A stretch of DNA of 35,125 bases from Candidatus Fermentibacterota bacterium (GTDB lineage Bacteria; JAFGKV01), in contig JAFGKV010000038.1 of the NCBI GenBank assembly GCA_016928395.1, positions 1 through 35,125 of the forward strand, in the 5' to 3' direction. How positions within the stretch are numbered: the first letter of the stretch is position 1; each line of letters starts with the position of its first letter. Made by a program: the position numbers and the translations under genes. Of the stretch, positions 1 to 35,125 are shown one piece after another. The notes below the pieces were generated by a model that did no database searches, was not told the origin of the DNA, and worked only from the letters and a program-made list of their open reading frames with translations.

Positions 1-524
1 CTGAGGCGATTGACGCCTACTTTGCAGCAGTGCAGGCCAATGCCGAGTACACTGAGGCATATTTCGCCATGGGGACTGCTCAGAAGAAGCTCAACAAGAA
101 CGCCGAGGCCCTGGCAGCCTTCGACCGGACCGTACAGCTCAATCCGAAGATGCCGGAAGCCCATTACATGAAGGGATCAACCCTGCGCGCGCTGAACCGG
201 CTGAAGGATGCCGCTGAGGCTTATCAGGCGGCGCTGGCCGTCAGCCCCACCTATGCCCTTGCCCACTACTGGCTTGGCGAGACCCACAAAGAACTCGGGC
301 AGTATGACGCCGCCATAGCTGCGTATACCGCAGCCATCAAGTACGATGTGAGGAAGTATGCCAAGGCGTACTGCAAGATCGGCGATATCCTCGAACTCAA
401 GGGCGATCTCCAGGGCGCGCTGGAGCAGTACGGCAAGATGCCGGCCTATGACCGGCAGTGGCACACATATGCCCAGGACAAGATCAAGTATATCAATTCG
501 GTATTGAAGAAGCAATCGTCATAG
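1..524 (+). CDS. Tetratricopeptide repeat protein (5'-truncated by window edge)
   Basis: Frame open from nt 3; repeated TPR-like units (AYFAMG..., AHYMKG..., AHYWLG..., AYCKIG...). Confidence 0.85.
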   Translation, partial: EAIDAYFAAVQANAEYTEAYFAMGTAQKKLNKNAEALAAFDRTVQLNPKMPEAHYMKGSTLRALNRLKDAAEAYQAALAVSPTYALAHYWLGETHKELGQYDAAIAAYTAAIKYDVRKYAKAYCKIGDILELKGDLQGALEQYGKMPAYDRQWHTYAQDKIKYINSVLKKQSS

Positions 525-600
525 ACCGGCGGGGGCGCGCGGTGGGGTTGTCCTCCCGCGCGCAGTCGTCACTCCCTTCACCCTTCGGCCGGAGGGGCAT

Positions 601-1959
601 ATGAATCCTCAGATCTTCCGGGAGTATGATATTCGGGGCCTCGTCGACATCGACCTCTCCGAGGAGGTTTTCCACGCGATAGGCCAGGCATATGGCACCT
701 ATCTTCTCCAGCTTGGTCCCACGAGCACCGTGGTCGCCCGCGACAACAGGCTCAGTTCGCCCGCCTATGCGGGCGCACTCATCAAAGGGATCCTCTCCAC
801 CGGTGTTCACGTCTTCGACGCTGGCCAGGTTCCCACTCCGGTCATGTATTTCGCCGTTTCCCGCATGGGCCATGAAGCCGGTATCATGGTGACCGCCAGT
901 CACAATCCGGTGGAGTACAACGGGTGCAAGCTGCGCACGGCCGCGCAGATTCTCTACGGCCCGCACATTCAGAAGCTGCGGGCACTCATCGAAGCCGGCG
1001 CATTCGCCCGCGGATCGGGAACCCTGACATCTCTGGATGTGGCAGGACGGTACCTGGAAGAGGTGAGCGCTCTGGTGCATCTACGCCGGCCGATCCGGGT
1101 CGTACTGGATGCAGGTAACGGCACGACATCAGACCTGGCGCCTCAATTGCTGGCCATGGCCGGCGCCGAGGTAATACCGCTGTATTGCGAGTCAGACGGC
1201 AGTTTCCCCAATCATCTCCCGGACCCGACCGTCGAAGAGCATATGGCGGATCTGGCAGCCATGGTACGCGAAACCGGGGCCGATCTGGGCATCGGTCTTG
1301 ACGGTGACGGCGACCGGATCGGTGCCGTGGATGAGGCGGGGCGGATGGTCTGGGGTGATCGTCTCCTGGCCCTGTATGCACAGCGCATCCTCCCCGCTCG
1401 CCCTTCTCCGGTGGTATTCGATACCAAGTGCTCCCAAGCCCTCATCGATGAAGTCACTCGCCTGGGCGGTACCCCCGTGATCTGGAAGACCGGCTATCCG
1501 CACATCAAGAGCAAGATGGATGAGACCGGTGCCCTTCTGGCCGGCGAGATGAGCGGCCACATGTACTTTGCGGATACCTACTTCGGCTACGACGACGGCA
1601 TGTTCGCGGCCCTGCGCCTCTTGGAGGCCGTGGCCGATAGCGACGAGTCCTTCAGCGCCATCATGGCGAGGATTCCCGAGTATTACAGTACCCCGGAGTT
1701 GCGGCTGACCTGCACCGATGAAGACAAGTTCAGGATTGTGGATGAGATCGCCCGGCACTTCTCCAGCGGCTATTCCGTTATCGATGTTGATGGAGTGCGG
1801 GTTCAGTTTGAGGATGGGTGGGGCCTGGTGCGCGCATCCAACACTCAACCCGTTCTGGTGGTGAGGTTTGAAGCCAAGACCGCCCAACGGCTGGAGGAGA
1901 TCCGAGGGATGTTCCGCTCGCTTCTCGCCAAGTTCCCACAGGTGGAGGCATTGCCCTGA
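601..1959 (+). CDS. Phosphomannomutase/phosphoglucomutase (AlgC-like)
   Basis: IFREYDIRG start, catalytic TASHNP, metal-binding DGDGDR, sugar-binding GEMSGH; RBS GGAGG upstream. Confidence 0.95.
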   Translation: MNPQIFREYDIRGLVDIDLSEEVFHAIGQAYGTYLLQLGPTSTVVARDNRLSSPAYAGALIKGILSTGVHVFDAGQVPTPVMYFAVSRMGHEAGIMVTASHNPVEYNGCKLRTAAQILYGPHIQKLRALIEAGAFARGSGTLTSLDVAGRYLEEVSALVHLRRPIRVVLDAGNGTTSDLAPQLLAMAGAEVIPLYCESDGSFPNHLPDPTVEEHMADLAAMVRETGADLGIGLDGDGDRIGAVDEAGRMVWGDRLLALYAQRILPARPSPVVFDTKCSQALIDEVTRLGGTPVIWKTGYPHIKSKMDETGALLAGEMSGHMYFADTYFGYDDGMFAALRLLEAVADSDESFSAIMARIPEYYSTPELRLTCTDEDKFRIVDEIARHFSSGYSVIDVDGVRVQFEDGWGLVRASNTQPVLVVRFEAKTAQRLEEIRGMFRSLLAKFPQVEALP

Positions 1960-2019
1960 GCGCCGTTTCCTTACCATGAGTCGCCTTCTTCAGGCCTTGT
2001 TCTCGCCCTCCACGATGGC

Positions 2020-2895
2020 GTGGCGCCATGGGATTGGCCCTTGATGCGCCTGATGGGGCTGCGTCCACCACATAGAGTCGCATCGAGCTCGGGCTCCCTG
2101 GTGATCGTCGGCGGCGCAGAAGACCGCTCAGGCGACAGCGCCATTCTTGGGCGGCTGGTTTCGCTGTGCGGCATCAGCGATCCGGAGGTGGTGGTAGTAG
2201 ACGCCGCCTCCCGGACGCCGGCGCGGTTTGTCCGCCATTACCGGCAGACGTTCGAGGCACTCGGCGCCCGCGTCGTGCATGCACCCCGTCTCAATGGTCC
2301 CCAGGATGGGGACACTGCCGATTTCCTGTCCATCGTGGAGCGTGCCCACCTGGTCTACTTCGCCGGAGGAGATCAGGCTCGTCTGGTCCATGTGCTTCGC
2401 GGAACCCGGGCGCACGAGTGTTTGCTCGCCCGGCATTCTGGCGACGGCGTGGTGATCGGCGGCACCAGCGCGGGCGCCGCGGCGTTGAGTCGAACAATGA
2501 TCTCCCGGGGTGACTCGAATCTGTGGCCGCGCAAGGGGTCGGTGCGCATAACGGAAGGCCTGGGTTTCACCGATCTGATCATAGACCAGCACTTCTCCCA
2601 ACGGGGCAGGCTCGGCAGGCTCATGGAGGCGCTGGCCATGCCGGGCCACGACGCCCGTGGTGTGGGTGTCGATGAGAACACGGCCTTGGTGCTCTTCCCC
2701 GACGGCAGCGGCGAGGTCATAGGGGAGGGCGGTGTCGCCGTGGTGACGCTGACCGGCGACAAAGGGCCTTCGTGGTCGAGGACAGGGCCTCGAGATATCG
2801 TGTCGCTTTCGGTGGAATTGAGCGTGTTCCGAAGCGGCGATCGGATAGGGTATCTGGGCACCACGGAAACCGCCGCCGCCCAGGACCCAGCGTGA
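2020..2895 (+). CDS. cphB: Cyanophycinase-like serine peptidase (S51); start codon uncertain
   Basis: IVGGAED, FAGGDQ, nucleophile GTSAGAA, IDQHFSQRGRLGRL, GVDENTAL. Confidence 0.85.
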   Translation: MAPWDWPLMRLMGLRPPHRVASSSGSLVIVGGAEDRSGDSAILGRLVSLCGISDPEVVVVDAASRTPARFVRHYRQTFEALGARVVHAPRLNGPQDGDTADFLSIVERAHLVYFAGGDQARLVHVLRGTRAHECLLARHSGDGVVIGGTSAGAAALSRTMISRGDSNLWPRKGSVRITEGLGFTDLIIDQHFSQRGRLGRLMEALAMPGHDARGVGVDENTALVLFPDGSGEVIGEGGVAVVTLTGDKGPSWSRTGPRDIVSLSVELSVFRSGDRIGYLGTTETAAAQDPA

Positions 2896-3017
2896 GAGAT
2901 GCAGATGACAGTGAGATGCCATGCGTCGGCTTAGGCACGGTGCGGCATTGCCGCGCACAGGCACAGTGCCACCCCGCCATCCGCGGGCGTGAGGGGATCT
3001 CACGGAAGGATCTTTAC

Positions 3018-3338
3018 ATGGAAGCCATCGTTGTGTTCGTGACCGCTGCAAATTCGGACGAGGGTGAGCTGATTGCCCATCGGCTGCTGGATGCCGGGCT
3101 TGTTGCCTGCGCGTCTGTGGTCCGGGATGTATCCTCGCATTTCATCTGGCGCGGGACCAGGACCCAGGCCGATGAGTGCCTGCTGGTCATGAAGACGCTT
3201 CGTTCCCGGTTCGCCGATCTCTGCCGCGAAGTTCGCGACGCCCACAGCTACGAGGTACCGGAGATCATCGCGTTGCCCATACTTGAAGGCGACGAGGCCT
3301 ATCTCTCCTGGCTCAAGGAGGCGGTCGATGCGTCCTGA
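3018..3338 (+). CDS. cutA: Divalent-cation tolerance protein CutA
   Basis: LVACA, FIWRG, E-x-LLVMKT, HSYEVPEIIALPI..G..AYLSWL; ATG 3018 after AAGGA. Confidence 0.93.
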   Translation: MEAIVVFVTAANSDEGELIAHRLLDAGLVACASVVRDVSSHFIWRGTRTQADECLLVMKTLRSRFADLCREVRDAHSYEVPEIIALPILEGDEAYLSWLKEAVDAS

Positions 3339-4155
3339 GCCCGCCGCGCCGTCTTGCGTCGTACGGCAGGCTCCGCGTGAACCGACGCCAGGGTACGGGG
3401 GTGTGACCGTTCGATGGCTGGGGCATGCGACGGTGCTGCTGCGGTACGGGCATCAGGAGATCATGACTGATCCTTTGCTTCGGATGCGCCTGTTTCATCT
3501 GCGCAGGCATGCCGATGCGCCGTCTTTCGGCCCTGCCTACTCCGGGCGGCGGCTCACCGTACTGATCAGCCATTTGCACCAGGATCACCTGGATGTTCCT
3601 TCATTGCGGATGTTGCCCACCAGCGCAACGGTGGTGGTGCCTCCCGGTGCGGGATTCTACCTGGCGAAGCGTATCCCTCACACGGTGGTGGAACTAGGCG
3701 TAGGCCAGACTCTCCGCACTGGCGAGGTCGTGATCACGCCTGTCCCCGCCTTGCACGGGGGAAGGCGTCGCCCAGGCATCGGAGCCGTGGCTCAAGGCTA
3801 CATGGTCCGCGGCGACACCAGCGTCTACTTCGCGGGTGATACCGGTTTCTTCGATGGGTTCGCGGAGGTGGGCGCCACCCACCACCCTCACGTCGCACTC
3901 CTGCCGGTCTGGGGCTATGGACCCCGTTTGGGCAAACATCACCTGACACCTCACAGTGCAGCATGCGCTCTTTCCTTGTTGAGGGCCAGTGTTGCCATTC
4001 CCATCCATTGGGGCACACTGCGGCCCTTCGGGGTGCGCGCCGGCGGCTTTCTCACCGATCCCCCGTTGGATTTCGCGCGCCATGCAGCCGCTCTGGCACC
4101 CCGCTCCCATGTCAGGATTCTCAAGCCATGCGAGGAGATGCACGTCGCGGCCTGA
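3328..4155 (+). CDS. MBL-fold metallo-hydrolase (UlaG/RomA-like)
   Basis: WLGHAT, TDP, ISHLHQDHLD (HxHxDH), YFAGDTG, IPIHWGT; ATG 3328 after AAGGAGG, overlapping cutA end. Confidence 0.88.
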   Translation: MRPEPAAPSCVVRQAPREPTPGYGGVTVRWLGHATVLLRYGHQEIMTDPLLRMRLFHLRRHADAPSFGPAYSGRRLTVLISHLHQDHLDVPSLRMLPTSATVVVPPGAGFYLAKRIPHTVVELGVGQTLRTGEVVITPVPALHGGRRRPGIGAVAQGYMVRGDTSVYFAGDTGFFDGFAEVGATHHPHVALLPVWGYGPRLGKHHLTPHSAACALSLLRASVAIPIHWGTLRPFGVRAGGFLTDPPLDFARHAAALAPRSHVRILKPCEEMHVAA

Positions 4156-4195
4156 AATTGCCACCCGGCGCTGCCGCTGATGTCGCCGTAGCGCC

Positions 4196-6205
4196 ATGAC
4201 CCGGCGTATCTTTGCCCGAGGCGTACAGGCTCTTCTGATACTGGGCGTTGAGACCCTGACCGTGCTCGCGCTCGTTCGCCAGCTCCCCGGGCTCGGGTTC
4301 GGTGATCGTGGCCATCCGGGGGCCGTGCTGGTGCCTGCCTTGGTGTTGGGTGTGGCCAATGCCGCCATCCGGCCGCTCATGATCGCGGCCACGGTCCCCA
4401 TGGGGATACTGGGGTTTGCCACCGTGACCACCGCGCTCAACTGCCTGCTCCTGCTTCTTTTCCGAGGGCTTGGGTATTTCCAGCTTCTTGGCGGGCACAC
4501 CTTGGTGCTGAGCGCGGCCGTGTTGGCGGGAGTCAATGCGGTGGTGAGCACTGTCTCCTACATCGACGAGGAGGACCGGTTCTACCGCCGGGTCATACGT
4601 CGCCTTCTGCGGACCACTGAGCCCTCGAAAGACCCCACGCCCGGCCTGCTCATCATTGAGATTGACGGCCTGGCCTACCCCTATGTGCAGCATGCCAGGG
4701 CGCGCCGGTGGATTCCCTCACTGGACGCGCGCATCCGAGACGGACGGCACGTTCTGGTGGAATGGAATTGCGGTGTTCCCTCGCAGACCTCGTCATCACA
4801 GGCCGGGATCATGTACGGCGACAATGACGACATCCCCGCCTTTCGTTGGTTTGAACGAGAGCGGGGCGTGGTGGTGGTCTCCGGCAATGCCCGGGACGCA
4901 GCAGCCATGGAGGAACGGCTCTCCCGAGGCCAAGGGCTGCTTCGGGGCGGGTCCAGCGTCAACAATCTGCTCTCCGGCGATGCGGACGCCGCTGCCCTTA
5001 CCTTGAGCCGGCTCGGGGGCGGGCTCCATCGATCCGGGGAGGTGTTGCAGTTCTTCACCGATCCCTACTGTCTTAGCCGTGCGCTCATTCTGGTGCTCTG
5101 GGAACTTATGGTCCAGGGTGTTCAGGCGGCCCGGGAGGTAGTGCGCCACCCCTTTCACCGGGGCCACGGGCCGCTCTACCCCCTGCAGCGGGCGCTTTCC
5201 ACGGTGGTGCTCCGCGATTTGAGCACATTCCTGGTGGTCAGGGATCTCATCCGAGGCATGCCTGCAATCTACGTATCCTACCTCGGGTATGACGTCGTTG
5301 CCCATCAGAGCGGCCCCGCCTCAGCGGATGCTTTGGGCGTGCTCTCCGCCATCGACCGGCAGGTGGGACGTCTGATGGATGTGGCATCCCGCTATGCATC
5401 ACGACCCTACTGCGTCGTGGTGCTGTCGGATCATGGACAATCCCCGGGCGAGAGTTTCGCCGACCGTCACGGAATAACCCTCACCCGGCTGGTGGAGGGG
5501 CTGGTGCAGGGGATACCCGTGGGTGAAGTCCGAGCCGACCCCCCGAGGTATCTGCACGCGCTGCTGGAGGAGGTGCGTGGGTTCGAAGACCTCCCGACGT
5601 TGGGGCCGACCCGCAAGCGGGCCATCCGTCGCGGCCGTCTCTATCTCGCCCGGCACATCGAGGGGCCGGTCGCCGAGCAGGAGGCGAAGGGACAGGTTGT
5701 CGTATGCTGTTCGGGAAACCTGGCTCATGTCTACCTGCCCCAGGGGGGTCACACCCTGAGCCTGGAGGAGATAGACACGGCACATCCGGGCCTGATTCCC
5801 GGGCTCTTAGGCCATCCCGGCGTGGGATTCCTGCTGGTGCGGTCGACCCGTCGCGGTCTGCTTATCCTCGGACGCAGCGGGCTCCGCGAGGCGTGCTCCG
5901 GCGTAGTGGAGGGTGATGATCCCCTTCGACACTTCGATGATCCGTGGCGAGCCTGCCGGCAACTGGCCCGGCTGGCGGGATTCTCTCACAGCGGCGACCT
6001 CGTGGTGAATAGTTCGGTGGAGGGTGAGATGGTGTTCTCTTTCGAAGACCAGCGCGGGTCGCATGGCGGCCTGGGAGGGCCTCAGAACCACCCCTTCCTC
6101 GTCTGCCCCGTGGCCTTGACGCCGGCCGGATCCGCAACGTCACCGGTGGAACTCTACCGGGTTCTGCGCCCCCTCAATCCTACGGCCAACGCAGCCACCG
6201 GTTGA
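4196..6205 (+). CDS. 4-TM phage-holin-like membrane domain fused to alkaline-phosphatase-superfamily (type I phosphodiesterase-like) domain
   Basis: N-terminal hydrophobic segments with LGVANAAIRPL; C-terminal IEIDGL, PSQTSSSQAGI, YDVVAH, LSDHGQ, GSHGGLGG. Confidence 0.8.
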   Translation: MTRRIFARGVQALLILGVETLTVLALVRQLPGLGFGDRGHPGAVLVPALVLGVANAAIRPLMIAATVPMGILGFATVTTALNCLLLLLFRGLGYFQLLGGHTLVLSAAVLAGVNAVVSTVSYIDEEDRFYRRVIRRLLRTTEPSKDPTPGLLIIEIDGLAYPYVQHARARRWIPSLDARIRDGRHVLVEWNCGVPSQTSSSQAGIMYGDNDDIPAFRWFERERGVVVVSGNARDAAAMEERLSRGQGLLRGGSSVNNLLSGDADAAALTLSRLGGGLHRSGEVLQFFTDPYCLSRALILVLWELMVQGVQAAREVVRHPFHRGHGPLYPLQRALSTVVLRDLSTFLVVRDLIRGMPAIYVSYLGYDVVAHQSGPASADALGVLSAIDRQVGRLMDVASRYASRPYCVVVLSDHGQSPGESFADRHGITLTRLVEGLVQGIPVGEVRADPPRYLHALLEEVRGFEDLPTLGPTRKRAIRRGRLYLARHIEGPVAEQEAKGQVVVCCSGNLAHVYLPQGGHTLSLEEIDTAHPGLIPGLLGHPGVGFLLVRSTRRGLLILGRSGLREACSGVVEGDDPLRHFDDPWRACRQLARLAGFSHSGDLVVNSSVEGEMVFSFEDQRGSHGGLGGPQNHPFLVCPVALTPAGSATSPVELYRVLRPLNPTANAATG

Positions 6206-6209
6206 TGGC

Positions 6210-6764
6210 TCAGGCGCGGCCCAAACCCAGGGCGCGCAGAATCCGGCCGTGGACAGTCTTGACCGCTCCCCGGCCGTGTATCCGGCGGAGCAGACCCTTG
6301 GCGTCATAGTGATCGATGAGGGGCGCTGTTTCCCGCACATACACTGCAAGCCGCTTTTGGATGATGGCCGGATCATCGTCGGCCCGGGCCCTGCCGGTCA
6401 GCCGGCGCACAAGTTCCGCCTCGGGTACATCCAACAGCACCACCGCCTCAATGGCGTGTCGTGTTTCGGCGGCCATCCTTTCCAAATGAGCGGCCTGCTC
6501 CACGTTGCGGGGGAAGCCGTCCAGCAGGTAGGTTGCTGGCCCCGGCCTCAGTCGTTGTGCCACAAGAGCAGCCACCGTGTCATCGGGCACCAAACGCCCC
6601 TCGTCCAGATATGCCGCGGCTTCCCGCCCCACCGGGGTGCCGCGGAGGCGGGCTTCCCGGAGCAGTTCGCCGGTGGAGAGATGAATCATACCGCACCGAG
6701 CCGCCAAGAGCGCCGCCTGAGTGCCCTTCCCGGATCCCGGCGGCCCTACGAGTACGAGTATCAC
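6210..6764 (-). CDS. adk: Adenylate kinase (short-LID type)
   Basis: GPPGSGKGTQ P-loop, HLSTGELLR, LVPD, LDGFPR, RADD; GTG start at 6764 after AAGGAGG. Confidence 0.93.
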   Translation of the reverse strand: MILVLVGPPGSGKGTQAALLAARCGMIHLSTGELLREARLRGTPVGREAAAYLDEGRLVPDDTVAALVAQRLRPGPATYLLDGFPRNVEQAAHLERMAAETRHAIEAVVLLDVPEAELVRRLTGRARADDDPAIIQKRLAVYVRETAPLIDHYDAKGLLRRIHGRGAVKTVHGRILRALGLGRA

Positions 6765-6950
6765 AGGTTCCTCCTTGGGATTATCACCGCACGCTCCTGC
6801 ACGGTGATCAGACATCATTTCGGTGCCCGGCTCTGGGCCGGAGTCGGAGAGAGGGTTCAGGCCGTCACCCGCCCCCGCGCAGTTGGGCCTTTCGGGTCTC
6901 GCGGTTCGGCCTCTTGCTTCTCAATGATCCTGATGGGCAATCGGCCATGG

Positions 6951-8069
6951 TCAGGACCGCGGTTCTTGCTCCAGAAGATGCCGCTGCAGAACAAGGCGAC
7001 ACAGCCCTTGTGCGGCTATGCGGTTTCCATCCTCCGTCCAGTGGCCTTCCCTGGGAAACAGGGGATCGGTTCCCGAAGCAGCCGCGGCACGAAAGTCATC
7101 GAGTAGATCCAGATACGGAAGTTCCATCGATTCCAGCAGTTCGGCCAGCCGTGAACGCGGCAAGGCCGGGTTCAGGTTCGCTCGCGCCAGCATCGGTTTG
7201 CGGCGGATGAGCCTGTCTACTTCGTCCGGGTAGATCGCCAGGCGGCCGGGCACCACGAGTATGCCCAGGTTCGCGTCGTGTTCGGTGACAATGCCGCGCA
7301 TCTCGATGAGTAGATCCTCCAGTTGCGCCCACATCCGGTTCTGGATTTCAGTGGGCGTGGCATGCCATACGTGGTACAAACCGCGGACCAGCGCCCGCTC
7401 GGCACGGGCGGAAGCGGGTCGAAGCAGCCGCGACAGAGGCGGCACATGCCGGGTGAGAGCGTGAAACACCGGGCTGACAGCCACGGCGTGACGGATGAAA
7501 TCCGGTGTCAACAAGGGAGCTGCCCGGTGGGGAGGAGGAGGCCATGGGGCGGCCGCCGGAGGCGGGGCGAGATTATCCAGCAGATCATTGTCGGGGAACA
7601 GGGCGAGCACCACGGCTGCGGGACGGTAGGTGAACGCCTCGTGCTGCAGGAAGGCAACCTGATTGCGCGTGCCCCACCCATTGCAGGCAGCCGCGGTGAC
7701 CTCCACCGGCCTGCCCACGGCCTGGGAGAGAAGCCGCTCGGTGATCTCCTGGCAACTGGCCTCCGGCGGCACCTGGAACGCGGCGATGAACGAGTCGCCC
7801 ACCAGCAGTACACCGTTGCCCTCTGACCACTGGTCTCTATCGTGCAGCCCCCGGCTGTTGATGGTAACGTATTGGCGAACCTCGCCTTTCACGTACCATC
7901 CCTCCGCACTCGGGATATTGAACACGCCATACAGAGGATGGGGGCCGACGAAACGGGTATCGGAATGGAGCCGAAGCAGGCGTATTCCGGCCTCGGTGAG
8001 CATCAGGGCGATACCCAGGCCGATGGTTACGGCGCCAAGCCTGAATGCAACGGTACGGAGGGTATGCAT
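6951..8069 (-). CDS. Membrane-anchored SGNH/GDSL hydrolase-like protein
   Basis: N-terminal TM helix, INSRGLHD, LVGDSF block I, C-terminal EGHWT..G block V. Confidence 0.8.
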   Translation of the reverse strand: MHTLRTVAFRLGAVTIGLGIALMLTEAGIRLLRLHSDTRFVGPHPLYGVFNIPSAEGWYVKGEVRQYVTINSRGLHDRDQWSEGNGVLLVGDSFIAAFQVPPEASCQEITERLLSQAVGRPVEVTAAACNGWGTRNQVAFLQHEAFTYRPAAVVLALFPDNDLLDNLAPPPAAAPWPPPPHRAAPLLTPDFIRHAVAVSPVFHALTRHVPPLSRLLRPASARAERALVRGLYHVWHATPTEIQNRMWAQLEDLLIEMRGIVTEHDANLGILVVPGRLAIYPDEVDRLIRRKPMLARANLNPALPRSRLAELLESMELPYLDLLDDFRAAAASGTDPLFPREGHWTEDGNRIAAQGLCRLVLQRHLLEQEPRS

Positions 8070-8235
8070 GGCGCACCATTATGCGGAACGTCTCCAGGAG
8101 TGCAAGCCTTCGTGCACCGGTATCTTGACCGCGAAGCTCGCCGTCGCGACACTTGCCCCGTCTGTCCCCTGATTGCTGCGAGTTTCGATGGCCCTCGGGG
8201 ATTCGTACGTCATGCCCCGAAGAGAGGAGGTGCCG

Positions 8236-8691
8236 GTGTCCGACATGATGGTGAGGTGTGCCCGATGCGGCACGGAGAACAGGGTTCCCCGCGAACGGCT
8301 GGGAGGCCGGGAGAGGCCCATCTGCGGCCGGTGCCGCGCACCGCTGGAAATCCATTCCGGGCCAAAGGAGTTGCACGATACGAGCTTCGTAGCCGCGCTG
8401 CAGGGTTCGGCGGTGCCCGTGCTTGTGGATTTCTGGGCGCCCTGGTGTGGCCCATGCCAGATGGTGGCGCCCGTACTGGAGCGCATCGCTACGGCCTTTG
8501 GGGACACATTGATGGTCGCGAAGCTGAATGTTGACGTGAACCACCGGACCGCCGCCCAGTACGGCGTCAGCAGCATCCCGGCCCTCCTCCTGTTCAGGCA
8601 GGGCCTTCTGGTGGATCGGCTTGCCGGCGCCCAATCCGAAGCCACAGTGGCCGACTGGCTCCACCACCACGGCATACGAGAGGGATCATGA
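8236..8691 (+). CDS. trxC: Thioredoxin 2 (N-terminal zinc ribbon)
   Basis: CARC...CGRC zinc ribbon, VDFWAPWCGPC; GTG 8236 after GAGGAGG. Confidence 0.92.
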   Translation: MSDMMVRCARCGTENRVPRERLGGRERPICGRCRAPLEIHSGPKELHDTSFVAALQGSAVPVLVDFWAPWCGPCQMVAPVLERIATAFGDTLMVAKLNVDVNHRTAAQYGVSSIPALLLFRQGLLVDRLAGAQSEATVADWLHHHGIREGS

Positions 8692-8893
8692 CTTGCACCA
8701 CGCGGGAGGGAGGGGTGGATTGACTGCGTGCGAGGCAGGAGCCGGCCGGTTGAGGGAACCCTGGCCCGTACTACGGTGTGCGATAGTGTTGACCCTGTAG
8801 CCGCCCATGACGGATGGGCTCGCGGCCCGCACATCCACACCGCGACACGCACCACACGTCTACAATGCGGGCAGGATTCTGTTTGGAGGAGTC

Positions 8894-9280
8894 ATGACAT
8901 TCTACATCGCGAAGACCGTGTCCTTGTCTTTTGACCGCGCCTTGGAGAAGATCGTGGGGGAGTTGAAAAAGGAGGGGTTTAGCATCACCGCCGAGGTCGA
9001 TGTTGCCAAGACACTGAAAGAGGACTTCGAGGTGTCATTCCGCCGCTACCGGACCCTGAGCGCCTTCCACCCGCTGCTGGCTCACCGAGCCCTGGAGACC
9101 GAGGACAAAGCCGGGCTTCTCTTGCCCTGCAACGTAATCGTACAGGAGGTGAGTGCCAGCGCGACCGAGGTGATGGCCGCTGATCCCCGGGCCATGTTCA
9201 CCGCGACAGGGAGCCCCACGCTGGAGGAGCTGGCCAAGCAGCTGGGGAACAAGCTGGAGAGCATTATCGGTCACGTGTAG
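8894..9280 (+). CDS. DUF302 domain protein
   Basis: LKKEGF...DVAKTLK, GLLLPCNVIVQE, DP motif; ATG 8894 after GGAGGAG. Confidence 0.85.
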   Translation: MTFYIAKTVSLSFDRALEKIVGELKKEGFSITAEVDVAKTLKEDFEVSFRRYRTLSAFHPLLAHRALETEDKAGLLLPCNVIVQEVSASATEVMAADPRAMFTATGSPTLEELAKQLGNKLESIIGHV

Positions 9281-9285
9281 ACACC

Positions 9286-10368
9286 ATGGCGCCAGCCACC
9301 CCTGGCCCGGACGCTCCGGTTGCGTGCCGTGTGTGCGGCGGGCCGGCCCTCTCGCGCACCGTGGGCGTGTGCCGCGCATGCCTCATGGCCGATCCCGCAG
9401 CCTCCGGGCGTATCCATGCAGTTCGCCGGGCCTCTCGAGCCCGGTTCGGCCTTCCGGAGGCGCCACCCCGGACTGCGGACGGAATCCGTTGCGCCGAGTG
9501 CGCCAATCTCTGCAGTATTCCTGAGGGCGCTCGCGGCTTCTGCGGCCTGCGCACCGTGCGAGATGGCCGCCTCATTCATCTCGCCGGCACCCCATCTAGG
9601 GGCTTGCTGCGCTGGTATCGTGATCCTCTTCCCACCAATTGCGTGGCAGACTGGGTATGTCATGGAAGCCGGCAGCCGGGCCGCAGCAACCTGGCGGTGT
9701 TCTACGCCAGTTGCACCATGGACTGTATCTTCTGCCAGAACTGGCACTTCCGGTCGATGTCGCCGGAGGGTGCCACGGTATCCGCTCGGGAACTGGCCGA
9801 TGCCGTGACGCCGCAGACCTTCTGCGCGTGCTTTTTCGGCGGAGATCCGGCCTCGCAGATGGGGCATGCCCTGGCTGCGGGGAAGACGCTGGCCGGCCGA
9901 GGAATACGGGTATGCTGGGAGACCAACGGCACCATGCATCCCCGGCTTCTTGACGCGGCCATGAACCTCTCCCTGCATTCGGGCGGCTGCGTCAAGTTCG
10001 ACCTGAAGGCGTGGGATGATCGGCTGCATCACGCCCTCACCGGCGTCCCCAACCGTCGCCCGCTGGAGAACTTCGCCCGCATAGGGGCCCGGTTCTCCCA
10101 GCGGCTTGACCCACCGCTCCTGGTGGCTAGTACGCTGCTGGTGCCGGGCTATGTGATGCCTGAGGAGGTAGGCGCCATCGCCCGCTTCATCGCTTCCATC
10201 GACCCTCGCATTCCCTATACTCTCCTTGCCTTTGCGCCGATGTACTTGCTGAGCGACCTGCCCGCCACCTCATTCACTCACGCCCGTGAGGCCGAAGAGG
10301 CGGCCCTGGCCGCCGGATTGGAGAGGGTGCGCATCGGGAACCGGCATCTCCTCACCGACGGCGTGTGA
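9286..10368 (+). CDS. Radical SAM protein (AmrS/PFL-activase-like) with Cys-rich N-terminus
   Basis: CTMDCIFCQNW (CX3CX2C), FFGGDP, ETNG, KFDLKA; N-terminal CxxC pairs and CAECANLC...GFCGLR. Confidence 0.88.
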   Translation: MAPATPGPDAPVACRVCGGPALSRTVGVCRACLMADPAASGRIHAVRRASRARFGLPEAPPRTADGIRCAECANLCSIPEGARGFCGLRTVRDGRLIHLAGTPSRGLLRWYRDPLPTNCVADWVCHGSRQPGRSNLAVFYASCTMDCIFCQNWHFRSMSPEGATVSARELADAVTPQTFCACFFGGDPASQMGHALAAGKTLAGRGIRVCWETNGTMHPRLLDAAMNLSLHSGGCVKFDLKAWDDRLHHALTGVPNRRPLENFARIGARFSQRLDPPLLVASTLLVPGYVMPEEVGAIARFIASIDPRIPYTLLAFAPMYLLSDLPATSFTHAREAEEAALAAGLERVRIGNRHLLTDGV

Positions 10369-10543
10369 CAGCCATTCTGGCTGCATCCGGGGGTGGTCTC
10401 TCAGAAGGGCGTGGAATGCCCCGGTGGCGCCGCACACGACGGGAAGAGGTGATGCCGTCTCCTCATCTCTGCCGCGGTCGCCCTCAGCGATCTGCCCGGG
10501 CCGACTCTCGACCAGTCTCCACCACCCGAGAGCATCTCTGGAG

Positions 10544-10579
10544 TGTTCATTGGTGAACAAAGCCAGTCGAATGTGAACA
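10544..10579. promoter_or_regulatory. Putative enhancer (UAS) for a sigma-54 activator
   Basis: Palindrome TGTTCA-TTGG-TGAACA (TGT-N10-ACA) at 10544-10559 plus a second TGAACA 20 bp downstream. Confidence 0.4.
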
Positions 10580-10690
10580 GCATGGGGCCACCCCATCCCG
10601 GGCCGGCATGCCTAGCGGGACCGTCCGTCGACTCTGCCGTTACGGGGCTTCCTTGACCCTCACGGTGAGAGTGAGTTCGGTCCTTCGAAT

Positions 10691-10705
10691 GGGCATGGTT
10701 CCTGC
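10691..10705 (+). promoter_or_regulatory. Putative sigma-54 (-24/-12) promoter
   Basis: GGGCATGGTTCCTGC = GG-N10-GC, about 55 nt upstream of the GTG at 10762. Confidence 0.45.
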
Positions 10706-10761
10706 GAGACGTGGTGTTCTCAGCCCGCACCGGAACCGATCGCAACTCAATGGAGGATTCC

Positions 10762-13700
10762 GTGGTTCGCATGCTCATGCCCGTGGTGGTCTTGGTCATC
10801 TCGCTGGTTCCTCAGGTCTGTGCCGCGGTTGAGGCCCTCGTCATTGTCCCGCAGCACTACGGAGCCAACGCGTTCTTCTACCTGAACGACTTCCGGCTGT
10901 TCGGCTGGCACATCACCATCACCGGCACCGCCGATACCATCGCGGCGTGTGCCGGTTTCGCCGGTCCGCTGGGATGTCCCCCTTTGGGTGTTGACCTGAG
11001 ACTGGACGAAATCACGGACATCACCGCCTACGACGTGGTTGCCATCATGTCCTCTGCCCAGCCCGGCACCTCGCCCGCGCAAGACTTGCTGAACAGCCCC
11101 CATGCCCTGGATCTGATCCACACCGCCGTCGATTCGGGGTTGGCGGTGGCTGCCTGGTGTGCTTCGGTGAGAGTGCTGGCGGCAGCGGATGTTCTGGACG
11201 GCGTCAGCGTCACGGGTAGCCCCGCCTATCAGAGCGAGTATGAAGCAGCGGGGGCCACTTTTGTGGGCGGGAACCACTATCCGGTGGTCGATGAAAACAT
11301 CGTCACCTGTGCCCGGGGCCGCTACTTCCATCAGGAGAACGCCAATGCCGTGGCCCGGGCTCTGGAATGCAGCCGGCGTAGCCAGCGCCATTGGGGAGCG
11401 ACCCTCGCTCCCCCGGCCGATCAGACCCGGAACGCGCAGGCTCGCGAGGAACCGGTGTGGTCGACCACCCTGGGCGGCAGCGGCAGTGATCTCTTTGTGG
11501 CGAGCTGTCATGCTCCCGACGGTGGTGTTGCGGCACTGGGACTTACCCACTCCCAGGGTTCGGGCCTGTCGGATGTCCTTTTAGCCCTCTTTGCATCCGA
11601 CGGGAGCGTGCTGTGGAGCCGAACCTATGGCGGATCAGGGTGGGAGAGCGGCGAGGCGATCTGTCCGGCCCAGGGTGGAGGGTACCTCCTGGCGGGAAGC
11701 ACGACCTCATCAGGCGCTGGGGGGCGGGACATCCTGCTGCTGCGGGTGGATCAGGCGGGCAACGAGGTATGGTCGCGCACCTTCGGGGGCACCGAGATGG
11801 ACCGGGCGACATCGGTGGCGCAGGGCTCAGATGGCTCCATCGTGGTGGCAGGCTACACCGAATCCTACGGCGCAGGGGAGGACGACGTTTTCGTGGTGAA
11901 GACCGACGCGAACGGCGCCGAGATCTGGACCAGGACCATGGGCAGCAGCAGCTCCGAGCGGTCGGGCGCCATCTCGCCTACTGCCGACGGCGGGTATGTC
12001 ATGACCGGCTCCACCGGAGGGTTCGGCGCCGCCAATCGTGATGTCTGGCTCGTGAAGCTTCGTGAGGACGGCTCCGAAGAGTGGTTTCGCATCTACGACG
12101 GAGTCAGCGGCGCGCCCGAAGCGGCTATGGACGAAGGCCACGCCGTGGTACAGATGGCAGACGGCGGCTATGCGGTGGCCGGCGTCAGCGACCGGCCCAT
12201 TCCCACCTCAGCCGGCGATCTCCTCTGCGCGTTTCTGATCCGTACGGATCACATGGGCACGGAGCTGTGGCGCCGAAGGTATGGGGAGAACTCTCTTCAG
12301 GATCACGCCAGGTCACTGGTGATGACCGATGACGCCCTGATCATGGCTGGTGCTACCACCGACGCTACCACCGCACGCACGGCTGCCTTGGTGATAGCCA
12401 CCGATCTCGAGGGAAACGAACTCTGGCGCTGCCTCGTGGACGACGAACACCATCAATGGGGCAACGCCGTCTCCCACTCACCCACTACCGTATGCATTGC
12501 GGGATACGCGGAGTCATACGCTGGTGACATGGATGCCTGGGTGGCTGGTCTCTCCACGTTGCGTGCGCGGTTTGGGGCGACGCCTCGATCGGGACACGCT
12601 CCCTTGCCCGTGCAGTTCTTGGACCAGTCATTGGGCGAGGCACTCTCATGGTCGTGGGATCTAGACGGCGACGGTATGGCCGACTCAGACGGGCCCGACC
12701 CCCTCTGGACCTATGCCGGCCCCGGCGTCTACCCGGTGACGCTCACCGTGGGTGACGGAGCGCAGACCTCCATCGCCTTTGAGGAAGACTTCATTCGCGT
12801 GTTCGACGGGGAGTCAGCGTTGGAGTTCAACGGTCAGAGCGGTTCGGCGATCTGCGCGGCATCCCCCTCGTTGAGCGTTGTGGATGCCGTCACCGCAGAG
12901 GCCCTTATCAAGCCCTGCGGCTGGGGAGAGGCGACAGCAACAGGGTATGGGAGGATCGTGGAGAAGACGAGCTTCGGGCTGTACCTTCACGGCCAGGGGC
13001 CGACATACAATGATCAGAGTCTGCTCTTTATGGTGAAGAATGAAAGCGGTCCGCCGAGGATCTGTGCCTCGCCGGCCAATTCCCTCATGCTGGACAGGTG
13101 GCAACACGTCGCTGTCGTGTATGATGCCGTGGCAGGAGTAGCCCTCTTCATCGACGGCGAATCGCAGGAGGTCACGTACTCGACCGTGCCCTCAGGCCCT
13201 CTCAGGGACAATGCCGGCATGGATCTGATTATCGGCAATACTGCCGCAGACAGCTACACCTTTGACGGCATCATCGACGAGGTCAGAGTGTGGCGGGTGG
13301 CCCGGTCAGCCGACGAGATCCAGGACGCCCGCACCCGGTATCTGAATGGTGACGAAGACGGCCTGGCAGGGTACTGGAGGATGAATGAAGGGTCGGGAGA
13401 TTGGCTGGGCGACCTCTCGCCCAATGGAAACACTGCGGCCATCGCCATCGCGAGATGGGCGCAGGGCGGGCTCCCGGCCGGTGTGGCTGACCACGGCGGA
13501 TCAGGCGGGAACACCCCCTCAGCTTTGACGCTCCTCTCCATAGCCCCCAATCCTTTCACCGACCGCACCGCGGTGGCGTTGCAGGTGAGGGTTCCCTTGA
13601 GAATCGAAGCCGCCGTGTTCGACGTTGCCGGGCGCAGGGTGCGCCGCATCATGCGCGGCGAGTTGCCTGCCGGCAGGCATGTTCTGGCCTGGAACGGGCG

Positions 13701-13797
13701 GGATGACCGTGATGTGGCCGTCGCGCCAGGCCCGTATGTGTGGGTTGTACGTGGCGGCGACGGATCGTTCAGCACTCCAGTGGTGATGAATCGGTAG
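10762..13797 (+). CDS. Secreted multidomain protein: signal peptide, DJ-1/PfpI, beta-propeller-like repeats, PKD, LamG-like, FlgD-Ig C-terminal domain
   Basis: Hydrophobic N-terminus after GGAGGA; VAAWCAS and VVDENIVT (DJ-1); repeated WSRTYGG/DGGYV..G; P..VQFLDQS..WSWDLDGDG (PKD); WQHVAVVYD, FDGIIDEVRVW (LamG); PNPF, VFDVAGRRVR, WNGRD, PGPY (FlgD-like). Confidence 0.85.
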   Translation: MVRMLMPVVVLVISLVPQVCAAVEALVIVPQHYGANAFFYLNDFRLFGWHITITGTADTIAACAGFAGPLGCPPLGVDLRLDEITDITAYDVVAIMSSAQPGTSPAQDLLNSPHALDLIHTAVDSGLAVAAWCASVRVLAAADVLDGVSVTGSPAYQSEYEAAGATFVGGNHYPVVDENIVTCARGRYFHQENANAVARALECSRRSQRHWGATLAPPADQTRNAQAREEPVWSTTLGGSGSDLFVASCHAPDGGVAALGLTHSQGSGLSDVLLALFASDGSVLWSRTYGGSGWESGEAICPAQGGGYLLAGSTTSSGAGGRDILLLRVDQAGNEVWSRTFGGTEMDRATSVAQGSDGSIVVAGYTESYGAGEDDVFVVKTDANGAEIWTRTMGSSSSERSGAISPTADGGYVMTGSTGGFGAANRDVWLVKLREDGSEEWFRIYDGVSGAPEAAMDEGHAVVQMADGGYAVAGVSDRPIPTSAGDLLCAFLIRTDHMGTELWRRRYGENSLQDHARSLVMTDDALIMAGATTDATTARTAALVIATDLEGNELWRCLVDDEHHQWGNAVSHSPTTVCIAGYAESYAGDMDAWVAGLSTLRARFGATPRSGHAPLPVQFLDQSLGEALSWSWDLDGDGMADSDGPDPLWTYAGPGVYPVTLTVGDGAQTSIAFEEDFIRVFDGESALEFNGQSGSAICAASPSLSVVDAVTAEALIKPCGWGEATATGYGRIVEKTSFGLYLHGQGPTYNDQSLLFMVKNESGPPRICASPANSLMLDRWQHVAVVYDAVAGVALFIDGESQEVTYSTVPSGPLRDNAGMDLIIGNTAADSYTFDGIIDEVRVWRVARSADEIQDARTRYLNGDEDGLAGYWRMNEGSGDWLGDLSPNGNTAAIAIARWAQGGLPAGVADHGGSGGNTPSALTLLSIAPNPFTDRTAVALQVRVPLRIEAAVFDVAGRRVRRIMRGELPAGRHVLAWNGRDDRDVAVAPGPYVWVVRGGDGSFSTPVVMNR

Positions 13798-13903
13798 GAG
13801 CTTCGCCAGTCCCGCGCCGTCGCCAACGCGCGAGAGCAATCGAATCCGGCCTCCGCCTGTGGCCTTGTGGCGTGGAGCCCAGCCTTCGTCTGGTTTTGGG
13901 GGA

Positions 13904-13923
13904 CTATTCTACTATTAGAATAG
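13904..13923. promoter_or_regulatory. AT-rich inverted repeat, possible repressor operator
   Basis: CTATTCTA-CTAT-TAGAATAG, perfect 8-bp arms in an otherwise GC-rich intergenic region. Confidence 0.35.
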
Positions 13924-14415
13924 CCTTTCGAGCGCTCCTTGGCCACCCCGAGTACTCAGCTTTGGATACCCTGCCGGCAGGAATTCGGGCGTCGGAACGT
14001 GCCACCCGCCCATCGCGAGAAGCACGACTCACATCGTGATTGACTTCGGCGACGAGGCTGCGAGTTTACTGGGTGCGTCATGTGACGCGAGTATCGTCAT
14101 CACACGACATCCTGCCACCCTGCACCTGAAGGCGTGGCCGCAGGGCAGCGCCGCAGATGCGGATCGCGCACTGGGGGCGGGAGAATGGGCCGTTCGTGTT
14201 TGCCGCGAAGGAATTCTTACGGATGAGCAACCAGACCTCGGCATCGGTGTACAGCGCGCGGGCTACGAAGATCTTCGGAGTCCTGGGCATGCCCTCCGCG
14301 TTCCCAGGGAACGGGCGCCCGTGCCTGTCGACTTCCGATCACCTCAGTCCCGCCAGGGTCGGCCAGATTCCGCATCCGCCGTATTCGGCGCGTTGCGCAT
14401 CGTGAGGGAGGCACT

Positions 14416-16605
14416 ATGAAGACCGGATTGGTGTGCATCGGCGCTCTGTTGCTTCTCAGTCCTCTGTTCTGGGGCAACGACAGTTGCATGGCCACGGAAG
14501 ACTTCGCGGCGCGCACGGGCAAGGCCTGTGCGTTCTGCCACGAGACACCCAACGGCGGACCGCTGCACCATGTCGGCATCGCCTATATCCGAAACAGCTA
14601 CCGTTACCCCATTCCTGAGAGGGTTCTTGCCAAGTCGGCGCGCCTGGGAGAGCCGAAGTCGAGGACGATCAGGCTGATCTTCGGCTATCTGCATTTGGTC
14701 GCCGCATGCCTTCTGGTCGGCACCATGTTCTACGTCCACGCGTTCGTGAAACCCTGTTCTCTGAAGGGAGGCATACCGAGGGGAGAACGAATTCTAGGGC
14801 TCATCTGTCTCGCGCTGCTCTTGGCGACGGGGATCCACCTCACCTGGTATCGTCTTGATTCCTTCGCGGCATTCTTCCAGAGCACCTTCGGTACATTGCT
14901 CTTCGTCAAACTGGTCTTGTTTGCGTGCATGCTCGTGTCGGCCCTGATCGCCGTCACCGTCGTACACCGCCGGATGCGCCGGGAGGCGTCCGCTCCTCCT
15001 TCCTCGCATACAGGATTCGCCAGGGGCGACCTGCCCTCGTACGACGGGCAGGATGGCAGGCCAGCGTATGTCCTTTTCCGGGATGTCGTGTACGATGTGA
15101 CGAACAGCCCGAAGTGGAAAGATGGCGGCCATTTCCGGAAGCATGGAGCCGGCCGCGACTTGACCAAGGCCATAGAAGGCGCCCCCCACGGCGACGAGGT
15201 ATTTGCCGGCATGCCGGTGATTGCGAGAGGGGTAGCCGAAGCCCACCCCCCGCACGAGGACGAGGCGATGAGTCGCGTCAGGAAGGTATTTGTCGGGATG
15301 GCATACGGGAACTCGGCCGCGGCGTTTTTCATCCTTCTCTGCGTTGCCTCCTGGCGTTGGGGATTCCCGATTCGCGTAGCGCCGACGGACCACACTCGCA
15401 GGGCCGCGGTCGCGCATAGTTGTGTGGAGTGTCATCAGAAAGAGAAACCCGGCATCTATGCCGACTGGCGTGGCAGCATGCATGCGGCCGTGGGGGTCGA
15501 CTGCGTCGACTGCCACGGGCTGCGCGACGCGACCGATCCCGTGGTGAGTGCCGCGCATCTGAAGAATTCCGCCACGCCAGTGTCCGCCCTGGTCACGCCC
15601 AGGCGGTGCGCGCAGTGCCATCAGGATGAGGTCGAGCAATATGGCAGAAGCAAACATGCCCACACGCTGGAGATCATAGGAACCATCGACAAGTGGATCA
15701 TCCACGGGATGAATAACGAGATTGAGCGCACCACCGGATGCTATGCCTGTCATGGGACTGTCGTGCAGTTCGCCGGGGGAACGGCGGCGGAGGGATCGTG
15801 GCCGAACGTCGGTGTGGGAAGGGCCAATCCCGACGGTTCGCTGGGCAGCTGTACCAGTTGCCACACGCGGCATCGCTTTTCCATCATCGAGGCGCGAAAA
15901 CCCGAAGCGTGCGGCCAATGTCACCTGGGCCCCGACCATCCCCAGATCGAAATCTACACCGAGTCAAAGCACGGCGCGATCTATCATGCCGAAGGCGACG
16001 GGTGGAACTGGAGGCCTGACGATGCGCAGTGGCGCGCCGGCCGCGACTACCGCGCGCCGACCTGCGCCGGGTGCCACATGTCCGAGGCCCCAACGGTCAG
16101 CACGAGTCATGACGTGACGGAACGCCTGGCCTGGGAGTTGCAGGCGCCCTTGACGGTCAGGCCTTCCGAGTTCGCAGCGTTCCCCGCGAAGACCTCGTGG
16201 GAGGCCGAACGAGAGAAGATGCGGCAGGTGTGCCTGCAGTGCCATTCCGAGGGATGGACCTCGGGCCACTTCCGGAATCTTGACCGGCTCATCGAGCACT
16301 ACAATACCGACTACTATGAACCGGTCCATAGGGAGCTGACCAGGCTGTACGCCTCGGGCCTGCTCTCCGAGGAGTCATACTTCGACGAAGACCTGGAATG
16401 GGAGTTCTACGAGTTCTGGCACCATGAGGGCAGACGGGCTCGGATGGGAGCGGCGATGATGGCGCCGGACTATGCGTGGTGGCACGGGTTCTATGAGACG
16501 AAACACCGGTATCTCACCTTCATGGAAGAAGCGGCGCGCCTGAGAACGCACGCTTCGCCGGCCCACCGGCATCTCGATTTCCCCGGGAGGCACCCGGCAA
16601 AGTAG
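14416..16605 (+). CDS. Fusion of monoheme c, CopD-like TM domain, cytochrome b5-like domain and octaheme HAO-family cytochrome c
   Basis: 9 CxxCH motifs (1 N-terminal + 8); 4 TM helices; b5-like YDVT..WKDGGH...HGAGRDLT...APHG; HAO-type CGQCHLGPDHPQIEIYTESKHG and WHHEGRRARMGAAMMAPDYAWWHG; RBS GGGAGG. Confidence 0.9.
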   Translation: MKTGLVCIGALLLLSPLFWGNDSCMATEDFAARTGKACAFCHETPNGGPLHHVGIAYIRNSYRYPIPERVLAKSARLGEPKSRTIRLIFGYLHLVAACLLVGTMFYVHAFVKPCSLKGGIPRGERILGLICLALLLATGIHLTWYRLDSFAAFFQSTFGTLLFVKLVLFACMLVSALIAVTVVHRRMRREASAPPSSHTGFARGDLPSYDGQDGRPAYVLFRDVVYDVTNSPKWKDGGHFRKHGAGRDLTKAIEGAPHGDEVFAGMPVIARGVAEAHPPHEDEAMSRVRKVFVGMAYGNSAAAFFILLCVASWRWGFPIRVAPTDHTRRAAVAHSCVECHQKEKPGIYADWRGSMHAAVGVDCVDCHGLRDATDPVVSAAHLKNSATPVSALVTPRRCAQCHQDEVEQYGRSKHAHTLEIIGTIDKWIIHGMNNEIERTTGCYACHGTVVQFAGGTAAEGSWPNVGVGRANPDGSLGSCTSCHTRHRFSIIEARKPEACGQCHLGPDHPQIEIYTESKHGAIYHAEGDGWNWRPDDAQWRAGRDYRAPTCAGCHMSEAPTVSTSHDVTERLAWELQAPLTVRPSEFAAFPAKTSWEAEREKMRQVCLQCHSEGWTSGHFRNLDRLIEHYNTDYYEPVHRELTRLYASGLLSEESYFDEDLEWEFYEFWHHEGRRARMGAAMMAPDYAWWHGFYETKHRYLTFMEEAARLRTHASPAHRHLDFPGRHPAK

Positions 16606-17223
16606 CCTGATCGCGTGAGGGGATTCGTGGGTGTGGGTTTCCGGATCGGGACGCGCGTCGATGTGGTCTGGCCAGGAGGCGGGATGGGCGCCCCTCGCCT
16701 GCGACACGAAGGAGGAGGAAGGGCAGGGGCGTGAGAAGAGGCGGTTCTCGGCCGGGGGTCCCTTCGTTGACCGGGTGCCGAACGGTCCCCGACTTCGCTG
16801 TCGCCCCGTGACAAGGCGTCACGGTTCGCCGATGTTCTGCAGGGGCTCGCCGGGTAGGCATACGAGACAGCGGCCCGGCCCACCGAATCAGGGACGCGGA
16901 CACATGCTGCCGGATTTGTGAATCGGAGTAGTTCAGGCAGCCTGGTACTATGAGTATCGGTTTCAGCTGTCTTTTCTTTCGTTCACGCCTTTGACCTGCA
17001 GACCCAGCGGGTAGTCGAGGGGGTGAGCGTGATGCGCTCTGCCCGCGCCGACTACTCCTGTGGGGTGTGGCATTCCTCAACAGCACGCCAGCCCGCAGTA
17101 GAGAGAAATCCACCACCACCGTCGCCAAGGGTCATTCAGCAGGCCGGGGAACAGCTCCGTGACGGCGGGCAATGGCAAGGGATTCGAGACTTCCACCCGG
17201 ACACAATGACGCCTTCCGTCGAG

Positions 17224-17238
17224 TGGCATAGGGGTTGC
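17224..17238 (+). promoter_or_regulatory. Sigma-54 (-24/-12) promoter
   Basis: TGGCATAGGGGTTGC, near-consensus TGGCAY-N5-TTGC, 36 nt upstream of ATG 17275 (RBS AAAGGAGGA). Confidence 0.8.
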
Positions 17239-17274
17239 CTATAGACGCAGCGGGGCGATGCAAAGGAGGACGTC

Positions 17275-19092
17275 ATGAACACCATGAAAGCTCATTCGAC
17301 GGAGATGTTCGGAAAGAAGATAGGGAGCAGCTGCGTATGGCGCGCATCCGGTGTGGTGTCCGCGCAGATGTGCGAGTCATCCCCGGATAGCTGCGAGGGG
17401 TGCCCGATCTATACGCGCCTTGGCAAGGCGGCATCTCATAGGCAGACTCAGTTTTTCGGCCGCGACTACTTTGATTCGTGCTCGGTCAATGCCTGCGCCG
17501 TCCCAGGCCAGTCGTGCCCGTTCGCGGGACCGTGCATGGCGAATTGGTCGCGGACCAACACTCCGGCGCTGCGGATGCTGACGATGATCGGGATCGGGGC
17601 TCTGTCCATTGGCGAGAACGCATCACTGATCCAGCAGACAACCCGTCGCACCGGTTTGCACGCGGATCTGGTGAGCAGGGTGTTCCAGTTGAGGAACCTG
17701 GTCATGCTGGGGCCTGAGTCGGGGCTGTCTCCCTCTGATCTCGCCCTGTTTACCGCAGAGGAACAGTTCGCCATGGTTGCCGCCGCGTCGTTTCTCGACT
17801 GCCTCGATTCCCTGGATGTGGCCGCGTTTGCCGAAGCCATGATGGAACGCGTACTCCAGCACGGAAACGGATCGCCTTCGCTTTCCGTGAAGCACGATCC
17901 TCCCGACCTGCGGGAGACTCTTCTCGCCCTGCAGGGTTTGGCCGTCTTGGATGTGCTCCCCGCGTTCGACATCGAGATTCTCGGCGAAATCCATGCCGGC
18001 ATGGCTGCCCTGCCGTACCCCTCTATGGCGTTGGCCCAGATGGCCCTCGCCCTTCAGAGGGCCATACAACCCGCGACCTTCAAATCGCCCGCCCTCGAAC
18101 AGAGAACCGTGGAACGCGCCGCCACTCTCGTCACGTTCGCCGATTGGCTGATGGGCAGCGTCTATGACGGTCAGCCGGTCACCTTCCCCGAATTGGCATC
18201 GGCCGTCATCGTGACCCGAACCTTGGGGGCGGTTCCCGACGATGGGGCGATCCCCGCCGGTCGTCTGCTGAAGGCCGAGCTGCTCCGAATGGTCGGAAAT
18301 GAGCGACTGGATATGAGCGGGGCGCACTCGCTGCTGGCAGGGATCGTGGCCTCCGGCGTAAAGCTCGACCCCGACGAGCGCACCGCATTTTCCCGGGCGG
18401 TGGTGCTCTCGTTCCAGGCCCATTTCACGAAACTCGGAGACATGCGGGCCGATCCGGTGTCGCTGATCGCCTACCTGGGGGCCGACAACCTAGTTCGTGA
18501 CCGCAGCCAGTTCGCGGCCATCGCGTCCATGGAGGCGCCCGAGGTCGAGGCCGATCCTGCATTGCTGGGATGCGAGCTTCCGGTCGATCGTTTCTACACC
18601 CGCGGGCATACCTGGATGCACCCGAGTCGAGACGGCGCCCTGCGGGTGGGACTTGACGATCTGGCGGGCCACTTGATCGGTCAGGTCGACGCAATCGAGA
18701 TGCCCGAGCCGGGGAGCCAGTTGCGCCGAGGGAAGCCGGCGCTGCGTTTGATCCGAGGCGGCGAGTCCGTCGACGTATGTGCGCCGATGGACGGCGAAGT
18801 GGTCCTCGTCAACCAGGCGATCATCGACGCCCCCGGCATTCTGCCGGATCAGCCCTACGACGGCGGGTGGCTGTTGTCCATTCGTCCCAAGGTGTCTGGA
18901 GGCAGTCTTTCAGGCCTGCTCTTCGGGGAGAATGCCCGAGAATGGCAGACGACGGAGGCGCGGCGGCTCCAAGAGATGTTCCAGGGCGACATGGCCACTG
19001 CCGCCGACGGCGCAACGCTGGCTCGCGACGCGCTGGCCACCATTCCCGGTGTTCGGTGGTCCAAGGTACTCCGCGCGTTCCTTACGCCGTAA
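17275..19092 (+). CDS. Cys-rich N-terminus, unknown helical region and C-terminal GcvH-like domain lacking the lipoyl lysine
   Basis: FYTRGHTW, LRVGLDDLA, APMDGEVVLVN, PYDGGWL; IRGG where GcvH has ESVK; N-terminal CVWRASGVVSAQMC-x6-CEGC. Confidence 0.8.
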   Translation: MNTMKAHSTEMFGKKIGSSCVWRASGVVSAQMCESSPDSCEGCPIYTRLGKAASHRQTQFFGRDYFDSCSVNACAVPGQSCPFAGPCMANWSRTNTPALRMLTMIGIGALSIGENASLIQQTTRRTGLHADLVSRVFQLRNLVMLGPESGLSPSDLALFTAEEQFAMVAAASFLDCLDSLDVAAFAEAMMERVLQHGNGSPSLSVKHDPPDLRETLLALQGLAVLDVLPAFDIEILGEIHAGMAALPYPSMALAQMALALQRAIQPATFKSPALEQRTVERAATLVTFADWLMGSVYDGQPVTFPELASAVIVTRTLGAVPDDGAIPAGRLLKAELLRMVGNERLDMSGAHSLLAGIVASGVKLDPDERTAFSRAVVLSFQAHFTKLGDMRADPVSLIAYLGADNLVRDRSQFAAIASMEAPEVEADPALLGCELPVDRFYTRGHTWMHPSRDGALRVGLDDLAGHLIGQVDAIEMPEPGSQLRRGKPALRLIRGGESVDVCAPMDGEVVLVNQAIIDAPGILPDQPYDGGWLLSIRPKVSGGSLSGLLFGENAREWQTTEARRLQEMFQGDMATAADGATLARDALATIPGVRWSKVLRAFLTP

Positions 19093-19624
19093 GGAAGTCG
19101 TCGAGCAGTATCCGGCAGTACCGGCACAACTGAGTGGACTTGGCGTCGATGCGCGCCATTTCCCGGGATGCGGTCATCACACAGGAGGGATCCGCGCAGT
19201 GGGTAAGGCCGAAGGTGTGGCCAAGCTCGTGGATCCCTTCCTTGATGACCCGGCTGATGAACAGGGGACGATCACACGGGGGTTGGGTTCCCCGCGACAG
19301 GTTGCCGAGGCGGTGTGTGGACACAATGGCGGCCTTTCCCGGGAGCATGGCCTCTCCGAAGATGTAGCGCAGGATGGGCGTGAAGAGGTCGGCAGTCGTA
19401 ATGCCCAGCAGCCGGACGGCATCGCGGTCTGACGAGGCGAGGTGCTCCAGGATGCGCGTGGCCTGATACTGTCCCCTGTGCATGTCCAGCGCGGAGACCG
19501 GCAGCTTCTCGGCGGCGCCGATGCGGCACTGGAAGGGATACGTCGTGGGAACCTCGGCACACAGGGATGAGAGAAGCTCCTGGTCCGTGATGTCCAGGGC
19601 GACAAGCTCAATGACGGAACTCAT
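19082..19624 (-). CDS. amzA: Archaemetzincin-family zinc metalloprotease
   Basis: RGQY, DLF..ILRYIFGEA, HELGHTFGLTHC, CVM Met-turn, CRYC. Confidence 0.92.
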   Translation of the reverse strand: MSSVIELVALDITDQELLSSLCAEVPTTYPFQCRIGAAEKLPVSALDMHRGQYQATRILEHLASSDRDAVRLLGITTADLFTPILRYIFGEAMLPGKAAIVSTHRLGNLSRGTQPPCDRPLFISRVIKEGIHELGHTFGLTHCADPSCVMTASREMARIDAKSTQLCRYCRILLDDFLTA

Positions 19625-20967
19625 CGCTCACGGGAGAGCTCGTACTTCTTGATCTTGGCGTACAGCGTCCCCCTGTCGATCTTCAATGCCTCGGCGGTAC
19701 GACTGATATTCCAGTCGTACTGCTCGAGCTTTCTGGCGATGAAGTCCCGCTCCCAGGAGTCGAGAGACTCATCCGCCGGCACGGCGATGTCGCTCTGCAG
19801 TGCGATGGGCAGGTCGTCGGGCATGATCCGCTTCTGTTTGCCCACCACCAGCGCACGCTCGATGGCGTTCTCCAGTTCCCGAACATTGCCGGGCCACGCA
19901 TGATTCAGTAAGAGCTGCATGGCTTCAGGAGAGATTGAGCCAACCCTCCTGTTCAAGCGTATGCACAGCTTCTCCAGGAAATGCTCGACCAAAGCCGGGA
20001 TGTCCTCCCTGCGCTCACGCAGGGGCGGTATGTGAATCTGAATGACGTTCAGACGGTAGTAGAGGTCGTGACGGAAGAGCCCTTCCTTCGCGGCCTGCTC
20101 CAAGTCGCGGTTGGTGGCGGCGAGGACCCGGAAATCAGTCTTCACATCCTTGACGCCTCCCACTCGCCGGAAGACCCGCTCCTGGAGCACTCGAAGAAGA
20201 TCGATCTGCATCTTCGGGCTGGCATCACCGATTTCGTCCAGGAAGAGCGTACCCCCCGCGGCAATCTCCAGTAGCCCTTGTTTGGATCTATCGGCCCCGG
20301 TGAAGGCGCCTCTTTCGTAGCCGAAGACCTCACTCTCCAGGAGCGATTCGGTGAAGGCGCCGAAGTTGACGCCGACGAAGAGCCCGTCGGAACGGGAACT
20401 CTTTTCGTGAATCGTGCGCGCCAGCACCTCCTTGCCCGTGCCGCTCTCTCCGGATAGCAGCACCACCGAGTCGGTGGCTGAAACATCCTCCACCAGCTCA
20501 AACACCTTCACCATGGCGGGTGATCGCCCGATCATCGGGCCATAGCTTCCGCACCTTCTTACCTCTTGTTTGAGCATCATGTGCTCTCGCCGGATGACCT
20601 GCTCATCAAGGATCCGCTCGATGAGCAGCCCGATCTCCATGGGATCGAATGGTTTCACCACATAGTCAACAGCACCCAGCTTCATGGCGCGCACCGCGGA
20701 GTCAATGGATCCGTATGCGGTCATCATGAGCACGGGAGTGTCGGGGTCTTCCTCTTTCACCCGCTCCAGCATCTCTATCCCGCTCATTCCGGGCATCTTG
20801 ATATCGACAATCAGCAGATCGAATGACTCTGTCCTGAGCATCTCCAGGCCCGGTTCCGCGGCCTCGGCTACCTCCATCTGGTAGCCGTCTCGTCGGAGCA
20901 GATCCCCCAGAGAGATGCGAATGGAGAGCTCATCATCCACCACGAGTATCTTTGTCTTCCTTCGCAT
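19621..20967 (-). CDS. Sigma-54-dependent response regulator (NtrC/AtoC/ZraR family)
   Basis: Receiver VDDE/DIKMP/KPF, GESGTGKE, GAFTGA, LFLDEIG, WPGNVREL, Fis-type HTH. Confidence 0.96.
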   Translation of the reverse strand: MRRKTKILVVDDELSIRISLGDLLRRDGYQMEVAEAAEPGLEMLRTESFDLLIVDIKMPGMSGIEMLERVKEEDPDTPVLMMTAYGSIDSAVRAMKLGAVDYVVKPFDPMEIGLLIERILDEQVIRREHMMLKQEVRRCGSYGPMIGRSPAMVKVFELVEDVSATDSVVLLSGESGTGKEVLARTIHEKSSRSDGLFVGVNFGAFTESLLESEVFGYERGAFTGADRSKQGLLEIAAGGTLFLDEIGDASPKMQIDLLRVLQERVFRRVGGVKDVKTDFRVLAATNRDLEQAAKEGLFRHDLYYRLNVIQIHIPPLRERREDIPALVEHFLEKLCIRLNRRVGSISPEAMQLLLNHAWPGNVRELENAIERALVVGKQKRIMPDDLPIALQSDIAVPADESLDSWERDFIARKLEQYDWNISRTAEALKIDRGTLYAKIKKYELSRER

Positions 20968-21014
20968 GGTCTAGATCTCCTCCGCCGGTGGCGCCGCGGG
21001 GGATGAAGCGACTG

Positions 21015-22937
21015 TCAATCAGACGCCACGGGCAGCGTGAACGTGAACGTGGATCCGTGTCCCTCGCGGCTCGTCACCTTCATGGTTCCGCCATGTTGGC
21101 GGATGATACCGTAGCTCACACTCAATCCCAGGCCGGTTCCCTGCCCCACCGGCTTGGTGGTGAAGAATGGATCAAAGATCATCGAAAGATGCGCTTCCTT
21201 GATGCCGCAGCCCGTATCCGTGATCGAGACCACCACCTCATCGTCTTCCTCCCTTGAGGAAATAGTCAGCGTGCCTCCCTCGGGCATGGCCTCACAGGCA
21301 TTGAGTGAGAGATTCACCAGTACCTGCTGGATCTGATTGGCGTCGGCCTGCACCGCCCGAAGACCCGGCGTGAGCCGCTCTTCTATGGCGAGCTTGTGAC
21401 ATTCCCGCTGATTGCGCAAGAGCAGCAGCCATCTGTGGATGACCTCGTTCACATCAAGCCGAGTCATCTCGCCGGGCGACTCCCGGGCAAAATCCAAGAG
21501 CCCCCGAACGATCTCTCGAATCCGGGAGGTCTCCTTGTGCATGATCTCGAGGTACTCCCGGCCCTTCGGGGTGATTCCCGCTTCGCTCTTCAACAGGTGC
21601 ACGAAGGTGAGCAACCCGGTGAGGGGGTTGTTGATTTCGTGGGCGATGCCCGCCGCCATCCGCCCGACCGAGGCCAGTTTCTCGCTCTGCCCGATCTGTC
21701 TGAGGGCTCTCTGTTCAAGAGCCTCCTCTCTCTCCGCCACGGCGTCGGCCATTTGATTGATCGCCCGACAGAGAAGACCCATCTCCCCCGGAGGATTCAT
21801 CCTCACCCGGGCCGAAAGATCTCCCTTTGCCACCCGGTCGGACATCTCGACTATCCGGCCGATGGGCCGAAGCACCGATCTGCTGGCCAGAGTCAGCAAA
21901 AGCAGGCTCAGCACCGTGGTCGCCGCGACCACCACGAGAAACGACCCGATGGCCACCCTGCGCGTGTGGACGAACGGCGTCTCCAGCATGCCGACCCCAA
22001 GGGCGCCAATGACTTGGCCTTCAGCATCCACGATGGGCTCATACGCGGTGATGTACCACTCATCCACCACCAGCGCCCGATCCGCCCAATTCTGCTCTCT
22101 CTCCAGCACTCTTCTGTTGACTTCCGGGCTCAGACGCGTGCCGATGGCCCGTGAGCCGTCTTCGTTCTTCATGCTGGTGGTAATTCTGAGGCCCCCCTGG
22201 AACACGGTTGCGGCTCCGGCCGCGACGCCCCGGTAGGTGTCGTCCTGGAACAGGTCCCCCTTGATCTCGTCGACGATCTCGTAACTCTGATTTAGAAGTC
22301 TGGCTCCGTAGAGGAAGCCGACGCATTCCCCTCCCCGTTCCAGGTCCACCAACGTGACAGCCGCCCCGATGACCATGCCATCGCGGTATGCCTCTTCTTC
22401 GCCGGCGGGGGTGATCGAATCGCCGGCTGCTTTCAGGGACGTCTGCCGCGAGAGGCTCTCTCCTTCTCTCACCAGGTTCTCCCACGGGATGATCGCGGTG
22501 CCCCTGACGCACTTCTTCTCCCGCAGAGCTCGGGAGACTATGGGATTGTATGAGGCGTCATCCCCTGCCTCAGCCGGGTTGTTCTCGCGGTAGATAACGC
22601 GGCCGCTTGTGTCCAGCAGGGAGAGCATATCCAGCTTTCCCTCCTGACGGATATGCTGCAACAGCCTCTGCAGCTCGGCGCGGTCCCAGCTCGCCAGCGG
22701 GGTGGGGAGCGAGCGTCGCGCAGCCGTTGCCCGCAGGAGCAGACAGATGTCAGTGACATTCCGGTCGTAGAGTTTCCTGGCCGAGTTGAGGCCCACGCGC
22801 ACCCTGGTCTGAACCTCCTCGGTGAGCATGCCACTTACGCGAAGCAAGATCACCAGTGACAGGGCGGCATTGGTAAGCAGGATGATGGCGATCGAACCAA
22901 CAGTCAGTCGAAACCAGACAGACTTCTTCCAACTCAT
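21015..22937 (-). CDS. Sensor histidine kinase (TM, Cache-like, TM, HAMP, HisKA, HATPase)
   Basis: Two TM helices, RAIGT/YEPI Cache-like motifs, AHEINNPL H-box, NACEA, DTGCG, FFTTK, GTGLGLS. Confidence 0.95.
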   Translation of the reverse strand: MSWKKSVWFRLTVGSIAIILLTNAALSLVILLRVSGMLTEEVQTRVRVGLNSARKLYDRNVTDICLLLRATAARRSLPTPLASWDRAELQRLLQHIRQEGKLDMLSLLDTSGRVIYRENNPAEAGDDASYNPIVSRALREKKCVRGTAIIPWENLVREGESLSRQTSLKAAGDSITPAGEEEAYRDGMVIGAAVTLVDLERGGECVGFLYGARLLNQSYEIVDEIKGDLFQDDTYRGVAAGAATVFQGGLRITTSMKNEDGSRAIGTRLSPEVNRRVLEREQNWADRALVVDEWYITAYEPIVDAEGQVIGALGVGMLETPFVHTRRVAIGSFLVVVAATTVLSLLLLTLASRSVLRPIGRIVEMSDRVAKGDLSARVRMNPPGEMGLLCRAINQMADAVAEREEALEQRALRQIGQSEKLASVGRMAAGIAHEINNPLTGLLTFVHLLKSEAGITPKGREYLEIMHKETSRIREIVRGLLDFARESPGEMTRLDVNEVIHRWLLLLRNQRECHKLAIEERLTPGLRAVQADANQIQQVLVNLSLNACEAMPEGGTLTISSREEDDEVVVSITDTGCGIKEAHLSMIFDPFFTTKPVGQGTGLGLSVSYGIIRQHGGTMKVTSREGHGSTFTFTLPVASD

Positions 22938-23000
22938 TCGCCAGGGCCCCCAGAGCCGTGTCTTTCGAGAGGTGTGCTCAGTTTGACTATTCGATTCGCC

Positions 23001-24872
23001 TCAGTGTACGATTACCGCGTCGTGAGGGCACACGTCGCGGCAGATGCCGCATTTGATGCACAGATCGACGGCGATGCTGTGGGGTTTCTTGTTCTCGCCG
23101 GAGATGGCGTCCTGGGGGCAGTTCCTCGCGCACAGGGTGCAGCCGGTGCACCTGGCTGGATCGATGGAGTACGTGATCAACGCCTTGCACACTCCAGCGG
23201 GGCATCGCTTCTCGCGCACGTGGGCTTCGTACTCGTCCCGGAAGTACCGGAGGGTGCTCAAGACGGGATTGGGAGCCGAACCACCCAGGGCGCAGAGCGA
23301 GCATTCCTTCACCGTGTTGGACAGTTCCTCCAGCAGCGTGATCGTGTGTTCATCGGCCTCGCCATTGCAGATATCGTTGAGCAAGGTGCTGATCTGGGTA
23401 AGGCCCTCGCGGCAGGGCAGACACTTGCCGCACGACTCCCCAATGAGGAAATCGATGAAGTATCGGGCGATGTCAACCATGCAATCGGTCTCATCCATCA
23501 CGATCATGCCGCCTGATCCCATCATCGAGCCGACCCTCGTGAGTTGATCGAAGTCAACCGGCAAGTCGAGCAGTTCTTCCGGGATCACTCCCCCTGAGGG
23601 GCCCCCCGTCTGTACGGCCTTGAACTTCTTCCCTTTGGGGATTCCGCCCCCGATGTCGAACACGATCTCCCGCAAGGTGATCCCCATGGGGACTTCCACG
23701 AGCCCAGTGTTGTGGACCTTGCCCACCAGGGAAAAGACCTTGGTTCCCTTGCTGCCGCCCCAGGGGTTCTCGGAGACGTCACCCGTGCCGATGGAGGTGA
23801 ACCATTGGGCGCCTCGGAGGATGATCGGGGGTACGTTGGCGTAGGTTTCCACGTTGTTCAAATTGGTGGGGCGATCCCATAGTCCATGTTCGACCGTATG
23901 GATGTACTTGGCGCGCGGTTCACCGGGGCGCCCTTCCATGGAGGCCATCAGTGCGCTGGACTCGCCGCATACGAATGCTCCCGCCCCCCGGTGGATGCTG
24001 ACTTCAAAATCGAAGCCTCGGTCGAAGATGTTCTCTCCCAAGAGGCCGTATTCCCGCGCGTCGGCAATGGCCTTTTCCAGGCACTCTCGAGCCAGGGGAT
24101 ACTCATTGCGGATATACACATACCCCTTGCGGGCGCCGATGGCGTAGCCAGCGATGGCCATTCCCTCAAGCACCGCGTGCGGATCACACTCGATGATTGT
24201 GCGGTCCATGTATGCGCCCGGATCACCTTCGTCGGCATTGCAGACGATGTACTTGGGATGCCCGGGGGCCTCTCGGCAGGTCTTCCACTTGATGCCGGTC
24301 GGGAACCCACCGCCACCGCGCCCACGAAGTCCCGAGGCGATCAACTCCTGGATGACCTCTTCCGGCGTCATCGTGCTCAGCGCTGTGGACAATGCCCGGT
24401 AGCCATCTCGGACGATGTAGTCGTCGATAACCTCCGGATCAATGATGCCCCGATTGCGCAAAACCAGCAGACGCTGCTTGCCGAAAAAGCCAATCTCGCT
24501 GATCAACGGCACAGTGCCGGTCTGGGGTGGGAGTGTATGCACACGCTCTTGCAGCGGTCGTCCCTGGAGGACGTGCTCCTGGACGAGGCGCGGTACATCA
24601 TGCTCCGAAAGACCCTGATACACAATCTCCCCCGGGTTCACCACCATGACCGGGCCCTGACCGCAGTGCCCGCGGCAGCCACTCATGCCGATAGCGACCT
24701 CGTGGGACAAACCATGGCGGGTGATTTCCCGCTCGAGTGCCTCCTTGACTCTGTAGGAGCCTCGCCCCGCGCAATCGGTTCCAGCACACAGCATCATGTG
24801 TATGCGATAGCCGCCGGGTATTGCGTCTCCGGTAGTATCACGTCCCACGGTATCGTGTGGTGTCGCGCTCAT
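23001..24872 (-). CDS. NuoF/HydB-type NADH-oxidising flavoprotein subunit (FMN, 2Fe-2S, 4Fe-4S, C-terminal 2x4Fe-4S)
   Basis: LRGRGGGGFPTG, NADEGDPGAYMD, GAGAFVCGE, GGPSGG, ESCGKCLPCREG, two C-terminal CxxCxxCxxxCP motifs. Confidence 0.93.
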   Translation of the reverse strand: MSATPHDTVGRDTTGDAIPGGYRIHMMLCAGTDCAGRGSYRVKEALEREITRHGLSHEVAIGMSGCRGHCGQGPVMVVNPGEIVYQGLSEHDVPRLVQEHVLQGRPLQERVHTLPPQTGTVPLISEIGFFGKQRLLVLRNRGIIDPEVIDDYIVRDGYRALSTALSTMTPEEVIQELIASGLRGRGGGGFPTGIKWKTCREAPGHPKYIVCNADEGDPGAYMDRTIIECDPHAVLEGMAIAGYAIGARKGYVYIRNEYPLARECLEKAIADAREYGLLGENIFDRGFDFEVSIHRGAGAFVCGESSALMASMEGRPGEPRAKYIHTVEHGLWDRPTNLNNVETYANVPPIILRGAQWFTSIGTGDVSENPWGGSKGTKVFSLVGKVHNTGLVEVPMGITLREIVFDIGGGIPKGKKFKAVQTGGPSGGVIPEELLDLPVDFDQLTRVGSMMGSGGMIVMDETDCMVDIARYFIDFLIGESCGKCLPCREGLTQISTLLNDICNGEADEHTITLLEELSNTVKECSLCALGGSAPNPVLSTLRYFRDEYEAHVREKRCPAGVCKALITYSIDPARCTGCTLCARNCPQDAISGENKKPHSIAVDLCIKCGICRDVCPHDAVIVH

Positions 24873-25252
24873 GCCGTATGCTCGCTTCCGATGCCCAGAG
24901 CGTATTCCTCGACGATAGAGCCTTCCAGAACATGACGGTCGAAGATCAGCCCCGCCTTCTTCTCATCGAGATCAACATACTTCACGGGGGCCTGGCCCAT
25001 GACCTGAACGGTGATCATCGGCTCTCGGCTGCAGTAGCCCGCACAGCCGGTGGAGGTAACGGTGACGTCACTGATGCCGGCGTCTTGCACGAGACGCATC
25101 ACCTCAGCCTTGATTCTCTGTGCGCCGGCGGAAATCCCGCAGGTGCCCAGGTGTACGGTGATTTTGACCCTGCCCGCGCCTTGCCCAACGGTCATGGCCT
25201 TCGTTCGCCTCGCCGCGATTGTCTCGAGATCTTCGATCTTCAGTTTGGGCAT
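24869..25252 (-). CDS. Thioredoxin-like [2Fe-2S] ferredoxin subunit (HydD/HndB-like)
   Basis: VHLGTCGISAGA, TGCAGYCSREP. Confidence 0.88.
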   Translation of the reverse strand: MPKLKIEDLETIAARRTKAMTVGQGAGRVKITVHLGTCGISAGAQRIKAEVMRLVQDAGISDVTVTSTGCAGYCSREPMITVQVMGQAPVKYVDLDEKKAGLIFDRHVLEGSIVEEYALGIGSEHTA

Positions 25253-25273
25253 TGATTGCCTCCGAAAAGGACC

Positions 25274-25771
25274 TCACGAGGACTGCGCATGCTTCCTCAG
25301 TTCTTCGACGATCTTGAGTGTCTTCACCGTCGAGGTATCGCCATGGACTTCGCCCGCCACGGTCACCACAGGTGCCAAGCCGCAGCATCCCAGGCAGCGC
25401 ACCGATTCCACGCTGAAAAGAAGATCCTGAGTCGCCTGGCCTTCGCGTTCCACCCCCAACTCGCGCATGACATTCTCCAGAATGCGCGACCCTCCCTTGA
25501 CATGGCAGGCAGTGCCGGTACACACGGCAATGGGATACTTTCCTCGAGGCTCCAGCGTGAATCCCTTGTAGAAGGTGGCGATGTGGAACACTCGATTCAA
25601 CGGTACATCCAATTCCTCGGAGAGTCGTCGAGCTGCCTCTTCAGGAATATGGCGATAGTGTTCCTGCACGTCTTGGAGCATCTCGATCAAGTAGCTGCTG
25701 TCGCGCTTCCAGCGATCCATGATTTCATCGAGCGGTGTATCGTACACCTGATTCGCCAACGGTTGTTTCAT
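25274..25771 (-). CDS. NuoE/HydC-type [2Fe-2S] subunit
   Basis: LQDVQ, ATFY, CTGTACHVKG, CLGCCGLAP. Confidence 0.93.
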   Translation of the reverse strand: MKQPLANQVYDTPLDEIMDRWKRDSSYLIEMLQDVQEHYRHIPEEAARRLSEELDVPLNRVFHIATFYKGFTLEPRGKYPIAVCTGTACHVKGGSRILENVMRELGVEREGQATQDLLFSVESVRCLGCCGLAPVVTVAGEVHGDTSTVKTLKIVEELRKHAQSS

Positions 25772-27057
25772 GGTGATGTAGCCTCGGATTCGAAGTGCTC
25801 CTTGCTCAATTCGACAAAGTCCGCATGGCTGATTCGGTGGGCAAATCCCGGGGTCAGCTCAGAATGGCCCATCGCTTCGAGTGCATGGGCGAGCCTCTGC
25901 CACTGCTCGTCGATCCAGGCCTTGACCTGCTCCCGGCCCACTAAGCGGCGACTCTGAAGGTAGAAGTCATCAGGCTGGATCGTGAAGAGCCAGCCACGGC
26001 CATAGCAGTCTTCGTCAAGCAAAGCAGGATCGTCCACCACTGCCCCGTTGACATGGGTGACCGTACCTGAGACCGGCGCCCGCAGGGTCAGGCTGTGCCC
26101 ATCGCTGGTCACCGTAGCCGCCGCGTCCCCGGCGCGTATTGTGTGACCGGGCATAGCGTGCATAATGACTTTTCCGATGGGGCCGACCAGCTGCCGGGCG
26201 AAATCATCCATACCCACGCGGGCATGATCGCCGGTCATCGTGGCCCAGGCATGACCTCGTGAATAGAACCGGTCTTCCACCACGTCAAAGGGGCCGACCT
26301 TGATCGGCGTCTGACGCAATCCCGGGGCGATGGCGAGAATCGGATGGGTGCCGAACTCCTCGAAGATGCGTTGGTCGACCTCGCACTCCGCGCAGCGGAA
26401 GTCATTGGGGCAGATCTTGTATGATATCAAACCCATCCGCGCATAGCGGCACATACGTTTGTCGGAACCGAGCTCCCGGCGCCAGCGTTCGGTGGTCTTC
26501 TCCTCCATGTGCATCGCGCCGGTCGGGCATACATAGACGCATGCCCCGCAGGCAATGCAGGACTCGGGATCTACCGACCATGGGGTCCCCACGATCCGTA
26601 CATTGCCGCGGCCGACAAAGCTGAGTGCCGACGCGCCCACGATTTCATCGCATACGCGCACGCACAGACCGCACATCACGCAATCACTGGCGGCCATGGT
26701 GTGGAATCGAGAGGTGGTCACGCCCACCGATGCGGCCAATTCGCGAACCTTGGGCACGTCGGGACAGCGGGCGAGCATGAGTTCGGCCAGGATCCTGCGG
26801 TGTTGACGGATGCGCTCCGTGTCCGTGAATACCTCAAGGCCTTGCTCCACCGGGAAGTTGCACGAGGTGACCAAACGGGTGCGTCTGCCCCGCTTCACCT
26901 CGACGATGCACATGCGGCAGACGCCATAGGGCTCCAGCCCGTCCATGTGGCAGAGGGTCGGCACGTCGATGCCGAGGCCGCGGATCGCATCCAAAAGGGG
27001 TGATCGGTGAGGGGCCGTTGTTTCCCGACCGTCGATCGTGAGGCGCACCTCGGTCAT
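25768..27057 (-). CDS. NuoG-N/HoxU-like FeS domain fused to a 4-Cys motif and a lipoyl-lysine-less GcvH-like domain
   Basis: PTLCH..CRMC..TSC (2Fe-2S); CVMCGLCVRVC and CIACGACVYVCP; CRYARMGLISYKICPNDFRCAEC; FYSRGHAW, RVGMDDFA, TSDG instead of ESVK, APVSG, CYGRGWL. Confidence 0.88.
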   Translation of the reverse strand: MTEVRLTIDGRETTAPHRSPLLDAIRGLGIDVPTLCHMDGLEPYGVCRMCIVEVKRGRRTRLVTSCNFPVEQGLEVFTDTERIRQHRRILAELMLARCPDVPKVRELAASVGVTTSRFHTMAASDCVMCGLCVRVCDEIVGASALSFVGRGNVRIVGTPWSVDPESCIACGACVYVCPTGAMHMEEKTTERWRRELGSDKRMCRYARMGLISYKICPNDFRCAECEVDQRIFEEFGTHPILAIAPGLRQTPIKVGPFDVVEDRFYSRGHAWATMTGDHARVGMDDFARQLVGPIGKVIMHAMPGHTIRAGDAAATVTSDGHSLTLRAPVSGTVTHVNGAVVDDPALLDEDCYGRGWLFTIQPDDFYLQSRRLVGREQVKAWIDEQWQRLAHALEAMGHSELTPGFAHRISHADFVELSKEHFESEATSP

Positions 27058-28070
27058 GGTGCGCCACGCTTTCCGGCGGTCCTCGCTCGTATACCCTTCT
27101 CTTCCGGTTCGCAGAATGCCTCCACCAAGAAGCGGGAGATGTCGTCAATCATCAGGTCGCCATGGGCGGCCTGCTGGAGAGTGGCCAGGCAGATGGGGCA
27201 CATGGTGGCCACACCTTTGCCCTCGGCATTCTTCAGTTGCTCGACCCGCTTCTTCCCAATCTCGTGGGCCTTCGAGGGGAACAGCGATTCCACCGGGCCT
27301 CCACAGCAGAATGTCAGTTTCCGGCAGTCCTCAGGCTCCCTGACTCCAAACCCCGCCCTCTGCAGCAACTGACGCGGCTCCTCGATGACATTTTCGTACC
27401 GGGCGTAGACGCATGAATCGTGGATCGTGATGTCGTTCTCGACCTGTCTGAGAGGCCGGAGGGTATCGGTAGCAGCCAGAACTTCAAGGTAGCTCTTGAC
27501 CTCGATATCGAAGCCATCGATGACCGTCGGATACACTGAGCGCAGCATGTTGGTGGTGTGCGGATCGATGGTAATAAGCGTGCGAACGCCATGACTCTTG
27601 AGCACGGCGTAGACCTTTCGGGCGTGGGCGGCAAAAACCCTGTCCGCCCCCATATCGAATGCCAGGGCCCCGGCGTAGAGATCATCTTTATAGAGGTAGC
27701 CGAATTGCACCCCCGCCTGAAGAAGAAGGCGGGCAATATCGCGGATGGTGCGCGCGAATCGTTTCTGATCCGACGGTTTGGGCATGAACATGATGGATGA
27801 CACGTTGACTATCCGGTTGAAAAAGCGGCCCAGCCCGACGAATCGCCCCAAGAATGAATTCTCCATCATTCCCATGACGTTCACTGCTGCGATCATATAG
27901 GGAAGCAGTTGGTACATCGAGCCGGTGTACAGAACTGTCTCGCCGCCGGCAGGAATCCCCAGTGAGTCGGCCCATTTGACGGCTTGTCTCCCCGAGATCG
28001 GGAAGACCGACTTCCTCTTCTCGAGATTATCCATCATGATGCCGATCACGGGCCCGGTGGGAAGCGGCAT
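27054..28070 (-). CDS. CCG-domain (HdrB/HdrD-like) Fe-S protein
   Basis: HDSC, FCCGG, TMCPIC in the second domain; first CCG domain degenerate (YTGS, LYAGA, IDPH). Confidence 0.88.
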   Translation of the reverse strand: MPLPTGPVIGIMMDNLEKRKSVFPISGRQAVKWADSLGIPAGGETVLYTGSMYQLLPYMIAAVNVMGMMENSFLGRFVGLGRFFNRIVNVSSIMFMPKPSDQKRFARTIRDIARLLLQAGVQFGYLYKDDLYAGALAFDMGADRVFAAHARKVYAVLKSHGVRTLITIDPHTTNMLRSVYPTVIDGFDIEVKSYLEVLAATDTLRPLRQVENDITIHDSCVYARYENVIEEPRQLLQRAGFGVREPEDCRKLTFCCGGPVESLFPSKAHEIGKKRVEQLKNAEGKGVATMCPICLATLQQAAHGDLMIDDISRFLVEAFCEPEEKGIRARTAGKRGAP

Positions 28071-28085
28071 GAGGGTGCTCCTTTG

Positions 28086-28388
28086 CTACAGCTTGAAGAC
28101 TTCCTTGCCGATATAGGTGCGCAGGAACCGTACGTTCTCTGCGATGTGCACGTTGGCCGTGCAGTTGGCCTCACACATCTTGCATAGCAAACACTGGTAA
28201 ATCGACTCGGTGTGCTCCAGCACCTTCTCTTCAAGTCCCAAGAGGACACAGTGAAAGAGCTTTCGGGGCAGCAGGTCTATTTCCATGGGGCACACGGCGG
28301 TGCAGACACCGCAGTCCATGCACTCCGTGGCGTTGAACTCCTTTGATGTTATCACTTTGCTGAGAAATGCCGCGTTCACCTGCGCCAT
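28086..28388 (-). CDS. HdrC-like 2x[4Fe-4S] protein
   Basis: CMDCGVCTAVCP, PRK, CLLCKMCEANC. Confidence 0.88.
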   Translation of the reverse strand: MAQVNAAFLSKVITSKEFNATECMDCGVCTAVCPMEIDLLPRKLFHCVLLGLEEKVLEHTESIYQCLLCKMCEANCTANVHIAENVRFLRTYIGKEVFKL

Positions 28389-28399
28389 TGCCCTCTCCT

Positions 28400-28639
28400 C
28401 TACTCGCTCTTCACCAATTCATACTGGAAGTAGTCATCGTCGGGGTCTTTGACCTCTGCGATGAGGCCATACTTCCTGGCGGCCATCACCCAGTACATCA
28501 CCTCGTGGACCGGAAAGCCCAAAGACTCGGCGATCTCCGGGACGGTCAGGGGCCCATTCTCCAGCGCGGCCAGCACCTTGTCGCGCATCACCATCTCGTC
28601 TCGTATGACCTCGCGCGGGTCCCGAAGTCGCCTATCCAC
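28400..28639 (-). CDS. Small winged-HTH protein
   Basis: VLAALENGPLTVPEIAESLG...RKYGLI; start overlaps hdrA stop. Confidence 0.75.
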   Translation of the reverse strand: MDRRLRDPREVIRDEMVMRDKVLAALENGPLTVPEIAESLGFPVHEVMYWVMAARKYGLIAEVKDPDDDYFQYELVKSE

Positions 28640-30368
28640 GGGAGGCCTCCACCATATCGATCATCATGGCGTCAATCATCGCGCGGATCTGCCCGTCGGT
28701 GTAGCCCTTCACCCCCAGCGCCCCCTGCGGGCACGCCGGCACGCAGGCGCCACACCCCTTGCACAATGACGTGTTGACTTCGGCGATCTCCTTGTCCCCA
28801 AAGGAGATCTTCTCGATAGCGGAGTAGGGACAGCTCCCGACACATTCGCCGCACCATGTACAGGTTTCCGGATCCACCACAGCTATCAAGGGCTCCAACT
28901 CGACATAGCCCTTCTTCAGGAGGGCTGCCGTCTTTGCCACGGCGGCCAATGACGATGCGACGCTTTCGGCCGAGTTGCGGGGCGCCTGGGCCGTACCGGC
29001 GATGAAGACGCCGTCGATGACGGTCTCCACTGGCCGCAGCTTGGGGTGGATCTCCTTGAAGAAACCATCCAAGCCCACGGGAACTTTGAGGACGTCATTC
29101 AAGGCCTGGTTCGGTCGAGGCTCCATGCCGGTCGCCAACACCACCAGATCGGTCTCGATATCCAGCTCCTCACCGGCCATCAGCATGTCCTTGACCTGGA
29201 TTCGGAAGCGCCCGTTGGATTTCTCCACCTGAGGCGGATCCTCGCCATCAAACCTGATGAAGACGGCACCCTTCTGACGCGCGTCCTGGTAGAGAAGCTC
29301 ATACTTTCCGTACGTACGGATATCTCGGAAGAGATGAAACTGGTGCACTGCGGGGGATAGCTCGTGCGCCAAAGAGGATGCATGCATGGCCGCATTGCAG
29401 CAGTAACGCGAGCAATACATGTTTGGTGTGTCTTTCTGGGAGCTTCCTCGCGAACCAACGCAGTAAATGTAGGTCACCGTGTCAACCGGCCTGCCTCGAT
29501 ACGTGAGCCCGCCCTCGCTCCCATCGAGCAGGCGTTTGAACTCGGTCAGTGTCAGGACGCCGTCGGTACCATACGAATATTCACCGCTGGCGGGTTCGTA
29601 CGGGACGAACCCCGTGGTGGTGATGATCGAACCAACACTGAGAGTCACCGGCTCACCCTTTACATCGAGTCTGACCGTGAAGTCTCCTACGCTCCCCGAC
29701 TTCTCCCGGAGCTCGGCGTGGGTGTAGATGTGCACGTTCTCCCGTAGTCCGGCTTCTCGAACAAGGTCAGCGATCAGATCCTGTCCTCGACGATCATGGG
29801 GATACATCCGACCAAACTCTGCGACCCAGCCGCCAACCTTGTCACTCTTCTCGGCCACAAACACGCTGAGGCCAAGATCGGACAGCGCCAATGCAGCCCG
29901 GAGCCCGGAGATCCCGGCACCAATCACCAGGGCACGCGGAACGGTCTCGATCCGAGTCTTGATCAGAGGCTCCGTGAGGCGTGCCTTGGCAATGCCGGCC
30001 TTGACGAGATTGATGGCTTTCTCGGTAGCCTGGTCAGGCACATCGGTGTGCGCCCAGGAGCACTGCTCCCGCAGGTTCACCTGGATATACAGATAGGGAT
30101 TCAAGCCTGCCCGTTCGGCGACACCCCGGAAGGTGAACAGGTGGAGGGTCGGGGAGCACGAGGCAACTACCAAGGCGTCGAGCCCTTGCTGCTGGATGTC
30201 GTCTATCATCTCTTGCTGGGCCGCGTCGGAGCAGGCAAACATGGTAGTCTTGGCGACCTTGACTTCCTCTTCGCCGGCGATCGCATCACGGACCGATTCG
30301 CAGTTCACATAGTCGGAGATGTTTCCACCGCAGTAACAGATATAGACGCCGATCTTCCTGGTGCTCAT
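28632..30368 (-). CDS. hdrA: HdrA-family FAD/FeS protein (N-terminal domain, FAD domain, C-terminal ferredoxin; no inserted ferredoxin)
   Basis: IGVYICYCGGNI, ASCSP, NLREQCSWAH, VIGAGISG, CVGSR...CSRYCC, HPKLRPVET, two CxxCxxCxxxCP. Confidence 0.92.
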   Translation of the reverse strand: MSTRKIGVYICYCGGNISDYVNCESVRDAIAGEEEVKVAKTTMFACSDAAQQEMIDDIQQQGLDALVVASCSPTLHLFTFRGVAERAGLNPYLYIQVNLREQCSWAHTDVPDQATEKAINLVKAGIAKARLTEPLIKTRIETVPRALVIGAGISGLRAALALSDLGLSVFVAEKSDKVGGWVAEFGRMYPHDRRGQDLIADLVREAGLRENVHIYTHAELREKSGSVGDFTVRLDVKGEPVTLSVGSIITTTGFVPYEPASGEYSYGTDGVLTLTEFKRLLDGSEGGLTYRGRPVDTVTYIYCVGSRGSSQKDTPNMYCSRYCCNAAMHASSLAHELSPAVHQFHLFRDIRTYGKYELLYQDARQKGAVFIRFDGEDPPQVEKSNGRFRIQVKDMLMAGEELDIETDLVVLATGMEPRPNQALNDVLKVPVGLDGFFKEIHPKLRPVETVIDGVFIAGTAQAPRNSAESVASSLAAVAKTAALLKKGYVELEPLIAVVDPETCTWCGECVGSCPYSAIEKISFGDKEIAEVNTSLCKGCGACVPACPQGALGVKGYTDGQIRAMIDAMMIDMVEASRG

Positions 30369-33073
30369 CGCTTCACTCTCTCAACGTATGCCGCACTCAA
30401 GGCAGCAGCCGCCCCGGAATGCAGGATGGTATCCGGGATATCCATAGCCGCCGATGCCGAGCCGGCCACATACACCCCCTCGATGCTGGTCTGGCCCGGG
30501 CTGAGATCCTCGTCAGTCTCCTTCACATAGTGATGGGCGTCAGGAGCCAAAGCGCCACCAGAGAAGAGCGACAGGGCCTCGCGATTTGGCAGCAACCCCA
30601 CCGAGAGGATCACGAGATCATGCTCGGTTCGCACCACCTTGCCTTCGCCGCTGATGTCCTCATACTGCAGTATCAGGTTGCCATCGTCACCCTGTTCGAC
30701 CTTGGCCACCTTGCCCTTCACGAAGTTGACTCCCATGGCCTTGGATTGCTCGTAGAATTCCTCGAATCCTTTGCCGAACGCCCGCACGTCGATGAAGTAG
30801 ATCGTCACGTCCGCCAGCGGCAGAGCCCCCATAACGAGCTGCGCCTGCTTGATCGTGTACATGCAGCACACCCGCGAGCACAGCTGATTGTCCGACTGGA
30901 AGTCGCGGGAGCCCGTGCAGAGAATGTAGGCGATGTTGTCAGGGATCTTCCCGTCTGACGGGCGAAGCACGGTGTTGTACGGCCGCGTGGGGGAAAGCAA
31001 CCGATCCATCTGCATGGCAGTGATCACATTGGGGAACCGGCCGTACCCCATCTGAACCTTGCCGACGGGGTCGAAAAGGTCGAACCCAGTGGAGACCACC
31101 ACCGAGCCCACTTCAAGGATCTGCTCCTGATCGCGCATGCCGAAGTCAATGGCATCGGCAGGACACGCGCTGATGCATTGGTGGCACTCACAGCAGCCGC
31201 CGCAATCGATGCACCGTGCCGCGCTCTGGCGGGCCGCAGCCTCCTCAACCCCCAACTCCACCTCGTCAAAGTCGGTCCGGCGTTGTGCCGCGGGGCGGAG
31301 ATCGCGGCTCGCTCGAGGCAGCGTGGTGTAGTGGTCTTGGCGCGTGAGGGTACGACTCTTTTCGACCGCAATGAGGTCTGCGTCGACGTCATCGCGGATC
31401 CGCGGCTGGCCTCGCAAGAAGCGGTCAATACACCGAGCGGCACGACTGCCAAGACCGATGGCCTCAACCACCGAGCTCGGTCCCGAAACCACGTCTCCTC
31501 CGGCAAATACACCGGGAATAGCGGTCTCCATGGTACGAGGATCAATAACGATCGTGTGCGATGGCGTGGTGTGAAGCCCTGATGTGCCGCCTGCGGAGCC
31601 AACATCCTGCCCCACGGCGAGGATCATTCGGTCAACCTCCATGGATTCGGTGCCCGGCCCGACGGAGCCAGGCAGGACTCGTCCCGTCACATCTCGCCCG
31701 CCTACTCGTATCTCCGCGCTCTCCACCCGCACCAGTTGCCCATCCACTCCCACCAGTTTCGCGGGGGCCCTCAAGAATTGGATGGTCACTCCTTCCTCAA
31801 GGGCGTCTTCAATGGCCCACTCCACGCTGGAAAGCTCTTCCCTGCTGCGGCGGAACTGCACCACCACGCGCGTAGCCCCCAACCGGGACGCGGTACGGGC
31901 GCAATCCAGCGCGATGCCGTACCTGCCCCCCCCGGCCACCAACACGGTCTTGCCGCGCACATTGGGCGGGTTGCCGGCGGCAACCTGTGTGAGAAACTGA
32001 ACCGCTCCCATCACCCCTTCCAGGTCAACGCCGTCAATGGCGGGAATAGAGTCTTTCCATGTGCCCGTGGCCACGAATACGGCATCGAAGCCCTGCCGCG
32101 CGAGCCGTGACGGATCATCAACCGCCTGACCGGTGCGGATCTCGACTCCCAATGCCGTGACATTGGCTATGTCGCGTTCAAGCACTTCCGTGGGCAGGCG
32201 GAAAGGCGGGATGAGACGAAGCATGCCCCCCGGCTTTTCCTGGGCCTCAAATACAGTGACTGGGTAGCCGAGCCGTGCCAGGTGATACGCGGCCGTCAGC
32301 CCGGCCGGCCCGGCGCCAACCACGGCCACCCGCTCGTTGTGCCGATCCTCGGGAGGGCCGTACTCAGGCTGCGGATGCAACTGGTAATAGCGGTCAGCGG
32401 CATACCGCTTGAGTGTGCGGATAGGGACGGAGCCTTCCAGTTCATTGCGCGTGCAGGCCCGCTCGCAGGGCGCATAGCATGTCCTCCCGAGCGTACCCAC
32501 GAAGGGGACTGCCTCCAGGATCAGTTTCATCGCCTCGTCATGCAGGCCGCTGCGGATCAGGGAGACATACCCGTGAGCCTTGATGCCCGCTGGGCATGCC
32601 TGGGTGCATGGCGATGTCCCGTACCGTTCGAGTACGGCCTTCTTGGGTACTGCCTGCGCAAACGGAATATACGCCGCCCTTCGAGCCACCATGCCGAAAT
32701 TGAACTGATCAGGTATGGCCACGGTGCATGCCAGCTCACACTTCTGGCACCCCGTGCACTTGTCGAAATCGACATAGGTGGCCTTCCGTTCAAGCTTCGC
32801 CTCGAAAGTACCGCGAGGCGTCTTGGCTATGCCCCCGATCGTAGTATAGGTCAAGGTCGTGACCTGCGGGTGATGAAAGGTGGAGGCCATCTTCGGTGTG
32901 GCGATGCAACTGGCGCAGTCCAGCGTGGGGAAGACCTTGCTCAGCAGGATCATCTTGCCACCGATGGTGGGTTCCTTTTCCACCAGTGCCACGGAGTAGC
33001 CCATGTCGCCCAGTGTGAGTGCGGATTCCATACCCGCGGTTCCCCCCCCCACCACGAGGACGTCATAGTCCAT
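30365..33073 (-). CDS. HdrA-family protein with inserted GltD/NfnB-like pyridine-nucleotide oxidoreductase module (HdrL-like), lacking HdrA N-terminal domain
   Basis: VVGGGTAG, FPTLDCASC, CTGCQKC; insert PCTQACPAG, CYAPCERAC, VGAGPAG, FAGGD; CCECHQCISACP, CTGSRD, CSRVCCMY; ATG 33073 directly after mvhD stop. Confidence 0.9.
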   Translation of the reverse strand: MDYDVLVVGGGTAGMESALTLGDMGYSVALVEKEPTIGGKMILLSKVFPTLDCASCIATPKMASTFHHPQVTTLTYTTIGGIAKTPRGTFEAKLERKATYVDFDKCTGCQKCELACTVAIPDQFNFGMVARRAAYIPFAQAVPKKAVLERYGTSPCTQACPAGIKAHGYVSLIRSGLHDEAMKLILEAVPFVGTLGRTCYAPCERACTRNELEGSVPIRTLKRYAADRYYQLHPQPEYGPPEDRHNERVAVVGAGPAGLTAAYHLARLGYPVTVFEAQEKPGGMLRLIPPFRLPTEVLERDIANVTALGVEIRTGQAVDDPSRLARQGFDAVFVATGTWKDSIPAIDGVDLEGVMGAVQFLTQVAAGNPPNVRGKTVLVAGGGRYGIALDCARTASRLGATRVVVQFRRSREELSSVEWAIEDALEEGVTIQFLRAPAKLVGVDGQLVRVESAEIRVGGRDVTGRVLPGSVGPGTESMEVDRMILAVGQDVGSAGGTSGLHTTPSHTIVIDPRTMETAIPGVFAGGDVVSGPSSVVEAIGLGSRAARCIDRFLRGQPRIRDDVDADLIAVEKSRTLTRQDHYTTLPRASRDLRPAAQRRTDFDEVELGVEEAAARQSAARCIDCGGCCECHQCISACPADAIDFGMRDQEQILEVGSVVVSTGFDLFDPVGKVQMGYGRFPNVITAMQMDRLLSPTRPYNTVLRPSDGKIPDNIAYILCTGSRDFQSDNQLCSRVCCMYTIKQAQLVMGALPLADVTIYFIDVRAFGKGFEEFYEQSKAMGVNFVKGKVAKVEQGDDGNLILQYEDISGEGKVVRTEHDLVILSVGLLPNREALSLFSGGALAPDAHHYVKETDEDLSPGQTSIEGVYVAGSASAAMDIPDTILHSGAAAALSAAYVERVKR

Positions 33074-33074
33074 C

Positions 33075-33509
33075 TCAGCCTGCCTTCCCTGGAGATCCAA
33101 GCTTCTTGAGGTCAGTGAAGAAGTTCTTCATGTGCCGTTGGAAGGCCTCTGCGCATACGGAGCAGATGGCAGCCATCTTCAGCCGCTCCGGCTTCAGACC
33201 GTGTTCTCTGAGAAGGTTCTGCGCCCGTTCCATCACCTTGGCGGTCCTGTCCGTGCAGTCAGGGAGGAACGGGCAGTCCGTTCCGTCGGCGGCAACGAAC
33301 ACGCCGTCAAACCCGTGGGTGAGCGCGTAGAGAACCCACTCCGGCCTGATGCCGCTGGAGCAGGGAAGCGGAATAGAGATGGCGGTGGGAGGATAGTGCA
33401 TGTGGGAACTGCCGGCCATATCAATGCCGATGTCGGAAATGGTTACCGTCGAGAACACGAGAATCCGTGGCCGGAAGTCGTCTCCCGCCATCCCACCGCC
33501 ATGCTCCAT
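33075..33509 (-). CDS. MvhD/FlpD-like iron-sulfur subunit (atypical Cys pattern)
   Basis: FRPRILVF, IDMAG...YP, PCSS, GFDGVFVA, DC, GLKPERL; C-terminal CSVC. Confidence 0.82.
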   Translation of the reverse strand: MEHGGGMAGDDFRPRILVFSTVTISDIGIDMAGSSHMHYPPTAISIPLPCSSGIRPEWVLYALTHGFDGVFVAADGTDCPFLPDCTDRTAKVMERAQNLLREHGLKPERLKMAAICSVCAEAFQRHMKNFFTDLKKLGSPGKAG

Positions 33510-33511
33510 GG

Positions 33512-33769
33512 CTACTTGCCTCGTCTGACGAAGATGCGCCAGAATCCGGCATCCTCTACCGTGCCGAGATATTCATGGCCCTTCTTCTCTGCCCATCGTG
33601 GCACGTCCTTGTTGGTGCTCGCGTCCGAGGAGAGCAGTTCCATGACCTGTCCCACCTGCACGGTAGTGATGCCCTTCTTGACTTCCAGCAGCGGTCCGGG
33701 ACAGGCAGTCCCTCGTGCATCAACCAGCTTGTCAGCCTTGATCGCCTTCAGTTCCTCCAGTGTTGCCAT
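33512..33769 (-). CDS. tusA: TusA-family sulfur carrier
   Basis: VDARGTACPGP, LLSSD, DVPRW. Confidence 0.93.
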   Translation of the reverse strand: MATLEELKAIKADKLVDARGTACPGPLLEVKKGITTVQVGQVMELLSSDASTNKDVPRWAEKKGHEYLGTVEDAGFWRIFVRRGK

Positions 33770-33784
33770 GGTCTTACCCCTTCT

Positions 33785-34144
33785 TTAGCAGAATGTCAGT
33801 ACGATGTCGGCATCTTCCGCTTCGTCTACGAATGTCGCCACGCCTCCGCACTCGACGCCCTCAATGAGGTCCTCTTCCTTGCAGCCTACGATGGGAAACG
33901 CCGCCGAGCAGGCAATGAGCTTGGCATTTGCTTCACGGGCGATGTCGATGAATTGCGGCAATGACTTGGGCGCGCCTTCGAGCTTGATCTTCTCGGCGCC
34001 GCCCTTGCGGATAATGTTCAACCCCTCCATGGTGAAGAAGAGCACAAGCTCCATGTCCATGGCAATGGCGCCACTCCCTAGCATGAATGGGGGAAACGCC
34101 TTCTGAGGCTTATCGGATCCGCAGAATACCACCATCTTGGCCAT
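33785..34144 (-). CDS. DsrE/DsrE2-family sulfurtransferase
   Basis: LFFTMEGL, LIACS, EEDLIEGV, GVATF; RBS GGAGG. Confidence 0.88.
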   Translation of the reverse strand: MAKMVVFCGSDKPQKAFPPFMLGSGAIAMDMELVLFFTMEGLNIIRKGGAEKIKLEGAPKSLPQFIDIAREANAKLIACSAAFPIVGCKEEDLIEGVECGGVATFVDEAEDADIVLTFC

Positions 34145-34306
34145 GAATTCCTCCGTGCGCAGAAAACAGATTCAACTGCAGCAGCCCCGCCCTTTTCTTC
34201 CAGCGTGGCGTGATCTAACGGCTCAAACGTCTCGAGGTCTTCGGAATGAAACCTCCTTGTTGTGTGGTGTCTTCGTGACGTGACGCAGAAAACGTGGATG
34301 CCACGG

Positions 34307-34633
34307 CTACGTGCCCGTTCCGATCTCTATGTCCTGATAGGTCCGGAGCTTGTCTATCTGTTCCAGCAAGCCTTGGCGAATCAGCCTCGAAGCCTCCAGG
34401 AATCGCGGGTTGGATACCCGGTAGAGGACCTCGCGTCCATCCTTGCGGAAATCGACTACCCCCTTGTAGCGCATTACTCTCAGATGCTGAGATGCGATCT
34501 GCATCGTCACACCGAGGCTCTCGGCGATCTCGCCCACCGACCGCTCCTCGTCTCCCAAAAACCACATAATGCGCAGACGCTTCGCATCCGAGAAGACGGC
34601 ACACAAATCGGCGTGTAGTTCGAAAATATCCAT
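34307..34633 (-). CDS. ArsR/SmtB-family transcriptional regulator
   Basis: FSDAKRLRI, SVGEIAE, SQHLRVM, RKDGREVLY. Confidence 0.92.
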   Translation of the reverse strand: MDIFELHADLCAVFSDAKRLRIMWFLGDEERSVGEIAESLGVTMQIASQHLRVMRYKGVVDFRKDGREVLYRVSNPRFLEASRLIRQGLLEQIDKLRTYQDIEIGTGT

Positions 34634-34744
34634 TCATCACCGTGGTGCTTTGATCATAACCTTCCCTACCCCATCCAGGGCAGGGGTGGGAAGTGTGTGA
34701 GTGTCGCTAGTGCACAATTGCGTACTTGGCCAATAGTGGGCCGT

Positions 34745-34771
34745 ATTATCACCCTCCAAAGCCCCTGTCAA
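34745..34771 (-). promoter_or_regulatory. Possible sigma-70 promoter for arsR
   Basis: Minus strand TTGACA-N15-GATAAT; perfect -35 but short spacer. Confidence 0.3.
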
Positions 34772-35125
34772 GTGAGCAATGAGTATCCTCGTGGGCATGG
34801 ATCGCAGCGATGGCCCCCCGCCCGGATCACGGAGCACCAGGCCATAGGTGAGCGCCACATCCCCACCTGGTAATGCGAAGCCTTGGTACTCGGGTTCACC
34901 CGTGCGATCACGCACCCAGAGCCGCGAGGTACGCGTGGCGGTATGCCGTGAGGAAGGCGGGTATCCGCCGCGAAATCTCACCGACCCGTGGGGGTGAAGC
35001 ACAGGGTAGACCCACCTGAGGGGTGAAGCGACGCGAAGCCCCATAGCCCGGATATTTCATGAGGGGTTGGGATCGGGGGTAAAAGAGGGGTGGAGCCTGG
35101 CCAGACGAGACCGAGCCGCGATCGC

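Follow-up and report, generated by a model that had tools for sequence, protein, structure and literature searches.

Multiheme enzymes of the HAO and Nrf types are periplasmic catalysts that rely on separate partners and on the quinone pool. A gene from a Candidatus Fermentibacterota bacterium raises the question of whether a single chain can hold such a catalyst together with its own electron route across the membrane. The gene lies in a window of 35,125 nucleotides (assembly GCA_016928395.1, contig JAFGKV010000038.1, positions 1 to 35,125 of the forward strand), and the list of open reading frames of this window gives it a product of 729 amino acids. The original prediction, made from the letters of the DNA, described a signal-like N-terminus, a CAFCH motif, four transmembrane (TM) helices with a b5-like domain between the third and the fourth, and eight further CxxCH motifs. 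All of these elements were located using the open reading frame, a motif scan and AlphaFold2, and the b5-like domain, first placed at about 15016-15220, was delimited by its profile match to cytb5M (Table 1).

Table 1. Features of the fusion gene and its product (positions in the window; residues of the 729-residue chain).
Feature	Position	Strand	Content and evidence
Whole gene	14416..16605	+	Signal peptide, heme-c mini-domain, three TM helices, cytb5M domain, TM helix 4, IhOCC/HAO-type octaheme domain
GGGAGG Shine-Dalgarno-like motif	14406..14411	+	Read directly; 4 nt between motif end and ATG
Signal peptide, residues 1-26	14416..14493	+	Hydrophobic stretch 1-21; alignment; AlphaFold2
Small periplasmic heme-c segment, residues 27-79	14494..14652	+	CAFCH at 14527-14541; C38, C41 and H42 invariant
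TM helix 1, residues 80-111	14653..14748	+	Invariant H93 (14692-14694), invariant G102, Y106 and H108 (14737-14739); core of the modelled dimer interface
TM helix 2, residues 122-146	14779..14853	+	AlphaFold2 helix; contains H141
TM helix 3, residues 157-192	14884..14991	+	Invariant K165 (14908-14910), M172; within the Pfam CopD match span 127-197
Cytoplasmic cytb5M-type b5 domain (predicted topology), residues 201-271	15016..15228	+	Axial H239 (15130-15132) and H258 (15187-15189); H243 and S231 also conserved
TM helix 4, residues 287-314	15274..15357	+	C309, W313 and W315 conserved; contributes to the modelled dimer interface
Periplasmic octaheme domain, residues 331-713	15406..16554	+	Eight CxxCH; three long C-terminal helices

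The chain carries nine CxxCH motifs in total, CAFCH and eight more at residues 336, 363, 398, 442, 479, 499, 550 and 606. In 2000 composition-preserving shuffles, the mean count was 0.05 and the maximum 2. Hydrophobic segments at residues 1-21, 83-113, 123-147, 150-187 and 291-319 accompany the long helices of the AlphaFold2 model of the whole protein (80-111, 122-146, 157-192 and 287-314), which has a pLDDT of 88.9 and a pTM of 0.74; the N-terminal module modelled alone reached 88.3 and 0.78. Signal peptide cleavage is predicted before T27 from the A-x-A / TEEYA pattern conserved among aligned relatives, and the pLDDT falls below 50 at residues 20-26. Confidence is also low at residues 316-323, as expected of a flexible linker. 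Within the heme-c segment (residues 27-79), the aligned relatives have no conserved distal Met or His.

A chain of this kind could be an artefact if an error of sequencing or assembly near 15370-15420 had joined two genes. This reading can practically be dismissed, since the same continuous architecture recurs throughout the family: the 119 best relatives among the matches listed have 711-805 residues, with 53-68% identity over 94-100% coverage; nine CxxCH motifs are present in 122 of the 124 proteins of 700-810 residues; and of 80 independent genome loci, 74 carry a nine-motif gene, including a locus on the finished chromosome of Desulfosarcina widdelii PP31 (DSCW_34050). The single-chain architecture is thus genuine and conserved. 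Labels of the Desulfo-, Syntropho-, Thermodesulfobacteriota or Deltaproteobacteria type occur at 61 of the 80 loci, which makes this a common family among sulfate reducers and syntrophic anaerobes. The literature searched contained no description of an architecture combining cytochrome c, CopD, b5 and octaheme parts, in a search where the term CopD is confounded by a lung disease of the same letters, and the fusion design is apparently undescribed so far.

Heme c is attached outside the cytoplasm, and therefore all of the CxxCH motifs must face the periplasm. Four long helices lie between the first motif and the other eight, so helix parity agrees with the proposal that all c-hemes are outside and the b5 domain inside; neither parity nor the AlphaFold2 helices put the b5 and octaheme domains on the same side. 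The basic loops that had been offered as further support carry less weight, with a mean K+R of about 10.3 in the predicted inside loops vs 7.7 in the outside loops, a modest positive-inside bias. By helix parity, the single heme c of each N-terminal module would face outward and its single b5 heme the cytoplasm.

The identity of the octaheme domain was established by profile and structure searches. [quoted passage not shown] Foldseek ranked the octaheme relatives in the same order, with eleven HAO-family chains at E 1e-18 to 6e-10 and IhOCC at the top (E 1.2e-18, TM-score 0.64 by target). Residues D507/H508 (15934-15939) align with the distal pair named Asp267/His268 in N. europaea HAO and are at least 95% conserved in the relatives. 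The profile search, the Foldseek result and this Asp-His pair all uphold the assignment to the HAO family, and the domain is a member of the HAO/IhOCC clade, nearer to IhOCC than to classical HAO. The fourth octaheme motif (15739-15753) is presumed to hold catalytic heme 4. The second-sphere Tyr334 of HAO aligns with Q576.

The comparison with individual relatives shows how the fusion protein departs from each. Alignment with IhOCC is free of gaps across the interval from the heme-4 motif to the heme-5 motif (WPNVGVGR.NPDGSLG.C), whereas IhOCC is a chain of 521 residues without the heme-c, CopD-like and b5 module. A single N-terminal helix anchors IhOCC in the membrane. HAOr Kustc0458/Kustc0457, in contrast to the fusion protein, is soluble, receives electrons via a separate diheme cytochrome partner, forms a 60-heme complex and has an insertion of about 60 residues in its C-terminal region. 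The oxidative enzymes (N. europaea HAO, 1fgj/4fas; HDH, 6hif) share the eight c-hemes, the Asp267/His268 pair and the C-terminal helical domain, but are defined by the Tyr-heme P460 cross-link and work with separate partners such as cytochrome c554. Another single-chain HAO-family fusion is the anammox protein BpMHAO, described as a laccase-like and HAO-like fusion with reductase activity and without the cross-linking Tyr; there the partner is a soluble domain resembling multicopper oxidases, and the description includes neither a membrane module nor a b5 domain (preprint 10.64898/2026.07.28.741245).

Whether the octaheme domain reduces or oxidises its substrate bears on the direction of electron flow. 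The sequence fits either direction, and the same wire might run in reverse, with the octaheme domain oxidising a periplasmic substrate or drawing on the periplasmic cytochrome pool and sending electrons inward to the b5 heme and a cytoplasmic acceptor, in a redox loop that builds membrane potential. The taxon labels at the 61 loci accord with this, as such organisms bring periplasmic electrons inward via transmembrane complexes such as Hmc and Tmc. Four Tyr are conserved in the C-terminal helices in the alignment of relatives (Y655, Y665, Y686 and Y693), so oxidative chemistry with a Tyr cross-link is possible. The cross-linking residue is given as Tyr467 in N. europaea and Tyr449 in B. fulgida; the profile alignments to HAO end at chain residue 407, before the Tyr467 position. 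The C-terminal 100 residues, used as a query, returned no matches at E up to 10, and none of 30 related standalone octahemes supplied an HAO/HDH sequence bridging to the cross-link region.

Against inward flow stands the placement of the domain, since among solved structures it lies nearest to IhOCC and the reducing HAO Kustc0458 rather than to the oxidative HAO/HDH. The literature presents IhOCC as a nitrite reductase that lacks P460 and places the origin of P460 within the HAO/HDH subclade. HAOs without the cross-link are described as reductases; the account of Kustc0458/Kustc0457 gives it as cross-link-free, converting nitrite to NO, with no hydroxylamine oxidation. The hydrazine dehydrogenase model NF052343 gave a partial match of 69.5 bits vs a curated cutoff of 900, and all 30 standalone octahemes stayed below 100 bits. 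Inward flow is thus considered unlikely, though it deserves to be kept in view.

The b5 domain was placed more firmly by comparison with solved proteins than by Pfam, where the Cyt-b5 match (residues 210-263) is marginal at 24.0 bits vs a cutoff of 23.7. Residues 201-270 match cytb5M chains in the profile search (6nzx, E 9e-16; 6vz6, E 2e-14), and Foldseek superimposes the domain on cytb5M structures with TM-scores of 0.83-0.86 and an rmsd of 1.2-1.4 Å. H239 and H258, 99% conserved in the relatives, align with the axial His known from the solved structures 6nzx and 6vz6. The domain is of the cytb5M class and keeps both axial His, and it is predicted to bind heme b. It shares with the two solved proteins the fold, 42-46% identity, the bis-His ligands and the Ser and His heme contacts. 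These proteins are free-standing with about 78 residues, whereas the b5 domain here sits between two membrane helices.

The N-terminal part of about 320 residues also occurs alone, in standalone proteins of 292-342 residues whose last element is TM helix 4 and in which C38, C41, H42, H93, H108, K165, H239, H243 and H258 are invariant. Atlas clusters have 57-129 members in the standalone form and 68-112 in the fused form. This part is a separable, portable unit, in line with the earlier view of an electron-delivery module fused onto the enzyme; electron delivery itself is predicted. At one locus (L080), a standalone module lies 153 bp from a separate octaheme gene. The pair is a single case, and the two genes are convergent and therefore not an operon.

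Pfam matched both CopD and Cyt-b5 in 20 of 20 module sequences. In the fusion protein, CopD scored 40.2 bits vs a gathering cutoff of 32.1, over profile positions 10-80 of 105, corresponding to helices 2-3 (residues 127-197). One reading of this match is that the membrane His bind copper and not b-hemes, the module reducing or importing copper or relaying electrons via a membrane copper site. The CopD copper importers YcnJ and YebZ are reported to need conserved membrane His for copper-dependent function, and in canonical CopD proteins such a His is treated as a copper ligand. The match, however, covers 71 of the 105 profile positions and leaves H93 and H108, both in helix 1, outside it. No CopC match was found in the fusion protein or in the scanned neighbours, so the protein lacks the make-up of a canonical importer, in which a complete CopD profile goes with CopC as partner or as domain; the module has four helices only, compared with the longer canonical form. 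Heme domains on both membrane faces bracket the module, which points to electron transfer, and the copper reading appears very improbable.

Two other membrane proteins were considered as relatives. PuuD, an integral-membrane cytochrome c urate oxidase, resembles the module in joining a membrane helical bundle to a periplasmic cytochrome c, with a proposed electron path from the cytoplasmic side to the outside. Weak Urate_ox_N matches occurred in 3 of 20 module sequences, and PuuD is also an atlas structural neighbour. It differs in its eight helices, its C-terminal cytochrome c, the lack of a b5 domain and its chemistry. HemJ, a candidate relative of the CopD-like bundles, is reported to be a membrane protein that binds b-type heme as a dimer; the module gave no HemJ match in Pfam at E up to 1 and no paper linking HemJ and CopD was found in the literature searched, and HemJ is kept as an analogy only. 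Foldseek of the module alone returned b5 structures as the sole matches, with no solved structure resembling the membrane part or the heme-c part.

Of the four membrane His singled out in the original prediction (YLHL, YVHA, GIHL and VVHR), the first two held up. H93 and H108, both in helix 1, reach at least 98% conservation across 124 full-length relatives and do not vary among 20 module sequences. The third, H141, is Tyr in 94% of the relatives, and H184 is 75% conserved in the relatives and lost from standalone modules. Neither H93 nor H108 has a conserved partner His within the chain, in the 124 relatives or in the 20 module sequences. A membrane heme b is suggested by the conservation of H93 and H108.

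The module was also modelled as a homodimer. Helix 1 pairs with helix 1' in a symmetric interface (98:98 and 102:102) to which helix 4 contributes, with an ipSAE of 0.68 vs 0.08 for the best of three controls. Among proteins of solved structure, 20 of 30 pairs and 1 of 23 single chains attain this ipSAE mark, a calibration that is only rough here because our own alignment was used and hemes were included in the model. The dimer runs agree in at least 52% of contacts, with a partner pLDDT of at least 71, and the model supports dimer binding. Neither H93 nor H108 is among the protein-protein contacts rated confident, and the modelled hemes carry no score. According to published descriptions, enzymes of the HAO family form trimers or assemblies of several trimers. 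One complex cannot close both with two-fold symmetry in the membrane module and with three-fold symmetry in the periplasmic domain.

The neighbouring genes were compared at 74 loci. No conserved partner or cytoplasmic donor gene stands beside the fused gene: the largest cluster of neighbour genes is common to 8 loci, a multiheme neighbour occurs at 4 and a neighbour with a ferredoxin motif at 3. This supports the earlier description of the enzyme as self-contained. Regulator and kinase homologues lie near some relatives. Control by sigma-54 was considered and rejected, with no -24/-12 site upstream and 27 matches in the window vs 37 expected. Promoter, terminator and Rfam scans of 13700-17400 gave nothing above chance.

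The same neighbourhoods bear on a third reading, in which H93, K165 and H108 make up a site for menaquinol, from which electrons enter heme c and the octaheme domain as they pass from NrfH, NapC or CymA to their partners, and the b5 domain is accessory, regulatory or a second entry. HAO and Nrf-type reductases normally use the quinone pool, a point the original prediction had also made in substance. No NrfH/NapC gene is conserved next to the fused gene, so another link to the pool would be needed if b5 is not the entry, and two invariant polar residues, H93 and K165, sit close to the outer face at comparable depths. The ligands of the b5 heme, however, are conserved as strictly as the heme-c site in both the fused and the standalone forms, and an accessory domain would hardly be expected to show this. 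No quinol dehydrogenase family scored above its cutoff, Cytochrom_NNT (NapC/NirT, Pfam) reaching 17.6 vs 24.1 bits. A quinol dehydrogenase is regarded as distinctly unlikely.

The preferred reading, to which we give about even chances, is a self-contained electron relay that crosses the membrane without using quinones and is fused to a periplasmic octaheme enzyme of the IhOCC/HAO type, most likely a reductase. In the proposed mechanism, two modules would pair via helix 1, crossing at the invariant G102. This would bring H93/H93' together in the outer leaflet and H108/H108' in the inner leaflet, 15 residues and about 22 Å apart, and each His pair would ligate one b-heme on the dimer axis. Electrons from a cytoplasmic donor would pass through the b5 heme, the inner b-heme, the outer b-heme, heme c and seven bis-His c-hemes to catalytic heme 4, which would reduce a small periplasmic oxidant; candidates are nitrite, NO, hydroxylamine or a sulfur oxyanion. 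Outward flow would be driven by the membrane potential and would consume it, which fits a detoxifying or electron-sink role and not energy conservation.

A more specific proposal is put forward tentatively, as a possibility on which we would not yet rely. The module of about 320 residues may be a new portable transmembrane conduit, a dimer of four-helix bundles with two axial b-hemes (H93/H93' and H108/H108') that carries electrons from the cytb5M heme to a periplasmic c-heme without quinones, alone or fused to an IhOCC-type reductase. The fused chain would then have eleven heme sites and reach from the cytoplasm into the periplasm.

If the relay reading is true, a single chain with a cytoplasmic heme domain, a membrane relay and a catalytic octaheme would be a different solution to the problem of electron supply, with a direct link from reducing power in the cytoplasm to the chemistry of nitrogen or sulfur oxides in the periplasm. 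The module would set both the cytb5M and the four-helix CopD-like families in a functional context for the first time and, being small and found alone, would serve as a tractable model for transmembrane electron transfer. The cultured host Desulfosarcina widdelii makes the relay idea testable. Because the family is common in sulfate reducers and syntrophs, it could affect the handling of nitrite, NO or hydroxylamine in anoxic sediments.

The gene for the proposed fusion protein was recovered as a single ORF encoding 729 aa, preceded by a 618-bp non-coding stretch and by a GGGAGG motif that ends 4 nt before the ATG. As the original prediction had stated, its product carries CAFCH and eight further CxxCH motifs, nine in all, while composition-preserving shuffles (n = 2000) gave a mean of 0.05 and a maximum of 2. 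Hydropathy identified the signal-like N-terminus and four hydrophobic segments, and four long helices were found in an AlphaFold2 model computed from an alignment of 119 sequences. The confidence of this model is high (mean pLDDT 88.9, pTM 0.74), and in it a small beta-rich domain separates helix 3 from helix 4. The protein scored below the curated cutoffs for hydrazine dehydrogenase and for NapC/NirT.

Positions of features in the fusion protein and elsewhere in the window (residue numbers refer to the fusion protein)
Feature	Nucleotides	Strand	Residues	Basis or score
Fusion gene	14416..16605	+		single ORF
Signal-like N-terminus			1-21	hydropathy
First CxxCH (CAFCH)	14527-14541	+	38	
Eight further CxxCH			336, 363, 398, 442, 479, 499, 550, 606	
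Four long helices			80-111, 122-146, 157-192, 287-314	AlphaFold2 model
Pfam CopD			127-197	40 bits (cutoff 32)
Pfam Cyt-b5			210-263	24.0 bits (cutoff 23.7), marginal
Pfam Multi-haem_cyto			478-651	107 bits
Conserved in N-terminal third			C38/C41/H42, Y62, Y64, H93, Y106, H108, C131, K165, M172, M187, b5 set, C309/W313/W315	124 full-length relatives
Module, modelled two-fold	14416-15390			
Octaheme domain, trimeric family	15406-16554			
669-aa protein gene	4196-6205	+		
1028-aa secreted protein gene	10711-13797	+		
Sigma-54-type -24/-12 site	17224-17238	+		one mismatch
605-aa protein gene	17275-19092	+		
Sigma-54 activator and Cache sensor kinase	19621-22937	-		
Redox gene run	23001-33100	-		

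A merger of two genes by an error near 15370-15420 would make the fusion spurious, and the probability of such an artefact is virtually nil, since the same fusion length recurs in relatives: 119 listed relatives have 711-805 aa, 53-68% identity and 94-100% query coverage, and 74 of the 80 best genome loci carry the nine-motif gene. In the six others, contig ends truncate two copies, a third is a split form and the remaining three have no such ORF called. These loci were kept from a scan that took a single genome for each species and gave at least 590 pattern matches, at least 351 of them encoding relatives. A word-indexed protein search scored 8000 candidates and returned 805 proteins at E ≤0.001; nine CxxCH motifs are present in 122 of 124 relatives of 700-810 aa, and eight in the other two. 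By taxon label, the 80 best loci comprise 61 from Desulfo-, Syntropho-, Thermodesulfobacteriota or Deltaproteobacteria and six from spirochaete lineages; one belongs to cultured Desulfosarcina widdelii PP31, whose chromosome is finished. Database names for the relatives are all automatic (hydroxylamine dehydrogenase, CopD family protein, multiheme c-type cytochrome). No description of the cytochrome c, CopD-like, b5 and octaheme architecture was found in the literature searched, which lies outside most subscription journals. BpMHAO of anammox bacteria is also an HAO fusion, but its partner domain is laccase-like, an organisation called unprecedented in a 2026 preprint (10.64898/2026.07.28.741245).

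An exhaustive search of 1.84 billion cluster representatives gave 2988 matches at E ≤0.001 and 236 at ≤1e-30. The best 150 include three complete full-length forms, many proteins of 420-610 aa with the octaheme part only, and at least 19 short ones (292-342 aa) whose match is restricted to residues ~10-320. These 19 have 31-47% identity to the N-terminal third of the window's protein, end right after helix 4 and share the invariant residues C38, C41, H42, H93, G102, H108, K165, W234, H239, H243 and H258. CopD and Cyt-b5 were both matched in 20 of 20 module sequences, and protein atlas clusters hold 57-129 members of the ~300-aa form and 68-112 of the ~730-aa form. Judged by these sequences, the N-terminal third is a module. 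In a single case, locus L080, the arrangement is split: a standalone 327-aa module (7756-8739, + strand) converges on a separate HAO-family octaheme gene (8892-10139, - strand) 153 bp away, whose 415-aa product has a signal peptide and 26% identity to target residues 335-714.

The claim of a self-contained fusion agrees with the gene surroundings, in which no neighbour is conserved among the 74 loci examined. The largest neighbour cluster is common to eight of them, another multiheme gene lies within four genes in four, a ferredoxin-motif neighbour occurs in three, and neighbour orientation is mixed. The two genes flanking it in the window do not recur beside relatives. One product is the secreted multidomain protein of 1028 aa, which contains DJ-1/PfpI, beta-propeller-like repeats, PKD and a laminin-G-like domain and ends in an FlgD Ig-like domain; the other, of 605 aa, is Cys-rich at its N-terminus and has a glycine-cleavage H-protein domain at its C-terminus.

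Several other features of the window were recorded. The sigma-54-type site (TGGCATAGGGGTTGC) lies 37 nt upstream of the 605-aa gene, and a sigma-54 activator and a Cache sensor kinase are encoded just downstream of that gene on the opposite strand; matches to the sigma-54 pattern across the window are no commoner than chance. The redox gene run encodes a NuoF-like flavoprotein, a CCG (HdrB-like) protein, two HdrA-like flavoproteins and, in fusion with a 2Fe-2S/4Fe-4S ferredoxin, a second H-protein domain; it resembles an electron-bifurcating set of the Hdr/Flx type, with H-protein-like carriers. In the 669-aa protein a type I phosphodiesterase domain is preceded by a holin-like membrane domain of four helices, which falls just under the Pfam cutoff.

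The c-hemes had been placed outside and the b5 domain inside by helix parity and basic loops. Parity holds: heme c is attached outside the cytoplasm, the CxxCH motifs at both ends must therefore lie outside, and with four helices between them the b5 domain, between helices 3 and 4, is predicted to be inside. The basic-loop bias is present but modest (mean K+R ~10.3 in predicted inside loops vs 7.7 outside), and parity is the stronger argument. By sequence the membrane part is only a partial CopD match, confined to helices 2-3 and covering 71 of 105 profile positions, and a fold search found no solved structure resembling it. Residues 201-270 match the solved 78-residue proteins 6nzx (E 9e-16) and 6vz6 (E 2e-14), and the model fits both structures at 1.2-1.4 Å (target TM-scores 0.83-0.86), so that the predicted b5-like domain is borne out and its Pfam score understates it. 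A preprint (10.1101/2021.11.30.470528) gives H42 and H61 as bis-His axial ligands in these proteins, with H46 and S34 as further heme contacts; allowing for a one-residue numbering offset, these correspond to H239, H258, H243 and S231 of the target (the three His 99% conserved, S231 at least 95%). Sequence and model thus place the domain in the cytb5M class, as a probable heme domain with ligands intact. Three other proteins from the search of cluster representatives are made of tandem cytb5M-type domains, with six Pfam stretches in P0195, four in P0209 and three in P0233; they may serve as soluble carriers with several b-hemes, but nothing ties them to the target gene.

Among the four membrane His listed in the original prediction, H93 and H108 are conserved, whereas H141 and H184 were not upheld: the H141 position is Tyr in 94% of relatives, and H184 is 75% conserved and absent from standalone modules. 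H93 and H108 lie on one helix, 15 residues and ~22 Å apart, one near each membrane face; the spacing in dihaem membrane cytochromes is 13-14 residues, to which 15 is close. Copper at these His is a very unlikely alternative, for which it can be said that a membrane His of YcnJ and YebZ is regarded as a copper ligand. For heme, bis-His ligation would need two chains, because neither H93 nor H108 has a conserved partner His in its own chain.

Two copies of residues 27-325 were therefore folded with four hemes riding along, giving an ipSAE of 0.68 against 0.08 for the best of three controls. Proteins solved as pairs reached this ipSAE mark in 20 of 30 cases and those solved as single chains in 1 of 23, a calibration that is only rough for this dimer because a custom alignment was supplied and small molecules were included. 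Contact agreement between runs was at least 52% and partner pLDDT at least 71. The model supports, but does not show, binding as a homodimer. Its confident interface is symmetric, formed by helix 1 against helix 1' (98:98, 102:102, 97:98), to which helix 4 and the first part of helix 2 also contribute, and invariant G102 is part of the predicted crossing point. H93, five residues above 98, and H108, six below G102, are absent from the contact list; the crossing helices would diverge there, and one heme, unscored in the model, could sit on each side of the crossing. HAO-family proteins are described as trimers or multiples of trimers in PMC8042395, and the module, modelled as two-fold, is joined to a domain of this trimeric family. 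A single complex in the membrane cannot close around both axes; either modules of different trimers pair by way of the linker, whose residues 316-323 have low AlphaFold2 confidence, or one of the two oligomer states is incorrect.

For the octaheme part, a profile built from the family found IhOCC (4qo5, E 3e-79), the reducing HAO Kustc0458 (6h5l, 8.5e-44), N. europaea HAO (4fas, 7e-42) and hydrazine dehydrogenase (6hif, 4.8e-29), and Foldseek with the model gave the same ranking. The HAO family named in the original prediction is thus recovered, and by sequence the part belongs to the HAO/IhOCC clade. IhOCC aligns without gaps from the fourth to the fifth heme motif. D507 and H508, each kept in at least 95% of the family, align with HAO Asp267/His268, described as functional residues, and HAO Tyr334 aligns with a conserved Gln, Q576. 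In published accounts, HAOs that lack the cross-link act as reductases (Ferousi et al., PMC8042395), IhOCC reduces nitrite and has no P460, and the P460 Tyr originated within the HAO/HDH subclade (Soares et al., PMC9250108); for these reasons the sequence favours a reductive enzyme. The direction of catalysis is only inferred, because the HAO Tyr467 position resisted alignment and the C-terminal helices contain four conserved Tyr (Y655, Y665, Y686, Y693).

With the parts, their order, conservation and family assignments observed, a relay is proposed as the likeliest mechanism. Electrons would enter at the b5 heme inside, pass to two b-hemes on the dimer axis, first at the H108 pair and then at the H93 pair, and continue through the heme c outside and along the seven c-hemes with bis-His ligation until they reach heme 4, the presumed catalytic site for reduction of a small oxidant. 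A quinol site in the membrane part is rather improbable, and inward flow of electrons is a minor possibility. The joining of a membrane bundle to a periplasmic cytochrome c has a precedent in PuuD, for which outward electron movement has been proposed. Electrons moving outward from a donor in the cytoplasm would draw on the membrane potential, a cost that would suit detoxification or the disposal of excess electrons.

Follow-up and report, generated by a model that had tools for sequence, protein, structure and literature searches.

A TusA/DsrE-linked Hdr operon joined to a Bfu-type NADH/ferredoxin module: a likely new form of two-stage electron-splitting enzyme in a Candidatus Fermentibacterota bacterium

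Introduction

The window analyzed here, a stretch of 35,125 nucleotides of a Candidatus Fermentibacterota genome, carries a row of genes in which sulfur carriers, Hdr-like subunits, a NADH module and a GcvH-like fold follow one another. This raises the question of whether the row encodes one enzyme or several, and which redox couples it would connect. A sequence-only reading had proposed a single undescribed system, in which GcvH-like proteins would play the part of LbpA without lipoate.

Results and Discussion

Gene content of the locus

The 16 co-directional minus-strand genes, from arsR to the archaemetzincin gene, were all recovered where the sequence-only reading had placed them, based on ORFs, Pfam and NCBIfam (Table 1). 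The widest gap within the row is 162 nt, its five reported overlaps all read ATGA on the minus strand, and the 605-aa gene is present on the plus strand, convergent with the row. No hydrogenase, formate dehydrogenase or lipoylation gene occurs among the window ORFs scanned, in agreement with the same reading; the radical-SAM gene at 9286-10368 is activase-like and not LipA. Also, the ORF at 34637-35044, upstream of arsR, has no family and no counterpart in related loci, and is probably not a gene. The gene set does lie outside sHdr, Flx-Hdr and Mvh-Hdr, as had been noticed, but the earlier comparisons did not include class II benzoyl-CoA reductase, which is the closest characterized architecture.

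Table 1. Features of the locus (positions in the window).
Feature	Position	Strand	Evidence
ArsR/SmtB-type regulator, first gene of row	34307..34633	-	PF01022, PF12840; NF033788 71.6 bits, above cut-off
DsrE-family sulfur carrier	33785..34144	-	PF13686 2e-24, PF02635
TusA sulfur carrier	33512..33769	-	PF01206 1.3e-20; motif GTACPGP
MvhD-like [2Fe-2S] adaptor	33075..33509	-	PF02662 6.8e-28
HdrL (HdrA/GltD fusion)	30365..33100	-	Pfam, NCBIfam, PDB
hdrA, methanogen type	28632..30368	-	PDB 8rvu_a 1.3e-114, 5odc_A 1.2e-112
Small conserved ORF	28400..28639	-	66-72% identity in L011-L013
HdrC-like protein	28086..28388	-	PF13534, PF13183; two [4Fe-4S] motifs
HdrB-like CCG protein	27054..28070	-	PF02754 at 214-299 only
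BfuA-like subunit	25768..27057	-	Pfam; Fer2/Fer4/GcvH fusion
BfuC/NuoE-like [2Fe-2S] subunit	25274..25771	-	PF01257 5.1e-45
Small 2Fe-2S ferredoxin-like protein	24869..25252	-	NF041612 3.5e-7, under cut-off
BfuB/NuoF-like FMN subunit, bifurcating type	23001..24872	-	PF01257 (N-terminal), PF01512, PF10589, C-terminal Fer4 pair
Cache/HAMP histidine kinase	21015..22937	-	PF17202, PF00672, PF00512, PF02518
Sigma-54-dependent response regulator	19621..20967	-	PF00158 1e-65, PF00072, PF02954
Archaemetzincin-family metalloprotease	19082..19624	-	PF07998; NF033823 149 bits, above cut-off
605-aa GcvH-like protein	17275..19092	+	PF01597 at 440-554
Sigma-54-type promoter-like site	17224..17238	+	TGGCATAGGGGTTGC, TGGCAT-N5-TTGC, one mismatch to pattern

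Block A, a TusA/DsrE-linked Hdr operon

The genes arsR-dsrE-tusA-mvhD-hdrL-hdrA-small wHTH-like ORF-hdrC-hdrB (block A) constitute a self-contained operon. The regulator contains one Cys only. Of 20 informative block-A metagenome loci, 8 have an ArsR gene; in L011-L013, no such gene was seen upstream of dsrE. DsrE carries its Cys within LIACSAAF and is 84-85% identical in L011 and L013, and the MvhD-like adaptor matched the MvhD chains 7bkb_F and 5odc_D at about 1e-13. The tight tie of TusA/DsrE to the Hdr genes seen by the sequence-only reading was borne out, as tusA is present in 24/25 metagenome loci that extend at least 8 kb upstream, and the series tusA-mvhD-hdrL-hdrA-ORF-hdrC is kept in 22/25.

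The likely start of HdrL, judged from start context, is the ATG at 33073. This protein has an HdrA flavoprotein core (residues 630-903 correspond to 287-562 of HdrA 5odc_A) in which a GltD/NfnA-like NAD(P)H module substitutes for the inserted ferredoxin domain. The best PDB matches of residues 162-642 were 9bov_A (323 bits), NfnA 9n5u_A (298) and StnC 8oh5_C (287), whereas NfnI-L 5jca_L reached only 218 bits; the insert is thus nearest to the NADP(H) domain of NfnA/StnC, that is, of the BfuA subunits of Bfu-type transhydrogenases. The second HdrA aligns with 5odc_A in two parts (4-237 to 4-237, and 231-571 to 307-652) and, unlike methanogen HdrA, is devoid of the inserted ferredoxin domain, 5odc_A ~238-306 being unmatched. 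Its match to sHdrA 6tjr_A (2.5e-26) is far weaker than those to methanogen HdrA. The Hdr block had been thought to differ from known Hdr types; instead, it resembles HdrABC/HdrL loci described in PMC5947623 and PMC2702500.

With the ATG at 28591 as its likely start, the small ORF encodes 63 aa. Its conservation in L011-L013 marks it as a real gene, and it is also found in block-A-only loci and in 23/25 metagenome loci. However, the HTH assignment it had received was not matched by any Pfam or NCBIfam family, and PDB matches were weak (e.g., NmtR, E 0.023); the product is possibly a winged helix. In the HdrC-like protein, eight Cys form two CxxCxxCxxxC motifs, and the HdrC NCBIfam models score under their cut-offs. 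In the HdrB-like protein the C-terminal CCG motif alone is intact: C220, C255, C256, C291 and C294 are invariant across 17 family members, the N-terminal half of which shows zero conserved Cys, and 9ojn_A (2.6e-10) was the sole PDB match. This HdrB thus has one CCG cluster, not two.

Block B and its GcvH-like fold

The remainder of the row (block B) encodes a NADH/ferredoxin module of the HydABC/Bfu type, accompanied by the Cache kinase, the sigma-54 regulator and the archaemetzincin (motif HELGHTFGLTH). The BfuA-like subunit is made up of a [2Fe-2S] domain, two [4Fe-4S] clusters, a C-x12-C-x5-C-x2-C motif and a GcvH fold without the lipoyl Lys. Its residues 4-192 match solved BfuA (PDB 9mqx_A, 1.7e-35), and C203, C216, C222 and C225 are invariant in an alignment of 22 homologues. 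The small ferredoxin-like protein is 62-66% identical in L011-L014. Residues 22-620 of the NuoF-like subunit align full-length with NiFe-HydB 7t2r_B (1.8e-228) and HydB 7q4v_B, whereas in the comparison with Nqo1 2fug_1 residues 149-556 alone are covered. StnB/NfnB are not its nearest solved chains, and the idea of a split NfnA therefore leans on HdrL alone.

In the 605-aa protein, an N-terminal four-Cys motif (C20-x12-C33-x6-C40-x2-C43) is followed by an extended helical region and then by the GcvH fold, again without the lipoyl Lys; its model (pLDDT 0.60) shows a weak alpha/alpha-toroid likeness (TM 0.44-0.53). Convergent homologues with 58-63% identity occur in L012, L013 and L103. Both GcvH-like domains of the window have Gly in the lipoyl column, in line with the sequence-only reading, and the canonical GcvH of the genome (contig C93, ESVKS) has Lys.

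That reading pointed to a lipoate-independent counterpart of the sulfur-oxidizing sHdr-LbpA pathway; in such a scheme, the GcvH-like proteins would hand sulfur from TusA/DsrE to the active sites of Hdr. The order dsrE-tusA ... hdrA-small ORF-hdrC-hdrB-GcvH-like does recall the dsrE-hdrC1B1A-hyp-hdrC2B2-lbpA order reported in PMC6067878, and GcvH folds and CCG domains are fused in P0261. But in the LbpA proteins described in that report the Lys is strictly conserved and two Cys are conserved as well, against a Gly column here. Across 106 GcvH-like family domains, the column holds Lys in only 7 and Gly in 56, and no alternative residue takes its place. The fold keeps company with the Bfu genes (its neighbors are GltD genes, a NiFe hydrogenase or no evident partner) rather than with TusA/DsrE, HdrA is of the methanogen and not the sHdrA type, and there is a single HdrCB pair with one CCG cluster. 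The LbpA reading is thus already weakened and we regard it as very improbable; a swinging-arm role finds no support, as the hairpin residue is unconserved.

In this BfuA clade, the four-Cys motif and the Lys-less GcvH fold form a constant tail that most likely serves for docking or sensing. A purely sensory function seems unlikely to us; in that case the tail of BfuA and the 605-aa protein would be non-catalytic redox or ligand sensors, signaling the redox state of the Bfu chain, or a metabolite, to the circuit formed by the kinase, the sigma-54 regulator and the archaemetzincin. The module does form the N-terminal part of histidine kinase P0312 and is fused with periplasmic-binding-protein folds in P0290 and P0384, and the kinase-regulator-protease trio remains next to block B in loci labelled Acidobacteriota, Clostridia and Deltaproteobacteria. 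GcvH-like genes are also preceded by sigma-54-type sites: one lies 37 nt upstream of the 605-aa gene, its homologues in L012 and L013 have similar ones, and in L012, L014 and L017 such a site precedes BfuA or the operon that contains it. No comparable site was found upstream of arsR or dsrE. Against a sensor, P0261 fuses three GcvH copies to a GlcD-like/HdrD-like oxidoreductase, which suggests a catalytic or docking role, and the four Cys come straight after the BfuA iron-sulfur chain, like another cluster.

Separability of the two blocks

Co-occurrence of the Hdr block with the NuoEF/GcvH/regulator block in other loci (L011-L013, L098, L100, L103) supports the sequence-only reading, but its single indivisible system was not borne out: the blocks mostly occur each alone. 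A search for HdrB homologues in 400 sampled genomes gave five positive genomes; four of these five carry a complete block A and lack any Bfu/GcvH gene within 9.5 kb, and the four-Cys GcvH is absent from all five. Conversely, full-length BfuA-GcvH was found in ten reference-genome loci, with block A alongside in three, and no HdrB orthologue was found in the five genomes searched among the seven BfuA-GcvH reference genomes without block A. In other phyla, block B occurs without any Hdr. Since block A stands without block B in most genomes, MvhD and HdrL need no Bfu partner.

Joined blocks amount to 3/33 of the informative metagenome loci and are confined to the closest relatives, with three of the eight metagenome loci in which HdrB is at least 60% identical and none of the 25 below 60%. 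A single ancestral fusion could explain every joined case. Equal lengths of the longest contig, in at least 14 pairs, also suggest a link between the homologue lists of the two blocks.

The blocks might therefore be two enzymes that are merely adjacent: a TusA/DsrE Hdr-like enzyme that is widespread and linked to NAD(P)H, and a Bfu-type NADH/ferredoxin enzyme with its own third substrate. This substrate could be NADP(H), via a GltD partner encoded elsewhere, or a free GcvH-like protein with the four Cys, for instance the 605-aa one. We hold two adjacent enzymes to be possible, though less probable than a joint enzyme. Besides the separate occurrence of the blocks, it would account for L012 and L013, where the kinase-regulator(-protease) set and a sigma-54-type site sit between them and suggest two transcription units. 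Other block B loci adjoin GltD genes (L015, L016, L018), a NiFe hydrogenase (L019) or a sensory-type FeFe-hydrogenase-like gene (L014), and additional free four-Cys GcvH genes lie downstream of BfuA in L012, L013, L014 and L019. On the other side, hdrB and bfuA overlap by ATGA in the window, the same order and adjacency are maintained in L011, L098, L100 and L103 despite divergence to ~60-78% identity, and the window encodes no alternative catalytic partner for block B.

Proposed enzyme

We hypothesize that two independent modules have been joined in one operon, and that in this lineage Bfu is plugged via MvhD into an HdrA-type bifurcating core; we give this arrangement about an even chance. 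The joined operon likely encodes a new form of two-stage electron-splitting enzyme. Block A would be a soluble HdrA-type flavin/iron-sulfur complex whose pseudo-dimeric core is built from the two HdrA-like proteins, the NAD(P)H module of HdrL replacing the ferredoxin-reducing insert of methanogen HdrA. HdrC and the one-cluster HdrB would form the high-potential arm, which may act on sulfane sulfur or a disulfide borne by TusA/DsrE; we infer this substrate from gene linkage. On the other side, DsrA had no match in the genome, which is 94% complete, and the single CCG cluster of HdrB also speaks against this substrate. Block B, with BfuA-GcvH, the NuoE-like subunit, the small ferredoxin and the NuoF-like subunit, would couple NADH and ferredoxin and could feed the Hdr core via MvhD and/or the GltD-like part of HdrL. 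Bifurcation from NADH only to ferredoxin against a persulfide couple would be thermodynamically tight. NADH plus reduced ferredoxin (confurcation) may either drive the Hdr bifurcation or be produced by it.

This row resembles BamDEFGHI. In class II benzoyl-CoA reductase as presented in the preprint 10.64898/2026.04.10.717634, electrons pass from BamGHI to BamF (MvhD-like, with a wHTH), to BamE (a fused HdrA dimer) and to BamD, which is HdrBC-like with a degraded distal cluster. The present enzyme would differ by the presumed TusA/DsrE-bound sulfur at its single-cluster HdrB. The kinase, sigma-54 regulator and archaemetzincin belong to block B and probably control at least the 605-aa GcvH-like gene.

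Gene content and layout

ORF calling gave a row of 16 co-directional genes separated by gaps of -26 to 162 nt (Table), and the five ATGA overlaps that a sequence-only reading of this DNA had listed were all found at the exact positions claimed. We divide the row into block A, which runs from arsR to the gene of the CCG protein (HdrB-like, hereafter hdrB), and block B, which comprises an iron-sulfur protein with a GcvH domain (BfuA-GcvH), a NuoE-like protein, a small ferredoxin and a NuoF-like protein, followed by a Cache kinase, a sigma-54 regulator and an archaemetzincin. The same reading had seen neither hydrogenase nor lipoylation genes in the window, and the scanned window ORFs indeed hold no hydrogenase family, no lipoate ligase and no lipoate maturation gene. 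Metatranscriptome contigs from two runs of the same study gave mostly short matches of 90-95% from other organisms; exact contigs were found only at two places, where DNA carry-over is possible, and they are too few to prove an operon or its expression.

Table. Features of the window; the genes of the row are numbered in transcription order
Feature	Position (nt)	Strand	Description	Basis
Gene row	19082-34633	-	16 co-directional genes	ORF calling
Genes 1-4		-	ArsR regulator, DsrE, TusA, MvhD	Pfam, NCBIfam
Genes 5-6		-	HdrL (HdrA/GltD fusion, 911 aa); HdrA (578 aa)	Pfam, NCBIfam
Gene 7		-	small ORF	no Pfam or NCBIfam family
Gene 8		-	HdrC-like, two clusters	Pfam, NCBIfam
Gene 9	27054-28070	-	CCG protein	Pfam, NCBIfam
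Gene 10		-	429 aa; [2Fe-2S] domain, two [4Fe-4S] motifs and GcvH domain	Pfam, NCBIfam
Genes 11-13		-	NuoE-like; small 2Fe-2S ferredoxin-like; NuoF-like	Pfam, NCBIfam
Genes 14-16		-	Cache histidine kinase; sigma-54 response regulator; archaemetzincin	Pfam, NCBIfam
605-aa gene	17275-19092	+	C-terminal GcvH domain; convergent with the last gene of the row (archaemetzincin)	
15-nt palindrome	19080-19094		CCTTACGCCGTAAGG, in the tail-to-tail overlap of the 605-aa and archaemetzincin genes	
Exact metatranscriptome contig	19720-19856		in the regulator gene	
Exact metatranscriptome contig	32742-32882		in hdrL	
ORF	34637-35044		ruled out as a member gene: neither family nor conservation	
Radical-SAM gene	9286-10368		ruled out as lipoyl synthase: activase-like	
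729-aa gene	14416-16605	+	upstream of the cluster; unusual fusion of a CopD-like membrane region with one cytochrome b5-like and several multihaem c-type domains	
1028-aa gene	10711-13797	+	DJ-1/PfpI, PKD, Laminin_G_3 and FlgD-Ig-like domains	

Block B and the Bfu family

By domain content, block B can be placed in the Bfu (BfuABC/HydABC-like) family, and as such it would couple NAD(H) and ferredoxin to a third substrate. The NuoF-like protein is built as a BfuB, with an N-terminal [2Fe-2S] domain (PF01257 at 23-98), an FMN/NADH core (PF01512 and PF10589) and a C-terminal domain for two [4Fe-4S] clusters (Fer4, 569-620). Its residues 22-620 align with experimentally bifurcating HydB/BfuB chains (e.g., 7t2r_B, 1.8e-228); the non-bifurcating Nqo1 spans only 149-556. 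The NuoE-like protein corresponds to BfuC (PF01257 at 5e-45), and BfuA carries PF13510 and Fer4, its N-terminal 192 residues matching the solved BfuA 9mqx_A (1.7e-35).

The Bfu family, including NfnABC and Stn (7t2r, 7q4v, 9mqx, 8oh5, 9n5u), thus shares with the window the BfuBC core and an Fe-S BfuA. According to the available text of PMC9304861, a BfuBC core with varied attached modules is the norm, Bam-Bfu carrying an HdrA module. In the window the GltD-like domain is a part of HdrL rather than of BfuA. The terms 'GcvH' and 'glycine cleavage' are absent from the main text of that paper, the supplementary tables of which may list such clades.

A four-Cys motif joined to a GcvH fold without lipoyl lysine

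After two ferredoxin-type motifs, BfuA ends in a tail where four invariant cysteines (C203, C216, C222, C225) precede a GcvH fold. Both GcvH-like domains of the window, this one and that of the 605-aa protein, had been read as devoid of the lipoyl lysine, and both present Gly at the lipoyl column, where the canonical GcvH of the genome reads ESVKS. There is one such canonical GcvH in the genome, encoded on a different contig beside a glycine dehydrogenase gene. Across the BfuA-GcvH list, the lipoyl column holds Lys in 7 of 106 domains and Gly in 56 of 106. As neither Lys nor Cys is kept at this column, the alignments make a covalent swinging arm on the GcvH fold unlikely. Conserved residues of the GcvH domain in BfuA are H269, W271, D284-F286, P328, N337 and W356, which we take to be the fold residues of ordinary GcvH.

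A search with the BfuA tail retrieved 1105 clusters at E <=1e-10 among 1.84 billion representatives, canonical GcvH included. Many matches are proteins of 200-320 aa in which the Cys motif occurs once or twice ahead of the GcvH fold. Other architectures were also found: a histidine kinase (P0312) begins with the four-Cys and GcvH-like module, three GcvH folds are combined with GlcD-like and HdrD-like oxidoreductase parts in a protein of 1391 aa (P0261), and a GcvH-like fold lies behind periplasmic-binding-protein folds in P0290 and P0384. In the Atlas, the BfuA tail matched GcvH-named clusters only, and the structural look-alikes of the 605-aa protein were all below threshold. Neither the gene set nor a BfuA with a GcvH domain is described in the literature searched, a point of novelty on which supplements may bear; the Lys-less GcvH fold with its four-Cys motif likewise constitutes a large family for which no description was found in the papers searched.

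Proteins of block A

The match of HdrA to solved HdrA chains of methanogens reaches E 1e-114 (387 bits), compared with 2.5e-26 (96 bits) for the sHdrA chain 6tjr_A. Its alignment to 5odc_A falls in two parts (4-237 to 4-237, then 231-571 to 307-652), and therefore the inserted ferredoxin domain is absent. The likeness of HdrL to HdrA is confined to residues 630-903, and a GltD-like module stands between the N-terminal FAD motif and this part. The closest solved chains to the module are 9bov_A (323 bits), NfnA (9n5u, 298 bits) and StnC (8oh5, 287 bits), compared with 218 bits for NfnI-L; in Bfu-type transhydrogenases, NfnA and StnC are the parts that bind NADP(H). The CCG protein has the CX34CCGX31CXXC pattern at its C-terminus only, and no Cys is conserved in its N-terminal half among 17 homologues, down to 55% identity. 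Since only the C-terminal pattern is kept, one non-cubane cluster, not two, is expected. The Cys motifs of TusA and DsrE are intact. DsrA had no match in the genome (94% complete); outside the window, an additional MvhD locus and three further NuoF-like genes are present.

Comparison with known Hdr systems

The gene content had been judged unlike that of Mvh-Hdr, Flx-Hdr and sHdr, and our comparison agrees for all three. The inserted ferredoxin domain of MvhAGD-HdrABC is missing in the window HdrA and is swapped for the GltD-like module in HdrL, the two CCG motifs of its HdrB contrast with the C-terminal motif alone, and no MvhA/MvhG partner was found in the window. In FlxABCD-HdrABC the NADH input comes from the flxABCD genes, whereas the window has no separate Flx-type genes and its NAD(P)H domain lies within HdrL. 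As described in the available text of PMC6067878, the sHdr-LbpA system resembles the window in three respects: TusA/DsrE lie beside Hdr-like genes, hdrA and hdrC are separated by a small hypothetical gene, and proteins with a GcvH fold are encoded nearby. However, the lipoyl lysine of LbpA is strictly conserved according to that text, in contrast to the Gly of both window domains, and the hdrC1B1A-hyp-hdrC2B2 arrangement with a short sHdrA differs from the one hdrC and one hdrB of the window (PMC6067878). The window HdrA is also of the methanogen type, unlike sHdrA, and the lipoate ligase genes of sHdr (PMC6067878, same text) have no counterpart among the window ORFs scanned.

HdrL beside mvhD and hdrABC, with no hydrogenase, is common to the window and to loci of sulfate reducers, which we compared by their published descriptions: HdrABC/HdrL of Syntrophobacter fumaroxidans (Sfum_0819-0824; PMC5947623) and HdrL of Desulfobacterium autotrophicum (PMC2702500). 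In the available text of both papers HdrL is an HdrA/glutamate-synthase-like fusion, and the authors propose a sulfur-related acceptor for an NADH-linked confurcation or bifurcation. The complex of S. fumaroxidans was seen with sulfate only, and its authors speculated that DsrC is reduced (PMC5947623). TusA and DsrE have 0 occurrences in the main texts of the two papers. As described there, the FdhB-like FeS protein Sfum_0822 (PMC5947623) has no counterpart in the window, and the sulfate-reducer loci are given no Bfu or GcvH module, in contrast to the window.

Distribution of the two blocks

The sequence-only reading had proposed a single system. Reciprocal searches, started from BfuA-GcvH and from the CCG protein, gave instead two modules, each mostly present without the other. 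At 90% identity, the BfuA-GcvH family of metagenome-derived proteins falls into over 100 clusters, with the source labels Deltaproteobacteria, Zixibacteria, Planctomycetota, Elusimicrobiota and Desulfobacterales. Among species-representative genomes, full-length relatives occur at ten loci, three of which (L011, L012, L013) have dsrE-tusA-mvhD-hdrL-hdrA-ORF-hdrC-hdrB upstream. The seven others present only nuoE-nuoF-BfuA, without block A, and are adjoined by a GltD-like gene (L015, L016, L018), by the regulator and archaemetzincin (L017, L020), by a NiFe hydrogenase (L019) or by a sensory-type FeFe-hydrogenase-like gene (L014). No CCG-protein orthologue was found in the five of these seven genomes that were searched.

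Conversely, CCG-protein homologues at E <=1e-40 were detected in 5 of 400 sampled genomes. In four of the five the Hdr block is complete and includes TusA/DsrE genes, Bfu/GcvH genes are lacking within 9.5 kb, and the four-Cys GcvH was absent genome-wide from all five; in these genomes block A is flanked by unrelated housekeeping genes. In a metagenome survey of 80 loci, 25 extend 8 kb or more upstream, of which 22 keep tusA, mvhD, hdrL, hdrA, the small ORF and hdrC, and BfuA-GcvH follows hdrB in 3 of the 33 with at least 1.5 kb downstream (L098, L100, L103). These three are among the 8 loci at HdrB >=60% identity, against 0 of 25 below 60%. In addition, longest contigs of equal size pair at least 14 entries between the BfuA-GcvH and CCG-protein lists, and these equal sizes by themselves suggest that further contigs with both blocks exist.

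From the distributions in reference genomes, in the 400 genomes and in the metagenome loci, block A is a widespread self-contained operon and block B a separate module. The Hdr and Hyd/GcvH blocks do co-occur outside the window, as the first reading would have it (L011, L012, L013, L098, L100, L103). The two blocks are joined in a single group of close relatives only, possibly through one fusion event. Neither the CCG protein nor a full-length BfuA-GcvH was found in a genome of the same genus (82% complete) or in one of the same family (98% complete); the cluster is patchy even in close kin, a pattern that suggests transfer or loss. In two small complete genomes (L094, L095), three tandem DsrE-family genes lie after hdrB (8326-9493) and replace the single dsrE ahead of tusA; they may constitute a DsrEFH-like set.

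Proposed wiring and its alternatives

Class II benzoyl-CoA reductase (BCRII) of Geobacter metallireducens is described in the available part of a preprint as Bam[(BC)2DEFGHI]2 (bioRxiv 10.64898/2026.04.10.717634). BamGH confurcates NADH and reduced ferredoxin, electrons are transferred from BamI to the MvhD-like BamF, the wHTH of which touches BamI, and from BamF to the fused HdrA dimer BamE, whose flavin divides them into two branches, one to the HdrBC-like BamD, in which the second non-cubane cluster is degraded, and one to the catalytic BamBC (same source). As far as that text goes, and in domain content only, BCRII and the window have in common a Bfu module, an MvhD-like adaptor, a double HdrA core and an HdrBC-like arm. 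They differ in that the tungsten aldehyde-oxidoreductase-type BamB and BamC have no such family among the window ORFs, the two HdrA units of the window are separate proteins, one with a GltD-like NAD(P)H module, and the putative wHTH is a separate small ORF and not a part of the MvhD-like protein. The four-Cys and GcvH end on BfuA and the attached TusA/DsrE belong to the window only.

Because the window has a counterpart of every Bam part except BamBC, we propose by analogy that its electrons may take the same path, from the Bfu module to MvhD and to the HdrA-type core. TusA/DsrE would then carry the sulfur on which the HdrC/HdrB arm acts, with the GltD-like module of HdrL as a port for NAD(P)(H). 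The flow direction, the low-potential partner and the substrate of such an A+B enzyme are what we infer rather than observe. The main rival, still plausible, is that blocks A and B are two independent enzymes that happen to be neighbours, with which it agrees that every A+B locus is kin and that the blocks are set apart in L012 and L013; the serial wiring has the Bam counterparts on its side.

To our knowledge, BCRII is so far the one enzyme in which HydBC-type and HdrA-type electron bifurcation are shown to be coupled in series; a second case, natural, genetically compact and different in output, would put stacking as a general design to the test. A more far-reaching reading, which we consider improbable, takes the four-Cys, Lys-less GcvH unit as a new kind of redox module in proteins. 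Its free copies, among them the 605-aa protein under sigma-54 control, would serve a new Bfu subtype as protein third substrate or as docking partner, and in this lineage the subtype would be hard-wired to the TusA/DsrE-Hdr core. If true, this would be the second natural case, after benzoyl-CoA reductase, of two serial bifurcation modules, this time for protein-bound sulfur chemistry. Block A, of which we know no biochemical study, is a candidate for cytoplasmic sulfane-sulfur handling in anaerobes, and organisms with both blocks have a form of it whose NADH/ferredoxin input is defined, which could render the reaction assayable.

Regulation

The 605-aa gene is preceded, at a distance of 37 nt, by a sigma-54-type site with one mismatch (17224-17238). 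Sites of this kind also stand ahead of its homologues in L012 and L013, of BfuA in L012 and L014, and of the nuoE operon in L017; at <=1 mismatch, none was found ahead of arsR/dsrE or bfuA in the window. Such sites are not enriched window-wide (27 found vs 37 expected at <=2 mismatches), so that the argument comes from their position and recurrence.

The kinase, regulator and archaemetzincin stand together beside block B in the window and in L011, L012, L013, L017, L020, L098 and L103, loci which differ in phylum label. As this trio accompanies block B across loci, the circuit is part of block B. The HExxHxxGxxH motif of the archaemetzincin is intact, and the trio links a protease to a two-component system. 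Block A is more often accompanied by an ArsR gene, in 8 of 20 informative metagenome loci.

Follow-up and report, generated by a model that had tools for sequence, protein, structure and literature searches.

Gene content of the locus

The window, meaning the whole 35,125-nt stretch of DNA analysed here (contig JAFGKV010000038.1 of assembly GCA_016928395.1, Candidatus Fermentibacterota), comes from a sediment metagenome assembly. Its reverse strand carries an operon in the order DsrE2-like, TusA, MvhD, HdrL-like, HdrA, HdrC, HdrB-like, BfuA-GcvH, BfuC, ferredoxin and BfuB, followed in the same operon by a histidine kinase, a sigma54 regulator and an M54 peptidase. The genes at its head encode a DsrE/DsrE2-like protein (33785..34144; Pfam DrsE_2, E 2e-24; NCBIfam DsrE2, 63 bits, below the cut-off of 210) and a TusA-family sulfur carrier (33512..33769; Pfam TusA, E 1.3e-20). 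Regarding the Hdr-type genes, an MvhD-like [2Fe-2S] subunit (33075..33509; Pfam FlpD, E 6.8e-28) is followed by two HdrA-like proteins, one of 911 aa with a GltD/NfnB-like insertion (30365..33100; domain and NCBIfam scans), here labelled HdrL-like, and a flavoprotein of 578 aa (28632..30368; NCBIfam HdrA2, E 3.5e-143, below its cut-off). Next come an HdrC-like 2x[4Fe-4S] subunit of 100 aa (28086..28388; domain scans) and an HdrB-like subunit of 338 aa with a single CCG motif (27054..28070; Pfam CCG at 214-299), in which C220, C255, C256, C291 and C294 are invariant.

The gene under study (25768..27057) encodes a BfuA-type Fe-S subunit of 429 aa with a C-terminal lysine-less GcvH-like module. 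Behind it lie genes encoding a BfuC/NuoE-like [2Fe-2S] subunit (25274..25771; Pfam 2Fe-2S_thioredx, E 5.1e-45), a small thioredoxin-like [2Fe-2S] ferredoxin of 127 aa (24869..25252; weak Pfam and NCBIfam matches), which is kept in three related loci (L001, L002 and L003), and a BfuB/NuoF-like FMN subunit that carries a [2Fe-2S] domain at its N-terminus and a 2x[4Fe-4S] domain at its C-terminus (23001..24872; Pfam), the best solved relatives of which are bifurcating enzymes (7t2r_B, E 1.8e-228; 9mqx_B, E 3.7e-218). The remaining genes of the operon encode a Cache/HAMP sensor histidine kinase (HK640; 21015..22937; domain scan), an NtrC-like response regulator of 448 aa (RR448; 19621..20967), identified from its ORF and homologues and read as sigma54-dependent from the Sigma54_activat domain in its homologues at loci L186-L190, and the sole Peptidase_M54 (archaemetzincin-like) of the genome (19082..19624). 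On the forward strand, at 17275..19092, the M54 gene is adjoined by the gene for a second lysine-less GcvH-like protein (P0121; domain scan and alignment), a paralogue of 605 aa with an N-terminal Cx12Cx7Cx2C motif, and this adjacency recurs in L002. An ArsR/SmtB regulator with weak similarity to BigR/TsoR lies upstream of the operon. A scan with the sigma54 promoter consensus gave three matches against 5.85 expected by chance, none of them upstream of the operon, and inspection of 34100-34340 revealed nothing convincing as a sigma54 promoter.

All 14 genes from DsrE to M54 are present in the same order in L001, and the joint encoding of BfuA with BfuB and BfuC holds in L001-L008. The gene under study encodes the BfuA-type wire (clusters A1, A2 and A4; no A3) of a HydABC/Bfu-type NADH/ferredoxin module, and this module shares a conserved operon with MvhD, two HdrA-like proteins, HdrC, a one-CCG HdrB-like protein, TusA and a DsrE2-like protein.

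Architecture of the fusion protein

The ORF on the reverse strand starts with ATG and overlaps its neighbour on each side by 4 nt; none of the four other-frame ORFs across the gene (three on the forward and one on the reverse strand) has a Pfam match. The N-terminal half comprises a [2Fe-2S] domain (cluster A1; residues 2-80, 26818..27054; Pfam Fer2_4, E 1.1e-16) and a 2x[4Fe-4S] ferredoxin domain (clusters A2 and A4; residues 123-184, 26506..26691; Pfam Fer4_7/Fer4). In an alignment of 49 sequences the A1 ligands C36/C47/C50/C66 and the [4Fe-4S] ligands C126/C129/C132/C136 and C167/C170/C173/C177 are all invariant, so that the Fer2_4 domain, the Fer4 dicluster and the 12 ligand cysteines supply the 2Fe-2S and 4Fe-4S ferredoxin-type domains described as the minimum set for BfuA (PMC9304861). 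The HxxxCxxC motif of the His-ligated A3 cluster was not found in residues 81-122, a region in which the profile alignment is gapped against Thermoanaerobacter kivui HydA and continuous against 9mqx_A. A third cysteine motif, Cx12Cx5Cx2C (C203/C216/C222/C225; residues 203-225, 26383..26451), is likewise invariant in the 49 sequences. These results agree with the earlier note, in which a NuoG-N/HydA-N-like [2Fe-2S] plus 2x[4Fe-4S] domain lacking HxxxCxxC, a four-Cys motif within 26374-26451 and the fusion architecture as a whole had been proposed from the sequence; a domain search recovers the same architecture in 106 of the 120 database clusters listed.

In its N-terminal half the protein is a WorA-type BfuA subunit. 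The best structural relative of residues 1-218 is WorA (Z 20.7 over 213 residues; profile E 7.2e-59) from Acetomicrobium mobile, where it is the BfuA subunit of WorABCSL, a bifurcating tungsten aldehyde oxidoreductase (PDB 9MQX; PMC12318220), and the structural alignment to 9mqx_A extends to model residue 218, inside the four-Cys motif. A zinc finger is described for WorA at this site, and in other BfuA proteins the corresponding four cysteines ligate the [4Fe-4S] cluster A5 (PMC12318220). By analogy, the Cx12Cx5Cx2C motif is probably a WorA-like zinc finger. It is also found in BfuA homologues of 249-266 aa without a GcvH domain, and it recurs, often doubled, at the N-terminus of stand-alone GcvH-like proteins. 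The four cysteines had been read as part of a possible metal-cluster redox module; their position is that of the structural zinc finger of WorA, and they are kept where the GcvH domain is lacking. The premise that a catalytic domain should follow the wire is outdated because short BfuA subunits of the WorA type, with the four-Cys zinc finger and without a catalytic domain, are already known (PDB 9MQX; PMC12318220; PMC9304861).

A fold of the H-protein without the lipoyl lysine

An H-protein (GcvH) fold occupies residues 257-390 (25888..26289), with Pfam GCV_H matching residues 264-383 (E 2.6e-18; 66.5 bits against a cut-off of 22.2). Solved H-proteins match at Z 17-19.5 with an rmsd of 1.3-1.5 and 24-32% identity, among them 1htp (Z 19.5, rmsd 1.4 over 131 residues) and 1onl_A (TM 0.93). 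Ungapped HMMER alignments to four solved H-proteins place Gly320 (26098..26100) in the column of the lipoyl lysine, and in the AlphaFold model (pLDDT 87.3; block means of 83-94 throughout residues 251-390) D319-G320 forms the tip of the hairpin between strands 312-318 and 321-326. No lysine occurs anywhere in residues 297-347. Both the glycine at this position, as previously noted, and its placement in a GcvH fold were thereby borne out, and the lysine at the hairpin tip that had been named as a counter-finding is not there. Among the 49 aligned sequences the lipoyl column holds G in 24 and K in three, while the column after the tip holds R, K or H in 47, with H in the fusion protein. Lipoylation of this basic residue was considered and rejected, as it is H here and varies between R, K and H across the family.

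Residues conserved within the domain (H269, W271, G282, D284, P328, G331, N337, P344, G355 and W356) are mostly identical in the aligned solved H-proteins and therefore look like residues of the fold and not like a new active site, and no conserved cysteine was detected within the H-fold in the 49-sequence alignment. A helical tail (residues 375-423, 25789..25935; model helices 375-395 and 405-423) is conserved in the alignment consensus and also present in stand-alone proteins. The curated GcvH families score below their cut-offs (NF002270, 72.2 against 117; TIGR00527, 60.4 against 115.85). The genome has a separate canonical GcvH retaining the ESVK motif, and neither gcvT nor gcvP was observed in the window. 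The evidence supports the reading of the GcvH-like domain as one that cannot be lipoylated and that serves, without catalysing anything, as an accessory to the electron wire of an NADH module of the NuoEF-like (BfuBC) kind.

Distribution of the module and its genomic neighbours

The last 235 residues, made up of a four-Cys knuckle, an H-fold in which the lipoyl lysine is missing, and a helical tail, belong to a large uncharacterised family. It is defined here by a Cx12Cx5-7Cx2C motif, by an H-fold that has a residue other than Lys at its tip, in many cases with a basic residue after it, and by helices that extend the C-terminus; the fusion protein has all three. A search with residues 195-429 against 1.84 billion representatives gave 4324 matches at E<=1e-3 and 1105 at E<=1e-10, canonical H-proteins included. 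The lipoyl column of the best 150, taken together with the fusion protein (P0001) and P0121 (n=152), holds K in five and G in 64. About 16 of the best 150 representatives are BfuA fusions and the remainder mostly stand-alone proteins. In the ESM Atlas only clusters named 'putative glycine cleavage H' were found (251-308 aa; scores 0.85-0.89), which serve as leads only.

Regarding the fusion, full-length matches were detected at eight genome loci and, among the matches listed, at least two metagenome loci (L084 and L085), with identities reaching down to 36% across several phyla, over which fold residues and helical tail are kept. Three genomes of the GTDB phylum of the source genome were searched, and neither of the other two gave a match at E<=1e-15, one of these genomes being 82% complete. 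A single run of DNA reads, probably that of the source sample, contains the stretch as short contig pieces that do not bear on the junction; no RNA run among those listed contains it.

At all five loci examined for stand-alone family members (L186-L190), genes for a PAS kinase, for a sigma54 regulator and for Peptidase_M54 lie beside the family gene, directly adjacent in four cases and, in L188, all on one strand; these loci are not independent, since they were drawn from only two genomes (G003 and G004). Hdr-like genes flank four of them (L186-L189). In L002 the kinase-regulator-M54 cassette lies 211 nt upstream of the BfuA-GcvH gene. One protein, P0192, has the knuckle and GCV_H fused to HisKA and HATPase_c, a kinase fusion found once among the best 150 representatives, and another, P0141, carries three GCV_H domains ahead of an FAD-oxidase/Fer4/2xCCG enzyme. 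In L003 and L191 genes for a HydS-like sensory hydrogenase, PHP and HATPase stand in place of the cassette. No M54 gene was detected within the flanks examined of the BfuA-GcvH loci L003-L006 and L008, and the nearest to L007 is found on its contig at a distance of about 15 kb (L188). Neither the kinase-sigma54-M54-GcvH-like cassette nor a BfuA/NuoG-like-GcvH fusion was found described in a literature search mostly covering sources outside subscription journals.

Possible functions of the module

Electron bifurcation in anaerobes is driven mainly by two engines, the Bfu and the Hdr modules, and to our knowledge the way in which they are wired together and controlled is largely undescribed. Our best reading, held tentatively, is that the module is a non-catalytic interaction or sensing part that couples the Bfu-Hdr complex to the kinase/sigma54/M54 cassette. 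Carrying no lipoate and performing no catalysis, it would act as a protein-recognition or sensing handle through which the complex is linked to the histidine kinase, the sigma54 regulator and the M54 peptidase encoded next to it, and possibly to the paralogue P0121. Electrons would pass from the FMN and B clusters through A1, A2 and A4 to the MvhD/HdrA-type flavins, HdrC and the HdrB-like CCG site, and the state of this wire, or of the thiol/sulfane-sulfur pool that it serves, could thus be reported to transcription. Contact between module and cassette is predicted from gene context. The loss of the lysine, the conservation of the fusion, the synteny with L001, the adjacency of M54 and kinase genes, the P0192 fusion and the sole genomic M54 at this locus support such a role. 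Against it stand the BfuA-GcvH loci without M54, the single kinase fusion, the origin of the stand-alone loci in two genomes and the lack of a sigma54 promoter consensus upstream; moreover, the stand-alone genes may be just structural genes of adjacent Hdr-like operons under control of the cassette, and the position of the domain directly after a WorA-like zinc finger suits a plain adaptor equally well. From a docking, regulatory or redox role, as the earlier note had it, comparative genomics supports the regulatory and docking parts; as a three-way guess it was too broad to be refuted.

A docking adaptor, the main rival of this reading, is possible, if somewhat doubtful. Here the GcvH-like domain would replace the C-terminal helix of WorA and bring the cluster of an electron-transfer partner within tunnelling distance of A4, the partners being MvhD/HdrL/HdrA in this operon and GltD-like or Mo/W-pterin modules elsewhere. 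This is consistent with the best structural relative of residues 1-218 being WorA, whose zinc finger buttresses the C-terminal helix that recruits WorS (PMC12318220), with the 249-266 aa homologues stopping just past the same four-Cys motif, with the varied partner modules encoded beside fusion genes (Hdr, GltD-like, molybdopterin) and with the triple GCV_H arrangement of P0141. The equal longest-contig size in at least 14 BfuA-GcvH and HdrB-like clusters also suggests shared contigs. However, short BfuA forms lacking the domain are paired with these GltD-like and Hdr partners as well, so that such docking does not need it, most family members stand alone and are attached to no wire, and the tight M54/two-component adjacency and the kinase fusion are left unexplained. 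A complex prediction of the HdrB-like and HdrC-like proteins with residues 195-429 scored 0.00, a value obtained without controls and uninformative either way.

Extending the interaction/sensing reading, the Cys-knuckle/H-fold module might be a new signal-input domain, whether stand-alone, fused to a kinase or tethered to BfuA, that reports the redox or sulfane-sulfur state of Hdr/Bfu to the kinase/sigma54/M54 cassette. We regard this stronger form as unlikely; if true, it would imply an undescribed four-part regulatory system with the archaemetzincin-like peptidase as processing component.

An LbpA-like relay, which we consider improbable, would present a TusA/DsrE2-like substrate to the HdrB-like CCG site, either with the four cysteines binding a redox-active, A5-like [4Fe-4S] cluster or carrying persulfide, or with the cleft of the H-fold holding a free thiol/disulfide cofactor. 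The DsrE2-like and TusA genes at the head of the operon, kept in L001, the weak BigR/TsoR similarity of the upstream regulator, the translational coupling of the HdrB-like gene to the BfuA-GcvH gene and the correspondence of the four cysteines to A5 ligands (PMC12318220) point in this direction, as does the need of sulfur-oxidising Hdr-like (sHdr) systems for a GcvH-like lipoate-binding protein (PMC6067878). Yet the module has no lysine, the residue after the tip (R, K or H in 47 of 49) offers no thiol, the H-fold lacks a conserved cysteine, and the four cysteines bind zinc in the closest solved relative; of the loci compared, none but the window and L001 has TusA and DsrE genes, and some fusion genes have no CCG protein detected in the scanned parts of their flanks.

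A vestigial domain, in which a degenerate GcvH or LbpA was joined to the wire by accident and retained with no function of its own, is very improbable: the column at the hairpin tip varies and polar residues specific to the family are not prominent, but fold residues and helical tail persist in several phyla at identities as low as 36%, the model is confident throughout residues 251-390 and the family is large and diverse. An assembly chimera or missed frameshift joining two genes, for which nothing was found beyond the sediment metagenome origin of the assembly and which the earlier note had raised against itself, is effectively refuted by the single frame with coupled start and stop overlaps, by the same architecture in the listed clusters, from several sources, and in the genome and metagenome loci, and by L001, which repeats the whole operon.

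In a Bfu-Hdr complex with a link to sulfur carriers, the BfuA wire bears an accessory domain that recurs and is conserved, and this domain is tied to a large uncharacterised family of H-protein look-alikes that carry no lipoate and track two-component/sigma54/M54 cassettes. If the link is functional, it would give a concrete, testable role to bacterial archaemetzincin-like peptidases and to hundreds of proteins annotated as "glycine cleavage H", an annotation that, as a warning, is wrong for such proteins.

Comparison with known systems

WorA has the same N-terminal [2Fe-2S] and two [4Fe-4S] clusters, no His-ligated A3, a four-Cys site after the ferredoxin domain, no catalytic domain and the partners BfuB and BfuC (PMC12318220). 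In WorA, which has 247 aa, the chain terminates in a short helix that serves as adaptor and binds the polyferredoxin WorS; this helix is absent from the fusion protein, which runs on into about 180 extra residues of H-protein fold and helices and has Hdr-type partners; WorS and WorL genes were not detected among the window ORFs scanned. Bam-Bfu (the class II benzoyl-CoA reductase BamBCDEFGHI) and other Type 2/3 Bfu enzymes (PMC9304861) offer a further comparison, as they also combine a BfuABC module with an HdrA-type bifurcating module and use BfuA as a wire to extra subunits (PMC9304861), whereas genes for the tungsten-pterin subunits BamB/C are absent from the window. The term 'glycine cleavage' does not occur in the main text of the Bfu papers searched, nor 'GcvH' in that of PMC9304861.

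The lipoate-binding LbpA proteins of sHdr systems stand alone and are lipoylated on a conserved lysine, and their genes are tied to those of Hdr-like proteins, TusA and DsrE. The fusion domain resembles them in being GcvH-like and in this genetic association and differs in having no such lysine and in not standing alone; the Hdr set of the window (MvhD, HdrL-like, one-CCG HdrB-like and the Bfu module) is not the sHdr set. The 'GcvH-related protein' NF045810 and the 'glycine cleavage protein H-like protein' TIGR03077, compared by profile and name only, match the H-fold weakly (38.6 and 27.1 bits), far below their cut-offs of 150 and 144. With GcvH itself the domain shares the fold and most core residues; it differs in having Gly in place of the lipoyl lysine, in the loss of the ESVK motif, in scoring below the NCBIfam GcvH cut-offs and in being joined to an Fe-S wire, with a Cys knuckle before it and a helical tail after it.

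Architecture of the fusion gene

The BfuA-GcvH fusion gene (25768-27057, minus strand; 429 residues) joins an Fe-S electron-wire half to an H-protein fold, and overlaps the upstream gene's stop by 4 nt at its start and the downstream gene's start by 4 nt at its stop. Pfam detected Fer2_4 (residues 2-80), a 4Fe-4S dicluster domain (123-184) and GCV_H (264-383, E 2.6e-18). Alignment of 49 homologues (at least 36% identity) revealed that the twelve cluster cysteines are invariant, as are C203, C216, C222 and C225 (Cx12Cx5Cx2C), in agreement with an earlier note that had described one [2Fe-2S] and two [4Fe-4S] clusters followed by a four-cysteine motif. The His-ligated HxxxCxxC motif, which the note had reported missing, is absent from residues 81-122, exactly the stretch that is gapped in the alignment to bifurcating HydA and unbroken in that to 9mqx_A.

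The same architecture (PF13510 plus PF01597, 404-533 aa) is present in 106 of the 120 best database clusters, the window's own counted in, with Deltaproteobacteria, Zixibacteria, Planctomycetota, Elusimicrobiota and Desulfobacterales as named sources, and full-length matches were found in eight species-genome loci and at least two metagenome loci. Of the ORFs that overlap the gene in other frames, three plus-strand and one minus-strand, none has a Pfam match. The gene is neither an assembly chimera nor a frameshift, the possibilities left by the earlier note, and artefact is an unlikely explanation of the fusion.

Regarding the lipoyl site, when residues 251-429 are aligned by HMMER to four solved H-proteins, with no gap across the hairpin, Gly320 (26098-26100) falls in the lipoyl-lysine column. 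In the AlphaFold2 model (mean pLDDT 87.3, pTM 0.61) strands 312-318 and 321-326 flank a D319-G320 tip with no lysine nearby, and superposing the C-terminal domain on H-proteins gives Z 17-19.5 and an rmsd of 1.3-1.5 (Foldseek TM 0.93 to 1onl_A); the glycine in a GcvH fold noticed from sequence is borne out, and structural alignment puts no lysine at the tip. Across 49 sequences this column holds glycine in 24, lysine in 3 and other residues in 22, and the following one R in 22, K in 14, H in 11 and G in 2. The canonical GcvH of the same genome, on a separate contig, retains ESVK. The C-terminal domain is a conserved lipoate-free H-fold carried on a BfuA wire.

The C-terminal module as a family

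A search with residues 195-429 against 1.84 billion representatives gave 4324 matches at E<=1e-3, 1105 at E<=1e-10, canonical H-proteins among them, and 18 at E<=1e-30. Sorted by motif and phmmer classification, the best 150 include 51 proteins of 161-260 aa without a Cys motif, 31 with at least two motifs, 30 stand-alone proteins with a single one, 11 of 540-571 aa, 4 of canonical size and about 16 BfuA fusions or fragments thereof; with P0001 and P0121 added (n=152), the lipoyl column holds lysine in 5 and glycine in 64. Pfam scanning of 14 of these 150 detected GCV_H, HisKA and HATPase_c behind the Cys knuckle of P0192 (505 aa), and three GCV_H, FAD_binding_4, FAD-oxidase_C, Fer4_8 and two CCG domains in P0141 (1391 aa). 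Judged by sequence, the module is a family in its own right. In L002, L003 and L007 the fusion gene is immediately followed by one for a stand-alone protein of 313-347 aa that carries two Cx12Cx5Cx2C motifs. The window encodes a second lysine-less member, P0121 (17275-19092, plus strand; 605 aa), with GCV_H at 440-554, glycine in the lysine column, an N-terminal Cx12Cx7Cx2C plus extra cysteines and a middle of about 370 residues without a Pfam family; its gene converges on the M54 peptidase gene with an 11-nt overlap, and the L002 homologue is 59% identical.

Gene context and a putative Bfu-Hdr complex

On the minus strand, an ArsR/SmtB regulator with weak BigR/TsoR similarity (34307-34633) heads the operon region, followed by DsrE2-like protein, TusA and MvhD (with the regulator, 33075-34633), a 911-aa HdrA-like protein, a 578-aa HdrA, a 100-aa HdrC-like protein, a 338-aa HdrB-like subunit (27054-28070) and the fusion. 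The 911-aa protein bears a GltD-like insertion and is HdrL-like. The HdrB-like subunit has one CCG cysteine set only (C220, C255, C256, C291, C294); its N-terminal half lacks cysteine and is yet strongly conserved (e.g. D169-P170-H171-T172), and homologues at least 55% identical reach out to Bacillota and Spirochaetia. After the fusion come NuoE-like BfuC, a 127-aa [2Fe-2S] ferredoxin and NuoF-like BfuB (623 aa), and beyond these a Cache sensor kinase, an NtrC-like (sigma54-type) response regulator and Peptidase_M54. BfuB carries a [2Fe-2S] site at its N-terminus and 2x[4Fe-4S] at its C-terminus, as bifurcating enzymes do, and such enzymes are its closest solved relatives (7t2r_B, E 1.8e-228; 9mqx_B, E 3.7e-218). 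In L001 (fusion 71% identical) the whole 14-gene run, DsrE through M54, has the same order, and L002 and L084 keep that order in the parts that each covers.

We infer that the operon encodes a Bfu-Hdr complex. Clusters A1, A2 and A4, MvhD and HdrA-type flavins would form its link between NADH and ferredoxin on one side and the CCG site of the HdrB-like subunit on the other. The MvhD, TusA, DsrE2-like and ArsR set, with DsrE-TusA-MvhD kept in L001, points to a protein-bound sulfur substrate, possibly a disulfide or persulfide carried by TusA and the DsrE2-like protein. Elsewhere in the window (14416-16605, plus strand) lies a 729-aa CopD-like, cytochrome b5-like and multi-haem cytochrome c protein.

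A more distant fusion subfamily (36-46% identity) has other gene contexts: NuoE, NuoF, GltD-like and BfuA-GcvH in L004 and L008, a GltD-like gene immediately upstream in L085, molybdopterin enzymes alongside in L005, L006 and L007, and a HydS-like regulatory cluster with no Hdr whatever in L003. The domain is therefore not bound to a single partner. In L005 and L007 (2853-5941) NuoF-like and GltD-like frames appear as one ORF (1011-1023 aa), after which come a short BfuA and a second NuoE-NuoF-BfuA-GcvH set, giving tandem Bfu modules beside the molybdopterin enzyme. The closest operon, L001, is from a MAG labelled Deltaproteobacteria. The collection holds three species genomes of this GTDB phylum, and the other two (same genus, 82% complete; same family, 98% complete) have no module match at E<=1e-15.

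Possible roles of the domain

The domain may tentatively be read as a handle for recognition or sensing, without catalytic activity, by which the Bfu-Hdr complex would be linked to a three-gene cassette (19082-22937, minus strand) encoding a histidine kinase, a sigma54 response regulator and Peptidase_M54; the cassette recurs in L186-L190 and L002. Two fusion-bearing genomes contain further paralogues of the module, with seven matches in G004 and five in G003, and six further family places were examined, five stand-alone (L186-L190, from two genomes only) and one of the 605-aa type (L191). A PAS histidine kinase (508-532 aa), sigma54 regulator (447-453 aa) and M54 peptidase (181-201 aa) lie beside the gene in all five stand-alone places, directly adjacent in four; L188 runs kinase, regulator, M54, ZF-GcvH, GcvH and GAF-kinase on one strand. 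In L002 the cassette ends 211 nt ahead of the fusion gene, and there and in the window the 605-aa-type gene abuts the M54 gene. The window's M54 gene is the sole one of this 4.8-Mb genome; among 14 control genomes this peptidase family occurs in three, all archaea. Four of the five stand-alone places have Hdr-like genes on their flanks, and the stand-alone genes could alternatively be plain structural genes of regulated Hdr operons. L191 has HydS-like and PHP genes instead of M54. HydS-like proteins (Fe_hyd_lg_C plus FeS) adjoin GcvH-like genes in L003 (14118-17916) and L191 (2991-5899), neither with an M54 cassette; PHP genes occur at both loci, and L003 also has DRTGG and HATPase genes.

The main rival to a sensing handle, a plain docking adaptor standing in for the C-terminal helix of WorA, is somewhat less probable; that helix, as described in PMC12318220, brings the polyferredoxin WorS beside cluster A4. 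A sulfur or cofactor role like that of LbpA, the lipoate-binding protein of sulfur-oxidising Hdr-like systems, would fit the presence of TusA and DsrE and the coupling to the HdrB-like gene; it is improbable, given no conserved lysine or cysteine within the fold and the zinc described for WorA (PMC12318220). A vestigial domain is unlikely.

Comparison with known Bfu enzymes

BfuA wires and H-proteins are already known, as are Hdr-Bfu combinations (Bam). A search of the main texts of freely accessible papers yielded neither the fusion nor the association of the family with the cassette; 'glycine cleavage' is absent from the main text of the Bfu papers searched, and 'GcvH' from that of PMC9304861. 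The closest solved relative of the N-terminal half is 9MQX chain A (profile E 7.2e-59; Z 20.7 over 213 aligned residues, model 1-218), which is WorA, the BfuA subunit of a bifurcating tungsten aldehyde oxidoreductase. By the account in PMC12318220, WorA lacks cluster A3 and a catalytic C-terminal domain, and builds a zinc finger from the four cysteines that ligate A5 in other BfuA proteins; Bfu enzymes in which BfuA only connects additional subunits with the BfuBC core are described in PMC9304861. The expectation of an H-cluster or Mo/W site, from which the earlier note started, is therefore outdated. Homologues of 249-266 aa retain the CRY...C...C..C-VDQR...THP stretch and end shortly beyond. 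WorA and the fusion both lack A3 and align without a break over residues 81-122, and WorA has as its last element the WorS-recruiting helix.
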